Made by a program: the position numbers and the translations under genes
Source of the DNA: Gloeobacterales cyanobacterium
GTDB lineage: Bacteria; Cyanobacteriota; Cyanobacteriia; Gloeobacterales; PMM-0068
Length of the DNA: 64,000 nt
Direction of reading: 5' to 3'
NCBI GenBank assembly: GCA_038245785.1
Contig: JBBRSB010000008.1
Coordinates: forward strand, 1 to 64,000
Notes under the pieces: model-generated
What the model was told of the DNA's origin: nothing
Database searches by the model: none
Seen by the model: only the letters and a program-made list of their open reading frames with translations
Shown here: piece by piece, positions 1 to 64,000 of the stretch
Position numbering within the stretch: the stretch's first letter is position 1
How the letters are laid out: the number at the start of each line of letters is the position of its first letter

Positions 1-1
1 G

Positions 2-181
<180 letters not shown>

Positions 182-208
182 TCACTGATTGACTAAGAGA
201 TTGAAAAG

Positions 209-235
209 AGAGGGGCCTTAGGGTCCCTCTTTTTT
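209..235 (+). terminator. Rho-independent terminator of psbA
   Basis: AGAGGGGCC-TTAG-GGTCCCTCT hairpin followed by a T run, 28 nt after the psbA stop. Confidence 0.85.
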
Positions 236-297
236 GTTGAGCGATTCTTCGATGTTTTGTTTGGCAACATTTGTCCTTACATCATTAAAGTAGACAG

Positions 298-349
298 TAA
301 AAATCCAGCTAGAATCCCCATTGCAATGGGGATTCTAGCTGGATTTTTA
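298..349. repeat. Perfect 52-bp palindrome with no spacer
   Basis: TAAAAATCCAGCTAGAATCCCCATTG|CAATGGGGATTCTAGCTGGATTTTTA, checked base by base. Confidence 0.95.
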
Positions 350-450
350 TACGAAATGTTTCGTTCTTCAACTTAAGAGTATTAGTATTTAAATTAGAAG
401 ACAAAATTTCTGTTAAGCTATATGACCAGAGAGCCTAAGAAAATATTTAC

Positions 451-1353
451 ATGCTCACTGCTGTTCCTAACCCATCTTCAGATAGCCACTTCTGCCTTAA
501 ACATAGTGACTCACGTTTACCAGATATAAAACTGCTTGAACTTTCTGAAGAAGCTTTTAATGAAGCTTTTTTGAGCGCTAGCCATATCCTAGTGGATTAT
601 CTCAAGCTGATTGAGTCGTTTTCTATGGATATCTCAGATTCCCTAAATGAAGTCTGGTACACAGCCAGCATGGGACTATTTAGAAAGCTTCAGCATCATT
701 ACCATTCTGCTGTTCTACTTGAAACTCATCACGACCAAGTAGGGAGCCAATTTTTACTTGAGCAACTACGAGAGTGTGCCATTACGCTTGCTTACTTGCT
801 TGAAGAAACAGATAAAGAGATTTTTAGGCAATATACGGAAGCTTCTGTACAACAAGTTTTCAGTTTGCTGGAACAAACTAAAGAACAGTTACACCAGTTT
901 CCTGGACAAAAAGGTTTACTTAGTTTGAAAGACCAGCTTGAGCAAGTGATTTTTCAGTATAAAGACTATCCTACAGCTACTAAGAAATTCAACCGCTGGG
1001 GACCAGAGGAAGCTAATACGACAACTAAGCGGGAGGCCATTTTAAAACTTGAGCTGCTACATGATCCAGCCCGACTCTTAACCGCACAAGTTATACCAGC
1101 CAGTTGGTTAGATCTACACCTGAATTATGCTGACCTCTATCACTCCCAAGTGCACTCAAAGGCACATACAAATTTTACGAACTTAAGTAGTGCAGCCTAC
1201 CTATGTCTTCATGTGTCTCGGATTTTCCTGGAGCAGATGGTGGATAGTTCAATAGTAGACAAAGAGAGCTATCTACAGGAAGACCTGAATACTTTATTCC
1301 TTTGGCACAATGAGGCTCATAAGGCATGTTCCGATTTGCAGGGAAAAGAGTAA
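451..1353 (+). CDS. Hypothetical protein (predominantly helical, His-rich)
   Basis: 300-aa ORF with ATG start; no motif confidently recognised. Confidence 0.7.
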   Translation: MLTAVPNPSSDSHFCLKHSDSRLPDIKLLELSEEAFNEAFLSASHILVDYLKLIESFSMDISDSLNEVWYTASMGLFRKLQHHYHSAVLLETHHDQVGSQFLLEQLRECAITLAYLLEETDKEIFRQYTEASVQQVFSLLEQTKEQLHQFPGQKGLLSLKDQLEQVIFQYKDYPTATKKFNRWGPEEANTTTKREAILKLELLHDPARLLTAQVIPASWLDLHLNYADLYHSQVHSKAHTNFTNLSSAAYLCLHVSRIFLEQMVDSSIVDKESYLQEDLNTLFLWHNEAHKACSDLQGKE

Positions 1354-1354
1354 G

Positions 1355-1753
1355 CTATGGGCGAAAACGGCCCCCACGGCTCATGCGATAACTAAACTCA
1401 CTTACCGATGGATTGGGTTTATCTGGGCTAATGGTGCCAGTAGTTTTTCCCCAGTCTTCTCTTCTAGCAATTGAATGACTTATAGCGCCATTTCCACTTC
1501 GGCGTACTAGCAGCCATAAATTACCATGGTTGCTGCAAAAGAATTCTTCCACCCAACAATCATCATCAACATAACTACCTTTAGTAGCTAAAAAAGTTGC
1601 TTTTCTATTAGGGAGATTAGCATTTTTTGAAATCTCATCAGCTCCATTATAAAAAAGGCGATGCTTGGGGCCGTTCAAACGCCATAGGCGAAGGTCACAG
1701 TAAGGACAGGAAATTCGGTAAGCATTGCGACATCTGCTGCGTTTATTTACCAT
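1355..1753 (-). CDS. Hypothetical protein with putative Zn-binding CPYC...CSNH motif
   Basis: 132-aa ORF with GAGG RBS upstream; CxxC and CxxH pairs; the C-terminal PNPSVSEFS resembles a small cyanobacterial family. Confidence 0.75.
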   Translation of the reverse strand: MVNKRSRCRNAYRISCPYCDLRLWRLNGPKHRLFYNGADEISKNANLPNRKATFLATKGSYVDDDCWVEEFFCSNHGNLWLLVRRSGNGAISHSIARREDWGKTTGTISPDKPNPSVSEFSYRMSRGGRFRP

Positions 1754-1943
1754 GAGTTACCTCGCGCAATTATCAATGGTTAGAAAATCTTGAATAGACA
1801 AGCCAAGGAAATAGTTGAATGTTTGTCTGTATACAAAGCAACTTTGCTGAGAGTCTACGGTATGCAAACTCTAGCTCTTTATTTATAGCAATGCTGTATT
1901 TACGAATTCATTTTAAGAATTGACTTGTAAAATGGGCCAAAAC

Positions 1944-2765
1944 TTATGCGGTAGAAGCGCCTGGACCTGTGGATTCTACTGGCCATTGCCGATAGTTAAG
2001 ACGCCAGTCATGGCCTTTCACCGCCAGAGCAGCAAGACAGTCGGTAGTCGGTGTAAACGACTGAAGAGACCAGTGAGCACTCACCTGCGCATCTTGAGCA
2101 ACCCCCACCAATCGAGCCGGTTTCCCCTCTATTGGGGTGATCTCCACATCTCTTAGCAGATGGGTTAGACTTTTACCCGTAGCTTTGAGATAAGCTTCTT
2201 TGAAAGTCCATAACCGGAAAAATGCTCGGGGCTGCTCATGGGGAGGAAGTGCTTTTATAAGCGCATGTTCTCTAGGTGAAAAGAAGCGTTGGGCTAGCTG
2301 TTCAGCCGTAGGAACCGGGCGAATATATTCTAGATCCACCCCCACCTCCCAGTTCCAAGCAAGTGCACAGAGGGCTAGCCCATTGGAGTGAGATAGGTTG
2401 AAATGGAGTGTGTTTCCATGTAAGTTCGAGTGACGGACTAAGGCAGGCTTGCCCTTAGGCCCATAGCAAAATTGCAGGCGGTCCGGCTCACAGTTTAAAT
2501 ATCGTCCCAGAATCGACCTCAACTGACCCCGCGCAGCAATAAAACGCCTGCGGTCCTGCTCAAAATGAAATCGTTGGGCTCGTTCCCGTTCATTCTCGGA
2601 AAGAACTTGGCTAAATGCTTGAACCATCAGGTCTGGTTGGTCCAAAGTGATTTGCCATATATGGACTTCATCCCCAGCCATTAACAAATCTGCAGAGGTT
2701 GTGGACCACCATCCCCAGCAATCCTGCATGGCAATAGTTTTCATTTGTATATCCCATAAAAGCAA
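1944..2765 (-). CDS. hetI: Sfp/HetI-type 4'-phosphopantetheinyl transferase
   Basis: GKP, FNLSHS, VGVDLE and FFRLWTFKEAYLKATG motifs; last gene of the PKS operon. The true start may be a downstream ATG. Confidence 0.93.
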   Translation of the reverse strand: MLLWDIQMKTIAMQDCWGWWSTTSADLLMAGDEVHIWQITLDQPDLMVQAFSQVLSENERERAQRFHFEQDRRRFIAARGQLRSILGRYLNCEPDRLQFCYGPKGKPALVRHSNLHGNTLHFNLSHSNGLALCALAWNWEVGVDLEYIRPVPTAEQLAQRFFSPREHALIKALPPHEQPRAFFRLWTFKEAYLKATGKSLTHLLRDVEITPIEGKPARLVGVAQDAQVSAHWSLQSFTPTTDCLAALAVKGHDWRLNYRQWPVESTGPGASTA

Positions 2766-2767
2766 TT

Positions 2768-3964
2768 TCAGGAATAAATATCCGCAGGGTCTGCCTCTCG
2801 TAGTTTACGTACGGCAAGAACACCCGCGAGAAAACACATTAATGCTGTTAAGAGAAAGACAACAATAGCTCGGCCAAGTTCCATATAAATAGGTAATCGA
2901 GCAGACTGAGCAATTAAGTTATAAACACCTAGGGAGAGGAAGAATCCTGGGATATATCCCAGAATAGATAATAACAAAGCTTCCTGAAAAACGATTCCCA
3001 GTAAATAGGTATTTGTATAGCCTATGGCTTTCAATGTGGCATATTCTCCAAGATGTGCGGATACATCGCTATAGAGTACTTGGTAAACGATTACAGAGCC
3101 GACGATAAAGCCTAGAAAAGCGCCTAGCGTAAATATATAACCGATAGAGGAGCTGTCTTGCCAGTACTGTTTTTCCAGATTGATGAAATCTTCTAAGGTC
3201 AAAACGGAAACATCACTTGGAAGCCTTGCTGTCAGACTATCACGAACCTGTTGGACGTTCACTCCAGGCTCCAATTTAATTAAACCCAGACTAGGCTTAT
3301 TTAAAGACCGAGATGTAATGCGCCTGAAATTTAATTCGCTGGTCATCAAAAGTCCATCAGCAGAAAAGATTGAACCGCCTAGTCTGAATAGACCGCCGAC
3401 CTTAATTCTTCGATTATTTACCTCAGTAGTAACTCTTTTGCCTTGCTCAAATTCCGCAGAAACAGGCCCAAACTCCGAACGGGATGCTCTGTCAAAGAGC
3501 ACGACATCAGGGATTTTTAATTTATCCAGCTGTTGCGTGACTTCTGGCAAGTCAAAGGCAGGTTTATCGGGCTCGAAACCAAAAACAATAAGTGGACGAC
3601 TACGCCGTGTTTCAGGATTCTTCCAGACTACAAAAGCAGAATAAAGAGGACTTACCGATTCAACTCCTGCAAAAGCTCTGGCTTGTTCAAGACGTCGATT
3701 AGGGATGCCTTGACTAGGATAGTTGATATCAATCAGGTTATTTACTCCAGGATTGACTAAAACAAGGTCTGCTTGAAGATGGCGATGGATCTGCACCGCC
3801 GTATCATACAGAGAATCCCGTAGCCCCAGCTGAACAAATAACAATAAATTAGCAAAAGCGACTCCAGCCAAGGCAATTAGAAGCCGGGATTTTTCGCGGG
3901 TGAGTTGTAACCACGGCAGAGGTATCCCTAGGAAGTTTATCCCCCGAATAAATTTAGGTAGCAA
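2768..3964 (-). CDS. devC: DevC-family ABC exporter permease (FtsX-like)
   Basis: IPLPWLQLTREKSRLLIALAGVAFA N-terminus, VIVYQVLYSDVSAHLGEYATLKAIGY, C-terminal KLREADPADI. Confidence 0.93.
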   Translation of the reverse strand: MLPKFIRGINFLGIPLPWLQLTREKSRLLIALAGVAFANLLLFVQLGLRDSLYDTAVQIHRHLQADLVLVNPGVNNLIDINYPSQGIPNRRLEQARAFAGVESVSPLYSAFVVWKNPETRRSRPLIVFGFEPDKPAFDLPEVTQQLDKLKIPDVVLFDRASRSEFGPVSAEFEQGKRVTTEVNNRRIKVGGLFRLGGSIFSADGLLMTSELNFRRITSRSLNKPSLGLIKLEPGVNVQQVRDSLTARLPSDVSVLTLEDFINLEKQYWQDSSSIGYIFTLGAFLGFIVGSVIVYQVLYSDVSAHLGEYATLKAIGYTNTYLLGIVFQEALLLSILGYIPGFFLSLGVYNLIAQSARLPIYMELGRAIVVFLLTALMCFLAGVLAVRKLREADPADIYS

Positions 3965-5426
3965 TGTTCACCTCTACCTTCAAGTTTGTTAGGTTGGTAA
4001 CCTGCTTGCTATAGGCTGGATCTAGACGAATTTTGACCTCTACGACCCGAGAATCCACATCAGCAACAGGGTCGGCATTGAGGATATCTTTTTTGCGGAT
4101 TTGCTTACCAACCTGAGTAACGGTACCCTTGAATTTCCCGGATAAAGCATCACTGCTAACGTTGGCTCGCTGGCCCACGCGGACACGGTCAATATCACTC
4201 TCATAAACCTCAGCGACCACGTACATCTGGTCGGTCCGTCCGAGATCAGCAATGCCTTGCTGGTCAATAATTTCACCTGGCCGAGCATAGATTTTCAAAA
4301 TCTGGCCGTTCTCTGGTGAGCGTACATTAGTTAATTCCAGATCCGCCTGGGCTTCTTTGACAGCCCCCAGCGCGTCTTTAACCTGAGCTACTGCCAGACG
4401 CACATCCGTAGGGCGGACCTCTGCAACGCTAGATAAAGTAGATCGGGCTTGGTTCAATTGTTCACGCAGGCTATCTACGGCTAGACGCTTACTGTCTGCG
4501 ATGGAGATGGAAATAGCTCCTTCGTCATAGAGCTGTTGGTTGCGCTTATCTTCTGCTTCCGCATTGCGCAACTCGGCCTTTAGACGCCCAATAGTTGCTG
4601 CCTGTGCGCTAATCTCCCCCGATTTTGCTCCCGCTTTGGTCTGTGCTAAGCGAGCGCGAGCGACTTCAACCTGCTCTTTAGCTCTATCTAGTGCCGCCTG
4701 ACGGCGCTCAGCGCTGTCAAGGGTTGCAATAATCTGACCATTACGGACTCTATCTCCCTCTTTAACGAGCAGCTTACTGATGCGCTGCTTTACCTCGACG
4801 GAACTAGGCGAAGACAGACGGATGAGCTCTCCTTCTGGTTCGAGACGGCCTGAGGCTGTCACCGCTTTTGGGTCTGGAGTAAGGGCTACCGGAGGAGAAG
4901 CAGGAGATACTGGACTTTGTACCAAAGAGTTGGCTCCCAGGAGCTTGGAGAATGCCAGAGCACCACTGGTAAGCAGTGCAGCGCTCACAAACACAACCGT
5001 AGATAAGGCCAAGTAACTTGAGAACGTACGAGGCTGTGCGATTCCTCTTTGTTGCTTCAGGGTCTCCTGCTTCAGGGGAGACAGATATACCTCCTCCCCT
5101 TTAACTTTCAGCCGTTCTGAGGTGTCTACTCCTCCAGAAGGAAGAGAAGCGGAGGAAAGAGAAGATATACTTTTCGCGAGCGCGCGTGATTCTAAGAACT
5201 TGGAGCAGGCAATGGCTCCACTGGTGAGCAAGGCCGCGACCATAAACACACTGGCAGACCAGCCTAAATCACCAGGAAAAAGATTGCTCTTCACTTCTAT
5301 CCATTGAGCAGAGGGGAATTGAGCCAATGGCTTGGAAAAGGCAACAGTATGGCTGGTAAGCAGCACAGAAGCCGCAAGCACGCTGACATTCCATCTCAAG
5401 TAGTTTGCTAACAGATGACTTTTCAC
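3954..5426 (-). CDS. devB: DevB-family membrane fusion protein with extended N-terminus
   Basis: AVTASGRLEPEGE, LLVKEGDRV, coiled coil, MYVVAEVYESDI, DVDSRVVEVKIRL. Confidence 0.92.
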   Translation of the reverse strand: MKSHLLANYLRWNVSVLAASVLLTSHTVAFSKPLAQFPSAQWIEVKSNLFPGDLGWSASVFMVAALLTSGAIACSKFLESRALAKSISSLSSASLPSGGVDTSERLKVKGEEVYLSPLKQETLKQQRGIAQPRTFSSYLALSTVVFVSAALLTSGALAFSKLLGANSLVQSPVSPASPPVALTPDPKAVTASGRLEPEGELIRLSSPSSVEVKQRISKLLVKEGDRVRNGQIIATLDSAERRQAALDRAKEQVEVARARLAQTKAGAKSGEISAQAATIGRLKAELRNAEAEDKRNQQLYDEGAISISIADSKRLAVDSLREQLNQARSTLSSVAEVRPTDVRLAVAQVKDALGAVKEAQADLELTNVRSPENGQILKIYARPGEIIDQQGIADLGRTDQMYVVAEVYESDIDRVRVGQRANVSSDALSGKFKGTVTQVGKQIRKKDILNADPVADVDSRVVEVKIRLDPAYSKQVTNLTNLKVEVNIAT

Positions 5427-5455
5427 ATCTGCCTCCTATTTAGATTTAGAGGTAA

Positions 5456-6193
5456 TCAATTTTGTCGGGGCATAAATTCGAACGAACTGGATGGTGATTC
5501 CGTCTCACGTTCCGAGTTCAACAGTCGGCCGTCCTCCATATAAATTGTGCGGTCAGCGACATTTAGAATGCGGTTATCGTGGGTCACTAGCAAGATGGCG
5601 CATCCTTGTTGCTTGGCAAGATGCTGCATAAGCTCTACTACATCCCGTCCCGTTTTCTTGTCGAGGGCTGCAGTGGGCTCATCTGCCAGAATCAATTGCG
5701 GGTTGTTTACTAAGGCGCGGGCAATGGCTACCCGTTGCTTTTGACCCCCGGAGAGATTTTGGGGATAGCAATCCACATATTCTGCCAAGCCGACGGTTTT
5801 GAGCATAGCCTCTGATTTTGAGCAGGCATCCTCAGAGGAAACCTTTTTCTGAAGTTGGACTGACATTTGAACATTCTGCCGGGCTGTCAGAAAAGGGATT
5901 AAGTTATGGCCCTGGAAGATATAGCCGATTTTGCGGCGAATCTGGACTAATTGTCGCTCTTGAGCATCATGAAGCTCATAACCAACAAATTGAAGACGAC
6001 CTTCCTGAACAGAACGCAAACCGCCAATCAAGCTTAAAAGTGTGGTTTTACCTGATCCTGAAGGACCAGCCATAATTACAATTTCACCAGGTTGAATCTC
6101 TAAAGAAATGTCAAAGAGCACCTGTTTACATAATGAGCCTTGTCCAAAGTAGTGGTTGAGTCTTTGAATCGCAACGACAGGCAAATGAGACAT
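5456..6193 (-). CDS. devA: DevA-family ABC transporter ATP-binding protein
   Basis: Walker A GPSGSGKT, LSGGQKQRVAIARAL, ILADEPTAALD, VTHD; LNHYFGQG N-terminus typical of DevA. Confidence 0.93.
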   Translation of the reverse strand: MSHLPVVAIQRLNHYFGQGSLCKQVLFDISLEIQPGEIVIMAGPSGSGKTTLLSLIGGLRSVQEGRLQFVGYELHDAQERQLVQIRRKIGYIFQGHNLIPFLTARQNVQMSVQLQKKVSSEDACSKSEAMLKTVGLAEYVDCYPQNLSGGQKQRVAIARALVNNPQLILADEPTAALDKKTGRDVVELMQHLAKQQGCAILLVTHDNRILNVADRTIYMEDGRLLNSERETESPSSSFEFMPRQN

Positions 6194-6375
6194 TGAAAGA
6201 CCTCAATGTATGTAAGATGACATTGCAAGGGAAACTAGCAGAACGAAGTAATCTGACATTCTCTTTTCCATAGATCAATTCCAAAACATAAATAACAGCA
6301 CCCTATCTAATTGCAAATTCTCTGTTCATGGTAGTTAGATCTGCATGTGAATGGTTTTTAGTTTGAAACTGCTTC

Positions 6376-7542
6376 TTAGGTTAGAACTACATTTTTCTCG
6401 TACTTCTGGAGTTCAGACCCTGGCCTAGCTATTTCCTTTTCAAATAAGCCCAATGAGCGCATAACTGCTTGATCCATGTCGTAATACCTGTAATCTCCTA
6501 ATCGTCCGGCAAACAAAACGGTGCCATTGAGTTTTTCAACTTCTTTGGTGTAAAGATTCAGACGAGCGCGATTCGCTTCATTCAAAATAGGATAGTAGGG
6601 ATCGTTCTTGCCCGGCACATAGGCTTGCGGGTATTCCATCATCAGGGTGGTTTTGGGAGAGCTTTGTCCCGATAAATATTTTTGTTCCGTGATGCGAGTG
6701 ATGTCGTAATCATTGGGATAATTTACCGTCCCCACTTCTTGATACCACTCTTGTTCTACCGTCTCAGACTGAAAGTGAACGCTGCGATAGGGTAACTCAC
6801 CATAGGCATAATCAAAAAAGGCATCGATCGGGCCAGTACAAATCAGCCGATTAAATTTAATATCGTTAATAACTTCTCGATAATTCGTGTTCAGCAACAC
6901 TTTTATATTGGGATGGGCCAGCATCCGTCGAAACATTTCGGTATAACCCAGCCTGGGCATTGCCTGGTATGGATCTTGAAAGTAACGATTATCGCGGCTG
7001 ATATAGACTGGAACTCGCCCTGTGACACCCCGATCCAGTTCTTCTGGTTTCAGATTCCATTGCTTTTGGGTGTAGCGAAGAAAAATATTGTTGTAGATGT
7101 AATCGGCTAGAAATTTCAGGTCGCCACTTGTGTTTTCCCTCAGTTTGAAAATAGGAACCTTGACACCAAAACCAAAATTTTCTAATAACAAGTTTTCGAG
7201 CTTTTCGGCATAGCGGGGAGGAAACAAGTCATAGAGGCTATTGAGATTGAATGGAATGGGAACTTTCTTTCCTTCAATCACACCGAGGACGTGGTGATAG
7301 TAATGTCGCCATTCCGTAAATTGGGAAAGGTGATCCCAGACCTTTTTCGACTTGGTATGAAAGATGTGAGGCCCATACTTGTGCACCAGAATACCGTGCT
7401 CATTGTAATAGTCGTAGCTGTTCCCACCAATGTGGTCACGCTGTTCGACTATTAGTACCCGTTGCCCGAACTGAGTGGCGATGCGTTCCGCTAACACACA
7501 TCCTGAATAGCCTGCCCCGACGATTAACCAATCACATCGCAT
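6376..7542 (-). CDS. glf: UDP-galactopyranose mutase
   Basis: IVGAGYSG FAD motif, HIGGNSYD, HKYGPHIFHT, YFQDPYQAMP, GRLGDYRYYDMD. Confidence 0.96.
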   Translation of the reverse strand: MRCDWLIVGAGYSGCVLAERIATQFGQRVLIVEQRDHIGGNSYDYYNEHGILVHKYGPHIFHTKSKKVWDHLSQFTEWRHYYHHVLGVIEGKKVPIPFNLNSLYDLFPPRYAEKLENLLLENFGFGVKVPIFKLRENTSGDLKFLADYIYNNIFLRYTQKQWNLKPEELDRGVTGRVPVYISRDNRYFQDPYQAMPRLGYTEMFRRMLAHPNIKVLLNTNYREVINDIKFNRLICTGPIDAFFDYAYGELPYRSVHFQSETVEQEWYQEVGTVNYPNDYDITRITEQKYLSGQSSPKTTLMMEYPQAYVPGKNDPYYPILNEANRARLNLYTKEVEKLNGTVLFAGRLGDYRYYDMDQAVMRSLGLFEKEIARPGSELQKYEKNVVLT

Positions 7543-7575
7543 TGTTCATACTCCGAAGATTTATTATGGTGTCGC

Positions 7576-8757
7576 CTATTCAAACGAGTAGGGTTCATGG
7601 ATGGCTTTCAGTGCACCAGTTTCAAGGATGCTTTCTAAGCAACGGACCACTTCAAACACAGCTTGATTTTGATAGGCTTCGACCTTAGCGCGATAACGGG
7701 AAAAGGTTTCCGGTTGGAGCAGTTGGGCCACCGCATGAGACACATCGCGAAAATGCCGAACAACAATGCCTAACTCCTGCTCTTCTAGCCAATCTGCACT
7801 TGCTCGCTCCTGAAACAGGGTCATGACCGGGTGGCACTCCGTGATGACGGGCAACTTCATGGCGATCGCCTCACTAATGCCTACACTACCGGGTTTACCA
7901 ATAAAGAAATCCGCCAGATGCATGTAGTAGGGAATCTGATTTGTAAACCCTTCCACAAAGTAGGGGATGCGACTAGGTCGCTGACGCAAATCTCTGGCTA
8001 AGGCTTTATTACGCCCACAAATGAAGATGAGTTGCAGGTTAAGCGTCGACTGCTCCAGGCGATCGGCAATCTCAATCATTTCCCTGGAGCCGTGACTGCC
8101 AAAAGTAATTAAGCCCGTAGGCAGATTGGGCTGCAGTCCCAACCGTTGGCGTTCTTGCTGGCGAACCACTGGATCGGCAGTTCTAGAATTCAGCATCACA
8201 GGCTGATTAAACTGGGGATGGATCACTACACCTGAGGTCTGAAACAGCTTCTCATCGGGAAACCCAACCGCTTTTGCCTGCTGGATGGCACGCTGGGAAG
8301 GACAGATCAGAAATTGCTCTTGGGGCTCAATCCAGAAATGGGTCGGACAATCGGCAAAATCAGTGATGGAGGTGACAAAAGGGGTTGCGGGACATTCCAG
8401 CCGCAGGCTTTCGCAAAGGGCTCGGTTTACATGGGGGAGCAAAGAAACGACCAAATCGGGCTGATGCTCACGCCAGTATTTTCTAAGACGGTTTCGCCAG
8501 GCAAAATGATGCAAGCGAATTTGCAGCTTAAACAAAGGAACTGATATGGGATCGTTAATAAGTCTTGCCCACTTTTTCTTAAGAACCAAATTGTTATAAA
8601 AATCCTGAGAAAAACTCGTTCCAAAGATTTCTTTAAAAACCTCGATCACTTCGACTTGCCATGGCAAATTCTGATGCTCAATAACCTTTTGTAAAGCATT
8701 TGCGGTGCTACGATGACCTCCGCCCATGTCAAAAATCGCAAAATATACTCTTTTCAT
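7576..8757 (-). CDS. Glycosyltransferase, MGDG-synthase/UgtP-like (GT28)
   Basis: N-terminal MGGGHRS, PDLVVS, ITDF, FIGKPG..ISEA motifs. Confidence 0.88.
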   Translation of the reverse strand: MKRVYFAIFDMGGGHRSTANALQKVIEHQNLPWQVEVIEVFKEIFGTSFSQDFYNNLVLKKKWARLINDPISVPLFKLQIRLHHFAWRNRLRKYWREHQPDLVVSLLPHVNRALCESLRLECPATPFVTSITDFADCPTHFWIEPQEQFLICPSQRAIQQAKAVGFPDEKLFQTSGVVIHPQFNQPVMLNSRTADPVVRQQERQRLGLQPNLPTGLITFGSHGSREMIEIADRLEQSTLNLQLIFICGRNKALARDLRQRPSRIPYFVEGFTNQIPYYMHLADFFIGKPGSVGISEAIAMKLPVITECHPVMTLFQERASADWLEEQELGIVVRHFRDVSHAVAQLLQPETFSRYRAKVEAYQNQAVFEVVRCLESILETGALKAIHEPYSFE

Positions 8758-9612
8758 TTAATTAGTTTTCCTATAAATAGTTACTTTTGCCTTCGCCTCC
8801 ATCTGATTCTCTATTCGCATTTGATTTAGATTGGTTATGCCCATCCACCGATAAACCGTATCTCCAAAGCGTGGGAAAATTTGTTCGATCGCAAATAACA
8901 GTTTGGTAAGAACTTCTGTTGCAGGATCCTGATTGACAATTACTTCGGCTTGATTCTTTTCGATTGCCGCGATCGTTGCTTTGGCTGTCTTTTCTAGCGT
9001 AGACGTACCCGATAATTTTGGTATTGGCACGCCAGTATCGGCAGTCATTCCTTGTCCAGAGATATATCCCGGACAGACTAATGAGATTTTCACGCTAGTA
9101 CCAGCCAATTCTTGCCGAAGTGCATCCGACCACATAATCAAGCCAGCTTTACTGGCTGAATAGATGCTGTTATAAGGCGCTCCCTTTTTACCAGCCAGAG
9201 AGGCAATATTAACGATATGACCGCACCTACGGAGCAGTAGCAAACGAGTTAACTCCATTGCAGCCAGTAAATTCGTGTTCAACACCGACTGAATTTCGGA
9301 GGTGGAATAATTTTGGAAACTTTTGTAGATTTCTATACCCGCATTATTAATTAAGATGTCAATCGAACCTGCTCGCTGCTCGATCTGTAAAATTAGGGCT
9401 GGCAATTCTTCCACTCGACTCATGTCACAGGGAATGCCTATCCACTTACCCCCTAATGCTTGGACTGCATCGGCTACCTGCTCCAGGCTATCTTGAGAGC
9501 GAGAAACACCAACAATAGTCGCCCTTTTTCTCGCCAGAGCAAGAGCCAAAAAGGCTCCTAGGCCGCGCGAAGCACCTGTCACAAGTACTGTCTTCCCTGC
9601 AATGGTTGTCAT
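8758..9612 (-). CDS. hetN: HetN-like short-chain dehydrogenase/ketoacyl reductase
   Basis: TGASRGLG, NNAG, YSASK catalytic motif; MTTIAGKTVLVTG N-terminus. ERGSGR-type signal is not conserved (LRRCGH at that position). Confidence 0.82.
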   Translation of the reverse strand: MTTIAGKTVLVTGASRGLGAFLALALARKRATIVGVSRSQDSLEQVADAVQALGGKWIGIPCDMSRVEELPALILQIEQRAGSIDILINNAGIEIYKSFQNYSTSEIQSVLNTNLLAAMELTRLLLLRRCGHIVNIASLAGKKGAPYNSIYSASKAGLIMWSDALRQELAGTSVKISLVCPGYISGQGMTADTGVPIPKLSGTSTLEKTAKATIAAIEKNQAEVIVNQDPATEVLTKLLFAIEQIFPRFGDTVYRWMGITNLNQMRIENQMEAKAKVTIYRKTN

Positions 9613-9670
9613 AGATTAGTTAGTATCCGATTGATTTTTTGTAGCGAGTGCTTAAGTCCCTACCGCGAAC

Positions 9671-11533
9671 TCAATTAGTCTGGAAAGGAGCCATGCTTTC
9701 CCTTAACGAAGGGAAATGCTTTCCACCTAGTTCGATTTGTTCGCGATCGATTCCAGCTTTAACTCTTTCTAATAAATAATCCATATCGTGAGCAATGATA
9801 TTAGTTCCGTGGTCTGGCTCGATCAAACCTGCTAAAGCAATATCGCTACCATGGCAAGCGACCAAATTTTGTATGCCTAAGAAGTTGAATACACCGGATT
9901 CATAAGTTCCACAGGGAACTGAAGGATTATGAACCCCAGCATAATATTCATTTGGACCAAACCATTCTGAGGCTGGATAACCATGGAAATGGACCATTGA
10001 TAAGCCGTTCTGAATAAGTGCTGGTGCATATAAAGATGAGGCTAAAGCAATAGCAAGCATCACGTAAAGATCATAAGACGGCTTAATATCCAAGGCTTTT
10101 GGATTCACATCTTTAGGTAGCTGTAATAATAATCTGGCATCACTGCTAAGACCTATTCTGAGAATGTCTTGCTCAAGGTTTAAGTCTGTCTTGTTCGAAC
10201 CTGAGCGAGAGCTGACGAGCCAAAGGTCTGGAATCTGTTTGAAAACATAGTTTTTTCTTACCTCAGTCTTTATATATTTTCTGTTCATCTCATTTTGGCG
10301 AACTTCATCCAGATGAAATCCCTCTACGGGCAGGAGATTCTCCCACTCAGATTCGCTGATCTCAGGTGCACCAATGTATTGAGGAGGCTCTGCATAGGCG
10401 ACGAAACCATAGGAAACTCCTGTTCTTCCGTTCACAATGACATTAACAATATCCCTGTGCGATTTCCTAGGGATCACTTCGCTGAGTTTTGCTCCTGGAG
10501 GGAATAATCCTGTATCAGCAAGCTTATGGCCTAAGGTAACTAGTTTTCCCGAGTAGTCAGACTTTTGAGGATCATACTGTTCTATTTCAAATCGATTCAT
10601 TGGTATTGGGATGATCGGAACATAAATTTTGGGGATAAGCGAATTCAATACAAATTTGTCAATCTCATCTACAGCATAGATAGAATCTGATAGGTTCATA
10701 TTTAGGATTGAGATATCCTTGCTAGATACTCCAATCACAAGTTCTGAAAATGTCCTAACCAAGGTATTCAAACCAACTTTTATCTTTTGTTGATAGGGCA
10801 GTTTAGGATCTGTGAATTTACTATCTAAGGATGTAAGGATAATTACTTGTGTGTTAGTAGGGTCTTCAATGTATTTGGCTGCATGATCTTCCGCCCAACT
10901 GCTCAATGCCGCAATTCTAAGCACAGACATTGTCCGACTTTTCGAGGAAAGGTCAGAATATAGCTTGTAGAAACTTTCTGCAGCAACAATTCCCAGCTTC
11001 CTCCATAGAGAAGGATGCCTTTCCACATCAATAACTGCATTAATTGATGATTTAACTACCTTCGTTTTGATTTTCATCTTCCATTTGAAAATAGCCACTT
11101 CATAATTGAGTTCAGTCAGTGTTTCATCCCATGGTTCAATGGTGACCCCATAATCCTTGAGTTTTAGAATCAGCTGTTCTCTAAACTGAAGAACCTCGTC
11201 ATTCTTATAGCTATCGGGCAGTGGTCTGATGGCAACTGCTAGCTTCTGTGCCATTGCCTTAGGATCAATAATCGGTTTTTTGCAGGATTGTCCAGTAGAA
11301 CCACCGATTAAACGTCCAATTGTTTGCAAGCTTAATCCTCCCTCTGTGGGGATAGGTTCTGTAGTTTCTTCCTCACGCAGGAACGTAATAATTTCTGTCT
11401 TATGTTCATTCAGCTCATTACGCAACTCCTGTGTTAAGACTCCCTTCGGAGAACGAACGTTCAACTTGTCTCCGTCAGCCCATAATTGAATGTTTTGACG
11501 ATCAAGATTTTTCAAAAGCTCAGCTATATTCAT
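9671..11533 (-). CDS. TubC-type beta-hairpin docking domain fused to an uncharacterised region with a C-terminal class II aldolase/adducin-like domain
   Basis: N-terminal IQLWADGDKLNVRSPKGVLTQELRNELNEHKTEII matches TubC_N. C-terminal SRSGSNK, KPSYD, VHFHG, PCGT and EPDHG occur in class II aldolase order. Confidence 0.7.
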   Translation of the reverse strand: MNIAELLKNLDRQNIQLWADGDKLNVRSPKGVLTQELRNELNEHKTEIITFLREEETTEPIPTEGGLSLQTIGRLIGGSTGQSCKKPIIDPKAMAQKLAVAIRPLPDSYKNDEVLQFREQLILKLKDYGVTIEPWDETLTELNYEVAIFKWKMKIKTKVVKSSINAVIDVERHPSLWRKLGIVAAESFYKLYSDLSSKSRTMSVLRIAALSSWAEDHAAKYIEDPTNTQVIILTSLDSKFTDPKLPYQQKIKVGLNTLVRTFSELVIGVSSKDISILNMNLSDSIYAVDEIDKFVLNSLIPKIYVPIIPIPMNRFEIEQYDPQKSDYSGKLVTLGHKLADTGLFPPGAKLSEVIPRKSHRDIVNVIVNGRTGVSYGFVAYAEPPQYIGAPEISESEWENLLPVEGFHLDEVRQNEMNRKYIKTEVRKNYVFKQIPDLWLVSSRSGSNKTDLNLEQDILRIGLSSDARLLLQLPKDVNPKALDIKPSYDLYVMLAIALASSLYAPALIQNGLSMVHFHGYPASEWFGPNEYYAGVHNPSVPCGTYESGVFNFLGIQNLVACHGSDIALAGLIEPDHGTNIIAHDMDYLLERVKAGIDREQIELGGKHFPSLRESMAPFQTN

Positions 11534-11545
11534 TAGTTAACCCTC

Positions 11546-11836
11546 TCAAAGTTCAATAGTTTCTGATTGAGCAGTCTCAGCTTCTTCTTCTAAACGTTGG
11601 GAGAGACTCTCAATGGTTGGGTAATACATCAGCAAAACTGGGGACAACTTAAAACCTAATAAATTTTCCAGTTTGCCTGCTATAACTAGAGCCTGAGCTG
11701 AATTTAAACCATAGCTATCGAAAGGTTCTCGCATATCAATATCATCTGGTTTGACGCCCATTTGTTGGGCTAATTCATTGACTAACCACGTCTGAATAGC
11801 TGCAGATGTCCATGCTTTAGAGTTGAAGGAATTCAT
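11546..11836 (-). CDS. Stand-alone acyl carrier protein with acidic C-terminal tail
   Basis: IQTWLV, PFDSYGLNS (Ppant Ser), YPTIESL; tail EEEAETAQSETIEL. Confidence 0.9.
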   Translation of the reverse strand: MNSFNSKAWTSAAIQTWLVNELAQQMGVKPDDIDMREPFDSYGLNSAQALVIAGKLENLLGFKLSPVLLMYYPTIESLSQRLEEEAETAQSETIEL

Positions 11837-11871
11837 AGTAAATCCGTTAGACGCTTAGTCAAGATAAGAGG

Positions 11872-13542
11872 TCAAGACAAAGGGGTAGGATGATACTGGT
11901 TGAAGTGTGCTGGCATATGTAAGCCCTGCATCTTTAGGCCGTATATCCGATGTAGATAAGTTGCTCCCGTCATCAGATGGTGAGCTATGTCTACTACCTT
12001 GCGATTATCTGGAGCATCTAGATAGGAACCTCTTACCCAATCGTTGAAGGCTCCCATCGCAGGTCCACACCAAATTTGATAATCAATCTCTCGGCCTTTT
12101 TCTCCGGAATTTGACCAGCGCGAAGCTAGTCCCAGATACCAGCGGAAAATCAGGGCCATCTTCAGCTTGGGGTTATTCCTGGCTTTGGCTATTTTCTCAG
12201 GGTTCCGCCTGGATAAATAGTTCACCGTATCTTCCCAAACCGAGTCCAGGTTTCTGCGGAAAATCTGTTTTTCCACTTGCTCCCGTTCCTGAGCTGGAAT
12301 ACTTTCAATCGATTCATAGTTCCGATAAAGCTCAAATAGCTTCTGCGCTCTCATCGGAAACATAGTTCCGCGTTTGAGAACCTGCAGCCGAACTCCCATT
12401 TCAAACATATCGGCAGCCGGGGCCATCATCACATCAGACACTTCAGCTTGGGCCAACAGCGCCTTGGTATGGAGGGAAGAGCCTGCTTCAATGCACGACT
12501 GGTTAACAGAACCCGTCATCACATAGGCTGCCCCCATCATGAAAGCGGCGAGAGCGGATTGTGGCGTTCCAATGCCTCCCGCCACACCAACCCGGACTGG
12601 CCTGTCGTAGCCATACTGTTCCTGTATCTCATCTCTTAAAGCGAGGATTGAAGGCAGAAGGCATACGAGCGGTCGGTTGTCTGTATGCCCCCCTGAATCC
12701 GCCTCTACCGTGATGTCATCAGCTACAGGAATTTTTGCAGCCAGAGCGGCCTGTACTTCTGTAATCAACCCCTGCTCAACCAAGAGCTTGAGCATTGAAG
12801 GTGGAGCAGGCTGGAGAAATTTCGCTGCCACTTCACGCCGGGAAATCTTGGCAATAACCCTATTTTTAATCTCGATCTGATTGCTTGGATTGAGACTGAG
12901 CCCGGACGCACGGTAGTAAACAATATTAGGAGTCATGTCTAGAAAAGCCGAAGCTTCCACCGTGCGCACCCCATGCTGAAGGTACATGTCTACAGCCTTA
13001 CGTTCTATGGCAGGTTCACTAGGGCTATGCAAGAGATTGAACGCATAGGGTCCTTCGGGAAGCGCTTGTTGAATGCGGTGGATAGCCTCTTCAACACGAG
13101 ATGGACTCAAGCCCCCAGCCCCAAAAGAACTTAGTATTTTTGCCTTACCTAGTGCAATAACTAATTCCTCGGATGCAATTCCATTAGCCATCGCACCAGC
13201 TGCATAAGCACTGTTGACCCCATAGGTGCTTAGGAAATCAGGCGCTCCTAGTTGCTGAATCGACAGAGGCGGCACGGCCACGAGCAATTCCATCGGCATC
13301 GTTTTGCTTTCATCATAGGGATAGCCCCCATGAGTTACGCCAATCCGGGAGCCAGTCCGAATTACATAGCAGGGCTTATCTGGGGTCAAAAGCTTAGCCT
13401 TGATACCGAGCGCATCAAAAGATACATCTTCGAGGCGTCCCTGCCAGAAAGGATAATGAGCAGGTGAGTGGCCAGAAAATTGTAGATAACTACCGCTTCC
13501 CTTGGAGATAGTTTCCACTGGTTGAATATCTGTACTAAGCAT
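11872..13542 (-). CDS. pfaD: PfaD/HglA-family enoyl reductase
   Basis: GAMANGIAS, EADSGGHTDNRP, MAPAADMFEMG, DYQIWCGPAMGAFN. Confidence 0.95.
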   Translation of the reverse strand: MLSTDIQPVETISKGSGSYLQFSGHSPAHYPFWQGRLEDVSFDALGIKAKLLTPDKPCYVIRTGSRIGVTHGGYPYDESKTMPMELLVAVPPLSIQQLGAPDFLSTYGVNSAYAAGAMANGIASEELVIALGKAKILSSFGAGGLSPSRVEEAIHRIQQALPEGPYAFNLLHSPSEPAIERKAVDMYLQHGVRTVEASAFLDMTPNIVYYRASGLSLNPSNQIEIKNRVIAKISRREVAAKFLQPAPPSMLKLLVEQGLITEVQAALAAKIPVADDITVEADSGGHTDNRPLVCLLPSILALRDEIQEQYGYDRPVRVGVAGGIGTPQSALAAFMMGAAYVMTGSVNQSCIEAGSSLHTKALLAQAEVSDVMMAPAADMFEMGVRLQVLKRGTMFPMRAQKLFELYRNYESIESIPAQEREQVEKQIFRRNLDSVWEDTVNYLSRRNPEKIAKARNNPKLKMALIFRWYLGLASRWSNSGEKGREIDYQIWCGPAMGAFNDWVRGSYLDAPDNRKVVDIAHHLMTGATYLHRIYGLKMQGLHMPAHFNQYHPTPLS

Positions 13543-13674
13543 AGTTTCAGCCCTCTAAAGTGAATCGTGAATGATTAGTTTCTACTTTTTGGATATGCTT
13601 GTTAACCATCTCAAATTATTTAGATGGTCATTTCTGCTTTTTTAGCTGAGTAGACCCTTGACACGGCCAAGCGC

Positions 13675-16647
13675 TTACGAATTCTTTTCATGTGCCATCT
13701 CATTAAGCATCTGCTGTGCTAGATTCACCTGAAGTTGAATAATTTCTGCCATCTGCTCCAAAGATTCCTGCCGTGTTTCTAGAAAGGCTTTGTGTGCTTT
13801 GGCTATCTGGTTAGAAGATTCACTGAGTTGCTCACGTATAAGACTTTTTGTTCCTGCTAAAGCATTAAGGGCTTCCTGATCGCATTTGCCTAAGGTCATC
13901 TTCTCAACAAAAGAGGGCCTTTCGCTAGGGTTCTGCTGAACCCCATATAGGGGAGAAAGATCCACGGGAACTCGATGACTAAGAAGCTGTGCTAAAGCTT
14001 TGACGATGGAGGTAAAGTCATCAGTTCCTCTTCGATTCAACGATATGGTTATATGCTCTTTTTGACCTAAAATCTCATCGATCCATCTAGAACAGATGCT
14101 TCCTGCCCCTGCTTCAATGAATATTCTGCTGCCATCGTCATAGACTCGGTTCACTAACCGAGGAAAATCTAAGGGTTGGCAAAGCCCTTTTGCAACATGG
14201 TGACTAACTAATTCAGCATCTAGGTCAATCGGTTGATAGTCGACAGCAGAATAAATAGTTGTCTTTGAAATATTTTGGATCGGTAAAGTATTGAGCTTGA
14301 CGAGTTCATCGTATTCAGATCGCATCGCTTCACAGTGGATTGCATGGTTCAAAGGAGCACGAAAAGCATCACAATTTAGTGTTTTAATCACCCTCTGACA
14401 AGCTTCTGGATCGCCTGCAATAACTGCTTCCTTAGGAGTATTAATCTGAGTCAAATAAACACGGTTTTCATGCTTCAAGCAGTTCATAATCTCGGAAGCT
14501 GAAGCCATAAGAACGTACGTACTCCAGATTTCTTCATTCTCCTGCCTATTATGATTTTGAGGTAATTTCCAGTACTCACGCACTGCGTCTTTAGGACCAG
14601 ATAAACGCGTTTTGAACAAAGCAGATGAATTCAAAGCATCACTTCGTTCACTGAAGTTAGCCCAGACGCCCTGGGCGCACAACATACTAGTTTCACCTAA
14701 GCTATATCCAAAGGCAGATTGTGGCTGGATTTGAAAGTAGTCTTTCATAACAAGGGTAATGACAGTAGCGAAACCCATTTCGACTTCGAGCATGGAAAGA
14801 ATATTATCCACCAGCTCTTTTTCAATCTTTTCTAGTTGCCTCACAGATAACTTGTTTAAGCTTCGTGGATAGATAAGTTTATCTATTTTCGCAATGCAGT
14901 CACTTGTATTTTTGATTACTGGGTCATCCCAAATTTTTGGAAAGAGCCGAAAAATATCCCGGCCTAACCCTACATAGGAACCAAAAGCCCCAGGATAAGC
15001 GTAAGCAACAGTACCTTTTTTAGCAAGCGGATTGGCTGTAAAGTAGCTGCCTAGAGGAGTTTTCCAGTCATCTCCTTGCTCGAAGGCCCGTGTAATACCC
15101 TGAAACGCACGTTGACATTCCTTAGATAATTCATCTTTACGGCGTCCTAGAATGACCAGTGCGTAAGTTTCTTGAGAATGTTCTTGAAATGCCGTAAAAG
15201 TTTGACTGGCAGCATCAGATAAAGAAGAACAATCCTCAATAACCTGTTGAAGCTGATGAACCTGTTCTAATAGCCCCAAGCGGTCTACAGCAGCAACTGG
15301 AAATAGATGAAAGGGCATTTGCTCAAGGTAGCTGTTTCGACTAAGAGATCTGTCTATAGAAGATTCACTAAGTTTTGGGGCCTCTGACATAACTAAATGA
15401 GCACAGGTGCCATCTCTTCCCAAACTATTAATAGCAGCCAATCTGATATAGCTGCCTGTTTCTAAACACCAGGGTCTCGATTCAGATGCAATATAAAAAG
15501 GGCTATCTTGCGAGATGTGCACTTTAGGACCAGACCACTGAGGTACGGCAGGGATATAACGATGATAGATACAAAGAGCAGTCTTGATTAAACTAGCCAT
15601 TCCTGAGGCCGTATAAGTGTGACCAATGTTAGCTTTCACACTACCTAAAGCACAGTTAAGACCTGCCTTAGAAGACTGGTAACCTCGAGTTAAACCTTCA
15701 ATTTCTGCATCATCTTCTTGCTGAATTCCGCTCCCATAAACTTCAACATAGCTAATATCGTCTGGTTGTACCTTCGCAACCTTAAAAGCTTGCTGACAAG
15801 CTTGGGCTATCAATTTAGCTGAAGGTAATTCAGAGTAGTTCTCTCGTTTTTCTAATGGCTGTATAAGACTGATAGCCTCAATCACGGCATAGACTGGATT
15901 ACTATCTTTTTGTGCAGCTTTATGATGTTTTAAGACAACCGCCCCAGCTCCCTCACCGATCATCCATCCATTTGCATTGCGGTCATAACCAAGTGTAGCG
16001 ACACCCGTATTTATTTTCGCTGACTGGTTGCGTGATAAAACATCTTCCACTCCACCGGCCAAATCAACCACAGCTACTAAAACGGCATCAACTTCTCCAG
16101 TAGCTAAGAGCATTTGAGCATTTTCCAGAGCCTCAAAGGTAAAATTATCTCCGGCAGCGAGTGTGAAGGTAGGACCCATGAAATTCCATAGCGCAGAGAT
16201 GCGACTAGCGATGATGTTGTCGATATAGCTCGGATATTCCCTAGTTTCAGCTGCGGAAACAATAACTGCTACATTGGCCCCTTTCTGAATGCCTGCATCT
16301 CCCAAAGCGCCTTCAGCGACTTTGAGCAGCAAAAGTTGTTGAGAGTTGAGTTTATCGACTGTGCTATGAGGTACCTTGAAATGCAACGGATTAAATTCAA
16401 AGTTCTCTATGTAAGCGCCTCGAGGAACTTGATCATTTTCGAAGCCATGATCTTTGAGCAGTTGCACTTGATGATTGACTCCTTCCCACCGCTGGGTAGG
16501 CGGGGAAACAAAATGCTGCGTACCCTCATAGATACTGCGCTCAAAAGCATCTAATCCCTGGCATGAACCGAAAGCAGCATCCATACCCACAATTGCTATT
16601 TTTGGGAGTTGAACGGTTATATTGGGCTCTATTTCTACTCTTTTCAT
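13675..16647 (-). CDS. hglC: HglC/PfaB-like chain-length factor (non-catalytic KS) plus acyltransferase
   Basis: KIAIVGMD start, GEGAGAVVLK, GSVKANIGHT; no DxACxS Cys; AT motif GYSLGE, DFPRLV, FIEAG. Confidence 0.85.
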   Translation of the reverse strand: MKRVEIEPNITVQLPKIAIVGMDAAFGSCQGLDAFERSIYEGTQHFVSPPTQRWEGVNHQVQLLKDHGFENDQVPRGAYIENFEFNPLHFKVPHSTVDKLNSQQLLLLKVAEGALGDAGIQKGANVAVIVSAAETREYPSYIDNIIASRISALWNFMGPTFTLAAGDNFTFEALENAQMLLATGEVDAVLVAVVDLAGGVEDVLSRNQSAKINTGVATLGYDRNANGWMIGEGAGAVVLKHHKAAQKDSNPVYAVIEAISLIQPLEKRENYSELPSAKLIAQACQQAFKVAKVQPDDISYVEVYGSGIQQEDDAEIEGLTRGYQSSKAGLNCALGSVKANIGHTYTASGMASLIKTALCIYHRYIPAVPQWSGPKVHISQDSPFYIASESRPWCLETGSYIRLAAINSLGRDGTCAHLVMSEAPKLSESSIDRSLSRNSYLEQMPFHLFPVAAVDRLGLLEQVHQLQQVIEDCSSLSDAASQTFTAFQEHSQETYALVILGRRKDELSKECQRAFQGITRAFEQGDDWKTPLGSYFTANPLAKKGTVAYAYPGAFGSYVGLGRDIFRLFPKIWDDPVIKNTSDCIAKIDKLIYPRSLNKLSVRQLEKIEKELVDNILSMLEVEMGFATVITLVMKDYFQIQPQSAFGYSLGETSMLCAQGVWANFSERSDALNSSALFKTRLSGPKDAVREYWKLPQNHNRQENEEIWSTYVLMASASEIMNCLKHENRVYLTQINTPKEAVIAGDPEACQRVIKTLNCDAFRAPLNHAIHCEAMRSEYDELVKLNTLPIQNISKTTIYSAVDYQPIDLDAELVSHHVAKGLCQPLDFPRLVNRVYDDGSRIFIEAGAGSICSRWIDEILGQKEHITISLNRRGTDDFTSIVKALAQLLSHRVPVDLSPLYGVQQNPSERPSFVEKMTLGKCDQEALNALAGTKSLIREQLSESSNQIAKAHKAFLETRQESLEQMAEIIQLQVNLAQQMLNEMAHEKNS

Positions 16648-16681
16648 AGTTCTATCCTTTAATATAATTCGGATTCCCTAC

Positions 16682-18406
16682 TTATCTGGGCAACTTTAGA
16701 GAAAAGATAGTAGTCTTTGCCCCTAGAAAGCGTGAGTAAACTTTTCCATGGAGATCATGGGAGGTAATGTCAGTAATCAAGCTGGTTTCCGTTTTAGATT
16801 TAACTTCTGCAGAAACATAAAAAGTTTCATCACATGGAATATCTGCAAAATGCTCAAACTTTTCTAATAATGCTGGCAAACAAATTTCTTTGTGGAAATG
16901 GCATAACCAAATCCAAACACTATGGAACTGCAAGTCAATAACATAAGGGTTAATCGTCTGTATAGGAAACTGCCCTTGCTTTTTTTCTTCCACCCCCTTC
17001 CATTTCAATCGGGTAGTAATTCTTTCAGGAGTAATATTTATAACATTTTCCACAGCCTGAAAAGCAGGCCCATGGAACAGGCTTAGTTCTCCATCTTGAT
17101 AACAGGGCCTATCGAAGTTGGAAATTGCAGGATCTATTGTTAAATCAAAAGAATCATGGATAGGAGCACTCAGAATATCTCGCAGCAACTTTAGCTGACA
17201 AGAGTAATGATAGTGTATTTTCCCAGCGTTACTTCTACTCCATACTTTTGCTTCAAACTCTATTTCGCTAGAATTTTTTGCAATTTCTTTGATATCTAGA
17301 ACATATTCATTTGCTAAACTTTCATTAAAAATGATACCCTTTAAAATTCTAAAGTTTATACAACTGAAAAATTTATAGCCAGGGTAAAGTTGTTCACAGG
17401 CATTGGCAATCCACGATATTGCACAGGTGGCTGGAAGAACTGGATTACCAGCAATCACATGATCTTGCAAAAAAGGATTTGCTTCTAAAGTCAATCTACG
17501 ACGGATGGAGTGAGTTTCTAGCTGTGGATTCAACTTGCTAACAGGTATAAAAACTGGACTACCAATCACTACCTGCGCTGTTTTCTGGTTAACTATGTTT
17601 AATTCGTCAACCATCATTTGTGCACCAACTTCAATCGGAATAATTTCGATATTTCGTTGGGCAAAAGCGTTCTTCAATTCTGGAGAGACCATACCACTAT
17701 CCCAAGGACCCCAATTTATAGCAACCACATGGCAAGAGGGATTATGCTGTTTGACGAGATGAGCTGACTTATTAAGAATTTCGTTAGCCATTGCATAATC
17801 AGTCTGGCCGATATTCCCAAAAAAACCAGATACAGAGGAAAATAGGACTAAGTAGTCAAGTTGACTCACGGGTATGCAAGATAGTAAGTTCTCTAAGCCC
17901 TTTACTTTTGCTGTATAAACAGTTTCAAAATCCTCTTCAGTTTTCTTTTCAATTAACTTATCTGCTAAATTTCCAGCTCCGTGAATAATGCCAGTAATAG
18001 GTCCCATTCGACTAATAGTAGCTTCCAGCTTTTGCTGTAAGGCCGAGATATCTGTTATATCCACATCGATATATTCTGCTTGCCCTCCAGCTCTTTCAAT
18101 AGCTCGTAGCGTATTTTTAATTTCTCGACTAGATATAATAGAGCGAAATACTTTCTGCACCGCCATGGGCGAAGGCTTCCCTCCTTTCGCTAAGAGGTCT
18201 TCCATGATCAACTTTTTGAGCTGAGATTCATCAGAGTAATTCTTAGCCCAATCAGGTTCATTGTCCAAAATGGATGAACGGCCTAATAATACAAATGTGC
18301 ATGGCTGATGCTGCACTAGTCTGGTCACGCACTTGCCCGTAATACCTTTAGCTCCACCACTAACAAGAAAAACTGATGACGGACTAATCTGAGTTGCTGA
18401 TGCCAT
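16682..18406 (-). CDS. HglG-like ketoreductase-dehydratase (KR-DH)
   Basis: GGAKGIT, IHGAG, DYAMAN, INWGPW (KR); NPFLQDHVIAGNPVLPA and LFHGPAFQ (DH). ATG at 18406 preferred over TTG at 18418. Confidence 0.88.
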   Translation of the reverse strand: MASATQISPSSVFLVSGGAKGITGKCVTRLVQHQPCTFVLLGRSSILDNEPDWAKNYSDESQLKKLIMEDLLAKGGKPSPMAVQKVFRSIISSREIKNTLRAIERAGGQAEYIDVDITDISALQQKLEATISRMGPITGIIHGAGNLADKLIEKKTEEDFETVYTAKVKGLENLLSCIPVSQLDYLVLFSSVSGFFGNIGQTDYAMANEILNKSAHLVKQHNPSCHVVAINWGPWDSGMVSPELKNAFAQRNIEIIPIEVGAQMMVDELNIVNQKTAQVVIGSPVFIPVSKLNPQLETHSIRRRLTLEANPFLQDHVIAGNPVLPATCAISWIANACEQLYPGYKFFSCINFRILKGIIFNESLANEYVLDIKEIAKNSSEIEFEAKVWSRSNAGKIHYHYSCQLKLLRDILSAPIHDSFDLTIDPAISNFDRPCYQDGELSLFHGPAFQAVENVINITPERITTRLKWKGVEEKKQGQFPIQTINPYVIDLQFHSVWIWLCHFHKEICLPALLEKFEHFADIPCDETFYVSAEVKSKTETSLITDITSHDLHGKVYSRFLGAKTTIFSLKLPR

Positions 18407-18484
18407 AAACGCTCTCAATTGGATAACTTATTAAAGTTGTTTAATTGGTCCTACTGTATTCGTTGGATATGAAACTCTTTGGGT

Positions 18485-21400
18485 CTATGAACAGGTAAGT
18501 GTCACTCGTCTTTGCAAACCATAACCCACCTCACTTAGATAGCGATTAGGATCATGAAGCTCAGCAATGATGTATTTCACAGATTGTTCAGCATCTAAAG
18601 CAGGACTTAGATCAATAGCCCGACAAAATACTGACTCCCATTCAAATCTAAGTGCTTTTGTCAGTCCAAATAATCCTGCGCCGATAGCATTAAAATTCAC
18701 TGTTCGCTCCAGACCAAATGCCCCATCGAGGCGAGCGATGGTGTAGAAAAAACTACATTCTTTATGCGCTGCTTCATTGAGTGATTTCTTGAGGTGCTTG
18801 GCCATTAAAAAAATATGTTTGACTATGGCTTTTTCCTGATCAAGATAGTGGATTTTACTATCCTGATTAGCTTCAATCAGAGGATGAAGATGGATAAAAG
18901 CAGCAATTGGTCCATAGGTATTGATAATAGCTTCCAACTTCTGTTCCAGATTCTTTTCACTCAAATCGTCAAGCACGACGCGATTAACACCATCGGGTAA
19001 AGATACTCTTTCCTTAACTATAGTTTCTGGAAAACTTAAGACTACAACTTTCCATCCCTTTCTCATTAAAGATTCTGCCAATTTAGCTGTAGTTAAAGAG
19101 CCGTCATCGGTAAGTAAACTAATGTGACTTTCAGGCATTCTTAAGTCCAGAAAATCAGGCTCCGGCAAGAATTTTAGCCTAGCCGGAGCGCGTAAAATAT
19201 TGTGATTGAGATGATGCTGTTGCTCATCAACCTGAGTTAGTGGAGCTTTTTTTTTTGCAGATGTTATCTGTGTCTGTATATATTCAACTACCTGACCCAG
19301 CGTGCGCAACTCCATTTCTGTCAGCTCCTCAGGATTTGGCCTCGGCAAATCGGGGAATGACTCTTGCAGGGCTCCCAGGATTTCAACCCGTTTAATCGAG
19401 TCAATGCCTAAATCTGCCTCCATATCCATCTCTAGCTCTAGCATCTCTGTTGGATAGCCAGTTTTCTCACTGACGACGTTTAGTAATGCCGCACCTAAGG
19501 TTGCGGAATCGATAATAGTGGAGGGTAAGGCTGTTAATTCTGAAGGGTTTTCTTGTGCAAGTTCTGTTTTCTCTGCACTCCTTGGCTGTTTTGATTCGAC
19601 GATAGTTGGTTCTTGGATCTCTGGCGCCTGAGCTAAGGGACTAATATCTTCAGGAACCACTGAGTTAGTAGTATCTCCAGAAATAGGCTCATTTGCTGGA
19701 CGAGTCGGTACAAAGCTAGCCTGACTCAGGCTGTCAGATACTTTCGTACTCATATACTCAACCACCTGACCTAGCGTGCGCAACTCCATCTCTGTCAGCT
19801 CTTCGGGATTTGGCCTCGGCAAAGCTGGGAATAACTCTTGCAAGGCCCCTAGGATTTCAACCCGTTTAATCGAGTCAATGCCTAAATCTGCCTCCATATC
19901 CATCTCTAGCTCTAGCATTTCTGTTGGATAGCCAGTTTTCTCACTGACGACGCTTAGTAATGCGGTACCCAGGGTTGTGGCATCGACAGTACTAGAGGGT
20001 AAAGCTGTTACTTCTGACAGGATTTCCTTTGTCGCGGAAGGCTCACTTGGGCTATCTAGAACCTGCTCTAGTTCGACCGTAGAGACAGCCATAGCCTCAG
20101 GTTTTGAGTCCATGACAGGGATTCCTTGCGTTGGATTTGTCCAATTTCCATTCCTTGAGGATAGCGGTGGCTTAGGTGCAATCTCATCATCAGGGGTAGT
20201 GATCGTTTCATGAGCACCTGAAATAACTGGATTAATCTCAACTGGATTAATCTGTCGTTTCAGAATATTCTGCTGTATCTGATGGGTGATGTCAGTATCT
20301 TCCGCTAGAGGCGCACTACTTTTCGGAAAATCAGTTTGAACATCTCTGCCTTGCTTACTAATATCCACTGATTCAGGAGCCCCTGTTATCAGCAAGCCAT
20401 ACTGTTTTTGGAGTAATTGGACAAGACTTTTTCCGTATTCCGTCTGACTCTTCAAGGACTGTTCATGGATGCGTAGAGTTTCTGCTTGATGATCATGGAA
20501 CCGCATCATACTACGTTCCAGACTTTCTGTTATGGAGGCGGCTGGCTTCTCTGTTGCGAACAAAGTACTTTGATGCTCCATCAGTTGAAAGAAGCTTTTT
20601 CCAGAGTCCCTCTGATGCGCCAGGTACTGTTCATGAAGCTGTAAAAGCTCACTCTGATGTTTCATAAACTGAGCTAAGCTCGATTCCAGGCCACTTAAAA
20701 GGTTCTGCTGGTAGTTCATTGGGATTGGTTGACTTGCGGAAGGCATCGTTGTTGCTATGGATACTGGAACAGGCTTTTCAAGCACAGATTCAACTCTAGA
20801 GTTGGATGTAATCACTGAAGTGCTCACTTTGGATTCATCCGTATGTTTTCCGTTTGCGATGGCCATATTTGATTCCTTGTTTCCATTGGTTTCAGAAAGT
20901 GAACTGACTGACTTAAACATTTTCAGCTCTTGACCTTTTTCAGTACTTTTTAGTACAACCTGATGACCATTACTTAGTGCCTGTTCATGGACTTTTTTCG
21001 TTTTTTCACTGATATGATTGGCACTGCTTAGACGCACATTCAACTTGCTTTGTTTTTTATTTTGCTGTCCTTCGGTGGTCGTGTAGTCCCGTTGGTAGGG
21101 GTCCAGATTATTCAAGGACAGACCCGCTACCTGTAATTGCACTACCGCTTCTCGCAGTTGGCGGTCGCTGTCTTTCTGCGGGCTTGTATTCAAGGCCACT
21201 GCTAAGTAGGGTCTATCGCCGAGGGTATCTTTCACTAAGTTCGTGAGCACATGCCGGGGACCAAATTCAACAAAGCAACGGCCCCCTGCTGCATAAATAT
21301 TCTCTATCTCATCCTTGAAAAGCACCGGATTGATCAGGTGTTTCTTCAAAATCTCCTGCATAGCTTGAGGTTCGGCTGGATAGGGCTTGCCCATCACGTT

Positions 21401-23884
21401 GGTATAGACAGGGATTTTGGCTTGCTGAAAGGAAATAGTATCTACGGCGTCGGCAAAAGGTTCTTGTGCATGACTGACCAAGGGAGTGTGAAAAGCGGCT
21501 GAGACAGGCAGTAGGACGGGATCGTAACCACGCTCCTGTAAGACTTGCTGAACCTGGTGTATGTCAGCCGTTGCTCCTGCAAGGACGAGCTGGCGATTGG
21601 AGTTTACGTTTGAGATAGTGACCTGGGGAAAGTCTCTAATTTCTGCAACTACCTTATCTATTTCTTCTTTAACGGCCAACATTGCCCCTGCATCGAAATC
21701 TGGATTTTTTGGAGCAGCCATTGCCTGTCCTCTGGCTTTAACCAGAGAGAAATAATCTTCTTCGCTAAGCACGCCTGCGGCCCAAAGAGCTGTCAATTCA
21801 CCAAAACTGTGGCCCGCCGCAAAATCAGGCTGAAACCCTGCTCCTTGCAAAATCTTAAAAAGGCTGACGCTAAAAGCACCAATCGCTGGCTGAGCATACT
21901 CAGTCTGTTGCAGGGCTTTAGTCTGAATCTGCTTAACTTCTGGAGTAAATCCGGGAGGAGGGAATACAACTTCTGATAAAGACTTCAAGCCATCCTCGGT
22001 TAGAAGATGGTCCATGCGGCTATAGGTTTGTCGTAACTGAGGGAAGTTCAAGGCCAATTCCCGTCCCATGTGCAGGTACTGGGCTCCCTGTCCTGAAAAC
22101 AGCGCGACCACTTTCCCCTTAGTATCAAAGGCTTTTTTCCGGTAATAGATGCCTAGAGGATGTTCCCAAGATTCTGCCTGTGGATTTTTCTTGAGGCAGT
22201 TAATCGCAGTCTGTAAGCGCTCACAGCATTCAGCTTGAGAAGCAGCAACAAAACCTACTCGTGCTGTGGAGATAGGCAAAGGAAGTTCTGAAGCTTGATA
22301 GGAAGTCATGATCTCTTTGTACTGAGCACTTCCACCTTCAGCATTGACCTTCGCTAGAGCCTCTTCACATTGACGGAGCAATTGTGCGGGACTTTCAGCC
22401 GCAAGCAGCACCGACTGAGGGGTGGGATGTAACCGATAGCTCTGGTCATGTTCGTGTTCATACTCTTCCAGCACGACATGATAGTTAGTCCCCCCAAAGC
22501 CAAAAGAGCTGACACTAGCTCTTCGAGGACCATGCTCTTCATGTTTTACCCAAGGCCGGGTTTCTGTATTGAGATAGAACGGGGAGTTCTCAATGTTGAG
22601 CTTGGGGTGGGGCTTGGTCACGTTGATGGTCGGAGGCAGGACCTTATGGTGCAGGGCAAGGGCCGCTTTAATCATGCTCGCCGCACCGGCGGCAGCCTTC
22701 GTATGCCCAATTTGGGATTTAACGGTCCCCAGGGCAACATGCTGCTTGCGCGGATTATGCTCGCTAAACACTTCTGCTAAAGCTTGGAATTCGGCCGGGT
22801 CTCCCGCCATCGTTCCCGTTCCATGGGCCTCAATCAGATCAACCGTCAACGGCGAAATGCCTGCGTCCTCATAGGCCCGTCGCAAAGCCCGGACCTGTCC
22901 CTTAGGACGGGGAGCATAAATACTTTTGTAGCGACCATCGCTGGAAGAACCAATTCCTCGAATTACGGCATAGATACGATCTTGGTCTCGCTCTGCATCC
23001 TCTAATCGTTTGAGAAGCATCATGCCAACGCCTTCTCCGAGCATGATTCCCCGTGACTGGGCATCAAAAGGTCGCACATGCTCTTGATCCGTAAGGGCGG
23101 GGGTCTTGCTGAAACACATGTAGGCAATAGGAGAGTTGTCCGTATCCACTCCACCGGCAAGCATCATATTGGCGCGGTAGCTAGTTAGTTCGCTGAGCGC
23201 TAGGCTCAACGCGCCCAAAGAACTAGCACAGGCTGCGTCCACCACACAGTTCATGCCGCCCAAGTCCAGGCGGTTGGCAATCCGCCCTGAGACTACATTG
23301 GCGAGCATCCCTGGGAAAGCATTCTCATCCCACTCCAAATAGGCTGATTTTATTTTCTCCACCACTTTCTGAGTATCCTCATCGGATAACCCACTGCTTT
23401 TCAGCGCTTTTTCCCACACGGGATACTGCAACCTGCTGCTAAAGGGCATCATCAGTTGCCTTCCTAGAGCCACACCCAGAATTACTCCCGTTCGTTCCCG
23501 GTTGAAGGCACGGGATTCACCATAACCCGCATCCTCCATCGTCTCCTTGGCAATGACTAGTCCCAAAAGCTGGGAAACATCCGTGTATTCAAGAACGTTA
23601 GGAGGAAGCCCAAACTCCATTGGGTTAAAATCCACCTCTGGAATAAAGCCTCCTCTTTTGCTATAGGTTTTGTCCCGTGCCCGTGGGTCTGGATCATAGT
23701 AGTCTTCAATCTTCCAGCGGGAAGGCGGTACATCCGTAATGCAATCGATTTTGTTGACGATATTTGTCCAGTACTCCTGTAAGTTTCTGGCCTGAGGAAA
23801 AAGAGAGGCCATGCCGATGATGGCTACAGGAGTTCGTTGCAGCTGCAGGTTGGTAGCGTTGGTTTCCATTGGTTTAACCGTCAT
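18485..23884 (-). CDS. hglE: HglE/PfaA-type iterative PKS: KS-AT-ACP-ACP-KR(structural part)
   Basis: KS DAACASS, EAHGTGT, IGHTKAAAG; AT GQGAQ, GHSFG, AFH; two LGIDSIKRVEI ACPs. Confidence 0.94.
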   Translation of the reverse strand: MTVKPMETNATNLQLQRTPVAIIGMASLFPQARNLQEYWTNIVNKIDCITDVPPSRWKIEDYYDPDPRARDKTYSKRGGFIPEVDFNPMEFGLPPNVLEYTDVSQLLGLVIAKETMEDAGYGESRAFNRERTGVILGVALGRQLMMPFSSRLQYPVWEKALKSSGLSDEDTQKVVEKIKSAYLEWDENAFPGMLANVVSGRIANRLDLGGMNCVVDAACASSLGALSLALSELTSYRANMMLAGGVDTDNSPIAYMCFSKTPALTDQEHVRPFDAQSRGIMLGEGVGMMLLKRLEDAERDQDRIYAVIRGIGSSSDGRYKSIYAPRPKGQVRALRRAYEDAGISPLTVDLIEAHGTGTMAGDPAEFQALAEVFSEHNPRKQHVALGTVKSQIGHTKAAAGAASMIKAALALHHKVLPPTINVTKPHPKLNIENSPFYLNTETRPWVKHEEHGPRRASVSSFGFGGTNYHVVLEEYEHEHDQSYRLHPTPQSVLLAAESPAQLLRQCEEALAKVNAEGGSAQYKEIMTSYQASELPLPISTARVGFVAASQAECCERLQTAINCLKKNPQAESWEHPLGIYYRKKAFDTKGKVVALFSGQGAQYLHMGRELALNFPQLRQTYSRMDHLLTEDGLKSLSEVVFPPPGFTPEVKQIQTKALQQTEYAQPAIGAFSVSLFKILQGAGFQPDFAAGHSFGELTALWAAGVLSEEDYFSLVKARGQAMAAPKNPDFDAGAMLAVKEEIDKVVAEIRDFPQVTISNVNSNRQLVLAGATADIHQVQQVLQERGYDPVLLPVSAAFHTPLVSHAQEPFADAVDTISFQQAKIPVYTNVMGKPYPAEPQAMQEILKKHLINPVLFKDEIENIYAAGGRCFVEFGPRHVLTNLVKDTLGDRPYLAVALNTSPQKDSDRQLREAVVQLQVAGLSLNNLDPYQRDYTTTEGQQNKKQSKLNVRLSSANHISEKTKKVHEQALSNGHQVVLKSTEKGQELKMFKSVSSLSETNGNKESNMAIANGKHTDESKVSTSVITSNSRVESVLEKPVPVSIATTMPSASQPIPMNYQQNLLSGLESSLAQFMKHQSELLQLHEQYLAHQRDSGKSFFQLMEHQSTLFATEKPAASITESLERSMMRFHDHQAETLRIHEQSLKSQTEYGKSLVQLLQKQYGLLITGAPESVDISKQGRDVQTDFPKSSAPLAEDTDITHQIQQNILKRQINPVEINPVISGAHETITTPDDEIAPKPPLSSRNGNWTNPTQGIPVMDSKPEAMAVSTVELEQVLDSPSEPSATKEILSEVTALPSSTVDATTLGTALLSVVSEKTGYPTEMLELEMDMEADLGIDSIKRVEILGALQELFPALPRPNPEELTEMELRTLGQVVEYMSTKVSDSLSQASFVPTRPANEPISGDTTNSVVPEDISPLAQAPEIQEPTIVESKQPRSAEKTELAQENPSELTALPSTIIDSATLGAALLNVVSEKTGYPTEMLELEMDMEADLGIDSIKRVEILGALQESFPDLPRPNPEELTEMELRTLGQVVEYIQTQITSAKKKAPLTQVDEQQHHLNHNILRAPARLKFLPEPDFLDLRMPESHISLLTDDGSLTTAKLAESLMRKGWKVVVLSFPETIVKERVSLPDGVNRVVLDDLSEKNLEQKLEAIINTYGPIAAFIHLHPLIEANQDSKIHYLDQEKAIVKHIFLMAKHLKKSLNEAAHKECSFFYTIARLDGAFGLERTVNFNAIGAGLFGLTKALRFEWESVFCRAIDLSPALDAEQSVKYIIAELHDPNRYLSEVGYGLQRRVTLTCS
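19278..20017 (-). repeat. Tandem ACP duplication within hglE (19278-19543 and 19752-20017)
   Basis: Two ~265-bp near-identical segments offset by 474 bp. Confidence 0.9.
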
Positions 23885-24407
23885 TTTCTAGGGCCTCACT
23901 CTTAGGTCTGGAGAACAGTTGTAAAAGGCAGAAAGTGCTCCAGAAAAAGCTTGTAGAGCAGGAAGAGCTACAGGCATAGGGCGCTATGTCAAATTTGGCC
24001 ATTCTTTGTGTGAAACAACTCTGTGTCAGCGATTACAGCTAATACATCTTTCTTACTAGAAGGCTACTTTATGGGTCGTGCGAAAATTTGGAAAATAGGC
24101 AGCAAAAAACTATAACTTGTATCTATCTAAGCGCACTCTGCTGGTGTTCTGCTTAAACCGATCTCTGTGGATTTACCGCTTCGGAGCACGGTATGGGGTT
24201 TTTTGGAGTAAAAGCGCACAACTGTGGCCTTTTGGCAAAATCGACTCAAAATCGACTAAGGTTCAACCGCATCCTAACCGAAGATATTCTTAGGGGGTGT
24301 CGTGCAAAATACAATCTGAGGCGAAAAAAAGCCCCAAAAACGGCAAAATCCCCACTCAGAAAGCTTTAAGAGGTCTAAGATTTAGCCTGTAATCTCCAAT
24401 AATTTAA

Positions 24408-25388
24408 CTACTCCAGAAATTTTCCCATAGCTCGAAACTTCTGATAGCGCAGGTTCCGTCGTTCTTTGCCTGTCATCGCCTGCAGTTCTTGGAGATGTTT
24501 GGACAAAGTCTCTTTGAGGGTTTGAGCCATGTCTAAAGGAGCGCGATGAGCTCCTCCTGGTGGTTCAGGAATAATTTGATCAATGATTTCCATATTCTTC
24601 AGGTCGAAGGCCGTGATTTTGAGAGCGCGGGCAGCTTCTTTGATGTGTTGAACATCCCGCCACAGGATCGAAGAACAACTTTCTGGTGAAATGACGGAAT
24701 ACACTGCGTGTTCCAGCATCAAAACTCGGTCGCCAATACCAATACCTAAAGCTCCTCCCGACATGCCTTCTCCAATCACTGTGCAAATAATCGGGACTTC
24801 TAGGCTAAACATTTCTCGGAGATTGCGGGCAATCGCTTCTCCCTGTCCGCGATTTTCTGCTTCCAATCCTGGATAGGCACCAGGCGTATCAATAAAGGTC
24901 AGAATCGGCATATCAAAGCGGTTGGCATGTTCCATCAACCGCAGCGCTTTACGGTATCCATCGGGTTGGGGCATCCCGAAATTGCGCATGATATTGTCTT
25001 TCGTATCACGGCCTTTCTGTTGACCAATGATAACGACGGGTTGACCTGCGTCGTCATCGTTTATTTTGAGACAGGCCACTCCTCCGACCATCGCTGGATC
25101 GTCGCCATAGGCACGGTCGCCGTGTAGTTCCATCCAGTCTTCAAATATGCCTTGGATGTAGTCAAGAGTACTGGGGCGGCTAGGATGGCGGGCTACTTTA
25201 AGACGCTGGTCCGGGGTGAGGTTAGCAAAAATTTCTTGGCGTAGTTGGGCCGCTCGATACTCCAACTGGTTAACTTGTTCCGAAACATCTTCATTGCCTG
25301 CCTCAGCCATTTGACGAATTTGAGCAATACTGCGCTCAAATTCCATGAGTGGTTTTTCAAAATCAAGGAGTATGGGTTCGGCAGGCAT
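24408..25388 (-). CDS. accA: Acetyl-CoA carboxylase carboxyltransferase alpha subunit
   Basis: [41 protein letters not shown]. Start reassigned to ATG 25388 ([12 protein letters not shown]). Confidence 0.96.
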
Positions 25389-25600
25389 AACCACAGGCCA
25401 AAAGAGACTTATTCCAATGTACGGTATCGCGGCTTGGTTTCTTTTACAGAGTTTACACAGGTCATAAGGCGACCCGCAGTTGGCAATCATTACAGAGAGT
25501 TATTTTCGATGATTAGGGAATTTTGTGGCACTGATAAACAAAAATAAGCGTCTCTGCAACATGTTGGACTAGACTAAATGGCTATGGTTAGGGAGGGAAT

Positions 25601-26227
25601 TTGTCTGTTCGTTGGTTTATAGGGCTTTTTGCCCTCTGGGTGCTGTCAACACCATCCGTATTGGCTCAGCCCTTAGCCAGCTCCTTGGGCTATCGCTTGC
25701 AAGCTCAGCCCGGATGGCGACAGCTTAAGCAGGATGAAATCGAGCGATTTTATCCAAAAGCCACTAATGTTGTGGAGTATGGCTTTACCTCTGCCAAAGA
25801 ACAGTGCTTTTTCACCACTGGCTACAAAAATCTCAGAGATTTGCCAGAAAAAACGTTGCAAGAAGTGCAACAGGATCCTGGAGCTTATGCCCAAGCTTTA
25901 GCAAGTCAGATGGTTGAACAGCTGCGCAGCAGTGGTGCCGAGCAAGTGAGCGGCAAACACTACCGCCAAGAGAATCATTGGTGGACAGAAGTAGAGTTTA
26001 TTTTGGAACAGCTAGCTCCTCGACGTTCAAATAAGCAGTTTTATAATGTCAGAACACGCCGCTATAACTGGCAGCGCATTACTTTGGACGGATCAACCCT
26101 AGTGGTCATTGCAGGAGTGATTCCTGCTACACAAGACCAAAAAGATCAGTATGGATGCCGACGTGGGTTAGAAGGCTTTTTTAACTCGGTCACTTGGCCA
26201 AGTGTGGAAGCTCTCGATAATCGCTGA
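25601..26227 (+). CDS. Hypothetical secreted protein
   Basis: GGAGG RBS before TTG; signal-peptide-like N-terminus ending VLA-Q. Confidence 0.7.
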   Translation: MSVRWFIGLFALWVLSTPSVLAQPLASSLGYRLQAQPGWRQLKQDEIERFYPKATNVVEYGFTSAKEQCFFTTGYKNLRDLPEKTLQEVQQDPGAYAQALASQMVEQLRSSGAEQVSGKHYRQENHWWTEVEFILEQLAPRRSNKQFYNVRTRRYNWQRITLDGSTLVVIAGVIPATQDQKDQYGCRRGLEGFFNSVTWPSVEALDNR

Positions 26228-26279
26228 TTTAAGGTCTGCTTAATGATGCTACATTGGGGAGCGATTCTGCACTGAAACT

Positions 26280-27080
26280 ATGACAGGACAACGGGTAGAA
26301 GTCGCGGGAGTACAGTGGTTCTACCGCACGGAAGGTGAAGGAGACCCAATAGTTTTACTCGCGGGTTTTCCGACTACGTCCTATCTATGGCGAAAATCAA
26401 TCACTGCCTTAGCAAGAAAACGCTGGGTAATTGCTCCCGATTTGCCCGGTTGGGGAGAAAGTGACAAGCCTCAAAACTTCTCTTACAAAGTGTCTGACTT
26501 GGCTGCAGCCTTAAATGATTTTCTAAATACGCTCAATGTCGAAACCTTTAGCTTAGTTATCCATGGCTATAGCTTGCCCTTGGGCTTAAAACTCCTAAGC
26601 CAAGACCCTAAGCGGATCTCCAGCCTGGCCTTGATCAGTCCCTGGTGTTCCCCTGGCGAAAAACTCCCTTCCATCTGGCAATTTCTTCAGGTGCCTCTGC
26701 TAGGAGAAATGATGGCCCAAGACCCGATCAACATCGACCGGGTGATTGAGGCTGGACTGGTATATCAGCTTCCCCTACCCGATTTAGCCCAATATCGCGC
26801 TCCCTATTTAGCAAGTTCGATGTCAGGTAAAGCGCTAACCCGCACCATTCGGAACTTAACGAGTGTGACCTTAGCCCAAGCAGAGCGCAACCTAGACTTC
26901 ATTTCCTGTCCCTCACTTGTGATTTGGGGGCAAAAAGACCGTTGGATCCAAAAAGCAGAGCAGGTGAGCAAGCGGTTGAAAGACAGTACATTGTTGACCT
27001 ATGCCGATGCACGGCATTTCCTTCCTGAAGACCAGCCTGACCAGCTTACCCAAGACCTATTGCGCTTCTTTGTTACTTAG
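26280..27080 (+). CDS. Alpha/beta fold hydrolase (haloalkane dehalogenase/epoxide hydrolase-like)
   Basis: GFPTTSYLWR, APDLPGWGESDKP, VIWGQKD, HFLPED. Confidence 0.88.
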   Translation: MTGQRVEVAGVQWFYRTEGEGDPIVLLAGFPTTSYLWRKSITALARKRWVIAPDLPGWGESDKPQNFSYKVSDLAAALNDFLNTLNVETFSLVIHGYSLPLGLKLLSQDPKRISSLALISPWCSPGEKLPSIWQFLQVPLLGEMMAQDPINIDRVIEAGLVYQLPLPDLAQYRAPYLASSMSGKALTRTIRNLTSVTLAQAERNLDFISCPSLVIWGQKDRWIQKAEQVSKRLKDSTLLTYADARHFLPEDQPDQLTQDLLRFFVT

Positions 27081-27275
27081 AATAGCTATATTGAGTTCCT
27101 GTACGCAAACCCCCTGCATAAAGGGCAACTTAATCGATCAATAACTATCCCCCCTCATAGGCGAAGCCTTTCCGTTAGCGAAGCTTGCCGAAGGTATAGG
27201 GTGGGGGTACAGAGGGGGGTATTAATCAGCAATCTCCGTAAACTTGCACGGTATATAAGCTTTCCTACCCGAAGG

Positions 27276-27872
27276 TTAGAGACCAGGCATATTCACATAT
27301 CCGGGCAACTGCTCTATTCGACTAACCCAGGCCATGACATGGGGATAGGCGGCTAAGGAAATCTTGGCATCTCCCGATAATCTGATATAGGGAAAGCAGG
27401 CAATATCAGCGATAGTAGGATGCTCCCCTTCCAGCCAATTTCGGTCGTTTAAATGGTTATTGATCACCTTTAACAATGCATGAGACTGATTTTCTAAGGT
27501 CTCTATATCGGCCTTGGACCCAAAGAGATGGTGAACTCTTGCCGCTGCCAAACTAATAGCAATTTCTCTTGCAGCTGTTGAAAGCCATTGCATGACTTTG
27601 CCCATTGATGCTGCATCCACAGGGAACCAGTCTTCACCGCCATACTGTCGTGCGAGATACACCAAAATGGCCTGCGAGTCTCGGATTACCGTCTCTCCGT
27701 CTGTCAAAACAGGTACTTGCCCAAAAGGATTGAGCTGTAGAAAAGGGGCTTGTTTATGTTCGCCCCCTTTCATGTCAACGGGTATCTTCTCGTAATCCAG
27801 GTTCAGGAAAGAGAGCAAGAGCCGGACTTTGTGGCAATTACCGGATAAGGGGAAATCATAGAGCTTAATCAC
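27276..27872 (-). CDS. Glutathione S-transferase
   Basis: SGNCHKVRLLL, NPFGQVPVL, DSQAILVYLA, TIADIACFPY. Confidence 0.95.
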   Translation of the reverse strand: MIKLYDFPLSGNCHKVRLLLSFLNLDYEKIPVDMKGGEHKQAPFLQLNPFGQVPVLTDGETVIRDSQAILVYLARQYGGEDWFPVDAASMGKVMQWLSTAAREIAISLAAARVHHLFGSKADIETLENQSHALLKVINNHLNDRNWLEGEHPTIADIACFPYIRLSGDAKISLAAYPHVMAWVSRIEQLPGYVNMPGL

Positions 27873-27947
27873 AGTGTTCCTGTTCCTTTGAGTGTGTATA
27901 CCGAACGTTTAAGATCAGATTTAGAAGACTTATAACCTCAATTCACT

Positions 27948-28478
27948 ATGGCCTCTTCAAAATTTTTAGTTATCCCTGGCGTGGTTCCTCAAGAGGCTAG
28001 CGACCGATTTGCGCAACAACTGAATATTACAGGGGGGTGTTGTGTTCCTGCAGGCGTAGCTCCCTACAATCCGTGGGCTCTAGAGCATTTTACCCAAACC
28101 CAAGACCTGGATTCGGACCTAGTGGTAGTTGCCTATAGTGCAGGCTGTGTAGGTGCTTTAGGTTGGATTCCTATCTGGCAGCGGCAGCAGAAGACTATCA
28201 AAGCGTTGATTGCGATCGATGGCTGGCCCATCCCGTTTTGGCACAAATTCCCTCTTTATCGTGTCAGCCATGACTTTTATACCCATCGCACAACTCTTCG
28301 CTTAGGAGCTGGCCTGGAACAGTTTTACTGTGACCCGGCAGTGGAACATCGCCATCTGTGGACCGATCCAGAAACAGCTTGGGGATTCTGGAACAAGCTA
28401 GATAAGCCAAAGGAAACCCACAGGGCTACAGCCCTGGATTTCCTCCAGCGCGTCTTAAAACATCATTTGGAACTTTAA
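27948..28478 (+). CDS. Hypothetical protein, small alpha/beta-hydrolase-like
   Basis: AYSAG nucleophile-elbow-like motif, IDGW, SHDFYTH. Confidence 0.7.
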   Translation: MASSKFLVIPGVVPQEASDRFAQQLNITGGCCVPAGVAPYNPWALEHFTQTQDLDSDLVVVAYSAGCVGALGWIPIWQRQQKTIKALIAIDGWPIPFWHKFPLYRVSHDFYTHRTTLRLGAGLEQFYCDPAVEHRHLWTDPETAWGFWNKLDKPKETHRATALDFLQRVLKHHLEL

Positions 28479-28482
28479 CGGC

Positions 28483-29937
28483 TCAATGGGCAAACACTTG
28501 AGGCGTGAAGGTCCCGTGCAATCCATAGGGGACATGGTGTTTAAGCTTCAGACAGGCTATGGGGCCTTGGTCTAAGTAACGGGCATCTAGAATCACCACT
28601 TCCGTACGGTGCTCCTCACTGCGGTAGACAAAAGCAACCAACCAGCCATCATCCTCCTGCGTGGAGCCTGGCCGTGGAACAAATACAGGCTCACCGACAA
28701 ATCCATCGGGAGCAAAGCTATAGACCTGTTGCACTTCTTTCTGGAAATCCATTTTGAGAATCGCCTGTAGCGGAGCATTTCCTTGGGTCGCGTCAATAGC
28801 GGCGACATAGGCATAACGATGAGGACGGCCTACCACGGAGGGATTCACCTGAGCAAACTCAGAGGAACGTTCTACTAAAATCCGAGAGGACAAACGACGA
28901 GCCTTGGGATCAATCTCAAAGCGCCAGATTTTCCCGGTGGGTAAGACGCTGAAATCTGTTTCGCGAAAATCTTTGCCTTCTTGGGTACTGAGATACTCTT
29001 CGTAGCGAATGCTATCAACAATCACTTTGCCCTGCTGTTCAAACGCATTGACATGATGGAAGACAAAGAAGGGGTCTGCTTCAATGGTAATTATTTCTCC
29101 ACCGGACCGAGGAATCAGCAAAATACGGGTAGGCTGTTTGTCCGCAAATTTGAGGCACTCTCCTGCTGCTTTCAGGCCCAAGACAAAGGGCAGAGGGTCC
29201 AAAGTCATAGGATTCTGGAAAAGAATCCAGTAGTTTTCGGTATAAACAAAGTCATGGACAAAGGCAAAACCGGGGAAGGTATGGGTGCCATCGACCACAA
29301 CCTGGCCATCTGGTTGGACGCGATAGAAACGTACGGTGGTTTGTAGTCCAGCCCGTACGCCAAAATTCATTAACTCGCCCGTCACTGGATCTAGTTTCGG
29401 ATGGGCAGAGAAAGGTAATCCCTTCGCCAGGATTCCTCCCAGCTCGTCTAAGCCCAGGGTATCGAGCGTATCGGGTGTGAGCTGGTAGGGAGGAGCCGCT
29501 TCCCATAAAGCCCAAAGTTTACCTCCGTGGTAAATCACATTGGTGTTGGCTACATTTTTAAAGTTGAAGTCAAAAGCGTTATTCCAGAAACCACCAGGTT
29601 TGAGGGTGGCAAAAACGTTTTTATAGAGAATGCGGTCTTCTTTCGCTTCCTGTACATATTCTTCAGTGCGGACAAATCGGTTCTTGAAATGGGCTTTCCC
29701 TTGGTCAAAGCTCAGAGCACAGATCATGCCATCGCCATCGAACGGATGCTGATAAAAAACGCCCCCTCGGTCAAAACGGCCGGGGCCATTGCGAAATAAG
29801 GTACCGCGCAGCTCAAGCGGGATGGTACCTTCCACTTCGTCAATCGTGTAGTTATGCTCTTCCGCCAGGGTGCTATAGCCCCTACCCCAATTCATCGTGC
29901 GGTAAGAGCGTTCCTGAGTTTTCGAGGTAGCCTTCAT
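28483..29937 (-). CDS. Carotenoid cleavage oxygenase (ACO/RPE65 family)
   Basis: GTLFRNGP, HPFDGDG, AHPK, HDF, FHHVNA, EPVFVP, EDDGWL, HVPYGLHG. Confidence 0.95.
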   Translation of the reverse strand: MKATSKTQERSYRTMNWGRGYSTLAEEHNYTIDEVEGTIPLELRGTLFRNGPGRFDRGGVFYQHPFDGDGMICALSFDQGKAHFKNRFVRTEEYVQEAKEDRILYKNVFATLKPGGFWNNAFDFNFKNVANTNVIYHGGKLWALWEAAPPYQLTPDTLDTLGLDELGGILAKGLPFSAHPKLDPVTGELMNFGVRAGLQTTVRFYRVQPDGQVVVDGTHTFPGFAFVHDFVYTENYWILFQNPMTLDPLPFVLGLKAAGECLKFADKQPTRILLIPRSGGEIITIEADPFFVFHHVNAFEQQGKVIVDSIRYEEYLSTQEGKDFRETDFSVLPTGKIWRFEIDPKARRLSSRILVERSSEFAQVNPSVVGRPHRYAYVAAIDATQGNAPLQAILKMDFQKEVQQVYSFAPDGFVGEPVFVPRPGSTQEDDGWLVAFVYRSEEHRTEVVILDARYLDQGPIACLKLKHHVPYGLHGTFTPQVFAH

Positions 29938-30068
29938 GGGTTATCTGTTACGAAATATTGCAGATCTTAACAGATGGACCACACAGCAGAAGAAGCATTG
30001 CATGGCTATCATCCCCGCAAAGGCGGGAACTTATCTCTATCCACCCTGCCGCTGAGCGCTGAGTGAGC

Positions 30069-30932
30069 TTAAGTAGCAACTTTTTGTAGTAACACTGGAC
30101 AGGAGGCATGAACGCGAACGTAGTCAGAAACCGAAGAGCCCAATAAGCGGTCTAGGTCTGGCAAGTTCTTGGCAATCGTGGGCCTGCGGTCTTCGCAGCC
30201 GAGAACGAGCAAGTCCGCATTGTTTTCTTGGGCAATACGGCATATCTCCACCCCTGGATTCCCGGCAGTATAAAAGGGCTTGTAGGCCACGCCTTGTTGA
30301 CGAGCAAACTCGGCAGCTGTAGCAAGAATGAGGCTTTCTTCCTCAGGATTGACAATTTTGTCTATTTCCTTAGAACCTAGGGGTCTACTGCGTACGCGGA
30401 TGAGGAACAGTTGTCCTCCAGGGATCTGTTTGACCAGATCAGTTGCAGTTTTGAGGGCTATTTTAGAAGCCATGGTGTCACTGACAGCTATGGCAATCCG
30501 ATTCAGGCGATTGACATATAGCCCCTCGCGCAAGAGCATCATCGGGCAAGAAGCTCGCTGAAAGACATATTGACTGACAGAGTTTTTGAGGATAGCAACT
30601 ACGTTATTCAATCCTCTAGAACCCATGAGCAGCAGTGAAGCATTGATCTCTTCCGCCACAGAGGACACGATATCTTTTGGATCTCCAGTCCTGAGGACTG
30701 TCTTGTAGTCATATTCAGGGCCCAAGGCCAACAGCTCTGTCGTTTTTTCAAGAATTTGCCTGCCTCGAACAAGAGATGCTGCTTGTTTTTCTCCCGAAAG
30801 AGCATTTCTAGCCACATGGAGCGCTGTAATGCGCGCACCACGGCTACTGGGTAAATTCAAGAGAACTTTTAGCATTTGAGCAGAAGCTTGAGAATCTTCT
30901 ACAGCCAACAAAATGTTTTTGAGCAAGGTCAT
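30069..30932 (-). CDS. Universal stress protein (two Usp domains)
   Basis: ILLAVEDS, GDPKD, LLLMGSRG, SVSQYV, LLGSSVSDYVRVHASCPVLL. Confidence 0.92.
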   Translation of the reverse strand: MTLLKNILLAVEDSQASAQMLKVLLNLPSSRGARITALHVARNALSGEKQAASLVRGRQILEKTTELLALGPEYDYKTVLRTGDPKDIVSSVAEEINASLLLMGSRGLNNVVAILKNSVSQYVFQRASCPMMLLREGLYVNRLNRIAIAVSDTMASKIALKTATDLVKQIPGGQLFLIRVRSRPLGSKEIDKIVNPEEESLILATAAEFARQQGVAYKPFYTAGNPGVEICRIAQENNADLLVLGCEDRRPTIAKNLPDLDRLLGSSVSDYVRVHASCPVLLQKVAT

Positions 30933-31088
30933 AGGTATGTATCAGTTTTCCTGATAAGTAGTGTAGCAGTGGTTTTACTTAGCCTCATCCAATCCAGTAA
31001 TTGCGTCTTCTCTTATCAAATGAATTGTGTCGAGTAGACTAATTAAACTATAATGAACCTATGTGAATTGTGAATAAGGAGTTCTGCC

Positions 31089-32210
31089 ATGACAGGTGGT
31101 CTCAGGTTTGGTTCTCTCTTTAAGATCCCTCTTTATGTGGATTTCACATGGTTTTTGGTATTTTTCTTAATTACCTCTAGCTATGGCAGCACGCTAAGTA
31201 CTCAGTTTCCTCAGTGGGGCCCAGCTTTAGCTTGGGGCACGGGCATGATACTCAGCCTGTCCGTTTTTGCTTCTGTATTGCTTCATGAACTAGGCCATAG
31301 CATTGCCGCCCAAATCCAGGGAATCAAGGTCAAGTCTATTCACCTGTTCCTCTTGGGTGGTCTAGCCCAAATCGAAGAGGAGTCTAAAACCCCTTGGGGT
31401 GCCTTTTGGGTGGCTATTGCCGGCCCTCTAGTTAGCTTAGGCATTTTCCTGGCTATGGCAGCTCTACCTGTAGAGGCAAAATCTCCCTTCGGCGTCATTG
31501 TTAGTGGACTGGCCGTCACCAACTTCTTCTTGTGCGTGTTTAACTTATTGCCTGGACTTCCTTTAGACGGTGGCAACATCGTCAAAGCGATTATTTGGGG
31601 CATAACGGGCGACCAATATAAGGGGATTCAGGGTGCTGCTTTGGGCGGTCGCTTTATTGGCTGGGGCTTGATCGGTCTGGCCCTGTTCCCTGCTCTGCTG
31701 AGAGGGGATTTTAGCAACATCTGGTTTGCTGTTGTCGGTTGGTTTGTGTTGAGTACGGCCGGTCGCTATGAACTCTACGCCAAGACAGAAAGCCGTGTGC
31801 AGAGTTTAGTCGTTGAGAGTTCCATGGCCGTTCCTATTCGTGCCGTCCCCCAAACATTCTCTGTAGATCAGTTCGTCAAGAACTATCTAATCTCGATGCA
31901 CGACCAGCCCTATCCTGTAGTTAATGAAGCCAATACGGTAATCGGTACGATTGGTCCGAATGAAATTCAGGCTCTAGATGAAACGATGTGGCCCAATGTC
32001 TCTGTTTCCGAGGTCATGTATCGCCTGGAAGGGCAAGATACAATCTCTCCTGGGCAATCTTTGGAAGAAGCCCTAAAGCGCATCAGAGCAAGGGGTTCGC
32101 AGTTCTTGGTGATGGTTCGTCCCAATGGAGAATTTATGGGATTTGTGACTGAAGAGCAGATGCAATCTCATCTGGTTAGACAGTTACAATTTTCTGGAGC
32201 CAAAGGCTAG
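31089..32210 (+). CDS. Site-2 protease (M50) with C-terminal CBS domains
   Basis: HELGH, AIAGPLVS, FNLLPGLPLDGG. Confidence 0.94.
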   Translation: MTGGLRFGSLFKIPLYVDFTWFLVFFLITSSYGSTLSTQFPQWGPALAWGTGMILSLSVFASVLLHELGHSIAAQIQGIKVKSIHLFLLGGLAQIEEESKTPWGAFWVAIAGPLVSLGIFLAMAALPVEAKSPFGVIVSGLAVTNFFLCVFNLLPGLPLDGGNIVKAIIWGITGDQYKGIQGAALGGRFIGWGLIGLALFPALLRGDFSNIWFAVVGWFVLSTAGRYELYAKTESRVQSLVVESSMAVPIRAVPQTFSVDQFVKNYLISMHDQPYPVVNEANTVIGTIGPNEIQALDETMWPNVSVSEVMYRLEGQDTISPGQSLEEALKRIRARGSQFLVMVRPNGEFMGFVTEEQMQSHLVRQLQFSGAKG

Positions 32211-32240
32211 AATCAAGCTCCAATAAAGCACTAAGTAAGC

Positions 32241-32277
32241 AAAGCGGGGGTTGCAGATAAAACTACCCCCGCTTTTT
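32241..32277 (+). terminator. Rho-independent terminator
   Basis: AAAGCGGGGGT...ACCCCCGCTTT stem with T run, downstream of the protease stop. Confidence 0.75.
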
Positions 32278-32385
32278 GCTGAGGATGCGTACTTCTACGG
32301 GCAACACCAATGCTGGAAGCGATGGCCGCTATTATTCTTATGGACCATACGCACTGTTAGCAATCCCTTTCTCCTCGATGGCTCT

Positions 32386-33267
32386 ATGCAAAAACGATTG
32401 ATTCGGCAAGTGAATGCATTTACAAAAACGCCCTTTTCTGGAAATCCGGCGGGTGTTGTTCCCGAAGCCGATGGCCTGACCGATGCTCAGATGCAGCACA
32501 TTGCACGAGAGATGAACTGTTCTGAAACGGCTTTTGTTTTAACGCCGAAGAACCCCGAAGCTGACCTAAAAATTCGCTGGTTTACGCCAGCGACTGAAGT
32601 TGCCCTCTGCGGTCATGCAACGATAGCCACCTTCCATGTGCTCTCTGAAGAAGAACACTATCGTCTCGGTCCTGGAGCTTCCCAGATTCTTTATTTGGAA
32701 ACGGAACAGGTTGGCATCTTGCCAATCACCGTGGATGCTCGTGGACCACGTCCCCAAATCTGGATGACCTTACCTACGCCTAAATTCGTGGAATTAACAG
32801 AGCAACAAGTGCAGGCTTTATTGCCGACTCTGGGACTAGAGCGATCAGATTTGTTAGCGATTCCAGTGGTTGTAGATCAAGACCAGGATGTACTTTTAGG
32901 GGTGAAAAACTTGAAGTTACTTCATCAACTGAAGCCGCAGATGTCAGAATTAAAAGCTTATAGCTTGGCCCAAAATTTTCGGGGAATCGATGTATTTACG
33001 ATGCAGACTTTAGACCCTGGAAATGACGCCCATGCTCGATTTTTTGGTCCAGCCGTTGGCATTGAAGAAGATCCGGTAACTGGTTCGGTGAGTGGACCTT
33101 TAGCTTATTGGTTACAGGAGCAGGGATTAGTTAAAAAATACATGGTGGCTCTAGAACAAGGAGATATTCTCCATCGTTCAGGCCGCGTCATCGTAGATCT
33201 TTCTGTTGCTCAGCCCCGCATTGGGGGAGAAGCCGTTACGGTTATGAGGGGAGAGTTAGTTTTTTAA
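32386..33267 (+). CDS. PhzF-family isomerase
   Basis: QVNAFT..PFSGNPAGVV, SETAF, EVALCGHAT, EDPVTGS. Start reassigned to ATG 32386. Confidence 0.93.
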   Translation: MQKRLIRQVNAFTKTPFSGNPAGVVPEADGLTDAQMQHIAREMNCSETAFVLTPKNPEADLKIRWFTPATEVALCGHATIATFHVLSEEEHYRLGPGASQILYLETEQVGILPITVDARGPRPQIWMTLPTPKFVELTEQQVQALLPTLGLERSDLLAIPVVVDQDQDVLLGVKNLKLLHQLKPQMSELKAYSLAQNFRGIDVFTMQTLDPGNDAHARFFGPAVGIEEDPVTGSVSGPLAYWLQEQGLVKKYMVALEQGDILHRSGRVIVDLSVAQPRIGGEAVTVMRGELVF

Positions 33268-33315
33268 CTTATCCCATCATCAGTAGTTCGGTTTTGCGAC
33301 AGTATGTTGGGTGTA

Positions 33316-33741
33316 TCAGGCAAACCAAAAGCTGTAATAGCTATAGCACAAGATAGCAAACCAAAATGAGCTTCCCAACCAATACGAGGTGGTGTCATGC
33401 TTACCTCTCCCTTCTTCTAAGGCTAGCCCTTCGCTATATTCTTCAATAGTCATGGTCATACTTCTAGAGTGTAAGTTTTTGCGCCGCTCATGCACTTCAA
33501 CTCGATACGGTTCATGCTGATTAAAGACCATCCACAGAAATATTATGAGCGCAACCGTTCTTAAGGAATGATTGGGAATTGCTAATGTCCCTATAGCCAG
33601 TCCAGCAAGCTCTAACGCTCTTTCATCATTGTGGGAGAGAGATAATAGATTAAAAGCCGTCTGAGGTAGATGTAGCCTATGGTTGAGCCCCAAAAATGAT
33701 ACCAGCAGCGCAATAATCTCGCTGCACGCCAACCGTATCAA
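33316..33741 (-). CDS. Hypothetical membrane protein
   Basis: Hydrophobic ORF with TTG start; no motif recognised. Confidence 0.4.
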   Translation of the reverse strand: MIRLACSEIIALLVSFLGLNHRLHLPQTAFNLLSLSHNDERALELAGLAIGTLAIPNHSLRTVALIIFLWMVFNQHEPYRVEVHERRKNLHSRSMTMTIEEYSEGLALEEGRGKHDTTSYWLGSSFWFAILCYSYYSFWFA

Positions 33742-33946
33742 GGTAGTCAGTAAGCCAAAGAGCCTTTTGGCAGTGGGTATGCTGGGGCGATAGCTTCAAA
33801 AGTCAATCATAGCTGAGTGCTAGATGCTTAACTGTCGTGACTATCTAACATCAAAATCTGGGTTTCAGCTATGAAGAAGTAACTTCACTCCCTTTACCCC
33901 TGGTAGAAACAGCTGCATATTAGAGATAGCTTAGAGGATTTAAGCA

Positions 33947-34213
33947 ATGTCGATCGCCCTGACACCTACTCAAGAACAGTTGCTCGATCGCCTTATTCGC
34001 ACAGGTCGCTACAGCAGTGCTGCAGAGGTGCTGAGTGCCGCATTACAACTGCTTGAAGAACAAGAGCAGCACTATGAGCAATGGCTGGAGGAGACACGGC
34101 AAAAAGTCCAGGTTGGAATTGATGAGTTGGATCGCGGCGAAGGCTTGGATGGCGAAGTTGTGATCCAGCGATTGCGCGAGAAATTGCGGAATGCCCGTGC
34201 ATCAGATTTATGA
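33947..34213 (+). CDS. parD: ParD-family (CC2985-like) antitoxin
   Basis: MSIALT, GRYSSAAEVLSAALQLL, GIDELDRGE; ATGA overlap with the toxin. Confidence 0.9.
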   Translation: MSIALTPTQEQLLDRLIRTGRYSSAAEVLSAALQLLEEQEQHYEQWLEETRQKVQVGIDELDRGEGLDGEVVIQRLREKLRNARASDL

Positions 34214-34521
34214 ACCGCTACATTATTTCGCCAATCGCCAGCCGAGATCTAGAAGAAATCATCGACTACTTTACAAAACAGGATATCGATGCTGGAGAAC
34301 GCTTCGTTGCGGAGTTCAACAAAAAATGTCGTAATCTGATGCAGTTCCCGAACCTGGGACGAAGTTATGCTGATCTTGCACCTTTGCTTAGAGGCATTTC
34401 TCTGGAAAAATACATCATCTTTATCTTTTACAAACCTGCTAACGATAGAATTGAAATCGTTCGGGTAGTAAGTGGTTATCGAGATTTGCCTGCATTGTTT
34501 TCGCTACCGGATGCCCCATGA
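34210..34521 (+). CDS. parE: ParE/RelE-family toxin
   Basis: ISPIASRDLEEI, FPNLGR, IEIVRVVSGYRD. Confidence 0.9.
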   Translation: MNRYIISPIASRDLEEIIDYFTKQDIDAGERFVAEFNKKCRNLMQFPNLGRSYADLAPLLRGISLEKYIIFIFYKPANDRIEIVRVVSGYRDLPALFSLPDAP

Positions 34522-34646
34522 TGGTATTTGTTGCAGCTTATAAATCCAGCGGATAGGAGAGTAAAAGGGATTTAGGCTTCCTGAGCGTCAGCCGAACGGG
34601 GGTGCAGCCTTCCCGAAGGATGGGGGATCTCGAATTGCAAGAGAAC

Positions 34647-35708
34647 TCAACAAATACGCGGTAATTGTTCACCGCTTAACATATCAACGATGCGTCGGGT
34701 GCCGATTCTACTGCGCATGGTCACAAGCGGTTGAGCGCCGACCTTCGTTTCCACGCGGCCAATTAGGCAAGCCTCCCTACCCAAAGGATGGGAACGAAGA
34801 ATCGCCAAGGCTCGTTCCGCCTCAGCCTCTGGAACGAAAGCAACGAACCTTCCCTCATTGGCGACATAGAGAGGATCTAAGCCCAGAATCTCACAGGCCC
34901 CTTGGACATCTTCACGCACAGGAATAAGGTTTTCAGCGATGGTAATTGTGATACCAGCGGCCTCGGCAATTTCATTTAAAGCACTGGATAAACCGCCACG
35001 GGTCAAGTCTCGCATACAGTGAATTTCAATCCGGGCAGCGAGTAGTTCTAATACCAGACTGGCAAGCGGTGCTGAATCACTTTCAATCGTGCTCTCAAAG
35101 GCCAATCCCTCTCTAACCGCCATAATGGCGATGCCGTGACGCCCAATATCTCCATTCAGCAGCAGAACATCCCCTGGCTGGACACTCCGAGGTTCTATCC
35201 GTTGAGTATGTTCGACGATGCCAATGCCAGCAGTGTTGATAAAAATGCCATCTCCTTTGCCCCTATCCACCACCTTGGTATCGCCCGTAATAATCTGCAC
35301 GTTGGCTTTCTGGGCAGCGTGCTGCATTGATTGCACTACCCGCCAAAGGGTCTCCATCGGCAGCCCTTCTTCCACGATGAATCCAGCACTGAGATAAAGC
35401 GGACGCGCTCCGCTCATCGCTAAATCATTAACCGTGCCGTTCACTGCGAGCGAACCAATATCACCGCCTGGGAAAAAGAGCGGTTGAACGACATAGGAAT
35501 CGGTTGTAAAAGCAAATCGTCCACCCTGGAGGTTGAGCGTAGCGGAGTCATGGCGGGCCGAAAGCATCGGATTGCCAAACGTTGGCACAAACATTTCTTC
35601 AATCAACTGATGCATCAACTTCCCACCCCCCCCATGAGCCATCAAAATCTGGGGATAGCGCTCAATCGGGATAGGACAAGACAAGGAAAAGTCTTCGTTT
35701 TTTTCCAT
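34647..35708 (-). CDS. hypE: Hydrogenase maturation carbamoyl dehydratase
   Basis: [36 protein letters not shown]-terminal LPRIC. Confidence 0.97.
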
Positions 35709-36202
35709 TACTGGTCATCGAGCTGCTTGGGCGTCATCAACCAAGCAAGTTTTCCGGTATTGTCCTGGATCTCCTCCCAGTGGTCAACCTGAAACTCTAT
35801 ACATGCCACCGCAGCCGTAGGCATTTGTCTATAGGCTCCAGTCAATTGCTCGACCAATTCTTCAAAGCCTGGATTGTGTCCTACCAGCAGCACACAGGAA
35901 CTCCTGTCAGGGATCAGTCGCATGAGGGCGAGCAATTGATCCGAAGACGCACCGTAGAGGCTTTCGTCAAATTGAGGACTAAGGTCCAGTTGAGCCACTT
36001 GGATAACCGCTTCAATCGTCTCTTTGGCCCGAACCGCCGGTGAAGCAATGATTAGATCCGGCAGAAGCTTACGTTTTTTAAGCTCTTTTCCGATGCGTGG
36101 AGCGTCTTTTCTACCACGCGGTGCCAGAGGACGGTCAAAATCGAGCAATCCAAGATCATCCCGGCTCGATTTTGCATGGCGCAGAAGCAAGAGAGTTTTC
36201 AT
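35708..36202 (-). CDS. sixA: SixA-like phosphohistidine phosphatase
   Basis: LLRHAKS, DFDRPL, SPAVRA, VGHNP. Confidence 0.9.
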
Positions 36203-36238
36203 GGGTACCCCTTAGAATTCAGTTAGTTACTGATAGCG

Positions 36239-36487
36239 TTATGACTCAAGTTCAGGAGGCTCTGCGAGCAGATTCTTTTTCGAAAGCTTTAGCTCTTTCC
36301 ACAACTTACGGATTTCAGCATACGCATCCTCTGCCGAGAGCTTATCTCCTGTTTGTAAAGCACAGAGCAGGTCAACCTTATTGGCAAATTCCTGCAAGTT
36401 GGCATTGAACATGTACTGGGCGAGCGTGGGCTCTCCCTGATAGGAGGCGAGAGGATTAAAAAACTCATCTTTGATGTTCATAAACAT
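36239..36487 (-). CDS. Small conserved cyanobacterial protein
   Basis: FNANLQEFA...LQTGDKLSAEDAY..I..LWKELK.SK pattern; start likely ATG 36487 or 36481. Confidence 0.8.
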   Translation of the reverse strand: MFMNIKDEFFNPLASYQGEPTLAQYMFNANLQEFANKVDLLCALQTGDKLSAEDAYAEIRKLWKELKLSKKNLLAEPPELES

Positions 36488-36629
36488 AAAACTAGATGAA
36501 AGTGTCAGCCTCATCCTAGCTTTCTCCCGATAGCTTGACACATTTACATTCCTCAATCTGTTTGGTCGGGTAGTCACGACTTTGTCTATAGTGATAACCT
36601 TTCAGGCTTTAGCCTCAATGTTAAACCTG

Positions 36630-36661
36630 CTCACAAGTTCTTCAAATTGTTGTTCTACTAT
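36630..36661 (+). promoter_or_regulatory. Repeated promoter motif, copy 1 (CTCACAAGTTCTTCAA-N10-TACTAT)
   Basis: Same 16-mer and same spacing to a TAnnnT hexamer recur at 47230 and 62846. Confidence 0.6.
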
Positions 36662-37049
36662 AGGGCATGTAAAAAACAGGAAATACATCTTATAAAAATA
36701 TTACAATTTATCGATTCTTAACTTTTTGGATAATCTTCTCTTAACCTTTAACCTTTTCACTTAGGAATTCTATCTTCTCTACAGAGAAAAGTTTATTGTT
36801 ACAATTCATGCGCTTTCTAGCTATACAGCAATCGCTTAGGAAGTTACGATCTAAGCTACTGCTAAAGATAGATTGATTTCATATTTTTACATACTAGGAT
36901 GAGGGGCGGACTTTTAAGACAGGGCTAATCTTATAGCTAAACCTACGACAGAACTGCCCCCTAAAAAAGCACCACTTCCTCAGTCGGTTGGTCAACAATC
37001 ATCGACGGTTGTATTGACTGATTTTGAACAGATCTTTCGAGAGGCATTT

Positions 37050-38576
37050 ATGTCAACTCCTACCGTAGAAAACAAGCAAGAAAACCTCTGCGATTATTCC
37101 CAGATGGATCTCTCAGATCCCCAGATCCTGCTAAACACCCTACAACAGTTGCGCCAGTTAGTTGTTCAAGAGGGAGACGAAATTTTTGATCAGTGGCAAT
37201 CACACATCCAGCGACAAGCATTTCTCAAGAGCGGTCTGAATCTTTCCTACTATTTGGCATTGCGGCGACACGATTTGCGCCCGCTCCAAATGGCTTTAAC
37301 TCCTTGGGGATTATCTTCTCTAGGGCGACTCGAAGCCCGTGTCTTGCCCAATCTCGATGCCGTCATTGCCACGCTGCAATCCGTGTCTCAGACCGATGCG
37401 GATTCGAGAGTTAGCCGTCCTTCAATCGAGGCATTCTTTGAAGGAGATCATTTACTGGAGCAACATACAAAAGATCTGTTTGGCAAGCGCTTGAGCAATC
37501 GTCGGGTCAGAATCATGGTCACCTTGCCAACAGAGGCGGCGAGTGATTATGAGTTCGTGCGGAATCTGATCCAGAGAGGAACGGATTGTGCCCGCATTAA
37601 TTGCGCCCATGATTCGGTTGCCGAGTGGTCAGTCATGGTTGATCATATCCATCAGGCAGAAGCTGAAACGGGAATTTCCTGCAAAATTCTGATGGATCTC
37701 GGTGGACCGAAACCGCGCATCGGCATAGTAATTGCGCCAGATTCTAAACAACTCATCTTTCGGGGCGACTCGCTCCTACTTACCCGTGACCTGCCGACAA
37801 CCAATGACTCTGACAGTTTCCAGGCAAATTGCACATTGCCTGAAGTGCTGGATCAGCTTCAAGTCAACACTAGAGTTTGGATTGATGATGGTCATATTGG
37901 TGCGTATGTTGAGTCGATCAGCGATAGAGGGGTATTGCTACGCATCACCGATGCCGCTTTGAAAGGGAGTAAACTTCGCCCTGACAAAGGACTCAACTTC
38001 CCCGATACCCATCTCAAGCTCTGTCCGCTCACCGATAAAGATTACCAAGACCTCGATTTTGTCGCGACCCATGCCGATATTGTGGGCTACTCTTTTGTTC
38101 AAGAAGCTGCAGATATTGAACTATTGCAGCGGGAGTTATCGGCTCGATGTTCACAAGTCCCAGCAATCGTGGCCAAGATCGAAACTCTGCAAGCGGTGCG
38201 CCATCTTCCAGAATTGATTGTGCAAGCGGCGGGCCAGCAGCCCTTTGGCATCATGATTGCGCGAGGCGATCTGGCCGTGGAGATTGGCTACCAACGACTT
38301 GCCGAAATCCAGGAAGAGATTCTCTGGCTGTGTGAGGCGGCTCATGTACCCGTAATCTGGGCAACTCAAGTATTAGAAACGCTCGTAAAGAAGGGAATTC
38401 CTTCCCGCGCTGAAATGACGGATGCTGCCATGTCGGAACGGGCAGAGTGCGTCATGCTCAATAAGGGTCCGTTTGTTGCGGAAGCCATCACGATCTTAGA
38501 CGACGTTTTGACGCGCATGCAGGAGCATCAGATGAAGAAAACTCCTCAATTACGTGCGCTACATGCTTGGAGATAG
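37050..38576 (+). CDS. pyk: Pyruvate kinase, atypical architecture
   Basis: ARINCAH, DLGGPK, IDDG, KGLNFP, AKIET, MIARGDLAVE, ATQVLE, RAE..D, MLNKG. GAGG RBS before ATG 37050. Confidence 0.9.
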   Translation: MSTPTVENKQENLCDYSQMDLSDPQILLNTLQQLRQLVVQEGDEIFDQWQSHIQRQAFLKSGLNLSYYLALRRHDLRPLQMALTPWGLSSLGRLEARVLPNLDAVIATLQSVSQTDADSRVSRPSIEAFFEGDHLLEQHTKDLFGKRLSNRRVRIMVTLPTEAASDYEFVRNLIQRGTDCARINCAHDSVAEWSVMVDHIHQAEAETGISCKILMDLGGPKPRIGIVIAPDSKQLIFRGDSLLLTRDLPTTNDSDSFQANCTLPEVLDQLQVNTRVWIDDGHIGAYVESISDRGVLLRITDAALKGSKLRPDKGLNFPDTHLKLCPLTDKDYQDLDFVATHADIVGYSFVQEAADIELLQRELSARCSQVPAIVAKIETLQAVRHLPELIVQAAGQQPFGIMIARGDLAVEIGYQRLAEIQEEILWLCEAAHVPVIWATQVLETLVKKGIPSRAEMTDAAMSERAECVMLNKGPFVAEAITILDDVLTRMQEHQMKKTPQLRALHAWR

Positions 38577-38587
38577 ATCTTGGAACG

Positions 38588-38989
38588 CTATGGGAACAAG
38601 TCCAAACGGATCCAGAGTTGTCGCGCTACACGTTGAGTCCGACTGTTCATTTCTAAACAGATGGTTGTTACTCTTCCAATTGGTGTTGTACCTGCAAGCC
38701 AGCCGGATTCCGTATTTGTCTGAAAATAGTCACTTCATTCATCGGCTCTAGGGTTGAACAAACGGATTTCAGTTTGAGTTTCAGAATCATTCCCCGTGAG
38801 CTATGTGCCTTTGCGGAGGTTACAAGAGCGACAGGCGAGGGCTAGATTCGATTCAGCATCAGCCTCACCTCGGCTGATTGGGATAATATGCTCTACTTCA
38901 AAGGGAAAATTGAAGACCAGTTCAGGCGCATGGCAATATTCACAGTGATGAGCAGCACGATCGGCAATCCGAGTGTAAAGCGGATTCAT
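38588..38989 (-). pseudogene. HNH endonuclease pseudogene
   Basis: CEYC, EHIIP, NLALACRSCN. Protein-like sequence continues past TAG (38801-03) and TGA (38735-37): RLFNPRADE*SDYF...GTTPIGR...RQLWIRLDLFP. Confidence 0.85.
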
Positions 38990-39348
38990 GGATTCAGTTG
39001 TTGCACTAAGGCGGCGGATCGGGCTGTCGCGGCTTTCAATTCAGCTTCAACCAGGCTATCCAACTCTGTTTGTTGCTCTGAAGGCAGGGTTTCGCCTCGA
39101 TCTCGTGTGGCTCGCCAGAGGTCCATGAGTTCTGATAATCGCTTTTGCTGCACAGCACTAAAGAACCAGTCAGCACGGAAGCTTTGAATCACCATGAGCG
39201 TATCAAATTCATCACTGTCTAACTGAGCAGCTAGAGCGTCCAACGCTTCACCCGCAGTTTTGCCAAGCGATTTCTTATCTCCAGCAATCGCTTGATAAAT
39301 CCGTTCTCCATTTGCATCCGAAGTGGGTAAAATCGCAACCGTAGTCAT
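38986..39348 (-). CDS. Hypothetical protein, putative antitoxin-like partner of the HNH gene
   Basis: GKTAGEALDAL, QQKRLSELM, ELDSLVEAEL; ATGA overlap with the HNH gene. Confidence 0.75.
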   Translation of the reverse strand: MTTVAILPTSDANGERIYQAIAGDKKSLGKTAGEALDALAAQLDSDEFDTLMVIQSFRADWFFSAVQQKRLSELMDLWRATRDRGETLPSEQQTELDSLVEAELKAATARSAALVQQLNP

Positions 39349-39446
39349 AAGTTCATGTACGCCTTTTGCTTCGCCATTATTATAGTTGACTCAATCTTAC
39401 CAGACCCTGTGCAGACCTCCTCCTCGCCAGTGAAGTTCAGGTTCTT

Positions 39447-40529
39447 CTATTGCCGATAGCGATAGTAGGCAGCACAGGCTCCCTCTGAAGAAACCATCGG
39501 GGCCCCCAAGGGATTCTCCGGTGTGCAGCGGTTACCAAAGGCAGGACATTCATAAGGTTTTTTTATCCCTTGCAACACAAGTCCACTGATACATTCTGAT
39601 TCCTGCTGATTAGGCTCTACCTCGATTTCAAAGCGATGTTCTGCATCGAATTCAGCATATTTTTCACGCAACCCTAACCCACTTGCAGAAATCTCTCCAA
39701 TCCCACGCCACTGACGAGGGACTATTTCAAATACTTCACGCATTAGTTGTTGCGCTGTTTCATTTCCCAGGCGACGGACAGAACGGGCATATTGATTCTC
39801 TACTTGCGCTATTCCTGACTCTAGTTGCTTGATGCACAGATATATTCCTTGCAGAATATCTAAGGGTTCAAAACCTGTAACGACAATAGGAACTTGATAT
39901 TTTTGGACAATCGGTTCGTACTCGCTATATCCCATTACGGCACAGACATGTCCAGCCGCTAAAAATCCTTGAATACAGTTATTAGGGGAAGAAAGAATCG
40001 CTTCTATGGCAGGAGGAACAAGGACATGAGATACCAGCATCGAGAAGTTTTTAAGATCCTGCTGGTGAGCTTGATAAACAGTCATCGCCGTGGCAGGAGC
40101 GGTAGTCTCAAATCCGACGGCAAAGAAGACCACCTGCTTGTCAGGATGAGCTTGGGCAATTTTGAGGGCATCCAGCGGTGAGTACACTATACGAATATCA
40201 CCACCCCTGGCTTTAACAGTAAGCAGGTCTTTCTCTGAACCCGGTACCCGCAACATGTCCCCAAAAGAGCAGAGGATAATTTCCGCTCGTTCAGCAAGAG
40301 CGATCGCCTTATCAATCAATTCAATAGAGGTGACACAGACGGGGCAACCAGGACCATGAATGAGATTGACTTCTTTGGGTAACAACTCATCCAAGCCAAA
40401 TTTCACAATTGAATGCGTCTGTCCGCCACAGACTTCCATGATCTTCCAGGACTGAGTTGTAATCTGGGCGATAGCCTGGGCATATTGTTGCGCTGATTGA
40501 GCATCACGGTATTCATCTACAAATTTCAT
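39447..40529 (-). CDS. hypD: Hydrogenase maturation protein HypD
   Basis: [38 protein letters not shown]. Confidence 0.97.
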
Positions 40530-40544
40530 AGCGTTGTCCGTCTA

Positions 40545-41621
40545 TTAGCCCGCAAGATCACCCACATAGATGCCCAAGGCTTGGGCCGTTTGAATAAGAA
40601 AATTATGGGGGTCCACGGGCAGTGGGCTCTGCTCGATTACTTCTTTTAGCGGCACATCCACAACCTGTCCATTTTGCCAAGCGACCATGCGGTCATATTT
40701 CTCTTGAGCAATAAGGTCTACTGCCGCTTTGCCAAAGGTTGCTGCCACCAAACGGTCTAAAGCTGAGGGGATGCCTCCCCTTTGCGTGTGGCCCAAGACA
40801 GTTACCCGGACTTCCGGCTTAGTCTCTAAACCACTCTGCTTAATCTGGTCAGCAATATAGTGTCCAATTCCGTCTAGATGAAGTCTTTCCTTCTCTTTTT
40901 CGAGTAGTATTCCTGGATTTGGTTTCACCCCTTCTGCGACCACAATCATCGCAAATTCCCGTCCCCATTTATCCCTCAGCTCTGCGATGTGACGATACAC
41001 CTGGTCCAGCGAATAAGGGATTTCAGGGATCAAAATGGCATCTGCGCCCCCGGCAATCCCCGCGTGCAGGGCGAGATACCCAGCTTGTCGGCCCATGACC
41101 TCCACAATCATTACCCGGTCATGACTGGCTGCCGTGTAGGTCAAGCGAAAGAGGGAATCGGTAACGGTATTGACAGCGGTATCAAACCCCAGAGAGCGCT
41201 CAGTAAGCGCTACATCATTATCAATTGTCTTCGGTACAGCTACCAGATTCCAGCCCCCTGCTTGAGCAAGCTGGCGAAAAATTTTTAAACTGCCATCGCC
41301 ACCAATCGCAATCAAAGCATCTAGTTCCAAAGCCCGGTAGCCTTCTGTGACCGCTTCATCGAAAGGGTCTCCGCCGCTGACCGTTCCCAGAAAAGTTCCA
41401 CCCATACTGAGCAAGGGGTCTATGCCATGAATATCCATACCGTGCAGCGTCAAGGCAGCGGTTTTGGGAGGACGGGCACGTAGCCCTTGGGTGGCATGGG
41501 AAATACCGATTACATCCCAGTCGTAGGTTAGCTTGGCGTGATAGACCACCGCCCGAATCACGCCATTCAATCCAGGACAATCTCCTCCACTGGTAAGAAT
41601 GCCAATTCGTTTATGTCCCAT
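40545..41621 (-). CDS. pfkA: 6-phosphofructokinase (PfkA family)
   Basis: TSGGDCPGLN, GGDGS, PKTIDND, EVMGR, LGHTQRGG. Phosphoryl donor cannot be determined by eye. Confidence 0.94.
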   Translation of the reverse strand: MGHKRIGILTSGGDCPGLNGVIRAVVYHAKLTYDWDVIGISHATQGLRARPPKTAALTLHGMDIHGIDPLLSMGGTFLGTVSGGDPFDEAVTEGYRALELDALIAIGGDGSLKIFRQLAQAGGWNLVAVPKTIDNDVALTERSLGFDTAVNTVTDSLFRLTYTAASHDRVMIVEVMGRQAGYLALHAGIAGGADAILIPEIPYSLDQVYRHIAELRDKWGREFAMIVVAEGVKPNPGILLEKEKERLHLDGIGHYIADQIKQSGLETKPEVRVTVLGHTQRGGIPSALDRLVAATFGKAAVDLIAQEKYDRMVAWQNGQVVDVPLKEVIEQSPLPVDPHNFLIQTAQALGIYVGDLAG

Positions 41622-41647
41622 CGAATCTCCCCACACAGGTTAGTTAT

Positions 41648-42643
41648 TTAAACAGGTCTGTAGCTCTGGAGCGCACGCGTATACTGGGCCCGCTCGAAGG
41701 CACTCGGGTCTGGGCAATTTTTCTGACTCATACTCCCCTGCAACTGCCGAACGGAGCTATATTCATGCTCCTCCATCCAAGCTTGCATTTCCTCTTCAAT
41801 CACCCGAATCTGACTAATGCCATGCCTGAGAAGCACCGAACAAAGCATGGTGACTTGAGCCCCGGCCATGAGCATCTTCAGGGCATCGGTAGCTTTATGA
41901 ATGCCGCTGGTAGCCGCTAAATCAGTCTGAAGGTGGCCATAGAGAATGGCAATCCAACGCAAAGGTAAACGCATGGAATGGGGCGTACTCAAAAGTACAT
42001 TCGGCTCGACTTCCAGGGTTTCAAGGTTGATATCCGGCTGATAAAAACGATTGAACAGCACCAGAGCATTGGCGCCTGCTGCATCCAGACGCTTAGCCAT
42101 GTGGGCCATATTGCTGAAATATGGACTGAGTTTGACGGCGACAGGAATCGTCACCACCGATTTGACCGCTTTCAGGATATCCAGATAGGTCTGCTCAACT
42201 CCTTCCCCGGTCAATTCCATATCCGTAGGGACATAGTAGATATTCAGTTCCAGGGCATCGGCCCCGGCTTGCTCAATTTGGCGGGCATAGTCTGTCCAAC
42301 CGCCGACGGTCGAACCATTGAGACTGGCGATGATTGGAATGTCTACCGATGCTTTCGCTCTCTGAATATGTTCTAAATACTCTTCCGGTCCAACATGGAA
42401 TAGGGCAGGTTCTGGAAAATAGGTCAGCGATTCCGCAAAACTTTCTGTTCCATAGGTCAAATGATGGTGTAGTTCATAGCGTTCAAGACGCAACTGCTCT
42501 TCAAAGAGCGAATGCATGACCACGGCTGCTGCCCCTGCTGCTTCCATCCGCTTGATATTGTCGATTTCTTCTGAAAGTGGAGAAGCCGAGGGCACAAGGG
42601 GCGTACGCAACGTTAAGCCCATATAGGTCGTTGTTAGATTCAT
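41648..42643 (-). CDS. Dihydroorotate dehydrogenase-like flavoprotein
   Basis: [36 protein letters not shown]-coupled to nifJ. Confidence 0.88.
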
Positions 42644-45600
42644 TCGGGCTGTCCCCCTTCTGTAGGAACTTGAACACCACGGGCCGCTAGATATTCGTAC
42701 AAATGCCAGTGGTCCGCCACATCTTGCTGGGCTTCTTTGAGTAACTGTTTAGCCACGGCTGGACTGCTCTTGGTCAGCATTTTGAAACGGTTTTCTAGGT
42801 ATAGATATTTTTCAAGAGGGATTTTCGGGGAGCGCGAGTCTAGCTGTAAAGGATTTTCTCCTCGCTCGGCTCGGCCCGGATGAAAACGATAGAGCAACCA
42901 TTGACCTGAATTGACGGCGGCTTTCTGGTTTTGCATAGCCGTAGCCATGTTGATGCCGTGAGCAATGCAGTGGGAGTAGGCAATGATCAGCGATGGGCCT
43001 TCATAGGCTTCCGCCTCCAAAAAGACTTTGAGGGTATGTTCATCCCGTGCTCCCATGGCAACACTGGCCACATAGACATTGCCATAGGTCATCGCCATCA
43101 GGCCCAAGTCCTTTTTGGGCGCAGGCTTACCGCCCGCAGCGAATTTAGCAACTGCAGCCCGAGGGGTTGCTTTGGACATTTGCCCACCCGTGTTGGAATA
43201 GACTTCCGTATCGAGGACAAGAACATTGACGTTGCGACCACTGGACAGCACATGGTCTAAACCCCCAAAGCCAATGTCATAGGCCCAGCCATCCCCACCA
43301 ATGATCCAAACACTTTTCTTGACCAGCAGGTCGGCCAGGCTTAGGAGCTGTTTGGCTTCTTCGGAATCTAGGGTTTGTAATCTCTGCTTAAGGACCGCTA
43401 CCCGCTCCCGTTGCTCGTAGATATCTGCTTCATCTTTTTGCTCTGCAGACACAATGGCTTGAACCAGATCATCACCCAACGCCCCAGACAATTTCTTCAG
43501 CAGCTCCACCGCGAATTCTTTCTGCTTATCAATTGACAGACGGAAACCCAGCCCAAATTCGGCATTGTCTTCAAATAAGGAATTGGACCAGGCTGGTCCC
43601 CGTCCTTCCGCATTCTTCGTCCAGGGTGTAGTAGGTAAGCTGCCTCCATAAATAGAAGAACAGCCCGTGGCATTGGCCACCACCATCCGGTCGCCAAACA
43701 GTTGGGAAGCCAGTTTGATATAAGGCGTTTCTCCACAGCCCGCACAGGCCCCAGAAAATTCAAACAGCGGTTCTTGCATCTGCTGCTGGCGAATCAGCGT
43801 TGTATTTAAGTCACGACGGTCCGGGTTGGGCACGCTCAAAAAGAAGTCCCAATTTTCCCGTTCCGGCTCTCGTAGGGGAGCTTGCGCCTGCATATTAATC
43901 GCTTTCAGCGAAGGAATAGATTTATTTTTCGCCGGACAGACATCCACACAAATTCCACAGCCCGTGCAGTCTTCCGCCGCCACTTGAATCGTGAACTTCA
44001 GTCCCTGCCAGTCATGGTCGTGGGCCTCTGCCGATTTAAAGGTTGCAGGTGCTCCCTCTAAGACCCCAGGCTCATAGACCTTACCCCGAATCACACTGTG
44101 GGGGCAGACCATCACGCACTTACCGCACTGGATACAAACATCTGGATCCCAGACCGGAATTTCCTGGGCAATATTGCGTTTTTCCCATTGGGCCGTTCCC
44201 GTGGGAAAGGTTCCATCCACAGGTAAGGCGCTGACAGGCAGGGTATCCCCCTGGCCGGAAATCATTTTGCCTAGAACGTCCCGCACAAATGCAGGGGCAT
44301 GATCGGACACCGGCGCATGTAGAGACGCGAAATTTCGCGTCTCTACGGTGCGTTCCGGGATTTCTACGGCGAATAGACGTTCCAACGTCTGGTCCACCGC
44401 ATTCAAATTCATCTGAACGATTTCATCGCCTTTCTTGCCATAGGTCTTTTGGATGGACTGTTTAATTTCGGAAATCGCTCCGTCTCTAGGCAAAATGCCC
44501 GCAAGGGCAAAGAAACAAACCTGCATCACGGTGTTGATCCGTCCGCCCATCCCACTTTCACGGGCCACTTTATGGGCATCAATTACATAGAATTTCAGAT
44601 GCTTGCTAACCAGCTGCTCTTGCATCGTTTGCGGCAGATGATTCCAGATTTCATCCGGTCCGTAGGCCGTATCTAGTAAAAAAGTCCCTCCTTCTACAAG
44701 GGGTTGCAGCATATCAAAGCGCTCAAGGAAGACAGACTGGTGACAACCTACAAAATTGGCTCGACTCACCAGATAGGTGGAATGAATCGGCTCAGGTCCG
44801 AACCGCAGATGGGAAATCGTGACCGAACCTGATTTCTTGGAATCGTAGACAAAATAGCCCTGGGCATAGTTATTCGTCTGTTCGCCAATAATTTTGATTG
44901 AATTCTTATTAGCGCCTACCGTGCCATCAGAACCAAGACCATAGAACACACAGCGGACTACATGATCCGCTTCCGTCGAAAATTCTGGGTCGTAGGGCAG
45001 GCTGGTATGACTGACATCATCGTTAATGCCAATCGTGAAATGATTCTTAGGATATTCCTGCGCAAGATTATCAAAAACCCCCTTGATCATGGCTGGGGTA
45101 AATTCTTTGGAGGATAGACCATAGCGCCCACCAACGATCCCCCCTTGATCCCCCCTTAGCAAGGGGGGAAAAGTCCTTGAAGCCTTATAGTTCTCTCTCT
45201 CTAGGGGGGTCTCATAAATCGCCATCGCACAGTCTAAATAAAGCGGTTCCCCGATACTGCCAGGCTCTTTGGTGCGGTCAAGAATAGCAATTGCCTTAGT
45301 CGTCTCAGGCAAAGCTGCGACAAACCGCTCTCTGTCAAAAGGTCGATATAGCCGTACTTTGATCAGGCCGACCTTTTTACCCCTTTGGTTGAGAAAGTCC
45401 ACGGTTTCCTGGACGGCTTCACAGCCAGAACCCATGAGCACGATCACCCGTTCTGCATCAGGTGCTCCGTAATATTCAAACAGTCGATAGTGTCGCCCTG
45501 TTAGCTGCCCAAACTGATCCATAGCCCTTTGGGTAATCTCTGGGCAGGCAGCGTAGAAAGGGTTCACCGTTTCCCGCGCCTGGAAGAATACATCTGGATT

Positions 45601-46281
45601 TTGGGATGTGCCCCGCAACACAGGGTGATCTGGGGAGAGAGCCCGGGCACGATGTTCCAGAATCCGCTGCGGATCGATCATCGCCCGCAGGTCATCGTCG
45701 GATAGCCGTTCGATTTTGGCAATCTCATGGGAGGTGCGGAAGCCATCAAAGAAATGCAAGAACGGAATCCGAGACTCCAGCGTGACCACTTGGGCAATCA
45801 GGGCAAAATCTTGAGCTTCCTGCACGGAGGCCGAACAGAGCAGGGCAAAACCTGTCGCACGGGTAGCCATCACATCACTGTGGTCCCCAAAAATAGAAAG
45901 GGCCTGTGTGGCCACTGAACGCGCTGCCACATGAAAGACCGTGGGCGTCAATTCCCCAGCAATCTTGTACATATTGGGAATCATCAACAGCAGTCCCTGC
46001 GATGCTGTGAACGTAGTAGCCAGCGAGCCGGTTTGCAGAGCACCATGCATGACCCCGGCGACACCCCCTTCTGACTGCATCTCTACTACTGAGGGGACGG
46101 TGCCCCAGAGGTTGGGCTTGCCTTCAGCAGCCCAGGCATCCGCCCACTCCCCAATTGGAGTGGATGGAGTAATCGGATAGAGGGCAATTACTTCATTCAA
46201 GCGATAGGTGACAGAGGCCACGGCCTCATCCCCATCCAAAGTCGCAAAAATCCTTTGCTGCAAAATACCTGTGCTCATCAT
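42640..46281 (-). CDS. nifJ: Pyruvate:ferredoxin/flavodoxin oxidoreductase
   Basis: [22 protein letters not shown], two CxxCxxCxxxCP motifs, [20 protein letters not shown]. Confidence 0.97.
44319..44346. repeat. 28-bp perfect palindromic short dispersed repeat inside nifJ
   Basis: GTAGAGACGCGAAA|TTTCGCGTCTCTAC, translated as VETRNFASL. Confidence 0.85.
45137..45170. repeat. C/G-rich palindromic repeat inside nifJ
   Basis: ATCCCCCCTTG-ATCCCCCCTT-AGC-AAGGGGGGA, translated as [11 protein letters not shown]. Confidence 0.75.
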
Positions 46282-46567
46282 TAAGATGCCTCTTGTCAGA
46301 GCTGCTATTTCGTCTTTTGCGTATCATCGGCACGTTGCTTCACCCTCTATATCTATCTAAATGCTCCTCAGGGTTAACTATTTGGCATATTTCTTAGCGT
46401 TTCTGCTAGCTTAATTTTTGTAAATCAACTCGACTTTTAATTTTGGCTATGGTCAGAATCGAAAAGTAATTGGCCAGAGAGCTAATAGAACCCCCGGCTA
46501 TCGCCGTCCCCCTTACCTTGGGCTAACGTGTACACAGATCTTGGATAAATTTGATGTTGCTGCATTT

Positions 46568-46638
46568 CGCCCCCCTGCCCCCCAATTCTGGGGGTTTCTG
46601 ACCTCAAAGTCCCCCAAAGTTGGGGGATTTAGGGGGCG
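46568..46638. repeat. Cyanobacterial REP-like multi-hairpin element
   Basis: CGCCCCC...CCCCCAATTCTGGGGG...TCCCCCAAAGTTGGGGGA...GGGGGCG in the nifJ-hoxE divergent spacer. Confidence 0.75.
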
Positions 46639-46667
46639 GTTCAGATCATTATTTTTTAGGATGGGAT

Positions 46668-47195
46668 ATGCAGGCTTCTACCATCGACAAAAAACCTATA
46701 GTTAGCCCTGATAAACGCTACAAAATACTCGATGCCACGATTAAGCGCTATCAGTATCAGCAAGATGCCCTGATTGAAGTGCTGCACAAAGCACAGGGAC
46801 TCTTTGGCTGTCTGAATGATGACCTGTTACGCTACGTTGCTCATAGTCTGAAGCTACCGCCTAGCCGCGTTTATGGCGTTGCCACCTTCTATCACCTCTT
46901 CTCTCTTACACCAAAAGGGCTTCATCAGTGCGTGGTCTGTCTGGGTACGGCCTGCTATGTCAAAGGGGCTGCTGCGGTAATGGGAACGCTTGAACAGCAA
47001 ACCCATATCCATGCAGGAGAGACCACTCCTGACGGAAAGCTCTCACTTCTGACGGCCCGTTGCATAGGGGCTTGTAGCTTAGCTCCAGTGGTCGTTATTG
47101 ACGGAGCGGTGTCAGGATATCAAACGCCAGAGTCAGCCCGTGAGCGCCTACAAGAAGTGCTTGAGACTCCAGCTCCCATTCCAGTTTTGGATTAG
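46668..47195 (+). CDS. hoxE: Bidirectional hydrogenase diaphorase subunit HoxE
   Basis: DALIEVLHKAQ, VYGVATFY, CLGTACYVKG, RCIGAC. Start at ATG 46668. Confidence 0.96.
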   Translation: MQASTIDKKPIVSPDKRYKILDATIKRYQYQQDALIEVLHKAQGLFGCLNDDLLRYVAHSLKLPPSRVYGVATFYHLFSLTPKGLHQCVVCLGTACYVKGAAAVMGTLEQQTHIHAGETTPDGKLSLLTARCIGACSLAPVVVIDGAVSGYQTPESARERLQEVLETPAPIPVLD

Positions 47196-47229
47196 GCCCC
47201 TCTAATCATCAGGTTTCAGATTTTTATTG

Positions 47230-47261
47230 CTCACAAGTTCCTCAAATTTCCTGCCTAATCT
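47230..47261 (+). promoter_or_regulatory. Repeated promoter motif, copy 2 (CTCACAAGTTCCTCAA-N10-TAATCT)
   Basis: The hexamer ends about 23 nt before the TPR gene ATG, with an AAGGAG RBS between. Confidence 0.65.
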
Positions 47262-47284
47262 GCAAGGTAAGGAGAGAACCCTCA

Positions 47285-48274
47285 ATGGCACATTTATCCT
47301 TTGTAAACGTTCCCGCTATCTTTCGCTATAGCAGTTCAAGCGTAACTCTAGCGAGTATCTTGAGCATCGTTATGCTGGGAGGAACAGCGTCTATGCCAGC
47401 GTGGTCAGCGCCCATTCCTTCACTCGCGGCTATAAGCTCCGTGACTCAAATGAACGCTGAGGATTTCTATAACCGAGGCATTGATGAGATTAAGACAGGA
47501 AAAGTGAAGGAAGCGATTGATGATTTCTCCCAGGTCCTTCTCATCAATCCTAATCATGCCGCAGCGTTTTTCAATCGGGGTTCAGCCTATTCTCAAAATG
47601 GAGATAAGCAGAAAGCACTGGAAGATTTTAATCAGGCCATCCGCCTCAGTCCCTACTCGACGGCTGCCTATGATGGTCGGGCCTATGTGCGCAAGTCCCT
47701 GAAAGACTTCAAGGGCGCCATAGAAGATTACACCCAGATGCTGCAGATCACACCCTTTGATGCCGGGGTCTACTACAAAAGGGGGCTAGTCCACTACAGA
47801 CTAGGAGATCAGCAGAGTGCTCTGGAGAATTTTAAGGAAGCTATCCGTATCCAGCCAAGCTTCATTCAGCAAATTACGGGACATCTAGTCACCGTCGCTA
47901 TTATTCGCACCTCTGAGTTGGGAGATTACGAGGGCGCACTTGAGGACTTCTCCTTTCTCATTCATTTCAATCCCTCTGATGCCCAAGCCTATAGCGGTCG
48001 GGCCATCATACGCGCGGGACTAGGGGATAAGAAAGGGGCTGTGGAAGATTACACTCAAGCCATTCGTTTCAACCCGCTTGGCACAAATGCCTATTTAAAA
48101 CGGGGCCAGATTCTTTCTGAACTAGGAAATAAGCGAGGAGCCTTGAAAGATTTACGCAACGCCGAACGTCTTTTTGTCATAGCCTCCTCTGCAGAAACGG
48201 ATCCTCCCCTTCGAGATTTCTATCAAGAGATGCTGAAAGAAACTCGGAGCCTGCTTAGAAAACTTCAACGCTAG
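47285..48274 (+). CDS. Secreted TPR-repeat protein
   Basis: Signal-like N-terminus; repeated AxxNRG...G....A..D..QAI...P units. Confidence 0.9.
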   Translation: MAHLSFVNVPAIFRYSSSSVTLASILSIVMLGGTASMPAWSAPIPSLAAISSVTQMNAEDFYNRGIDEIKTGKVKEAIDDFSQVLLINPNHAAAFFNRGSAYSQNGDKQKALEDFNQAIRLSPYSTAAYDGRAYVRKSLKDFKGAIEDYTQMLQITPFDAGVYYKRGLVHYRLGDQQSALENFKEAIRIQPSFIQQITGHLVTVAIIRTSELGDYEGALEDFSFLIHFNPSDAQAYSGRAIIRAGLGDKKGAVEDYTQAIRFNPLGTNAYLKRGQILSELGNKRGALKDLRNAERLFVIASSAETDPPLRDFYQEMLKETRSLLRKLQR

Positions 48275-48283
48275 GTTGTCAAC

Positions 48284-49930
48284 ATGGATCTTGCTGAACT
48301 TTTGAACATTGCAGAACAAGAACGTCAGGCTGAAAAGAGCATCCATATTCGTTGTTGTATGGCGGCAGGTTGTCTGTCTTCTAATTCCTTAGCGGTCAAA
48401 CAGCGCCTTGAACAAGCGGTTACAGAAGCTGGTTTAGACAGTAGCGTGCAGGTCACTGGAGTCGGCTGTATGCGTCTATGCTGTCAGGGTCCTCTGGTTC
48501 AAGTTGATGGAGCAGGGGAGCGTGTAGCGACGGAGGACCTTACCCCTCTACAGTGCGAACTGATGACCCAACTCTACGAGAAGGTCACCCCCACCGACGC
48601 CCCTTCGATTGTGGCGGCATTGGAGGGAGGTACGGCCACCGCCCAACAGGGCGACCTTACACACCCATTTTTTACCCGTCAGCTGCCGATTGTGCTGGAA
48701 AATAGCGGCAAGATTGACCCTGAGCGCATCGAATCCTATATAGCCGCCAACGGCTATCAGGCGCTCCAGCGTGTTTTACAAGAAATGACGCCCTCAGAAG
48801 TGGTGAATAGCATTACTCGTAGTGGTCTGCGGGGACGGGGTGGAGCTGGTTATCCGACGGGGCTGAAATGGGCAACCGTAGCCAAGGCGACTAACCCACA
48901 AAAGTATGTCATCTGCAATGCCGATGAGGGCGATCCTGGGGCCTTTATGGACCGCAGCGTTTTAGAGAGTGACCCCCATCGGGTGCTGGAAGGGATGGCG
49001 ATTGCGGCCTATGCCGTGGGCGCGAACCAGGGTTACATTTACGTCCGCGCTGAATATCCTCTGGCCATTAGTCGCTTAGAAACCGCTATCCGGCAGGCCA
49101 AGCAACAGGGGCTTCTGGGCAGTCAAATCTTTGAATCCCCCTTTGACTTTCGAATTGACCTGAGGATGGGGGCAGGTGCTTTTGTCTGCGGAGAAGAAAC
49201 AGCGTTGATGGCTTCTATTGAGGGGAAGCGCGGTTTACCGAGTCCTCGCCCACCCTATCCAGCAGAATCAGGGCTCTGGGGATGTCCAACCCTAATTAAT
49301 AACGTCGAGACCTATGCCAATGTGCCCACGATTCTGCGCAAGGGAGCGGACTGGTTTGCCAGTATCGGGACGGAGAAAAGTAAAGGGACCAAGGTCTTCT
49401 CGCTGACGGGCAAAGTGCGCAATACAGGTCTGGTCGAAGTGCCCATGGGCACAACCCTGCGTCAGATTGTGGAAGAAATGGGAGGCGGGGCCCCGGATGG
49501 CAATGCTGTCAAAGCGGTGCAGACAGGCGGTCCTTCTGGCGGCTGTATCCCCACGGATGCCCTGGATACGCCCGTTGACTACGACTCTCTGCTCCAACTG
49601 GGCTCGATTATGGGTTCCGGTGGCATGATTGTCATGGACCAGAGCAACAACATGGTAGAAGTCGCCCGCTTCTTTATGGAATTCTGCATGGATGAATCTT
49701 GCGGTAAATGCATTCCCTGCCGTGCGGGTACCGTGCTGATGTATCGACTTTTAACCAAAATCCATGAGGGTAAGGCATCTCATGCAGACCTGGAACAGTT
49801 GGAATCGCTCTGCCCGATGGTGAAAGAAACCAGTCTCTGTGGGTTAGGCCAATCTGCCCCAAACCCGGTGCTGAGCACCCTGCGCTATTTCCGGGATGAA
49901 TATCTAGCCTTGATTCAAGACCACCGCTAA
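48284..49930 (+). CDS. hoxF: Bidirectional hydrogenase diaphorase subunit HoxF
   Basis: [44 protein letters not shown]. Confidence 0.96.
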
Positions 49931-50002
49931 TTCTATGGAGAAAAATCACTATTCCCCTTGCTCAACTGCTCAACAGACGGTCTACCTTGTCTATAGGAAA
50001 CA

Positions 50003-50722
50003 ATGATGGCAGTTAAAACCTTAACCATAGATGACCAAATGGTCAGTGCCCGTGAGGATGAGACCCTTCTAGAAGCGGCACGGGAGGCGGGGATTGATAT
50101 TCCTACTCTCTGCTATCTCGATGGAGTGTCTGCAGTAGGGGCCTGTCGGCTCTGTTTGGTGGAAGTAGCAGGCAGCAGCAGACTCCAGGCAGCCTGTGTC
50201 ACCAAGGTCGCTGAAGGGATGGAAATTCGCACAAATACGGAACGACTACAGCAGTATCGCCGCATGATTGTCGAAATGCTCTTTGCAGAAGGCAATCACA
50301 TCTGCTCCGTCTGTGTTTCTAACGGTCATTGTGAATTACAGGATATGGCTGTCACCGTCGGGATGGACCATGTGGATTTTGAATACTTCAATCCAAGCCG
50401 TCCGATGGACCTTTCCCATGAACACTTTGGCATGGACCACAATCGCTGTATCCTTTGCACACGCTGCATTCGTGTCTGTGATGAACTCGAAGGAGTCCAT
50501 ACCTGGGATATGGCCGGTCGAGGCACCCACGCTCATGTGATTACAGACCTGAATCAGCCCTGGGGAACCTCTCCAACCTGTACTTCCTGCGGCAAATGTG
50601 TAGAAGCCTGTCCCACAGGGTCCATTTTCCACCAGGGATCTAGTGTGGGAGAAATGGTCCATAACCGTTCCCGCATCGAATTTATTGCCACGGCAAAGAA
50701 GAAAAAACAATGGCTCGTCTAA
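50003..50722 (+). CDS. hoxU: Bidirectional hydrogenase subunit HoxU
   Basis: [37 protein letters not shown]. Confidence 0.96.
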
Positions 50723-51252
50723 AACTAGCAACGGTATGGCTGGGAGGCTGTTCTGGCTGTCATATGTCCTTTCTGGATCTAGACGAATGGCTCTTTGATT
50801 TAGCGGCCCAAGTGGACCTGGTCTTTAGCCCTTTTGCCGATGTGAAAGAATATCCAGAAAATGTGGATGTGGTTTTAGTCGAAGGTGCCGTTGCCAATGA
50901 AGACAATCTTCACCTGATCCAAACCGTCCGCAAGCGCTCGAAAATCTTGGTTTCCTTCGGCGACTGTGCTGTAACTGGCAATGTCACCGCTTTGCGCAAT
51001 CCCTTAGGCAGTGCGGAACCTGTACTTCAACGCTGTTATGTCGAGGCAGCAGCGCTCCAAGCCCAGATTCCAAATGAGCCTGGCATTGTACCGGTCTTAT
51101 TAGACCGGGTAATCCCTGTGCATCAAGTTATCCCCGTGGACTTTTACCTGCCGGGTTGTCCACCGCCAGCTTCCCGGATTCGAGCGGTCTTAGAGTCCTT
51201 ACTAAAAGGGGAAAAACCTCATTTAGAAGGACAGGATATTAGGTTTGGATAG
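50710..51252 (+). CDS. hoxY: NiFe hydrogenase small subunit HoxY
   Basis: [18 protein letters not shown]. Confidence 0.96.
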
Positions 51253-51288
51253 CCCATAGCAAACCTGCAACCCAACAAGGAGACACTT

Positions 51289-52713
51289 ATGTCTCAGCGC
51301 ATTGTGATCGATCCTGTCACCCGCATTGAGGGTCACGCTAAAATCACCATTTACCTTGATGATGCCGGAGCAGTAGCGGATGCCCGTTTTCATGTGACGG
51401 AGTTTCGAGGATTTGAAAAGTTCTGCGAGGGTCGCTCTCTCTGGGAAATGCCAGCTATTACGTCCCGCATCTGTGGCATTTGCCCGGTTAGTCATTTGCT
51501 AGCCTCTGCTAAGGCTGGGGACCGAATTCTCTCCGTCACCATTCCACCCGCCGCTGTCAAACTGCGCCGGATTATGAATCTGGCCCAGATTATCCAATCC
51601 CATTCCCTCAGTTTCTTTCACCTCAGCGCTCCAGATTTACTCTTGGGCCTGGATAGCGATCCTGCTTCCCGCAATGTATTTGGTCTGATCGCCGCTGAGC
51701 CGGAACTGGCACGAGGGGGTATTCGCCTGCGCCAGTTTGGTCAAGAGATTATTGAAATCCTCGGTGGTCGTAAGATTCATCCCTCTTGGGCGGTTCCAGG
51801 GGGGGTACGAGAACCTCTAACCGAAGAGGGACGCTTCCATATTCGGGACCGCATTCCTGAAGCGCAGGCTACCGCCCTAAACGCTATCGACCGATTTAAA
51901 CGCCTACTGGATGACTACCAGCAAGAAACCGAAGTCTTTGGTAACTTCCCCAGTTTATTTATGGGTTTGGTCACTGCCGATGGAGCTTGGGAGCACTATG
52001 ACGGCTATCTCCGCTTTATGGATAGCGAAGGGAACATCCTGGCCGATGGACTCGACCCAACTCGCTTTGAAGAATTCCTTGGGGAAGCGGTCGAACCCTG
52101 GTCCTATCTAAAATTCCCCTACTACAAACCTCTCGGCTATCCAGCAGGTATGTATCGCGTTGGTCCCCTGGCCCGTCTTAATATTTGCACCCATATTGGC
52201 GTGCCCTTGGCAGACCAAGAGTTAAGAGAGTTCCGCGACCGAGGGAAGGGCACGGTCCTTTCTTCCTTTTTCTATCACTACGCGCGACTGATCGAGATTC
52301 TGGGGAGCATTGAACACATTGCTCAACTTCTGGATGACCCCGATATTCTTTCGAGCCATCTCCGTGCCCATGCGCGTATTAATCAGTTAGAAGGAATTGG
52401 CGTCAGTGAAGCGCCCCGTGGCACGCTGTTTCATCACTATCACGTAGATGAAAATGGCTTGATGAAAAAGATAAACCTGATGATTGCCACGGGACAAAAT
52501 AACCTAGCGATGAATCGTATTGTGACCCAGATTGCCCAACATTACATCCACGGTCCCGAAATTCCTGAGGGAATGCTGAATCGTGTTGAAGCGGGTATTC
52601 GTGCCTTCGATCCCTGTCTCAGTTGTTCAACTCATGCCGCAGGTCAGATGCCATTGCACGTTCAATTAATTGCAATGGATGGCAGCTTACTGGATGAGGT
52701 CTGGCGCGATTAA
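51289..52713 (+). CDS. hoxH: NiFe hydrogenase large subunit HoxH
   Basis: TRIEGH, RICGICP (L1), DPCLSCSTH (L2), plus a cleavable C-terminal tail. Confidence 0.97.
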
Positions 52714-52861
52714 TAGTTTTCTAAACAACAGCAGCAGCGCTAAAAATTTCAAAATAGATGATTGCTCGTCTATAGGAGAGAATTCATCATGCGGAACACT
52801 GATCCAAGAGAAACTTTTCAAATAGTCAAAAGGTATAATTTGTATTGCTTTTCTATCACGG

Positions 52862-53040
52862 GATACAGATGAGCCGCGCTATCTGGTCATCGGCATGATC
52901 GAAGGTAAGTACTGGTCTGCCGTAATCACTTATCGCCGTGAACGCATCCGTCTGATCTCGGTCAGACGTTCAAGACCAGAGGAGATTAAACTTTATGAAA
53001 GCTTCTGATTTCGACAAGCGTTTCGACGAGGGCGAAGCGG
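52862..53040 (+). pseudogene. Truncated BrnT toxin 3' half and BrnA-type antitoxin 5' end
   Basis: DEPRYLVIGMIEGKYWSAVITYRRERIRLISVRRSRPEEIKLYESF* (no start codon) overlaps MKASDFDKRFDEGE at 52995. Confidence 0.8.
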
Positions 53041-53079
53041 ATATGACTACGGTGAGAGCCCAAGGTGAACGCTCTAAAC

Positions 53080-53099
53080 TGCAACTAAGTCTAGTTGCA
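53080..53099. promoter_or_regulatory. Palindromic operator upstream of hicAB
   Basis: TGCAACTA-AGTC-TAGTTGCA. Confidence 0.6.
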
Positions 53100-53146
53100 A
53101 TGTGGGCCTAAAGATCAGGTAATAGAGTCAAGCATGACAAAGGGGA

Positions 53147-53401
53147 ATGGCTCATAAAGAAAAGCTGCTGAAACGGCTACTCAGTGAACCCAAAGACTTT
53201 AGCTGGGAAGACCTCGTAACACTTCTGTCATGGCTAGGTTTTGAGGAAGCCAGCACGGGTAAAACAGGGGGGTCACGGAGGCGATTTTTAGATAACCGAG
53301 GAATTGTAATCAGTCTGCACAAACCTCACCCACACAATATTCTGAAGAGTTATCAAATTGAGCAGGTCATCGAGATTATAAAGCAGGAAGGATATCTATG
53401 A
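53147..53401 (+). CDS. hicA: HicA-family toxin
   Basis: DFSWEDL, GGSRRRF, LHKPHP, LKSYQI. Confidence 0.9.
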   Translation: MAHKEKLLKRLLSEPKDFSWEDLVTLLSWLGFEEASTGKTGGSRRRFLDNRGIVISLHKPHPHNILKSYQIEQVIEIIKQEGYL

Positions 53402-53754
53402 AAGACATGATGGAGTACAAAAGCTATTTAGGTTCGGTTCACTACAATGATCAAGATGAAGTCTTCTACGGAAAAGTAGAGTACATTCGCAGTCTCATTA
53501 GCTACGAGGGTCATGATGTTGAAACCCTGCGAGCGAGCTTTCAAGAGGGCATTAATGATTATCTAGAGCTTTGCCAACAAAAAGGGATTGTGCCAGAGCA
53601 ACCGTTCAAAGGCAGCTTTAATATCAGACCTGGAACTGAGCTACATCGACGAGCGGCGATTGCGGCTCAAGAGCAGGGTATTAATTTGAACAAGCTGGTG
53701 AGCGAGGCTTTAGAACATTATCTAAACAATAGACAACCCTCATCTATTCTCTGA
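53398..53754 (+). CDS. hicB: HicB-family antitoxin
   Basis: MEYKSYLG, INDYLELC, PFKGSFNIR..ELH, INLN. Confidence 0.92.
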   Translation: MKDMMEYKSYLGSVHYNDQDEVFYGKVEYIRSLISYEGHDVETLRASFQEGINDYLELCQQKGIVPEQPFKGSFNIRPGTELHRRAAIAAQEQGINLNKLVSEALEHYLNNRQPSSIL

Positions 53755-53834
53755 AGGAAGACTCTCTAGCTTCCTAAGAAAACTGGACCAAAAGGTTGTC
53801 ATTCAGATTTCGCAGCATCAGGAAGAAGCGAGTT

Positions 53835-54154
53835 ATGAGTCGATTGACCGTCCGATTACCTGAAACACTGCATCAACAACTGATCCATCTAGCGGAGAGG
53901 GAAGGAGTATCGCTGAATCAGTACATTGTTCATGCTTTGATTCATCAGGTTTCCCCAACTTATTCAGTGCAAGCCATTCCTGAAACAGAAGTTAAACAGC
54001 AGCAATAGGCTTTCAAGGCATTGGTCCAGAAACTGGGGAAAGCATCTTCCACGGAGATCGAATCAGTCCTAGCGGAACGGAACGAGTTGAACCAGAGGAA
54101 GAACTGAGTTCAGAAATGGTCGCCCGTTTACAGGAGTGAATTCGTCATAAATAG
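53835..54154 (+). pseudogene. Degenerate copy of the RHH antitoxin at 58625
   Basis: Near-identical to 58625-58938 but with TAG at 54006, a 1-nt deletion and a further TGA; no cognate PIN gene. Confidence 0.85.
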
Positions 54155-54185
54155 CACCAGGGATGTTAACAGGCAGCTTATATAC

Positions 54186-54557
54186 TTACAATTCTGGAAT
54201 AGTTACCAGTAAAGAAGCCTTTTCTTTTGAAATTGGCTTTGGTCTCACTACGATCTCAACGTCCTGGTCAAGACGTGTCAGATATTCGATAAGCGTTGAA
54301 GTTGAGAACTCAGAGAGCCTACCTCGAACTAGCTTCGACACCTTCGCCTGATCGATTTTGAGGATAGCGCCAGCCTGCATCTGAGTGAGTTCTCGCTCCC
54401 TAATCACCGCAGAGATCCGTTGTACAAGCTGGGCTTTTGCCTGACGCTCTTCAGGATCAGGCAGTCCAAGATCAGCAAAAACATTCCCGCTCCCTGATAC
54501 AACAGTTTCCCCTGCATAAGTTTTGTCTTGTTTCGCTTTCATGATTGACCTCTTCAA
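54186..54557 (-). CDS. XRE-HTH (HigA/HTH_37-like) antitoxin
   Basis: GSGNVFADLG, LTQMQAG, QAKVSKL.RG. Confidence 0.9.
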   Translation of the reverse strand: MKRSIMKAKQDKTYAGETVVSGSGNVFADLGLPDPEERQAKAQLVQRISAVIRERELTQMQAGAILKIDQAKVSKLVRGRLSEFSTSTLIEYLTRLDQDVEIVVRPKPISKEKASLLVTIPEL

Positions 54558-54913
54558 TAATTTTCCTTATAGTGCTCTTCTGCGGCCTTAAGCCTCTTTT
54601 TTACAAGATCGATTTCTTCCTTTGGTGTCGCTATGCCTTTCTTCGATTTTTTCTGAAATGCATGAAGAACATACACTACCCCTTTAAATTTCACTGTGTA
54701 TACGGCCCGGTAGGTATCTCCATCAAAATCGTCGATAACTTCAAGCACTCCAGCCCCTCCAAATCCCTGAAGAGGCTTGGTGGATTCATGCTTTTCTCCT
54801 TGTTGAGCAACATCAAGAGCCACACCTATGGAATCCTTGACCTCTTCGGGAAATGCTTTCAGATCTTTGAGGGAAGATCCTATCCATTCGATAGGTTTTC
54901 GTTCTCTTTACAC
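54554..54913 (-). pseudogene. Gp49-like RelE/HigB toxin whose probable GTG start is followed immediately by TAA
   Basis: In-frame GTG TAA then RERKPIEWIGSSLKDLKAFPEEVK...TYRAVY..VYVLHAFQKKS. Confidence 0.75.
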
Positions 54914-54944
54914 CTTATGACAATATTGTCATAAGGTGTAAAGA
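54905..54944. repeat. Perfect 40-bp palindrome (operator-like)
   Basis: TCTTTACACCTTATGACAAT|ATTGTCATAAGGTGTAAAGA. Confidence 0.92.
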
Positions 54945-54969
54945 TCAAGGCCCCATGAATGGAGGACGT

Positions 54970-55113
54970 ATGAAGAAGAAAACTTCTGACCATCTGACTG
55001 CTGAACAAAAGGTAGAAATTGAAGCCTTAGCCGCTTTTCTAGAAGACCAGATCAAAACGGATGATATTCCCGAAGTGCAGGACTGGAGCGGTGCCACCCA
55101 TGGGATTTTTTAC
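54970..55113 (+). pseudogene. BrnA antitoxin N-terminal fragment (copy of the 57679 gene)
   Basis: MKKKTSDHLTAEQKVEIEALAA...DWSGATHGIFY; similarity then jumps to the sequence downstream of the intact copy. Confidence 0.82.
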
Positions 55114-55127
55114 CCGAAGGTCTCCTC

Positions 55128-55280
55128 TCATGGGGCAAAAAATAACGTGGGCGATAGATGAAAAAACGCTCCCAAACCCTTGGCCTGAGCTTTGCTAATA
55201 GACCGCTTACCATTCGAACAAAAATAGTGCCACTACGATAGTTAATCTCTGCAATTAACCAATAGTGATTTCCTTTAATT
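55128..55280 (-). pseudogene. Collapsed higBA remnant
   Basis: HigB-like IKGNHYWLIAEINYRSGTIFVR abuts HigA-like tail NGKRSISKAQAKGLGAFFHLSPTLFFAP*. Confidence 0.75.
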
Positions 55281-55322
55281 TTTGCTTTTATAAGCATTTA
55301 CTTATATTATAGAGATGTGAGT

Positions 55323-55694
55323 GTGTCAAACCAAAATGACCCAAACGTAAAATCCGTTGTCTGGGTAGGCGATAGTCTCAAACAGGTCAAAAATTTCCCG
55401 ATAGCTGTCCGTAAGGATATCGGAAGTTCCCTCTTCGATGTGTAGAGGGGCAGTGCCCCAGACAATGCAAAACCCTTTAAGGGCGTCGGTAGCGGTGTTT
55501 TTGAAATCGTTACCCGGTTTGATAAGGAGACCTATCGAACAGTTTATGCTGTTCAAATAGGGGAGCGAGTCTATATTCTGCATGCGTTTCAAAAGAAATC
55601 CCCGAAAGGGATAAAGACTGCACAGAAGGATATCGATTTGATTAAGAGCCGCTACAAACAGGCCATTGAGTTAGAACAGGAAGCAAAATCATGA
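55323..55694 (+). pseudogene. Gp49-like RelE/HigB toxin with in-frame TAG
   Basis: KSVVWVGDSLKQVKNFP...FDV*RG...KPFKGVGSGVFEI...TYRTVY...LHAFQKKS; TAG at 55443-45. Missing from the ORF track. Confidence 0.88.
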
Positions 55695-56029
55695 ACGAAG
55701 CATCTACAACTGATGACTATGTTGAAAGCAGTGGCAATGTTTTTGCCGATATGGGTCTTGAAGAAGCTGATGAACTCTTGACGCGCGCGCAGCTTGGCTA
55801 TTCGGTGCGGCAAATTCTAAAGGATAGAGGTCTCAAACAACAGGACATTGCCACCTTATTGGATATCAAACAGCCAGAAGTTTCCAATCTCATGCAAGGA
55901 AAATATCATCTATTCTCTGAAGGAAGACTCTTTAGTTTCCTAAGGAAACTGAACCAGAAAGTTATCATCCAGATTTCGCAGCATCAGGACGGTGAACCTT
56001 TTCAACAAGTTGCGATGGGGAATATCTAA
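55691..56029 (+). CDS. XRE-HTH antitoxin
   Basis: SSGNVFADMG, LKQQDIA, QPEVSNL; ATGA overlap with the broken toxin. Confidence 0.9.
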   Translation: MNEASTTDDYVESSGNVFADMGLEEADELLTRAQLGYSVRQILKDRGLKQQDIATLLDIKQPEVSNLMQGKYHLFSEGRLFSFLRKLNQKVIIQISQHQDGEPFQQVAMGNI

Positions 56030-56060
56030 CAATATCGACAAGCTGTAGAGCAGATAAAAT

Positions 56061-56327
56061 ATGAACCATCCTAAAAAAAAACCCGTTTTTGAGCGCGGAA
56101 GTGGGAATGTCTACGCCGATCTCGGACTGGACGACGCTGAGGAACTGTTTGTGCGTTCACAACTAGGCTTTCAGGTCTGGAAAATTCTCAAAGAATCAGG
56201 CTTGAAACAATGGGAAATTGCAGAACTTTTGGGCATCAAACAATCTGAAGTCTCCCATTTGATGAATGAAGAGTTTAGCCGCTTCAGCGAAGGCAAACTG
56301 CTAAATTTTCTCAAGCGACTCGATTGA
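56061..56327 (+). CDS. XRE-HTH antitoxin paralogue, C-terminally truncated, orphan
   Basis: GSGNVYADLG...FLKRLD* followed in frame by EVTIQI; preceded only by a toxin-like tail (YRQAVEQIKYEPS*). Confidence 0.78.
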   Translation: MNHPKKKPVFERGSGNVYADLGLDDAEELFVRSQLGFQVWKILKESGLKQWEIAELLGIKQSEVSHLMNEEFSRFSEGKLLNFLKRLD

Positions 56328-56441
56328 GAAGTCACTATTCAAATCACTACAGTAATACCTTCTCGAAATCCCAAGACTATAACCAAGAGGACGGCGACGC
56401 GTTAGTTCAGAAGTTTTCTCTGGAAATTTTGGTAGAGATGC

Positions 56442-56472
56442 TACTAAATTTTAGTACTATAAAATGGTACTA
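56442..56472. promoter_or_regulatory. Overlapping palindromic operators before the second hicAB
   Basis: TACTAAA-T-TTTAGTA and TAGTACTAT-AAA-ATGGTACTA. Confidence 0.55.
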
Positions 56473-56479
56473 TTAAAGC

Positions 56480-56734
56480 ATGAACCAAAAGCAGCGAAAC
56501 ACCTATAGCGCTCTTTTCGCTGAACCCATCCGACGCAACATTCTCTGGAATGAGGTTGTTTCTTTGATTCTTGCTTTAGATGGGCAGGTGCTTCAAGGCG
56601 ATGGTTCTAGGGTGCGCTTTGACTTAAATGAGGTTTCGCTGAACATTCACTCTCCTCACCCGCAAAAAGAATTAAAGCGCTATCAAGTCAAGGCTATTCG
56701 TGAGTTTTTAGTTAATGCAGGAGTTGAACTATGA
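56480..56734 (+). CDS. hicA: HicA-family toxin
   Basis: NILWNEV, GSRVRF, HSPHP, LKRYQV. Confidence 0.9.
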   Translation: MNQKQRNTYSALFAEPIRRNILWNEVVSLILALDGQVLQGDGSRVRFDLNEVSLNIHSPHPQKELKRYQVKAIREFLVNAGVEL

Positions 56735-57057
56735 ACTATAAAGAGTATGAAGCGGTTGTTGAGTATGACGATCAAGACAAACTCTTTGTCGGGAAGGTCA
56801 TCAATACCCGCGATGTAATCGCTTTTGATGGCCTCTCTGTGGATGAGCTTGAAGCCTCTTTCCACGCTGCGGTTGATGATTATCTTCAGGACTGTGCTCG
56901 TCTTGGTAAGGATCCTGATAAGCCTTTTTCTGGGCGTTTTAATCTTCGTATCGCTCCTGAACTTCATCGTCAGGTTGTGATCCGTGCTGAGCAGGAAGGG
57001 GTTAGTCTCAATGCTTTTGTCGAAAAAACGCTTGCTCAGACCGTCTCTAGGCGTTGA
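56731..57057 (+). CDS. hicB: HicB-family antitoxin
   Basis: YKEY, AVDDYL..C, KPFSGRFNLRIAPELH, VSLN. Confidence 0.92.
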   Translation: MNYKEYEAVVEYDDQDKLFVGKVINTRDVIAFDGLSVDELEASFHAAVDDYLQDCARLGKDPDKPFSGRFNLRIAPELHRQVVIRAEQEGVSLNAFVEKTLAQTVSRR

Positions 57058-57076
57058 TCGTGACAGACTGGTGACG

Positions 57077-57153
57077 ACCCGCAGGGCGAAGGGTACCAAA
57101 CCAGCATCAATCGTGCCTTGCGCAAACACATCACGCAGCGTCATCAACTTTGA
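57077..57153 (+). pseudogene. BrnA antitoxin C-terminal fragment
   Basis: PQGEGYQTSINRALRKHITQRHQL*, a near copy of 57890-57966. Confidence 0.82.
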
Positions 57154-57351
57154 ACGTAGTTTCAGGTGAACTTCATCCAAAAGCAACAGTGATGCCATAA
57201 CATTTCTCTTCCTCAGTATTAAATCCCAAAGAAAAATAGATATCACTCAAAAAATGGTGGCTACGGAGCCTTTGCCTGAATGGTGAAACGCACCTAGCCG
57301 CTACCAATCCTGCCCAGTTCGAAAAGCTCTGGTAGGAGGTTGATAAAACAA

Positions 57352-57389
57352 TTGACAGACAGCAAAAGTAGCTACATATTTGTAGTTAC
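57352..57389 (+). promoter_or_regulatory. brnTA promoter/operator
   Basis: TTGACA followed by GTAGCTACA-TATT-TGTAGTTAC inverted repeat. Confidence 0.55.
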
Positions 57390-57395
57390 ATAAGG

Positions 57396-57698
57396 ATGAG
57401 GCTAAAATTGCGGTGGATATGGAGTGACGCCAAGAACAGGGCGAACAAGCTGAAACATCGCCTTAGCTTCGAGACTGCACAGCTTGTGTTCAATGACCCT
57501 CTCGCAAAGAGTCGGCGCGATCCATACCCCGACGAAGAACGCTGGCAAACCCTTGGTCTTATTGGTCCTGTAACCGTTTTTGTAGTGCATACATGGCCTA
57601 CCTATGACCCGGAAAAAGACGAAGAAGTCGGGCGGATCATTAGTGCCCGTAAAGCAACAAACCATGAACGGAGGGCGTATGAAGAAGACAACTTCTGA
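57396..57698 (+). CDS. brnT: BrnT-family toxin
   Basis: W..AKNRAN.LKH.LSFE.A..VF.DP, EERW..LG, RIISARKA...ER..Y. Confidence 0.92.
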   Translation: MRLKLRWIWSDAKNRANKLKHRLSFETAQLVFNDPLAKSRRDPYPDEERWQTLGLIGPVTVFVVHTWPTYDPEKDEEVGRIISARKATNHERRAYEEDNF

Positions 57699-57966
57699 TC
57701 AGCTGACTGACGAACAAAAGGCAGAAATTGAAGCGCTAGCTGCTTTGTCAGACGACCAGATCAAAACGGATGATATGCCCGAAGTTCGGGACTGGAGCGG
57801 TGCAACCCGTGGGATGTTTTATCGTCCGGTGAAGCAGCAAATCACGCTACGCCTTGATGCTGACCTCATCGACTGGTTCAAGACGCATCACCCGCAGGGC
57901 GAAGGGTACCAGACCAGCATCAACCGTGCCTTGCGCGAATACATTACGCAGCGTCATCAACCTTGA
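57679..57966 (+). CDS. brnA: BrnA-family antitoxin
   Basis: GGAGG RBS before ATG 57679; YRPVKQQITLRLDADLIDWFK, GYQTSINRALR. Confidence 0.92.
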   Translation: MKKTTSDQLTDEQKAEIEALAALSDDQIKTDDMPEVRDWSGATRGMFYRPVKQQITLRLDADLIDWFKTHHPQGEGYQTSINRALREYITQRHQP

Positions 57967-58000
57967 CTATGGTCTATATGGTCTACCTGAAGGCTCCCTT

Positions 58001-58117
58001 TCATGGGGCAAAAAATAACGTGGGGGATAGATGAAAAAACGCTCCCAAGTTCTTGGCCTGAGCTTTGCTAATAGACCGCTTTCCACTGATCACTTCTGAA
58101 GCTATTCCTTGAGAGCC
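58001..58117 (-). pseudogene. HigA antitoxin 3' fragment
   Basis: GSQGIASEVISGKRSISKAQAKNLGAFFHLSPTLFFAP*. Confidence 0.78.
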
Positions 58118-58187
58118 AGCGGCTACTCAACAGTTTTGTTAATCGATGCTCACAGAGTGACACCACATACAGTGCTATAGTAGTGTC

Positions 58188-58628
58188 ATGCCCGCTGCAC
58201 CATTACTTCGAGTTGTCATTGATACTAATGTTGTATTTGAGGGCTTAACTAAGCAGGGTGGGGCTGCGGGTCTCATTATTGATGCTTGGTTGGCTAGTTT
58301 GATGGAAGTCTGCATTTCTAATGCTCTTGCCTATGAATACAAAGATGTGTTGTCACGCAAACTCTCAGCAGCTCGTTGGGGTCAGTTGCAGCCTGTATTG
58401 GGATCACTTCTCAAGGTGGCTCAATTTACGCCAATTTATTTTTCATGGCGACCGACTTCACCGGATGCAGGTGATGATCTGGTCATTGACTGCGCGATGA
58501 ATGCAGATGCAGTAGTTATTACATCAAATCTTCGAGATTTTCGGAGTGCAAAAGAGTCACTGGGTATGCGGGTGATGACACCAGCACAATTAGTCGTCGA
58601 ATTAGCATCAAGAGGAAGCGAGTTATGA
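58188..58628 (+). CDS. PIN-domain toxin
   Basis: VVIDTNV, EY, DAGDD...DCA, ITSNLRDF. Confidence 0.92.
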   Translation: MPAAPLLRVVIDTNVVFEGLTKQGGAAGLIIDAWLASLMEVCISNALAYEYKDVLSRKLSAARWGQLQPVLGSLLKVAQFTPIYFSWRPTSPDAGDDLVIDCAMNADAVVITSNLRDFRSAKESLGMRVMTPAQLVVELASRGSEL

Positions 58629-58969
58629 GCCGATTGACCGTCCGATTACCTGAAACATTGCACCAACAACTGATCCATCTGGCGGAAGGTGAGGGAGTGT
58701 CGCTGAATCAGTACATTGTTTATGCTTTGACTCGTCAGGCGACTTTGGGTTACTCAGTGCAAGTCATTCCTGAAGCAGAAGTTGAACAGCAGCGACAGGC
58801 TTTCAAGGCATTGGTCCAGAAACTGGGGCAAGCATCTTCCACGGAGATCCAATCAGTCCTAGCGGAACGTGAACGGGTCGAGCCAGAGGCAGAACTGAGT
58901 TCAGAAATGGTCGCCCGTCTACAGGAACGAATTCGTCATGGGTCAAAAAATAACGTGGGGAATACATGA
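58625..58969 (+). CDS. RHH (HicB-like) antitoxin
   Basis: MSRLTVRLPETLH...EGVSLNQYIV; ATGA overlap with the PIN gene. Confidence 0.88.
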   Translation: MSRLTVRLPETLHQQLIHLAEGEGVSLNQYIVYALTRQATLGYSVQVIPEAEVEQQRQAFKALVQKLGQASSTEIQSVLAERERVEPEAELSSEMVARLQERIRHGSKNNVGNT

Positions 58970-59011
58970 ACAAGCGCATGTGAGTTCATTAAACCAACTT
59001 TACTGACTAAC

Positions 59012-60940
59012 CTATGTTTTCACTTCCTTCGTTTTCGCCTCGAGCTTTGTGATAACTTCATTTAGATAATGTTCAATATACGACTTCAAAAAGTATCCGC
59101 TGAGCTTTCCCTGTCTGTGGCTAACCTCCAACAGCAATAAACACCGAACAGATTTAAGCCATTCTAATTCTTCAATCAAATTAGTGCCACCAAATTCATA
59201 TCGCTTTTTTAACACTCGAAAGACTTCTTTTTGGTCTTTAGGATCTATGGATAATAACTGTTCTACAAATGCACTTTCCTGTATATATTTTAGGACTGGC
59301 CTATACTGATATTCATGTACAAAAGTATCCCCGTTATCTCGATAAAGCATTCTATAAAAATTCCGAACATCACTTTGCATGGTAACAAGTAAATCTTGAC
59401 CATTGCCAGGCATCCTTTCTTCTCTTCTTACTAGTTCTTGGACTGTATCAAGATATGAGGATAATTCTCTGAATTCCTCAAAATCTTTTCCCTGAAAGCC
59501 AAGACCAACATAACTATCAGAGATATCTCCAACTGTTGAAAGAGAAGCAGGAGCAAATTTGTCACTGCATTTTAGCTGATCGATATAAAGCTTAGAATCT
59601 TTAAGAAGCTCTTCTTTAGATTTATGATAAAGCCCAATACTGGAGAGGGTTAAAAACAGTCCAAAAACATGTTTAATAACTCCAATCTCAACATACTCTC
59701 TATTGTTCCATCCTGACTCCACTGTATGAATAATATTATCAAAATCATTATCAGAAAGGTTATAAAGATGCCATAATCTAACCCAGTTTGGGGTATTTTC
59801 ATCCTGGAAGTATTTACTGTTTAATATTGATTGCTCTAGTTCTTTTGCATTTATGATACCTCTGTCAAAAAACATTTGCCACCATAGTTCACTTGGAAAA
59901 ATATCATACGGATTAAGGAAGGTATACCTACTAAAAATTGTTTGAATTGGAGTCAGTTCTTCACTATTACCTTTAATGTTAGTACTGGCTGATTGGCGCA
60001 AACTAATCTGAGTTGAATAGGCAGATAAATATGCCTCTCGTAGTTGGCTAATATCTTTTGCAAGCATATCTCCCCGTTTGATCTCAATGGAAAAAACCGT
60101 GAGTAATTTCAACAGGTCTTTCAAAAGCTCTGGCTCCCGTTTTGCCTTTTTTGGCAAGTCATCAAAGATCCTCGCAAAATCTAAAATAATTTGCTTCAAA
60201 CTCCTTAAATTCTCATATTCAGCTTCTTTGTACAAATCTTGTACCAATTCAGTATTATTAGATAAGAACGCTCTGACATCTTGCTGCTTTACCATGGTAA
60301 TAAAGTCCTCTAAAGCACTCTCAAAATCTAGAGACACACCAAAAGTTTTTCCTATTAATTTTTCTTTAATAGCTTTATAACTAGAATTTTTCAATAATTC
60401 ATCTTCATTTGCAATGAGAATTACTTTTAATTCTTGATGTTCAACAAAATAATTGATATAGCCTAATATATTGCTGAGATCTATGTTACAGCGTTCTAAA
60501 TCATCAAAAACTAAAATACATTTATCGGTATTTTTAAGATATTCGGGAAGATTAATGTCTGGAATTCCAACGTTTATTGCTCCATCATCTCTATTGTCAT
60601 TATTCAAGTCAATTTTTAACGTGCCTTTTAGTAATCCTTTAAAGATCTTACTTGTTATTGCCATTCCTTTTGATGAGAGTATAGGATGCAATTGTTGAAA
60701 AAAAGCATCTTCTATCTCAGAAAAGCTTGTCATTCCATAAAGGCTAACGTACAAAAATCTTTGTTGTTTGCCTTTGAAGTTTTTACAATATTTATTGATA
60801 AACCACGTCTTTCCAGATCCCCACTGACCTTTTAATAGAACAGCAAATCCAGGTGCATGAGATAATTTACAGTAATAATCTAAATATTCTTCTATATGGC
60901 TGTTAACCATTCGCTTGCTTTGACTCATTACTCTCCTCAC
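59012..60940 (-). CDS. KAP-family P-loop NTPase
   Basis: AVLLKGQWGSGKT, YVSLYG, ILVFDDLER, KEKLIG, NLRSLK; markedly AT-rich. Confidence 0.85.
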   Translation of the reverse strand: MRRVMSQSKRMVNSHIEEYLDYYCKLSHAPGFAVLLKGQWGSGKTWFINKYCKNFKGKQQRFLYVSLYGMTSFSEIEDAFFQQLHPILSSKGMAITSKIFKGLLKGTLKIDLNNDNRDDGAINVGIPDINLPEYLKNTDKCILVFDDLERCNIDLSNILGYINYFVEHQELKVILIANEDELLKNSSYKAIKEKLIGKTFGVSLDFESALEDFITMVKQQDVRAFLSNNTELVQDLYKEAEYENLRSLKQIILDFARIFDDLPKKAKREPELLKDLLKLLTVFSIEIKRGDMLAKDISQLREAYLSAYSTQISLRQSASTNIKGNSEELTPIQTIFSRYTFLNPYDIFPSELWWQMFFDRGIINAKELEQSILNSKYFQDENTPNWVRLWHLYNLSDNDFDNIIHTVESGWNNREYVEIGVIKHVFGLFLTLSSIGLYHKSKEELLKDSKLYIDQLKCSDKFAPASLSTVGDISDSYVGLGFQGKDFEEFRELSSYLDTVQELVRREERMPGNGQDLLVTMQSDVRNFYRMLYRDNGDTFVHEYQYRPVLKYIQESAFVEQLLSIDPKDQKEVFRVLKKRYEFGGTNLIEELEWLKSVRCLLLLEVSHRQGKLSGYFLKSYIEHYLNEVITKLEAKTKEVKT

Positions 60941-61000
60941 TTTGTCTTGTGCTGTTACTAGGAACTGTTAGTTTTTAGGACTTTTATCCAGCCGCAAATC

Positions 61001-61055
61001 TACGGTCTAGTCTTGTAATATCCTAGATTATCCTGCACCTCTGCGCTTTAACTCC
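61001..61055. repeat. Degenerate ~55-bp direct repeat, copy A
   Basis: TACGGTCTA...TTATCC..CAC.TCTGCG.TTTAACTCC, shared with 61809-61862. Confidence 0.75.
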
Positions 61056-61774
61056 GAGATTTTGGAGTTGTTGCGATGGCATTGACAATCACTAGTGTCC
61101 AGGCGAGTTTGGCTTGATGATATGTTTAACAATTTTTCTAACTCGGGAGCAGTAGTGCTTAGAACTACACCAACGAAAAGCCAAAACGCACCAATTGCGG
61201 AGATGTGGAGCCCACCTGTACCAAGGTTCAGGATAGAATCTCTCAATTTCGACACTTCTTGTAATCGTTCAGAACTTTCTTTCTTCAACAACTCATTCTG
61301 TGCTTGATTTTGCTCATCAATTCTATTGTGCATGTTCTTGATGGATGAACGTAGAATGTTCAGATTCTTTTCTGCCGCGTGAACTCTGTCTTCTAAAGTC
61401 GGGTTCTCATGCAAGTCATCCCAATTTTTAAATTCTAATCTACCAGTACTACTATTTTCTCCAGATAGCTCGCCCATAATTGTTTTCCCCTTATGATATG
61501 TCGGGAATCTTTTCAGCCAGTCTACAACAACTGATGTGAGAGACGGCTGATTAAATTGACTACGGGTTATGTGTATTCCCCAAATCACGGTCAGGATACT
61601 AAAGCATTGAAGCACCAGTCCAGATAATCTAAAAATCAGCTCTGAAGCACCAAATATTTGTAGTGGTATGCAAATCAAAAAAATAGTGACAAAGCTGAGC
61701 CAAAATAGCTTTGGGATCAGCATCCAATCTACTACCCGCTTAAGCCAGCAGAGGAATTGTCTCAATTTGTACAT
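61028..61774 (-). CDS. Hypothetical membrane protein with coiled coil
   Basis: Two N-terminal and one C-terminal hydrophobic segments; AT-rich. Confidence 0.75.
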   Translation of the reverse strand: MYKLRQFLCWLKRVVDWMLIPKLFWLSFVTIFLICIPLQIFGASELIFRLSGLVLQCFSILTVIWGIHITRSQFNQPSLTSVVVDWLKRFPTYHKGKTIMGELSGENSSTGRLEFKNWDDLHENPTLEDRVHAAEKNLNILRSSIKNMHNRIDEQNQAQNELLKKESSERLQEVSKLRDSILNLGTGGLHISAIGAFWLFVGVVLSTTAPELEKLLNISSSQTRLDTSDCQCHRNNSKISELKRRGAG

Positions 61775-61808
61775 TTTTTACACTCAACTATTTATTCAAA
61801 TGCACTTG

Positions 61809-61862
61809 TACGGTCTAATTCTGGGATATGCGAGCTTATCCCACACTCTGCGATTTAACTCC
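61809..61862. repeat. Degenerate ~55-bp direct repeat, copy B
   Basis: Aligns with 61001-61055; internal TGGGATA/TATCCCA inverted repeat. Confidence 0.75.
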
Positions 61863-62212
61863 AAAAAAGATGAGCCAGAAAATCTAGCTCATCTTTTCTC
61901 AAACATATCTTTGGGTAATGCATCGGAGAAAATATGAATCTGTCCCATACTTTCTACAAAGGTCAACTTTTCCAACAGGTTAATAATTTCTCTTTGAAAA
62001 AATTTTTCGTTTGCCATTACTACGCACTTTCCAGAGAAGACTACGTAATTTTACGGGTATAAGGGTGTAGAAAGCAACATGTCTATTTTTCACATACCCA
62101 AAGCTCAATCTCTAAAATCTAATCGAAGGGACACATTATCCTCTCCCTCACACTCATACTTTGGAAACGAAGCTGCACCAGCAGCAGGCTTAGTCTCGTT
62201 GTATTGCTAACC

Positions 62213-62776
62213 TTAATCAAGTAACCAGCTAAACAAGCCCTCAACGGTGAGATTGAAATCTTTAGCAAACTCCGGCACGGGTAAACGTGCTCCTGGTTCA
62301 TCGTAAAAACTGGTTGGCTGATCTTTCAAGTAGACAAACACAGATTGTTCGTCTGGATCAATCAGCCATCCCATCTGAGTTCCATACTTAAGGCAATGTA
62401 GAATGTTCTTAGTTACTTTCGTTTGACTCTGGTCTGGAGATAGGATTTCGATTGTCCAATCTGGAGCAGTGGAGAAGACATTAGCAACACCATCATTTTC
62501 CTTGCGCGGGATCCTGTCCCACAAAAACACAGAAATGTCAGGGATGATGGAACGTCCACCAAAAGTACAGCGAAGCTCTGAGAACGCTCGTGCAATTTGT
62601 TTAGGTTTTACAACCAAGTTGATTGCAGGTGCTAATTCAGTCTGAATTACACTGTGCTCTCCCTGCGGCATCGGTTTTTGGGTAATGTACCCATCCATAT
62701 ACTCGCTGGCAGGTTCTGTCTCTGGCAGTTCCAGGAACTCTTCTAAAGTCAGAAGTTTAGTAGGGGTCTGGACCAT
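62213..62776 (-). CDS. Uma2-family (PD-(D/E)XK) endonuclease-like protein
   Basis: LTLEEFLELPETEPASEY, PQGEHS, PDI, APDWTIEILSP, WLIDP. Confidence 0.93.
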   Translation of the reverse strand: MVQTPTKLLTLEEFLELPETEPASEYMDGYITQKPMPQGEHSVIQTELAPAINLVVKPKQIARAFSELRCTFGGRSIIPDISVFLWDRIPRKENDGVANVFSTAPDWTIEILSPDQSQTKVTKNILHCLKYGTQMGWLIDPDEQSVFVYLKDQPTSFYDEPGARLPVPEFAKDFNLTVEGLFSWLLD

Positions 62777-62845
62777 TTAAGTTAAGGTTTCCGTGAGAGG
62801 AGCGAGTTGTGCTGCTTCTATCTGTCATTCTACAAAATCCTCTCC

Positions 62846-62877
62846 CTCACAAGTTCCTCAATTTTTCCCCATACCTT
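62846..62877 (+). promoter_or_regulatory. Repeated promoter motif, copy 3 (CTCACAAGTTCCTCAA-N10-TACCTT)
   Basis: Upstream of hoxW-hypA-acetate-CoA ligase. Confidence 0.6.
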
Positions 62878-62944
62878 GGAAACGAAGCTACGCTATAGCC
62901 TGCGGCCCAGTGGAGAGCGATGTAGTCAGTCTGGAATAAAGATT

Positions 62945-63433
62945 ATGCTCACCAAAACATCTCAGAAAGCACTGCTGATTGGTTATGGCAATGATTTGCG
63001 GGGTGATGATGCGATTGGAAAGCGGGTCGCTGATGCGGTTGCCGCTCGGAAATTGGCTGATGTGGAGACTTTGGCGGTCCATCAATTAACCCCTGAACTG
63101 GCGGCAACCCTGGCAAAATTTGAGCGGGCCATTTTTGTGGATGCTTATATCGCTGCCGATGAAGAAGACGTAGGGGTTCATCCTCTTAAACCTGCTCACA
63201 CTGGAGGGATAGCAGGACACACCGGAGATCCGCAGTCTTTGCTAAGCCTTACCCAAGCGCTTTATGAACACTGTCCTCAGGCTTGGTGGGTGACGGTCCC
63301 AGGAGTCAATTTTGAAGTGGGAGATAGCCTTTCTCTCAAAGCTGAACAGGGAGTCACTAAAGCACTGGAACGAATCGAGCTGCTGCTTAAAGATGCCAAA
63401 GGAGGCCATGAGCCATGCACGAAGTCGGATTGA
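62945..63433 (+). CDS. hoxW: Hydrogenase maturation protease HoxW
   Basis: IGYGNDLRGDDAIG, HQLTPELA, FVDA, GH. Start at ATG 62945. Confidence 0.93.
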   Translation: MLTKTSQKALLIGYGNDLRGDDAIGKRVADAVAARKLADVETLAVHQLTPELAATLAKFERAIFVDAYIAADEEDVGVHPLKPAHTGGIAGHTGDPQSLLSLTQALYEHCPQAWWVTVPGVNFEVGDSLSLKAEQGVTKALERIELLLKDAKGGHEPCTKSD

Positions 63434-63759
63434 TGCACCGTATCCTGGACCATGCCCTGGAACAGGCACGAGCGCAGGGAGCTCAACAAATTAACGAGAT
63501 TCACGTGCGGGTGGGAATAGCCTCTGGGGTCGCACCTGAGAGCTTAGATTTAGCTTTTCAGGTAGTCAAAAAAGGGACGATTGCAGAAAAGGCTCAGTTC
63601 AAAATAGAAGAGGTTCCGATTATTTGCCACTGCCCCAGATGCAAACAGGATTTCCAGCCGCTGGACTCCTGGCTCTATGAATGTCCGCAATGCCATCAAA
63701 TCAGTACGGAAATACGTCAAGGGAAAGAATTGGAACTGGCCTCTCTCGAAATTTCTTGA
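63415..63759 (+). CDS. hypA: Hydrogenase nickel metallochaperone HypA
   Basis: MHE start, CPRC and CPQC, GKEL. Confidence 0.95.
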   Translation: MHEVGLMHRILDHALEQARAQGAQQINEIHVRVGIASGVAPESLDLAFQVVKKGTIAEKAQFKIEEVPIICHCPRCKQDFQPLDSWLYECPQCHQISTEIRQGKELELASLEIS

Positions 63760-63767
63760 GGTAGAAA

Positions 63768-64000
63768 ATGCAAAAGCCGATCCCCTTAGCCTCCTCAAAA
63801 GTTGACCCTGCCCACGATATTCTCCGCACCGAAGGTCAACCCCTAGATATCATCTTTGCCCCAAAGAGCGTGGCGGTGATTGGGGCATCAGAGCGCGTCG
63901 GTAGTGTTGGGCGCACGATTCTATGGAATTTAGTCAGCAATCCGTTTGGAGGAACCGTTTTCCCCGTTAATCCGAAACGGCACAGCGTTCTTGGCATCAA
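63768..64000 (+). CDS. Acetate-CoA ligase (ADP-forming)/GNAT-type protein, 5' end (partial)
   Basis: GAGG RBS; MQKP...[30 protein letters not shown]...VFPVNPK CoA-binding domain. Not in the ORF track. Confidence 0.88.

Follow-up and report, generated by a model that had tools for sequence, protein, structure and literature searches.

A candidate thirteen-gene operon for an exported lipid of the heterocyst-glycolipid kind in a Gloeobacterales cyanobacterium

The 64,000-nucleotide stretch of contig JBBRSB010000008.1 analysed here (the window) carries 13 co-oriented open reading frames in close succession on the minus strand, from 23884 to 1944, with intergenic gaps of -11 to 182 bp (Table 1). 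The ORF list, the gaps and the Pfam and NCBIfam matches bear out an earlier note on this DNA, which had described 13 co-oriented, tightly spaced genes with these domains, and they support its view of them as homologues of the Anabaena hgl, hetN, hetI and dev/hgd genes. The gene directly upstream is accA, and the gap between accA and g1 likely holds the operon promoter; a weak promoter-like site (24029-24001) and a terminator-like hairpin after accA (24338-24315) both score at chance level, and no NtcA-type GTA-N8-TAC site occurs in this gap. Contigs from two RNA-library runs of two studies are 95-99% alike to g6-g5-g4, g3, g2 and g1, a weak hint of operon expression given that DNA carry-over is possible. 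Both runs are of a strain type that departs from the operon at 6169 and lacks the cassette discussed below, and are therefore uninformative on expression of g7-g9.

Table 1. Features of the operon and its upstream region (coordinates are positions in the window)
Feature	Coordinates	Strand	Assignment	Basis
g1	18485..23884	-	HglE+HglF-like PfaA-type subunit, KS-AT-ACP-ACP with C-terminal ~230-aa extension, 1799 aa	Pfam, NCBIfam
g2	16682..18418	-	KR-DH, HglG-like	Pfam KR, PS-DH, PKS_DH_N; matches PfaA C-terminal part
g3	13675..16647	-	Chain-length factor (inactive KS) plus AT-like, HglC-like, PfaB family	Pfam, NCBIfam
g4	11872..13542	-	PfaD-family enoyl reductase, HglA-like	TIGR02814, 682.4 bits (cut-off 449)
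g5	11546..11836	-	Free ACP with conserved acidic C-terminal tail (...SETIEL)	PP-binding (Pfam)
g6	9671..11533	-	Docking, flavodoxin/CoaB-like and class II aldolase-fold domains, 620 aa; proposed ACP-docked chain-offloading enzyme	TubC_N, AlphaFold model
g7	8758..9612	-	Classical SDR in HetN position	adh_short, 169 bits; TGxxxGxG and YxxxK motifs
g8	7576..8757	-	GT28 lipid glycosyltransferase, MGDG-synthase/UgtP-like	PF06925 (MGDG_synth), 44.4 bits
g9	6376..7542	-	UDP-galactopyranose mutase (Glf)	TIGR00031, 432 bits (cut-off 303.75)
g10	5456..6193	-	DevA-family ABC ATPase	TIGR02982, 367.9 bits (cut-off 295.8)
g11	3954..5426	-	DevB-family membrane fusion protein, ~180-aa N-terminal extension	TIGR02971, 338.9 bits (cut-off 129)
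g12	2768..3964	-	DevC permease	TIGR01185, 475 bits (cut-off 290)
g13	1944..2765	-	Sfp-type phosphopantetheinyl transferase, HetI-like	ACPS, AASDHPPT_N
accA-g1 intergenic region	23885..24407	-	523 bp; likely operon promoter region	
Strain-variable cassette	6170..9881	-	Last ~70 codons of g6, SDR, GT28, Glf, first 8 codons of devA	DNA contigs of runs X2, X3

Judged by sequence, g1-g4 encode an iterative synthase of the Pfa/Hgl type, comprising an active KS-AT-2xACP subunit, a KR-DH, a CLF-AT and a PfaD enoyl reductase. The g1 product reaches 1792.8 bits against the PfaA model TIGR02813 (cut-off 1010), keeps the KS active-site Cys, the AT GHSxG motif and the DSL motif of both ACPs, and shares 52-55% identity with HglE from the compared islands, canonical and hgl-like. 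The g3 product passes the PfaB family model (150.2 bits, cut-off 144.3); in its KS-like half other residues stand in place of the active-site Cys and of HGTGT, and the label CLF given to it before is therefore correct. The g4 gene is the only PfaD in the host genome, which thus has one PfaD island and no second PfaD. By sequence the g13 PPTase belongs to the type that activates carrier proteins; its score against NF042922 (267.7 bits) lies under the equivalog cut-off of 370. At the other end of the pathway the exporter is encoded in the order devA-devB-devC, as had been noted, and the same order occurs in a second genome, G003; in the g11 protein the TIGR02971 match covers residues 189-488.

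The unusual part of the operon is the pair g5-g6. In the canonical Anabaena azotica island PfaD is followed by an ACP-TER protein (PP-binding plus NAD_binding_4, 246.5 bits), and here g5 and g6 occupy that place. Pfam recognizes only TubC_N (76.8 bits) in g6, whereas the AlphaFold model (pLDDT 80.1, pTM 0.85) resolves a docking domain (residues 1-57), a flavodoxin/CoaB-like domain (~90-308; Z 9.6 to CoaBC) and a class II aldolase fold (~321-600). Residues 1-57 match the β-hairpin docking domain of the AerJ halogenase (PDB 8aqq), which like those of TubC and EpoB sits on a trans-acting enzyme, both in sequence (2.7e-10) and in structure (Z 9.7, rmsd 1.4 over 56 residues); in those proteins the body is a halogenase or NRPS, not an aldolase fold. 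The earlier description of g6 as aldolase-like holds by fold, with Z 13.4 to 1pvt for model residues 321-600, Z 11-13.4 across the class II aldolase/adducin superfamily (FucA, RhuA, AraD, MtnB) and rhamnulose-1-P aldolase at the top of the Foldseek matches. At the sequence level g6 has no match to Pfam Aldolase_II, hhalign with two aldolase-II proteins gives no significant result, and a local alignment with an MtnB-like aldolase-II protein, which spans the SG..K and KPS-acid motifs, is not significant overall. Residues H515, H517, H575, D488, E545 and K448, with others, are invariant in 47 of 47; they include putative metal- and phosphate-site residues, and g6 shares with the superfamily an HxH...H and an acidic residue. 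The superfamily also includes decarboxylases (YgbL 6voq, 2z7b) and oxygenases (pyruvic oxime dioxygenase, TqaM); g6 differs from class II aldolases in its added N-terminal docking and flavodoxin/CoaB-like domains, and its substrate is presumably bound to a carrier protein. To our knowledge no member of this superfamily acts in lipid chain release.

The association of g6 with its ACP is nearly constant. In 44 of 45 genome loci, and in another 18 of 18, the gene directly upstream of g6 is a g5 homologue, and the pair recurs behind Hgl-type as well as FAAL/type I PKS synthases. The tail motif S-[ED]-x-[FILV]-[QEHD]-[ILMV]-COOH ends all 22 ACPs aligned from the 51 loci listed, and g5, the presumed partner of the docking domain, also ends in a short acidic motif, as in TubC_N-type docking. 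Two natural FAAL-ACP-g6 fusions carry a covalent link in place of the docking domain. Four cleanly Pfam-scanned loci in type I PKS/FAAL contexts (L095-L097, L159) have KS-AT(-ACP) before g5-g6 with no KR and no TE in the cluster; L161 is an exception: there g5-g6 come behind a PfaD, and the locus encodes KS-AT-ACP-TE further downstream as a separate protein. Because of this position, the docking motif, the fusions and the absence of any TE/TER, we propose that g5-g6 releases the chain. Two of 18 loci (L158, L169) have ACP-TER adjoining ACP-g6, however, so that g6 is not just a stand-in for TER and may have a job other than chain release.

The genes that follow, g7-g9, would supply the head group. 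The g7 SDR shares 58% identity with the SDR at the corresponding place in the main hgl island of Cylindrospermum NIES-4074. The closest PDB sequences to g8 are MGD1 (4wyi, 1.2e-19) and a processive DAG glucosyltransferase; these solved relatives use diacylglycerol, not alkanols, which counts against alkanol glycosylation by g8. We also know of no GT28 enzyme shown to use UDP-galactofuranose. The three genes are closely packed (g7-g8, 0 bp; g8-g9, 33 bp) and recur together: among the 33 metagenome loci found with g8, three (L095-L097) have g5, g6, g7 and g9 adjoining it and a fourth, the 3-kb contig L094, shows g7 and g9 only, while 2 of 18 species genomes (L164, L170) hold g8 and g9 with g6-g7.

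The host is probably an early-branching (basal) cyanobacterium. Its genome, 98% complete, contains no match to hetR, for which three of three Nostocales control genomes gave ~260 bits, and no nifH above cut-off (best 211 bits, read as ChlL-like), in agreement with the earlier view of the host as probably non-heterocystous. The components named as absent are indeed missing, namely the stand-alone KS HglD, the TER half of HglB and the GT1 HglT, as mapped with Supplementary Table 4 of PMC11804610; no HglB-type reductase occurs elsewhere in the genome (best NAD_binding_4 38.6 bits versus ~247 bits for real HglB). The operon had been called self-contained, which holds only in part: by Pfam none of the 13 proteins has a thioesterase domain, the island has no thioester reductase, and the TolC-type outer-membrane partners are encoded outside it by three OEP genes. 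A suggested link to an O2-sensitive PFOR/hydrogenase island gained no support: nothing was found tying the operon to the hyp, PFOR or hox genes that lie from ~34.6 kb onward.

With the canonical Anabaena/Nostoc island (DevBCA/HgdBC-TolC), which serves heterocysts, the operon shares synthase logic, gene order, the HetN-position SDR, a HetI-type PPTase and a DevBCA-family exporter. Only the canonical island has HglD, the ACP-TER HglB (verified in A. azotica) and HglT, and it also holds the epimerase HgdA, a GT2 and DUF2141 genes. The order E-(F)-G-C-A-ACP-x-hetN...hetI is common to the operon, the Cylindrospermum NIES-4074 main island and hgl-like islands; in Nostocales hgl-like islands ER and ACP are separated by a PapA-like acyltransferase (by Pfam in L007, by tblastn in L173-L175). 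In the tree the operon and G003 make up a lineage of their own (support 0.989). Islands of the hgl and 'hgl-like' type that lack hglT and have unknown products have been described from non-heterocytous cyanobacteria, among them basal ones (Perez Gallego et al. 2025, PNAS, PMC11804610), with Gloeobacter-type genomes in its Supplementary Table 7, and non-canonical islands of such hosts are also reported in PMC12587747; the novelty is hence smaller than the earlier note had it. As described in PMC11804610, those islands share hgdC, hgdB, hglE(+F), hglG, hglC and hglA homologues with the operon and likewise lack hglT, hglD and the TER of hglB, and the lack of detected nif or hetR in the host is a further shared trait. 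The operon differs in that it contains an SDR, a GT28, Glf and devA, and has the order devA-B-C. The words 'glf' and 'galactofuranose' do not occur in that main text, which also does not describe the g5-g6 terminal module, the SDR-GT28-Glf cassette or the strain-level swap described below.

We favor, with somewhat better than even confidence, a single operon that makes a 'secondary lipid' of the same kind as heterocyst glycolipids, in which a synthase, a g5-g6 release step, a g7-g9 head group and DevABC export act in sequence. The product is most likely an exported long-chain alcohol glycoside, and its sugar is probably galactofuranosyl. The synthase would build a long, largely saturated acyl chain ending on free ACP g5, whose acidic tail would recruit g6 through the β-hairpin docking domain, and g6 would offload or transform the thioester at its conserved, putative metal site of class II aldolase type. 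Of three candidate chemistries we rank first hydrolysis and decarboxylation of β-ketoacyl-ACP to a methyl ketone, second transfer of the acyl group to DHAP or another phosphorylated C3 compound, and third retro-aldol release of an aldehyde; the FAAL-ACP-g6 fusions have no KS within the same protein, so a β-keto substrate fits them less well. The SDR g7 would reduce the resulting carbonyl to an alcohol, g8 would glycosylate it with UDP-galactofuranose from g9, and DevA-DevB-DevC with a TolC-type channel encoded elsewhere would move the glycolipid into the cell envelope.

It is possible, though unlikely, that the operon makes the lipids of non-heterocytous hgl islands, C24-type alkane-1,3-diol and its 1-O-glycosides, with g6 and the SDR replacing TER reduction and the GT28 replacing HglT. 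Tetracosane-1,3-diol, free and as hexose or pentose glycosides, is reported from two non-heterocytous strains and Calothrix CCY 0018, whose hgl islands lack hglT (PMC11804610), and two of the 35 genomes of its Supplementary Table 7 are among the named g6 homologues (Symploca sp. SIO2E9, Chroococcidiopsidaceae CP_BM_ER_R8_30). The Cylindrospermum NIES-4074 island, moreover, holds hglT, hgdA and hgdCB and groups with canonical islands (support 1.0), yet has ACP, g6 and SDR where others hold ACP-TER. Against this, both g6 and g7 lack a thioester-reductase-type NAD_binding_4 domain, and the co-occurrence of TER and g6 in L158 and L169 argues for separate jobs. A galactofuranosyl diacylglycerol membrane lipid made by the GT28 and Glf, with the synthase product exported unglycosylated, is quite improbable. 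It would suit the solved relatives of g8 and the aglycone export proposed for islands without hglT (PMC11804610), but g8 is a second, divergent paralogue beside a better MGDG_synth gene elsewhere in the genome (92.7 bits), its relatives directly adjoin g6-g7 in unrelated synthase contexts (L095-L097, L161, L164, L170), and the tight g7-g8-g9 spacing places it inside the operon. A PUFA or ordinary fatty-acid synthase feeding membrane lipids is very improbable indeed, since, for all that PfaA-, PfaB-family and PfaD-type proteins pass the NCBIfam cut-offs here as in PfaABCD synthases and accA lies directly upstream, Pfam finds no PfaC-type KS or (tandem) FabA-type dehydratase/isomerase domains among the 13 proteins, the KR-DH is split off, and a dedicated exporter, glycosyltransferase and Glf sit in the same operon.

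The cassette (6170-9881) is missing from close relatives (~96% alike): DNA contigs from runs X2 and X3 agree with the operon on both flanks but diverge at 6169 and 9882, continuing there with 255 or more letters that are unlike it. The breakpoint falls inside g6, where the protein (P0001) is 98.5% identical to its nearest homologue (P0002) over residues 1-550 and 63.6% over residues 551-620. There is a small chance that the operon is an artefact in which assembly joined two co-occurring strains into a chimera, switching at the g6 3' end and the devA start, such that no single genome has exactly this operon. Both breakpoints do lie in conserved coding sequence, all words of 6000-12000 are held by one run only (X1, the probable source sample), and the ~96% alike relatives without the cassette come from other samples. 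However, both junctions are in frame, all invariant g6 residues are kept past the junction, and the C-terminal 62-70 residues of g6 have their best matches in a related lineage within the family (P0008 79%, P0005 76%), as natural recombination would give; even in a chimera, the donor strain would have the cassette flanked by g6 and devA. On the preferred reading SDR-GT28-Glf is a swappable head-group module: related islands have a PapA-like acyltransferase at that place, and close relatives hold something else there.

The 13 minus-strand open reading frames between 23884 and 1944, spaced by -11 to 182 bp, are a real operon of an already published kind. The domain list drawn up for them in the earlier note proved correct against Pfam and NCBIfam, the source of the assignments tabulated here. 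The NCBIfam models of Pfa-type PUFA synthases for PfaA, the PfaB family and PfaD all score above their cut-offs, and no PfaC-type tandem FabA-type dehydratase occurs in any of the 13 proteins (Pfam, E <= 1e-5). The KS cysteine is present in g1; the KS-like half of g3 has neither the cysteine nor the HGTGT motif and is therefore a chain-length factor, a motif loss that backs the earlier assignment. Sfp-type PPTase domains are present in g13, which does not reach the HetI equivalog level. The match of DevB to its family model begins at residue 189, so that an N-terminal extension of about 180 residues lies outside it; the frame opens with GTG and its start may be miscalled. Export by DevABC would need a TolC-type channel encoded outside the island, which has none; three OEP-family (TolC-type) genes lie elsewhere in the host genome. 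Scans for promoters, terminators and NtcA sites all gave results at chance level. Directly upstream, at 523 bp on the same strand, is accA; its homologues have about 326 aa, which puts its probable start some 34 codons into the listed frame.

Features of the operon and of other parts of the window
Feature	Position	Strand	Assignment
g1	18485-23884	-	KS-AT-ACP-ACP, PfaA-type, 1792.8 bits
g2	16682-18418	-	KR-DH
g3	13675-16647	-	KS-like + AT, PfaB family
g4	11872-13542	-	PfaD enoyl reductase
g5	11546-11836	-	ACP, 96 aa
g6	9671-11533	-	620 aa; TubC_N the sole Pfam match
g7	8758-9612	-	classical SDR
g8	7576-8757	-	GT28 / MGDG_synth
g9 (Glf)	6376-7542	-	UDP-galactopyranose mutase; TIGR00031 432 bits (cut-off 303.75), equivalog level
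g10 (DevA)	5456-6193	-	TIGR02982 367.9 bits (cut-off 295.8)
g11 (DevB)	3954-5426	-	TIGR02971 338.9 bits (cut-off 129)
g12 (DevC)	2768-3964	-	TIGR01185 475 bits (cut-off 290)
g13	1944-2765	-	HetI-like PPTase; NF042922 267.7 bits (under cut-off 370)
accA	24408-25490	-	AccA
Carotenoid oxygenase	28483-29937		RPE65-type
hyp/glycolysis/PFOR/hox block	34647-52713		AIR-synthase-like (HypE-type), His phosphatase, pyruvate kinase-like, HypD, phosphofructokinase, DHO-dehydrogenase-like, 1213-aa PFOR, HoxE/F/U/Y/H-type genes; TPR protein inserted after the first hox gene
NTPase and endonuclease genes	59012-62776		KAP-family P-loop NTPase, Uma2 endonuclease; in a low-GC stretch (0.36 over 60-62 kb) that may be mobile or defence-related

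Islands of this kind are already known from the hgl and hgl-like islands of Perez Gallego et al. 2025 (PMC11804610) and from a 'cryptic' hglE-KS cluster reported for a non-diazotrophic cyanobacterium in a 2025 genomics paper (PMC12587747). The former screened about 3,600 genomes. Outside the heterocytous clade, 35 of 2,279 cyanobacteria proved to have hgl islands, among them Gloeobacter violaceus and two more basal genomes, and compact 'hgl-like' islands were also present in Nostocales. The paper states that hglT is missing from all non-heterocytous islands, whose products are termed enigmatic, that two non-heterocytous strains produce C24 1,3-diols and their hexose/pentose glycosides, and that simpler 'HG analogs' would predate heterocysts; it leaves unsettled how sugars are attached in islands without hglT and what the basal islands make. 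An island is defined there by the clustering of at least 7 of 19 Anabaena PCC 7120 island genes, a definition that covers the window's cluster. The window holds homologues of hgdC, hgdB, hglE (with hglF), hglG, hglC, hglA, the SDR in the hetN position, hetI and the ACP half of hglB, assigned by tblastn against the canonical islands of Cylindrospermum NIES-4074 and A. azotica rather than the PCC 7120 proteins, and named after Supplementary Table 4 of that paper. That table lists HglE (KS-AT-2ACP, 1541 aa), HglF (162 aa, no domains stated, 'probably interacts with HglEA'), HglG (KR+DH, 570 aa), HglD (KS, 453 aa), HglC (KS/CLF/AT, 1109 aa), HglA (ER, 442 aa), HglB (ACP+TER, 506 aa), HetN (SDR, 287 aa) and HetI (PPTase, 237 aa). 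Mapped onto it, the window island has no HglD, no thioester reductase (TER) half of HglB and no HglT, as the earlier note had said. The accessible part of a JACS Au 2026 paper on hybrid PUFA synthases (PMC13291983) describes other cyanobacterial Pfa-like clusters, and this one is absent from it. Literature searches turned up no paper connecting heterocyst glycolipids to Glf, to class II aldolases or to a docking domain; figures in the supplement of PMC11804610 may show these frames. Three features are undescribed in the literature searched: an ACP in the HglB position with a docked aldolase-fold enzyme, a built-in SDR-GT28-Glf cassette, and evidence for exchange of that cassette between near-identical strains.

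In the canonical island of Anabaena azotica SJ-1 the genes run hgdB, hgdC / HglE, KR-DH, KS, CLF-AT, PfaD, ACP-TER, SDR, and the gene after PfaD encodes 505 aa with PP-binding and NAD_binding_4 domains (246.5 bits), whereas NAD_binding_4 is found by Pfam in none of the window's 13 proteins. Canonical islands carry HglT, a GT1 enzyme; the only glycosyltransferase of the window island is a GT28. The stand-alone KS, HglD, is present in canonical islands and in G003 (a complete genome of 4.19 Mb from the same order as the host); the window has no KS gene between g2 and g3, which are 34 bp apart. Canonical hosts carry hetR and nif, unlike this one as far as detected: its genome (5.0 Mb, 255 contigs, 98% complete) gave 0 matches to hetR in a search that returned about 260 bits in all three control Nostocales genomes and likewise nothing in G003, and no nifH match above the cut-off, the top score of 211 bits being read as ChlL-like. 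The genome holds a single PfaD island and no HglB-type reductase, its best NAD_binding_4 score being 38.6 bits against 246.5 for a real HglB. These searches agree with the earlier view of the host as probably non-heterocystous. AccA has two relatives at 91-93% identity, after which named cyanobacteria are all flat at 64-69%, a pattern compatible with a lineage that has no close named relatives. For the link once suggested between the lipid operon and an 'O2-sensitive island', we found no evidence of coupling to the PFOR, hox and hyp genes, which lie at 34.6-52.7 kb.

The place of the thioester reductase is occupied by g6. A structure model built with a 38-homologue alignment (pLDDT 80.1, pTM 0.85) divides the protein into three regions. 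The first, residues 1-57, is a beta-hairpin docking domain (TubC_N, PF18563, 76.8 bits against a cut-off of 26) whose model superimposes on AerJ (8aqq) with Z 9.7 and rmsd 1.4. Residues ~90-308 are flavodoxin/Rossmann-like, closest at a middling score (Z 9.6) to the CTP-/phosphopantothenate-binding CoaB domain. Residues ~321-600 adopt, in a structure search of the predicted model, the class II aldolase/adducin fold, with VIA-align Z scores for 321-600 of 13.4 (1pvt), 13.2 (1gt7, RhuA), 12.9 (2opi) and 12.4 (YgbL decarboxylase), and a Foldseek match at E 2.7e-4 and probability 1.0. Sequence comparison does not reach this relationship: the Pfam model Aldolase_II (PF00596) fails to hit g6, aligning its profile by hhalign to two Aldolase_II proteins from cyanobacteria gave non-significant probabilities of 0.5 and 0.8, PDB searches with g6 and its profile returned docking domains as the only matches, NCBIfam yielded no family for g6, and residues 60-620 had no usable match in the ESM Atlas. 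Across all 47 family members, distant ones included, H515, H517, H575, D488, E545, R443, G445 and K448 are invariant, as is the run P485-S486-Y487. The HxH...H arrangement of H515, H517 and H575 with an acidic residue would form an aldolase-type metal site.

A conserved association with an ACP defines the module. The g5 gene sits immediately before g6 in 44 of the 45 genome loci (the remaining one begins 100 bases ahead of g6) and in all 18 further loci. In 22/22 aligned ACPs the C-terminal tail reads S-[ED]-x-[FILV]-[QEHD]-[ILMV]-COOH. Two natural FAAL-ACP-g6 fusions (P0242 and P0243, 1284 and 1249 aa) exchange the docking domain for a peptide bond, the ACP ending near 693 and g6 residues 41-615 following from 698; one is assigned to 'Cyanobacteria bacterium J06621_8'. 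The ACP tail and the fusions argue for a docking domain that would bind the C-terminal motif of its ACP partner. Of 401 genomes sampled from the class, 31 (in 22/169 genera) contain g6, as does one of 13 other genomes of the host's order. Among the 18 further loci, a Hgl/Pfa-type synthase lies upstream in 10 and a type I PKS KS-AT in 6 (2 more are too short to judge); an SDR immediately 3' of g6 occurs in 5, GT28 after g6 in 3, the SDR, GT28 and Glf together in 2, a PapA-like acyltransferase in 3, and an ACP-TER immediately upstream of ACP-g6 in 2. Mutual exclusivity of g6 and TER is ruled out by two loci that hold both (L158 and L169). The SDR-GT28-Glf set is also found in 4 of 33 metagenome loci retrieved with g8 (L094-L097).

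Several of these loci are distinct in composition. Five (L095-L097, L164 and L170) represent a separate cluster type with FAAL, a protein of ~460-500 aa without Pfam family, KS-AT, ACP, g6, SDR, GT28, a second SDR and Glf, the FAAL being Pfam-checked in L095 only and L164 and L170 placed by tblastn only. This set is joined in L095 by a GMC oxidoreductase, a methyltransferase and an ALO-type FAD oxidase, in L095 and L097 by additional GT28 or GT2 genes plus an MFS transporter, and in L096 by devBCA. At L161 (8528-15253), g4, GT2, ACP, g6 and GT28 are followed by KS-AT-ACP-TE, a type III PKS, an ICMT-type methyltransferase, an epimerase and devBC, an island whose makeup recalls phenolic-lipid (alkylresorcinol) clusters. 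L159 (6776-9325) has KS-AT-ACP, g6 and SDR, then a UbiA prenyltransferase, a HAD phosphatase and a methyltransferase; the phosphatase would suit a phosphorylated intermediate after g6.

Sequence shows which parts are present, that TE and TER are missing, and that g6 has a conserved site; gene context suggests that g6 would act on the chain carried by g5. Because an SDR and then a glycosyl- or acyltransferase need a hydroxyl, g6, alone or with the SDR, must provide a carbonyl that becomes an alcohol. The leading idea is that g6 would release a 3-oxoacyl chain by decarboxylation to give a methyl ketone; we favor it because the fold family includes beta-keto-acid decarboxylases and because PKS modules without KR precede g5-g6 in L095-L097 and L159 (the KS-AT modules of L095-L097, in type I PKS/FAAL contexts, were Pfam-scanned). 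Alternatively, g6 could transfer the acyl chain to DHAP, the classical nucleophile of this fold, in which case the SDR would resemble acyl-DHAP reductase and GT28 would meet a glycerol-like acceptor. AfsA and acyl-DHAP reductase are possible comparisons here. A further alternative would be release of an aldehyde by a retro-aldol step of g6.

The genes downstream of g6 point to a galactofuranose head group, because Glf adjoins GT28 in the window and in six other loci. The match of g8 to PF06925 is 44.4 bits (cut-off 25) and to the NCBIfam diglucosyl-DAG synthase 89.3 bits (cut-off 500). A second, plant-type MGDG-synthase (GT28) gene in the host genome (G000:C1:161336-161848) scores higher, at 92.7 bits, and is presumably the housekeeping galactolipid synthase. 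These head-group genes also appear to have moved. In two DNA runs on other samples (X2 and X3), contigs match 1944-6169 and 9882-21900 at about 96% and run on with at least 255 unlike letters at both breakpoints, 6169 and 9882. Within g6, identity to the nearest homologue (P0002) falls from 98.5% over residues 1-550 to 63.6% over residues 551-620, which places a breakpoint at nucleotide ~9882, and the C-terminal piece has its best matches in a lineage further away (P0008, 79%; P0005, 76%). From the flank matches and breakpoints it follows that 6170-9881, comprising the end of g6, SDR, GT28, Glf and the first devA codons, was probably exchanged as a block, an argument built on loose contig ends and not on missing coverage, with 6170-9881 covered in none of four runs. 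Junctions created by chimeric assembly are improbable: the whole stretch is indeed present only in the probable source run, but both junctions are in frame and every invariant residue is kept. Two RNA-library runs from two studies contain contigs 95-99% alike on g6-g5-g4 (one 2,390-nt contig), g3, g2, g1 and devA, and one has the cassette-less junction; with DNA carry-over uncontrolled, these contigs are a weak hint of operon expression.

Other islands carry the module too. In Nostocales hgl-like islands (L007 and others) the order is devA, devC, devB / g1, g2, g3, g4, a PapA/condensation-type acyltransferase, g5, g6, the acyltransferase being Pfam-checked in L007, detected by tblastn in L173-L175 and elsewhere inferred from a 1.3-3 kb gap. 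G003 has g1, g2, KS, g3, g4, g5, g6, PapA-like, devA, devB, devC. The heterocystous Cylindrospermum NIES-4074, with just two PfaD genes in its genome, has a main island (L069-L071; AP018269.1, ~6.27-6.33 Mb) with hglT, GT2, DUF2141, an epimerase (hgdA), hgdC and hgdB that ends in ER, a free ACP, a g6-like protein (61%), SDR (58%) and hetI, with no ACP-TER HglB fusion; it is a natural test of the role of g6. The window proteins are about equidistant from canonical and hgl-like islands (g2 53-61%, g3 43-55%, g4 60-74%). For g2+g3+g4 of 21 islands, a FastTree LG+gamma tree, unrooted save for the midpoint and without a Pfa outgroup, groups the window with G003 (support 0.989), unites three islands with hglT-type surroundings in one clade (1.0) and splits the Nostocales hgl-like islands from all others (1.0).

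In sum, we put forward tentatively, as a possibility that we rate below even, that g5-g6 is an unrecognised chain-offloading system for cyanobacterial long-chain lipid assembly lines, possibly an older terminal module replaced by HglB, with swappable head-group cassettes. The contexts that bear on this proposal are those behind Hgl/Pfa-type synthases, behind FAAL and single-module PKSs, and in the FAAL-ACP-g6 fusions. If g5-g6 is an offloading system, the downstream cassettes may set the head group (SDR-GT28-Glf in the window; for G003 and the hgl-like islands of Nostocales, a PapA-like acyltransferase) and could be swapped between strains about 96-98% identical. The module may be the ancestral terminus of the heterocyst-glycolipid pathway, superseded by the ACP-TER fusion HglB in most heterocystous lineages, and the HetN SDR may then be a remnant of the g6-SDR pair.

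Heterocyst glycolipids serve as fossil biomarkers. From the built-in GT28 and Glf pair a galactofuranosyl head group is predicted, potentially a new biomarker of a deep-branching lineage, and the breakpoints are direct evidence for exchange of the head-group genes, as one cassette, among near-identical strains. A conserved, uncharacterised enzyme stands where the thioester reductase would be; if g6 is truly a new release enzyme, it would be useful for engineering long-chain alcohols or ketones.

Follow-up and report, generated by a model that had tools for sequence, protein, structure and literature searches.

In the window, a 64,000-nucleotide stretch at the start of contig JBBRSB010000008.1 from a Gloeobacterales cyanobacterium, a cyanobacterial glycolipid synthase operon is closed by an uncharacterized enzyme designated X620, which is paired with a small tailed carrier protein, ACP96. 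Both reading frames and the gap of 12 bases between them (positions 11534–11545) stand as they were given in a preliminary description made from the DNA letters. Table 1 lists the genes of the cluster and the features of the pair. X620 and the PfaD-type enoyl reductase are each present as a single copy in the window's genome. The SDR shares 57–59% identity with those downstream of HglB in locus L203 and of X622 in locus L201 (loci in other genomes are given by our labels). UGM copies 77% identical to that of the window lie within the X620 clusters of L213 and L218, and homologues of the GT28 glycosyltransferase (40–62% identity) adjoin X620 in L210, L213, and L218. No homologue of this glycosyltransferase was found across five genomes searched, and its identification as hglT was rejected because three of these genomes bear HetR. 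The window cluster contains no phosphatase, and HetR_C is absent from the window's genome.

Table 1 Features of the X620 cluster in the window.
Feature	Position	Strand	Evidence
HglE/PfaA-like KS-AT-ACP(n) synthase	18485–23884	-	TIGR02813, 1792.8 bits
KR-DH protein	16682–18418	-	Pfam
KS/CLF-AT protein	13675–16647	-	Pfam, NCBIfam
PfaD-type enoyl reductase (HglA equivalent)	11872–13542	-	TIGR02814, 682.4 bits
ACP96, free 96-aa acyl carrier protein	11546–11836	-	PP-binding E 7.2e-14
ACP96 C-terminal 14-residue acidic tail EEEAETAQSETIEL, candidate short linear docking motif	11549–11590	-	Translation
X620, three-domain protein of 620 aa	9671–11533	-	ORF; AlphaFold2 model pLDDT 92.8, pTM 0.91
X620 residues 1–56, β-hairpin docking domain (TubC_N)	11366–11533	-	PF18563 E 1.4e-21
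X620 residues ~88–310, Rossmann-like middle domain	10604–11272	-	Structural matches
X620 residues 321–617, class II aldolase/adducin-fold, presumed catalytic domain	9683–10573	-	RhuA 1gt7 Z 14.2
X620 S444-G445-S-N-K448 loop	10190–10204	-	Alignments, Aldolase_II comparison
X620 P485-S486-Y-D488	10070–10081	-	Alignments, Aldolase_II comparison
X620 H515-F-H517-G518, putative metal ligands one and two	9980–9991	-	Conservation
X620 C541, candidate acyl-accepting nucleophile	9911–9913	-	Conservation
X620 E572-P-D-H575-G576, putative third metal ligand, strand-HG-strand hairpin	9806–9820	-	Conservation, model
HetN-like classical SDR, directly downstream of X620	8758–9612	-	adh_short E 8.8e-50
GT28/MGDG-synthase-like glycosyltransferase	7576–8757	-	PF06925, PF04101
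UDP-galactopyranose mutase (UGM)	6376–7542	-	PF03275 E 2.4e-71
DevBCA/Hgd-type exporter, whole	2768–6193	-	Pfam
Exporter ABC ATPase	5456–6193	-	Pfam
Exporter HlyD	3954–5426	-	Pfam
Exporter FtsX permease	2768–3964	-	Pfam
HetI-like phosphopantetheinyl transferase	1944–2765	-	PF01648 E 1.4e-22

Structural analysis of X620

TubC_N matches residues 3–54 of X620 with 76.8 bits against a curated cut-off of 26, and no further Pfam or NCBIfam family reaches an E-value of 0.01. X620 therefore contains no C, A, TE, or reductase domain, in agreement with the earlier reading of a TubC-type start without such motifs; the Condensation domain found no match in X620, and the NAD_binding_4 thioester reductase domain found none in ACP96 or X620. 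The model of the docking domain comprises helices at residues 3–12, 35–43, and 45–55 and strands at residues 16–20 and 23–27. It superimposes on the docking domain of AerJ (8aqq) with a Z-score of 9.2 and an RMSD of 1.3 over 56 of 58 residues, a relationship also detected by sequence (E 2.7e-10; phmmer, PDB), and on that of EpoB (5t7z) with a Z-score of 7.9.

The middle domain (residues 88–309) most closely resembles the C-terminal (phosphopantothenoylcysteine synthetase) domains of CoaBC, with Z-scores of 9.7–8.7 compared with about 7 for CheY-like folds. No match to CoaB was found by sequence, and few residues are conserved, N280 and K302 being the only ones in an alignment of 67 family members. 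The idea that X620 is an NAD(P)H reductase was dropped because this domain lacks a glycine-rich motif and has almost no conserved residues.

The model of residues 321–617 is that of a class II aldolase/adducin fold, which had previously been guessed from short motifs. The domain matched RhuA with an RMSD of 3.4 over 191 aligned residues (VIA-align), as well as FucA (2opi; Z 13.6), YgbL (Z 13.0), APIP (Z 12.0), and 2z7b (Z 11.9). VIA-align ranks 1–15 all belong to the class II aldolase superfamily (Z 14.2–10.5), and Foldseek gave an E-value of 2.5e-4, with a probability of 1.00 for each of the 15 best matches listed. Searches by sequence gave a different outcome: PF00596 (Aldolase_II) matched neither X620 at an E-value of 0.01 nor anything else genome-wide, the X620 family profile had 0 matches in the PDB, and phmmer against the PDB returned docking domains alone. 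Local hhalign of the X620 family with Aldolase_II yielded a weak alignment (E 0.089 over 37 columns) that places S444–K448 on the aldolase loop. A search of the ESM Atlas for look-alikes of residues 60–620 returned no usable match.

Conserved residues of the presumed catalytic domain

Five C-terminal motifs singled out in the preliminary description, SRSGSNK (442–448), KPSYD (484–488), VHFHG (514–518), PCGT (540–543), and EPDHG (572–576), were all located in X620 and coincide with the invariant residues of the family. In the alignment of 67 sequences, which extends down to 21% identity, S444, G445, K448, P485, S486, D488, H515, H517, G518, C541, E572, P573, H575, and G576 are invariant or at least 90% conserved. 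The equivalents of the conserved motif residues are invariant in a second alignment of 42 distant relatives without a docking domain; C541 is at least 90% conserved in the first alignment and invariant in the second. The HFHG motif lies at the end of a strand (residues 510–516) in the model.

Comparison with 20 cyanobacterial Aldolase_II ORFs, in which residue equivalence was based on motif order and secondary structure, revealed the same order and spacing in X620 (phosphate loop, Ser-x-acid, HxH, HG), so that the succession of acidic residue, HxH, and HG described earlier is borne out. In X620, 60 residues separate HxH from the third histidine, compared with 52–76 residues in 17 of the 20 ORFs; the other three (41, 91, and 67) look like mis-picked motifs. 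PSYD resembles PSSE/ASAE, the (P/A)S(S/A)E acid/base motif of Aldolase_II, and SGSNK resembles SGVDK, the PSGxxKG phosphate loop. Because X620 is not linked to Aldolase_II by any sequence profile, we only infer that Ser-Gly-x-x-Lys is the equivalent of the aldolase phosphate loop. The HxH...H residues form a putative metal triad.

Pyruvic oxime dioxygenase (POD) and TqaM are iron enzymes. Both are found among the structural matches of X620 (8il8, Z 11.6, and 9m0a, Z 10.5, respectively) and have in common with it the putative three-His site, which raises the idea that X620 uses O2 and a three-His Fe(II) site to oxidize the ACP-bound chain as a non-haem iron enzyme. We regard this idea as highly unlikely; POD and TqaM rank below the sugar-phosphate aldolases, a phosphate-type loop is conserved in X620, and no partner gene indicates oxidative chemistry.

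ACP96 and its acidic tail

ACP96 ends in ...RLEEEAETAQSETIEL, and the tail is kept in 49 of 49 ACPs that adjoin X620 homologues (consensus ...RLAEELExSxSE[IV][FIL][QE][IL]). The partner of a β-hairpin docking domain is described as a short C-terminal carrier-protein motif of fewer than 15 residues (PMC9113145), and the tail of ACP96 is a motif of this kind. Judged from sequence, the acidic tail is likely the partner of the N-terminal β-hairpin docking domain of X620. A complex prediction for the docking domain (residues 1–62) and the ACP scored 0.20, with the mark at 0.32, and was counted neither for nor against this pairing. An ACP lies directly beside X620 in 44 of 45 Nostocales loci, the remaining locus beginning at a contig end, and is adjacent in all 17 genomes that have X620 without an HglB orthologue. 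The ACP at the N-terminus of HglB is a paralogue of ACP96: the two share 52–55% identity over the ACP part (residues ~6–92) of the HglB ORFs from L203 and L204.

Distribution of X620 and its relation to HglB

ACP96 and X620 lie between PfaD and the HetN-like SDR, the position that HglB occupies in canonical islands (L203 and L204 compared with the window and L201). No HglB-type reductase was found in the window's genome, which is 98% complete and in which the best PF07993 match scores 38.6 bits compared with 237–250 bits for four real HglB ORFs; a PapA-like acyltransferase was likewise not found there with one query. The assignment of the pair to HglB's place is upheld by these results. The mutual exclusion with HglB that a neighborhood survey had been expected to show failed: an HglB orthologue is also present in 14 of 31 X620 genomes, and two genomes (L206 and L207) carry a tandem PfaD-HglB-ACP-X620 arrangement, which rules out strict exclusion at the level of the island. 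The two systems are therefore neither mutually exclusive nor simple substitutes. In Cylindrospermum sp. NIES-4074, ACP and X622 replace HglB in the extended one of two PfaD islands, the other being compact and hgl-like. The fourth-best PF07993 match in this strain (L199) was rejected as an HglB locus because its surroundings are not those of an hgl island. The second PfaD locus of genome G152 (L202) has no adjoining terminal module.

The 45 Nostocales loci contain KR-DH, KS/CLF-AT, PfaD, ACP, and X620, and resemble the compact, conserved hgl-like islands that include that of Raphidiopsis brookii D9 and whose product is described as unknown (Perez Gallego et al. 2025, PMC11804610). That survey looked for homologues of PCC 7120 genes only; the term docking is absent from its main text, and docking, TubC, and aldolase are absent from one of its supplementary files (PMC11804610). 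Unlike the hgl-like islands, that of the window adds an SDR, GT28, UGM, exporter, and PPTase in a genome without HetR_C. In 20 of the 45 Nostocales loci, X620 is the last gene of the island; pipX and housekeeping genes come next, and neither a reductase nor a phosphatase lies downstream.

Neighbors of X620 vary among loci. A PapA5-like O-acyltransferase is found in 43 of the 45 Nostocales loci and in L200. A classical SDR follows X620 directly in the window, L201, L209, L213, L214, L218, and L221, and an extended SDR does so in L212, L216, and seven Nostoc loci. Nearby genes also encode a GT28 of the diacylglycerol-glycosylating family (the window, L210, L213, and L218), a HAD phosphatase together with a UbiA-family enzyme (L209 and L214), or a sulfotransferase (L206, L216, and L221). 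Among 80 loci of distant relatives, the neighbors include a PlsC-type acyltransferase (29 loci), an SDR (10 loci), and a fatty-acid ligase (5 loci). One relative, P0136, has a thioesterase fused to its C-terminus. Members of the family are annotated as hypothetical, as docking-domain proteins, or wrongly as non-ribosomal peptide synthase, and no prior description was found in literature on heterocyst glycolipids with docking domains or on class II aldolases with polyketides, ACPs, or chain release.

That release-type enzymes often adjoin X620 would suit a non-catalytic adaptor, which merely delivers the tailed ACP to the PapA-like acyltransferase, HglB, or a glycosyltransferase. Such a role is extremely unlikely for a protein whose fourteen polar, catalytic-looking residues stay invariant in family members as little as 21% identical, relatives with neither a docking domain nor an ACP neighbor among them.

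X620 in modular polyketide synthases

Of the seven modular-PKS contexts, five have the tailed ACP at the end of a module in which the ketosynthase lacks the decarboxylation histidine (EVQGTGT, EVQGTST, or EVNGTGS instead of HGTGT), the AT lacks GHSxG, and a KR is missing. The preceding module is KS-AT-DH-ER-KR-ACP in three loci (L209, L212, and L214), which is fully reducing, and KS-AT-KR-ACP in one; the fifth (L216) is cut by the contig end. Since a non-elongating ketosynthase follows a fully reducing or KR-only module, these sequences indicate that the tailed ACP carries a saturated or β-hydroxy acyl thioester. In L209, L212, and L214, where an SDR follows X620, the chain end has no carbonyl left to reduce. 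The ketosynthase criterion does not apply to the window because its free ACP follows an iterative Pfa-type synthase.

These contexts bear on the cleavage or formation of C–C bonds in the chain, which the preliminary description had put forward. According to this explanation, X620 would perform a retro-aldol reaction, decarboxylation, or dehydration of a β-hydroxy or β-keto acyl-ACP, and the SDR would then reduce the product, such as an aldehyde or methyl ketone, ahead of glycosylation. The fold includes aldolases, decarboxylases (YgbL and 2z7b), and dehydratases (APIP); an SDR follows X620 in seven contexts; the β carbon on the terminal ACP of Pfa/Hgl-type islands may be in a state that leaves room for such chemistry; and the last ketosynthase in L213 and L218 retains its histidine. 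The saturated acyl thioester in L209, L212, and L214, however, offers nothing to cleave or decarboxylate. The logic of the modular contexts is that of enacyloxin chain release, an analogy that argues against β-keto or C–C cleavage chemistry, and we consider this explanation decidedly unlikely. Given a saturated or β-hydroxy substrate, acyl transfer fits better than aldol or decarboxylation chemistry.

Discussion

X620 probably unloads a finished lipid chain by chemistry so far undescribed. We tentatively propose, as a serious candidate that falls short of a firm assignment, that X620 is an ACP-docked acyltransferase that off-loads the chain onto a small phosphorylated ketol; the role is established in part, and the chemistry we infer. 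From the earlier interpretation, the fold, the docking domain, and the HglB position are retained, and mutual exclusion and C–C chemistry are given up.

In the proposed mechanism, the finished acyl chain would be parked on ACP96, a dedicated terminal carrier to which X620 would be recruited in trans through the tail and docking domain, and X620 would then take the chain off. The metal site may hold the ketol, for which dihydroxyacetone phosphate (DHAP) is the prime candidate, and the acyl group would pass to this acceptor from the ACP thioester, possibly through an acyl-Cys541 intermediate. The neighboring SDR could reduce the ketone derived from the acceptor, GT28 could glycosylate the resulting polyol with UDP-galactofuranose supplied by the mutase, and the DevBCA-type pump could export the glycolipid. 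ACP and X620 may constitute a portable chain-release module that serves both Pfa/Hgl-type synthases, as in the window, and modular type I PKSs.

Indirect support for the idea of an acceptor comes from the reductase that directly follows X620 in many contexts, including L209, L212, and L214 with their fully reduced chain ends, and from the GT28, HAD phosphatase with UbiA, sulfotransferase, and PapA5-like neighbors of X620, which act on a hydroxyl or phosphate; the PlsC-type acyltransferase, SDR, and fatty-acid ligase beside distant relatives point the same way. Several observations run counter to the proposal. No enzyme of the class II aldolase fold is known to transfer acyl groups, and a sequence-profile link between X620 and Aldolase_II was not found. 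A PapA-like gene is frequently found beside X620, HglB stands in tandem with it in two genomes, and P0136 has its own thioesterase; because other release-type enzymes so often accompany X620, it may modify the chain instead of releasing it. The absence of a downstream reductase or phosphatase from 20 of the 45 Nostocales islands, and of a phosphatase from the window cluster, is also counter to the proposal. Acyl transfer to a ketol would also fail to explain the glycolipids of Cylindrospermum sp. NIES-4074 if these are of the ordinary diol type. A further idea, in which DHAP supplies a lactyl starter unit, was dropped because an acetyl starter already accounts, by our reasoning, for even chain lengths and ω-1 oxygenation.

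The same release-module logic is shared by a metal-dependent thioesterase. After docking, X620 would hydrolyze the thioester, and other enzymes would esterify or glycosylate the free (hydroxy) fatty acid. Activation of water by the metal would be a simple reaction for an HxH...H site, and the window cluster contains no other release enzyme in a genome without HglB. Hydrolysis leaves the invariant Ser-Gly-x-x-Lys and Pro-Ser-x-Asp residues unexplained, does not account for the reductase that frequently follows X620 directly, even behind a fully reducing module, and would make the thioesterase domain of P0136 redundant. We judge this alternative rather unlikely.

A broader claim based on acyl transfer, which is possible but doubtful, is that X620 founds a new enzyme class, a carrier-docked acyltransferase on a class II aldolase scaffold that transfers chains to metal-bound DHAP. 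If this were true, X620 would open a bacterial acyl-DHAP route in which the adjacent SDR is an acyl-DHAP reductase, and the products of the widespread cyanobacterial hgl-like islands and the window cluster would be very-long-chain acyl-glycerol-type glycolipids rather than fatty-diol glycosides. Relatives that lack the docking domain and lie beside PlsC-type acyltransferases would then, in uncultured bacteria, open phospholipid synthesis with a step that has gone unrecognized.

Islands of the heterocyst-glycolipid type are used as biomarkers and to model how cell differentiation evolved. X620 is the most conserved hgl-like island gene without a homologue in PCC 7120 and has been overlooked, with no Pfam family of its own. 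The present analysis provides its predicted fold, candidate catalytic residues, likely partner, and probable placement at the chain-release step, so that its chemistry can be tested directly with two small recombinant proteins. The existence of island variants that replace or supplement the reductase HglB bears on the attachment of lipid head groups.

Comparison with known systems

A β-hairpin docking domain and a tailed carrier mediate chain release in enacyloxin biosynthesis (PMC13324335). There, the PCP Bamb_5917 has a C-terminal short linear motif and Bamb_5915 is an off-loader with a β-hairpin docking domain, an arrangement resembling that of ACP96 and X620; the docking domain of Bamb_5915 (6cgo) superimposes on residues 1–57 of X620 with a Z-score of 8.2, an RMSD of 1.1, and 32% identity. 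The first transfer in that pathway is reportedly done by a non-elongating ketosynthase. The catalyst in Bamb_5915 is a condensation domain, whereas X620 has a predicted class II aldolase fold and a Rossmann-like domain, and its carrier, an ACP, belongs to a lipid synthase of the Pfa/Hgl type.

HglB/HetM of Anabaena sp. PCC 7120 (alr5357; 506 aa) is described as an ACP joined to a thioester reductase and as essential for glycolipids (PMC11804610, Supplementary Table 4). It shares with ACP96 and X620 the island position and a homologous ACP. The ACP that accompanies X620 differs in being free and in having a docking tail, and the NAD_binding_4 domain, which scores 237–250 bits in HglB ORFs, is lacking in X620.

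RhuA, FucA, AraD, MtnB/APIP, and YgbL are the superfamily members with which X620 shares its fold (Z 14.2–12.0 over 160–191 residues) and the order of its motifs. The X620 domain departs from these class II aldolases in its length of about 300 residues with insertions, its fusion to two other domains, its failure to match PF00596, an Asp that replaces Glu at the acid position, and an invariant Cys. Class II aldolases act in sugar-phosphate metabolism, whereas X620 is placed in a carrier-protein-dependent lipid pathway. β-Hairpin docking domains are described as having so far recruited C, E, Cy, TE, MT, reductase, and halogenase domains (PMC9113145); X620 would add a new catalytic fold to the enzymes docked in this way, which would be useful for PKS engineering.

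Organization of the gene cluster

Pfam and NCBIfam searches of the window delineated one minus-strand gene cluster (1944-23884) in which a free acyl carrier protein of 96 amino acids (ACP96) precedes X620, a protein of 620 amino acids. The acidic tail of ACP96 (EEEAETAQSETIEL), the 12-base gap and the adjoining docking-domain protein that a preliminary description had claimed are all present in the sequence. Its five proposed motifs are found in X620 at residues 442-448, 484-488, 514-518, 540-543, and 572-576. TubC_N matches residues 3-54 (E 1.4e-21); beyond this domain X620 has zero Pfam or NCBIfam matches, in agreement with the described absence of C, A, TE, and reductase domains.

Features of the gene cluster and of other regions in the window
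Feature	Coordinates	Strand
HetI-like phosphopantetheinyl transferase (PPTase)	1944-2765	-
DevBCA-type exporter	2768-6193	-
UDP-galactopyranose mutase	6376-7542	-
GT28/MGDG-synthase-like glycosyltransferase	7576-8757	-
HetN-like SDR	8758-9612	-
X620, 620 aa	9671-11533	-
Free 96-aa ACP (ACP96)	11546-11836	-
PfaD-type enoyl reductase	11872-13542	-
KS/CLF-AT protein	13675-16647	-
KR-DH protein	16682-18418	-
PfaA/HglE-like KS-AT-ACP synthase	18485-23884	-
AccA (acetyl-CoA carboxylase subunit)	24408-25490	-
Alpha/beta hydrolase, 266 aa	26280-27080	+
Pyruvate:ferredoxin oxidoreductase, 1213 aa	42640-46281	
hoxE/F/U/Y/H-like bidirectional hydrogenase genes	46620-52713	
KAP-family P-loop NTPase	59012-60940	
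Uma2 endonuclease-like gene	62213-62776	

The genome harboring the window is 98% complete and contains single copies of PfaD and X620. Searches of this genome found neither an HglB-type reductase (top PF07993 match, 38.6 bits; none at 1e-40 with HglB as query) nor a PapA-like gene (one query used). HetR_C, present in three Nostocales controls, was not found in it either, and the source is probably a non-heterocystous cyanobacterium.

AccA is encoded immediately upstream of the cluster, and the alpha/beta hydrolase 2.4 kb past the start of the HglE-like gene; in L201, a locus of Cylindrospermum sp. NIES-4074, an alpha/beta hydrolase adjoins the PPTase. Farther away (39447-52713), hydrogen and pyruvate redox genes, hypD among them, are interspersed with unrelated genes for a phosphofructokinase, a DHO_dh-family protein, and a TPR protein. 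The region at 59012-62000, which also contains a 248-aa ORF without family and adjoins the Uma2-like gene, is possibly an islet of foreign or defence genes; G+C falls to 0.36 and GC skew is strongly negative within 60001-62000.

Predicted structure and conservation of X620

A word-indexed search that scored 8000 candidates returned 685 hits at E <=0.001. The 120 matches listed share at least 59% identity, all contain the docking domain, and come from Nostocales, Pleurocapsa, Hydrococcus, Myxosarcina, Lyngbya, Symploca, and Chroococcidiopsidaceae; they are annotated as "hypothetical", "TubC N-terminal docking domain-related", or "non-ribosomal peptide synthase". Residues 61-620, used as query in an exhaustive search without profiles, yielded 130 cluster representatives, of which 35 reached E <=1e-30. 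A Pfam scan of 34 of these detected no family in 29, the docking domain alone in three, and an unrelated Ig/PKD protein in one. The remaining representative, the metagenome protein P0136 (837 aa), naturally joins the docking domain and the X620 core to a C-terminal thioesterase (PF00975, E 1.6e-37).

The AlphaFold2 model of X620, computed from a family alignment (A1; 67 sequences, identity down to 21%), has a pLDDT of 92.8 and a pTM of 0.91. In an all-against-representatives structure search, residues 1-56 matched the docking domain of AerJ at Z 9.2 (rmsd 1.3) and that of Bamb_5915 (6cgo), an enzyme of enacyloxin release, at Z 8.2. Residues ~88-309 matched the C-terminal domains of CoaBC (Z 9.7-8.7), with generic CheY-like folds scoring little lower (~7). 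The aldolase-like fold guessed in the preliminary description is borne out by the model: residues 321-617 are predicted to resemble L-rhamnulose-1-phosphate aldolase (Z 14.2, rmsd 3.4, 191 residues), and the class II aldolase superfamily fills ranks 1-15. Lower matches include FucA, YgbL, APIP, AraD, a pyridine-dicarboxylate decarboxylase, pyruvic oxime dioxygenase, and TqaM. Foldseek assigned the same fold (E 2.5e-4, probability 1.00).

Sequence methods detected no relationship between X620 and class II aldolases; hhalign against 20 cyanobacterial Aldolase_II ORFs produced a local alignment of low significance (E 0.089), in which WLVSSRSGSNKTDL...DILRIGL falls on the aldolase phosphate loop. 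The order and spacing of motifs in X620 agree with those in the 20 ORFs: SGSNK corresponds to PSGVDKG, KPSYD to RPSSE or KASAE, VHFHG to VHCHS or LHTHS, and EPDHG to AHHG or AGHG. The distance from HxH to the third histidine is 60 residues in X620 and mostly 52-76 in the ORFs. In the predicted secondary structure, HxH ends a strand and H575 lies within a strand-turn-strand. Residues conserved both in A1 and in an alignment of 42 relatives that lack the docking domain (A2) are R370, G372, S374, G376, S444, G445, K448, D456, P485, S486, D488, H515, H517, G518, C541, E572, P573, H575, and G576, together with N280 and K302, the only conserved residues in the middle part. X620 represents a real, well conserved, uncharacterised enzyme family.

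Relationship of X620 to HglB

HglB/HetM, a 506-aa fusion of ACP and thioester reductase, is essential for the glycolipids according to Supplementary Table 4 of PMC11804610. In the canonical arrangement, seen in two HetR-bearing genomes (G224 and G187), PfaD is followed by HglB (512 and 505 aa, respectively; PP-binding plus NAD_binding_4, 237-243 bits) and then by an SDR, to which G224 adds a PPTase. ACP96 is 52-55% identical to the ACP of HglB and the window SDR is 59% identical to that behind HglB in G224; ACP96 and X620 therefore occupy the HglB position, as had been claimed.

The preliminary description further expected X620 and HglB to exclude one another. This expectation failed in a sample of 401 Cyanobacteriia genomes: X620 occurs in 31 and HglB orthologues (>=59% identity over the full length, ORF of ~500 aa) in 20, with 14 genomes containing both. 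The two genes are far apart or on separate contigs in 12 of the 14; in the other two (G088 and G329), PfaD, HglB, ACP, and X620 stand in tandem and the ACP tails read ...EESEDSDSEFLEI and ...EELAESNLEVFEI. Because X620 co-occurs with HglB, at the genome level and twice at the island level, it is not simply a substitute for HglB. Two of the 17 genomes with X620 but no HglB orthologue (G010 and G237) have shorter reductase-like ORFs of lower identity. At the two tandem loci, L206 (10403-14215) and L207 (10338-14135), a second, tailed ACP and X620 come immediately after HglB; GT2/GT21-type glycosyltransferases lie downstream, joined in L206 by a sulfotransferase.

This pattern of co-occurrence defines four types of island: (a) PfaD-HglB-SDR; (b) PfaD-HglB-ACP-X620; (c) PfaD-ACP-X620-SDR, represented by the window and an extended island of Cylindrospermum sp. 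NIES-4074; and (d) PfaD, a PapA5-like acyltransferase, ACP, and X620, found in Nostocales loci. Of the 45 Nostocales loci, 43 have the PapA-like gene, 44 the ACP, and 42 PfaD, the misses falling at contig ends. These loci correspond to the "hgl-like islands" of PMC11804610, the product of which is given as unknown in its sections 6 and 8.

Cylindrospermum sp. NIES-4074 (L201 2418-6531 and L205; G061) has a heterocyst-type genome with HetR and carries two copies of X620, one in the extended and one in an hgl-like island. The extended island begins with HlyD/FtsX, HglE, KR-DH, KS, KS/CLF-AT, and PfaD and continues with ACP, the second X620 copy (61% identical), a HetN-like SDR, and a HetI-like PPTase. 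The extended island contains no HglB, and a strong PF07993 match is absent near either island.

A probable role for X620 in chain release

We examined the contexts of all 17 genomes with X620 but no HglB (the window, L200, and L208-L222). An ACP adjoins X620 in every one, and a PapA-like gene is adjacent in G152 only. Pfa-type and modular type I PKS contexts number seven each. In the modular ones, the tailed ACP closes a module, except in L213 and L218, where it comes immediately after the module. By Pfam, this module consists of KS, a degenerate AT or none, and ACP, with no KR; the GHSxG motif was not found in these modules. The KS reads EVQGTGT, EVQGTST, or EVNGTGS in five of the seven modular contexts (L209, L211, L212, L214, and L216), which is the signature of a non-decarboxylating, transfer-only ketosynthase; elongating KSs in these loci have E(A/L)HGTGT instead. 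In the enacyloxin system, a transfer-only ketosynthase precedes the release step. Release there employs a tailed carrier protein, Bamb_5917, and a docking-domain condensation enzyme, Bamb_5915 (excerpts of PMC13324335). The modular contexts share this arrangement of transfer-only-type KS, tailed carrier, and docking-domain enzyme, a logic that suggests, by analogy, that X620 probably serves as the off-loading catalyst.

The module preceding the tailed ACP is KS-AT-DH-ER-KR-ACP in L209, L212, and L214 and KS-AT-KR-ACP in L211. The predicted substrate of X620 is a saturated acyl thioester in the former and a beta-hydroxy one in the latter, which speaks against decarboxylation, retro-Claisen and, in general, retro-aldol reactions. 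The C-C cleavage or formation envisaged in the preliminary description is not supported by these contexts.

A candidate acyl acceptor

X620 appears to retain the metal, acid, and phosphate-loop motifs of aldolases together with an invariant cysteine. This complete apparatus suggests that X620 may bind a small phosphorylated ketol or ketose on its metal as the acyl acceptor. Taken as a whole, release by X620 onto a phosphorylated acceptor is a tentative proposal to which we give somewhat less than even weight; DHAP as the specific acceptor is rather unlikely. In an acyl-DHAP route, acyl transfer to DHAP would be followed by ketoreduction and then by a second acylation or by dephosphorylation and glycosylation.

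The neighboring genes are consistent with an acceptor contributing a ketone, a hydroxyl, and a phosphate. The gene immediately after X620 encodes a classical SDR in the window, L201, L209, L213, L214, L218, and L221, and an extended SDR in L212, L216, and seven Nostoc loci. Homologues of the window GT28 protein, whose family normally glycosylates diacylglycerol, occur in L210, L213, and L218, accompanied in the latter two by a 77% identical UDP-galactopyranose mutase. Sulfotransferases are found in L206, L216, and L221, a PapA5-like O-acyltransferase in Nostocales loci, and a HAD phosphatase, a UbiA-family enzyme, and a methyltransferase in L209 and L214. Several observations count against acyl transfer to such an acceptor: the HAD/UbiA pair admits other interpretations, such as phosphoribosyl transfer with later dephosphorylation; 20 of the 45 Nostocales islands stop at X620, with pipX next; the window cluster contains no phosphatase; and other release-type enzymes are frequent near X620, one relative being fused to a thioesterase. 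Nor are we aware of any acyl transfer catalysed by a class II aldolase fold.

SDR, GT28-type glycosyltransferase, and UDP-galactopyranose mutase form a trio that adjoins ACP-X620 in the window (6376-8757), L213 (1929-8071), and L218 (509-8064). In L213 and L218, two genomes of another family, it sits behind a different, modular PKS; its recurrence suggests a shared galactofuranose-bearing head group. The window GT28 protein has no homologue in three HetR-bearing genomes, which rules it out as hglT. In L209 (11570-14119) and L214 (5335-8036), X620 and the SDR precede the UbiA-family transferase, HAD phosphatase, methyltransferase, and a large beta-propeller/RTX protein; this set of genes could lead to a head group of pentose or ether type. 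L210 (12950-18955; one genome) encodes ACP-X620-GT28, then ACP, KS-AT-ACP-TE, a type III PKS, and an ICMT-like methyltransferase, resembling an alkylresorcinol-type cluster fused to a lipid island.

Relatives without the docking domain (~540 aa, 33-46% identical to P0149, the query of A2) were compared in 80 metagenome loci (L086-L165). Of the 49 loci that extend far enough downstream, 42 encode a HisKA_7TM histidine kinase within ~60 bases after the relative; the two constitute a conserved enzyme-sensor pair. A PlsC-type acyltransferase lies within 7 kb in 29 of the 80 loci; among the 59 whose upstream sequence is available, 15 have it as the immediate neighbor. Ten of the 80 loci contain an SDR and five a fatty-acid ligase. 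The acyl-DHAP route would account for these partners. The surrounding genes are housekeeping genes for tRNA synthetases, DnaJ, and Hsp70.

Comparison with known systems

A description of X620 did not turn up in full-text literature searches. It goes unmentioned in the main text and one supplementary file of the 2025 PNAS survey of hgl islands (PMC11804610), the SI Appendix of which may bear on it. We consider it reasonably likely that this family belongs at the chain-release step, where its chemistry is directly testable and possibly new. In sequence and in fold, the docking domain of X620 is typical of its family. The presumed catalytic domain is predicted to adopt the common fold of the class II aldolase superfamily, but failed the sequence test for that family. 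A review (excerpts of PMC9113145) lists C, E, Cy, TE, MT, thioester reductase, and halogenase enzymes behind beta-hairpin docking domains, and the aldolase fold falls outside this list. Compared with enacyloxin-type release, the X620 system would work in the same way with another catalyst.
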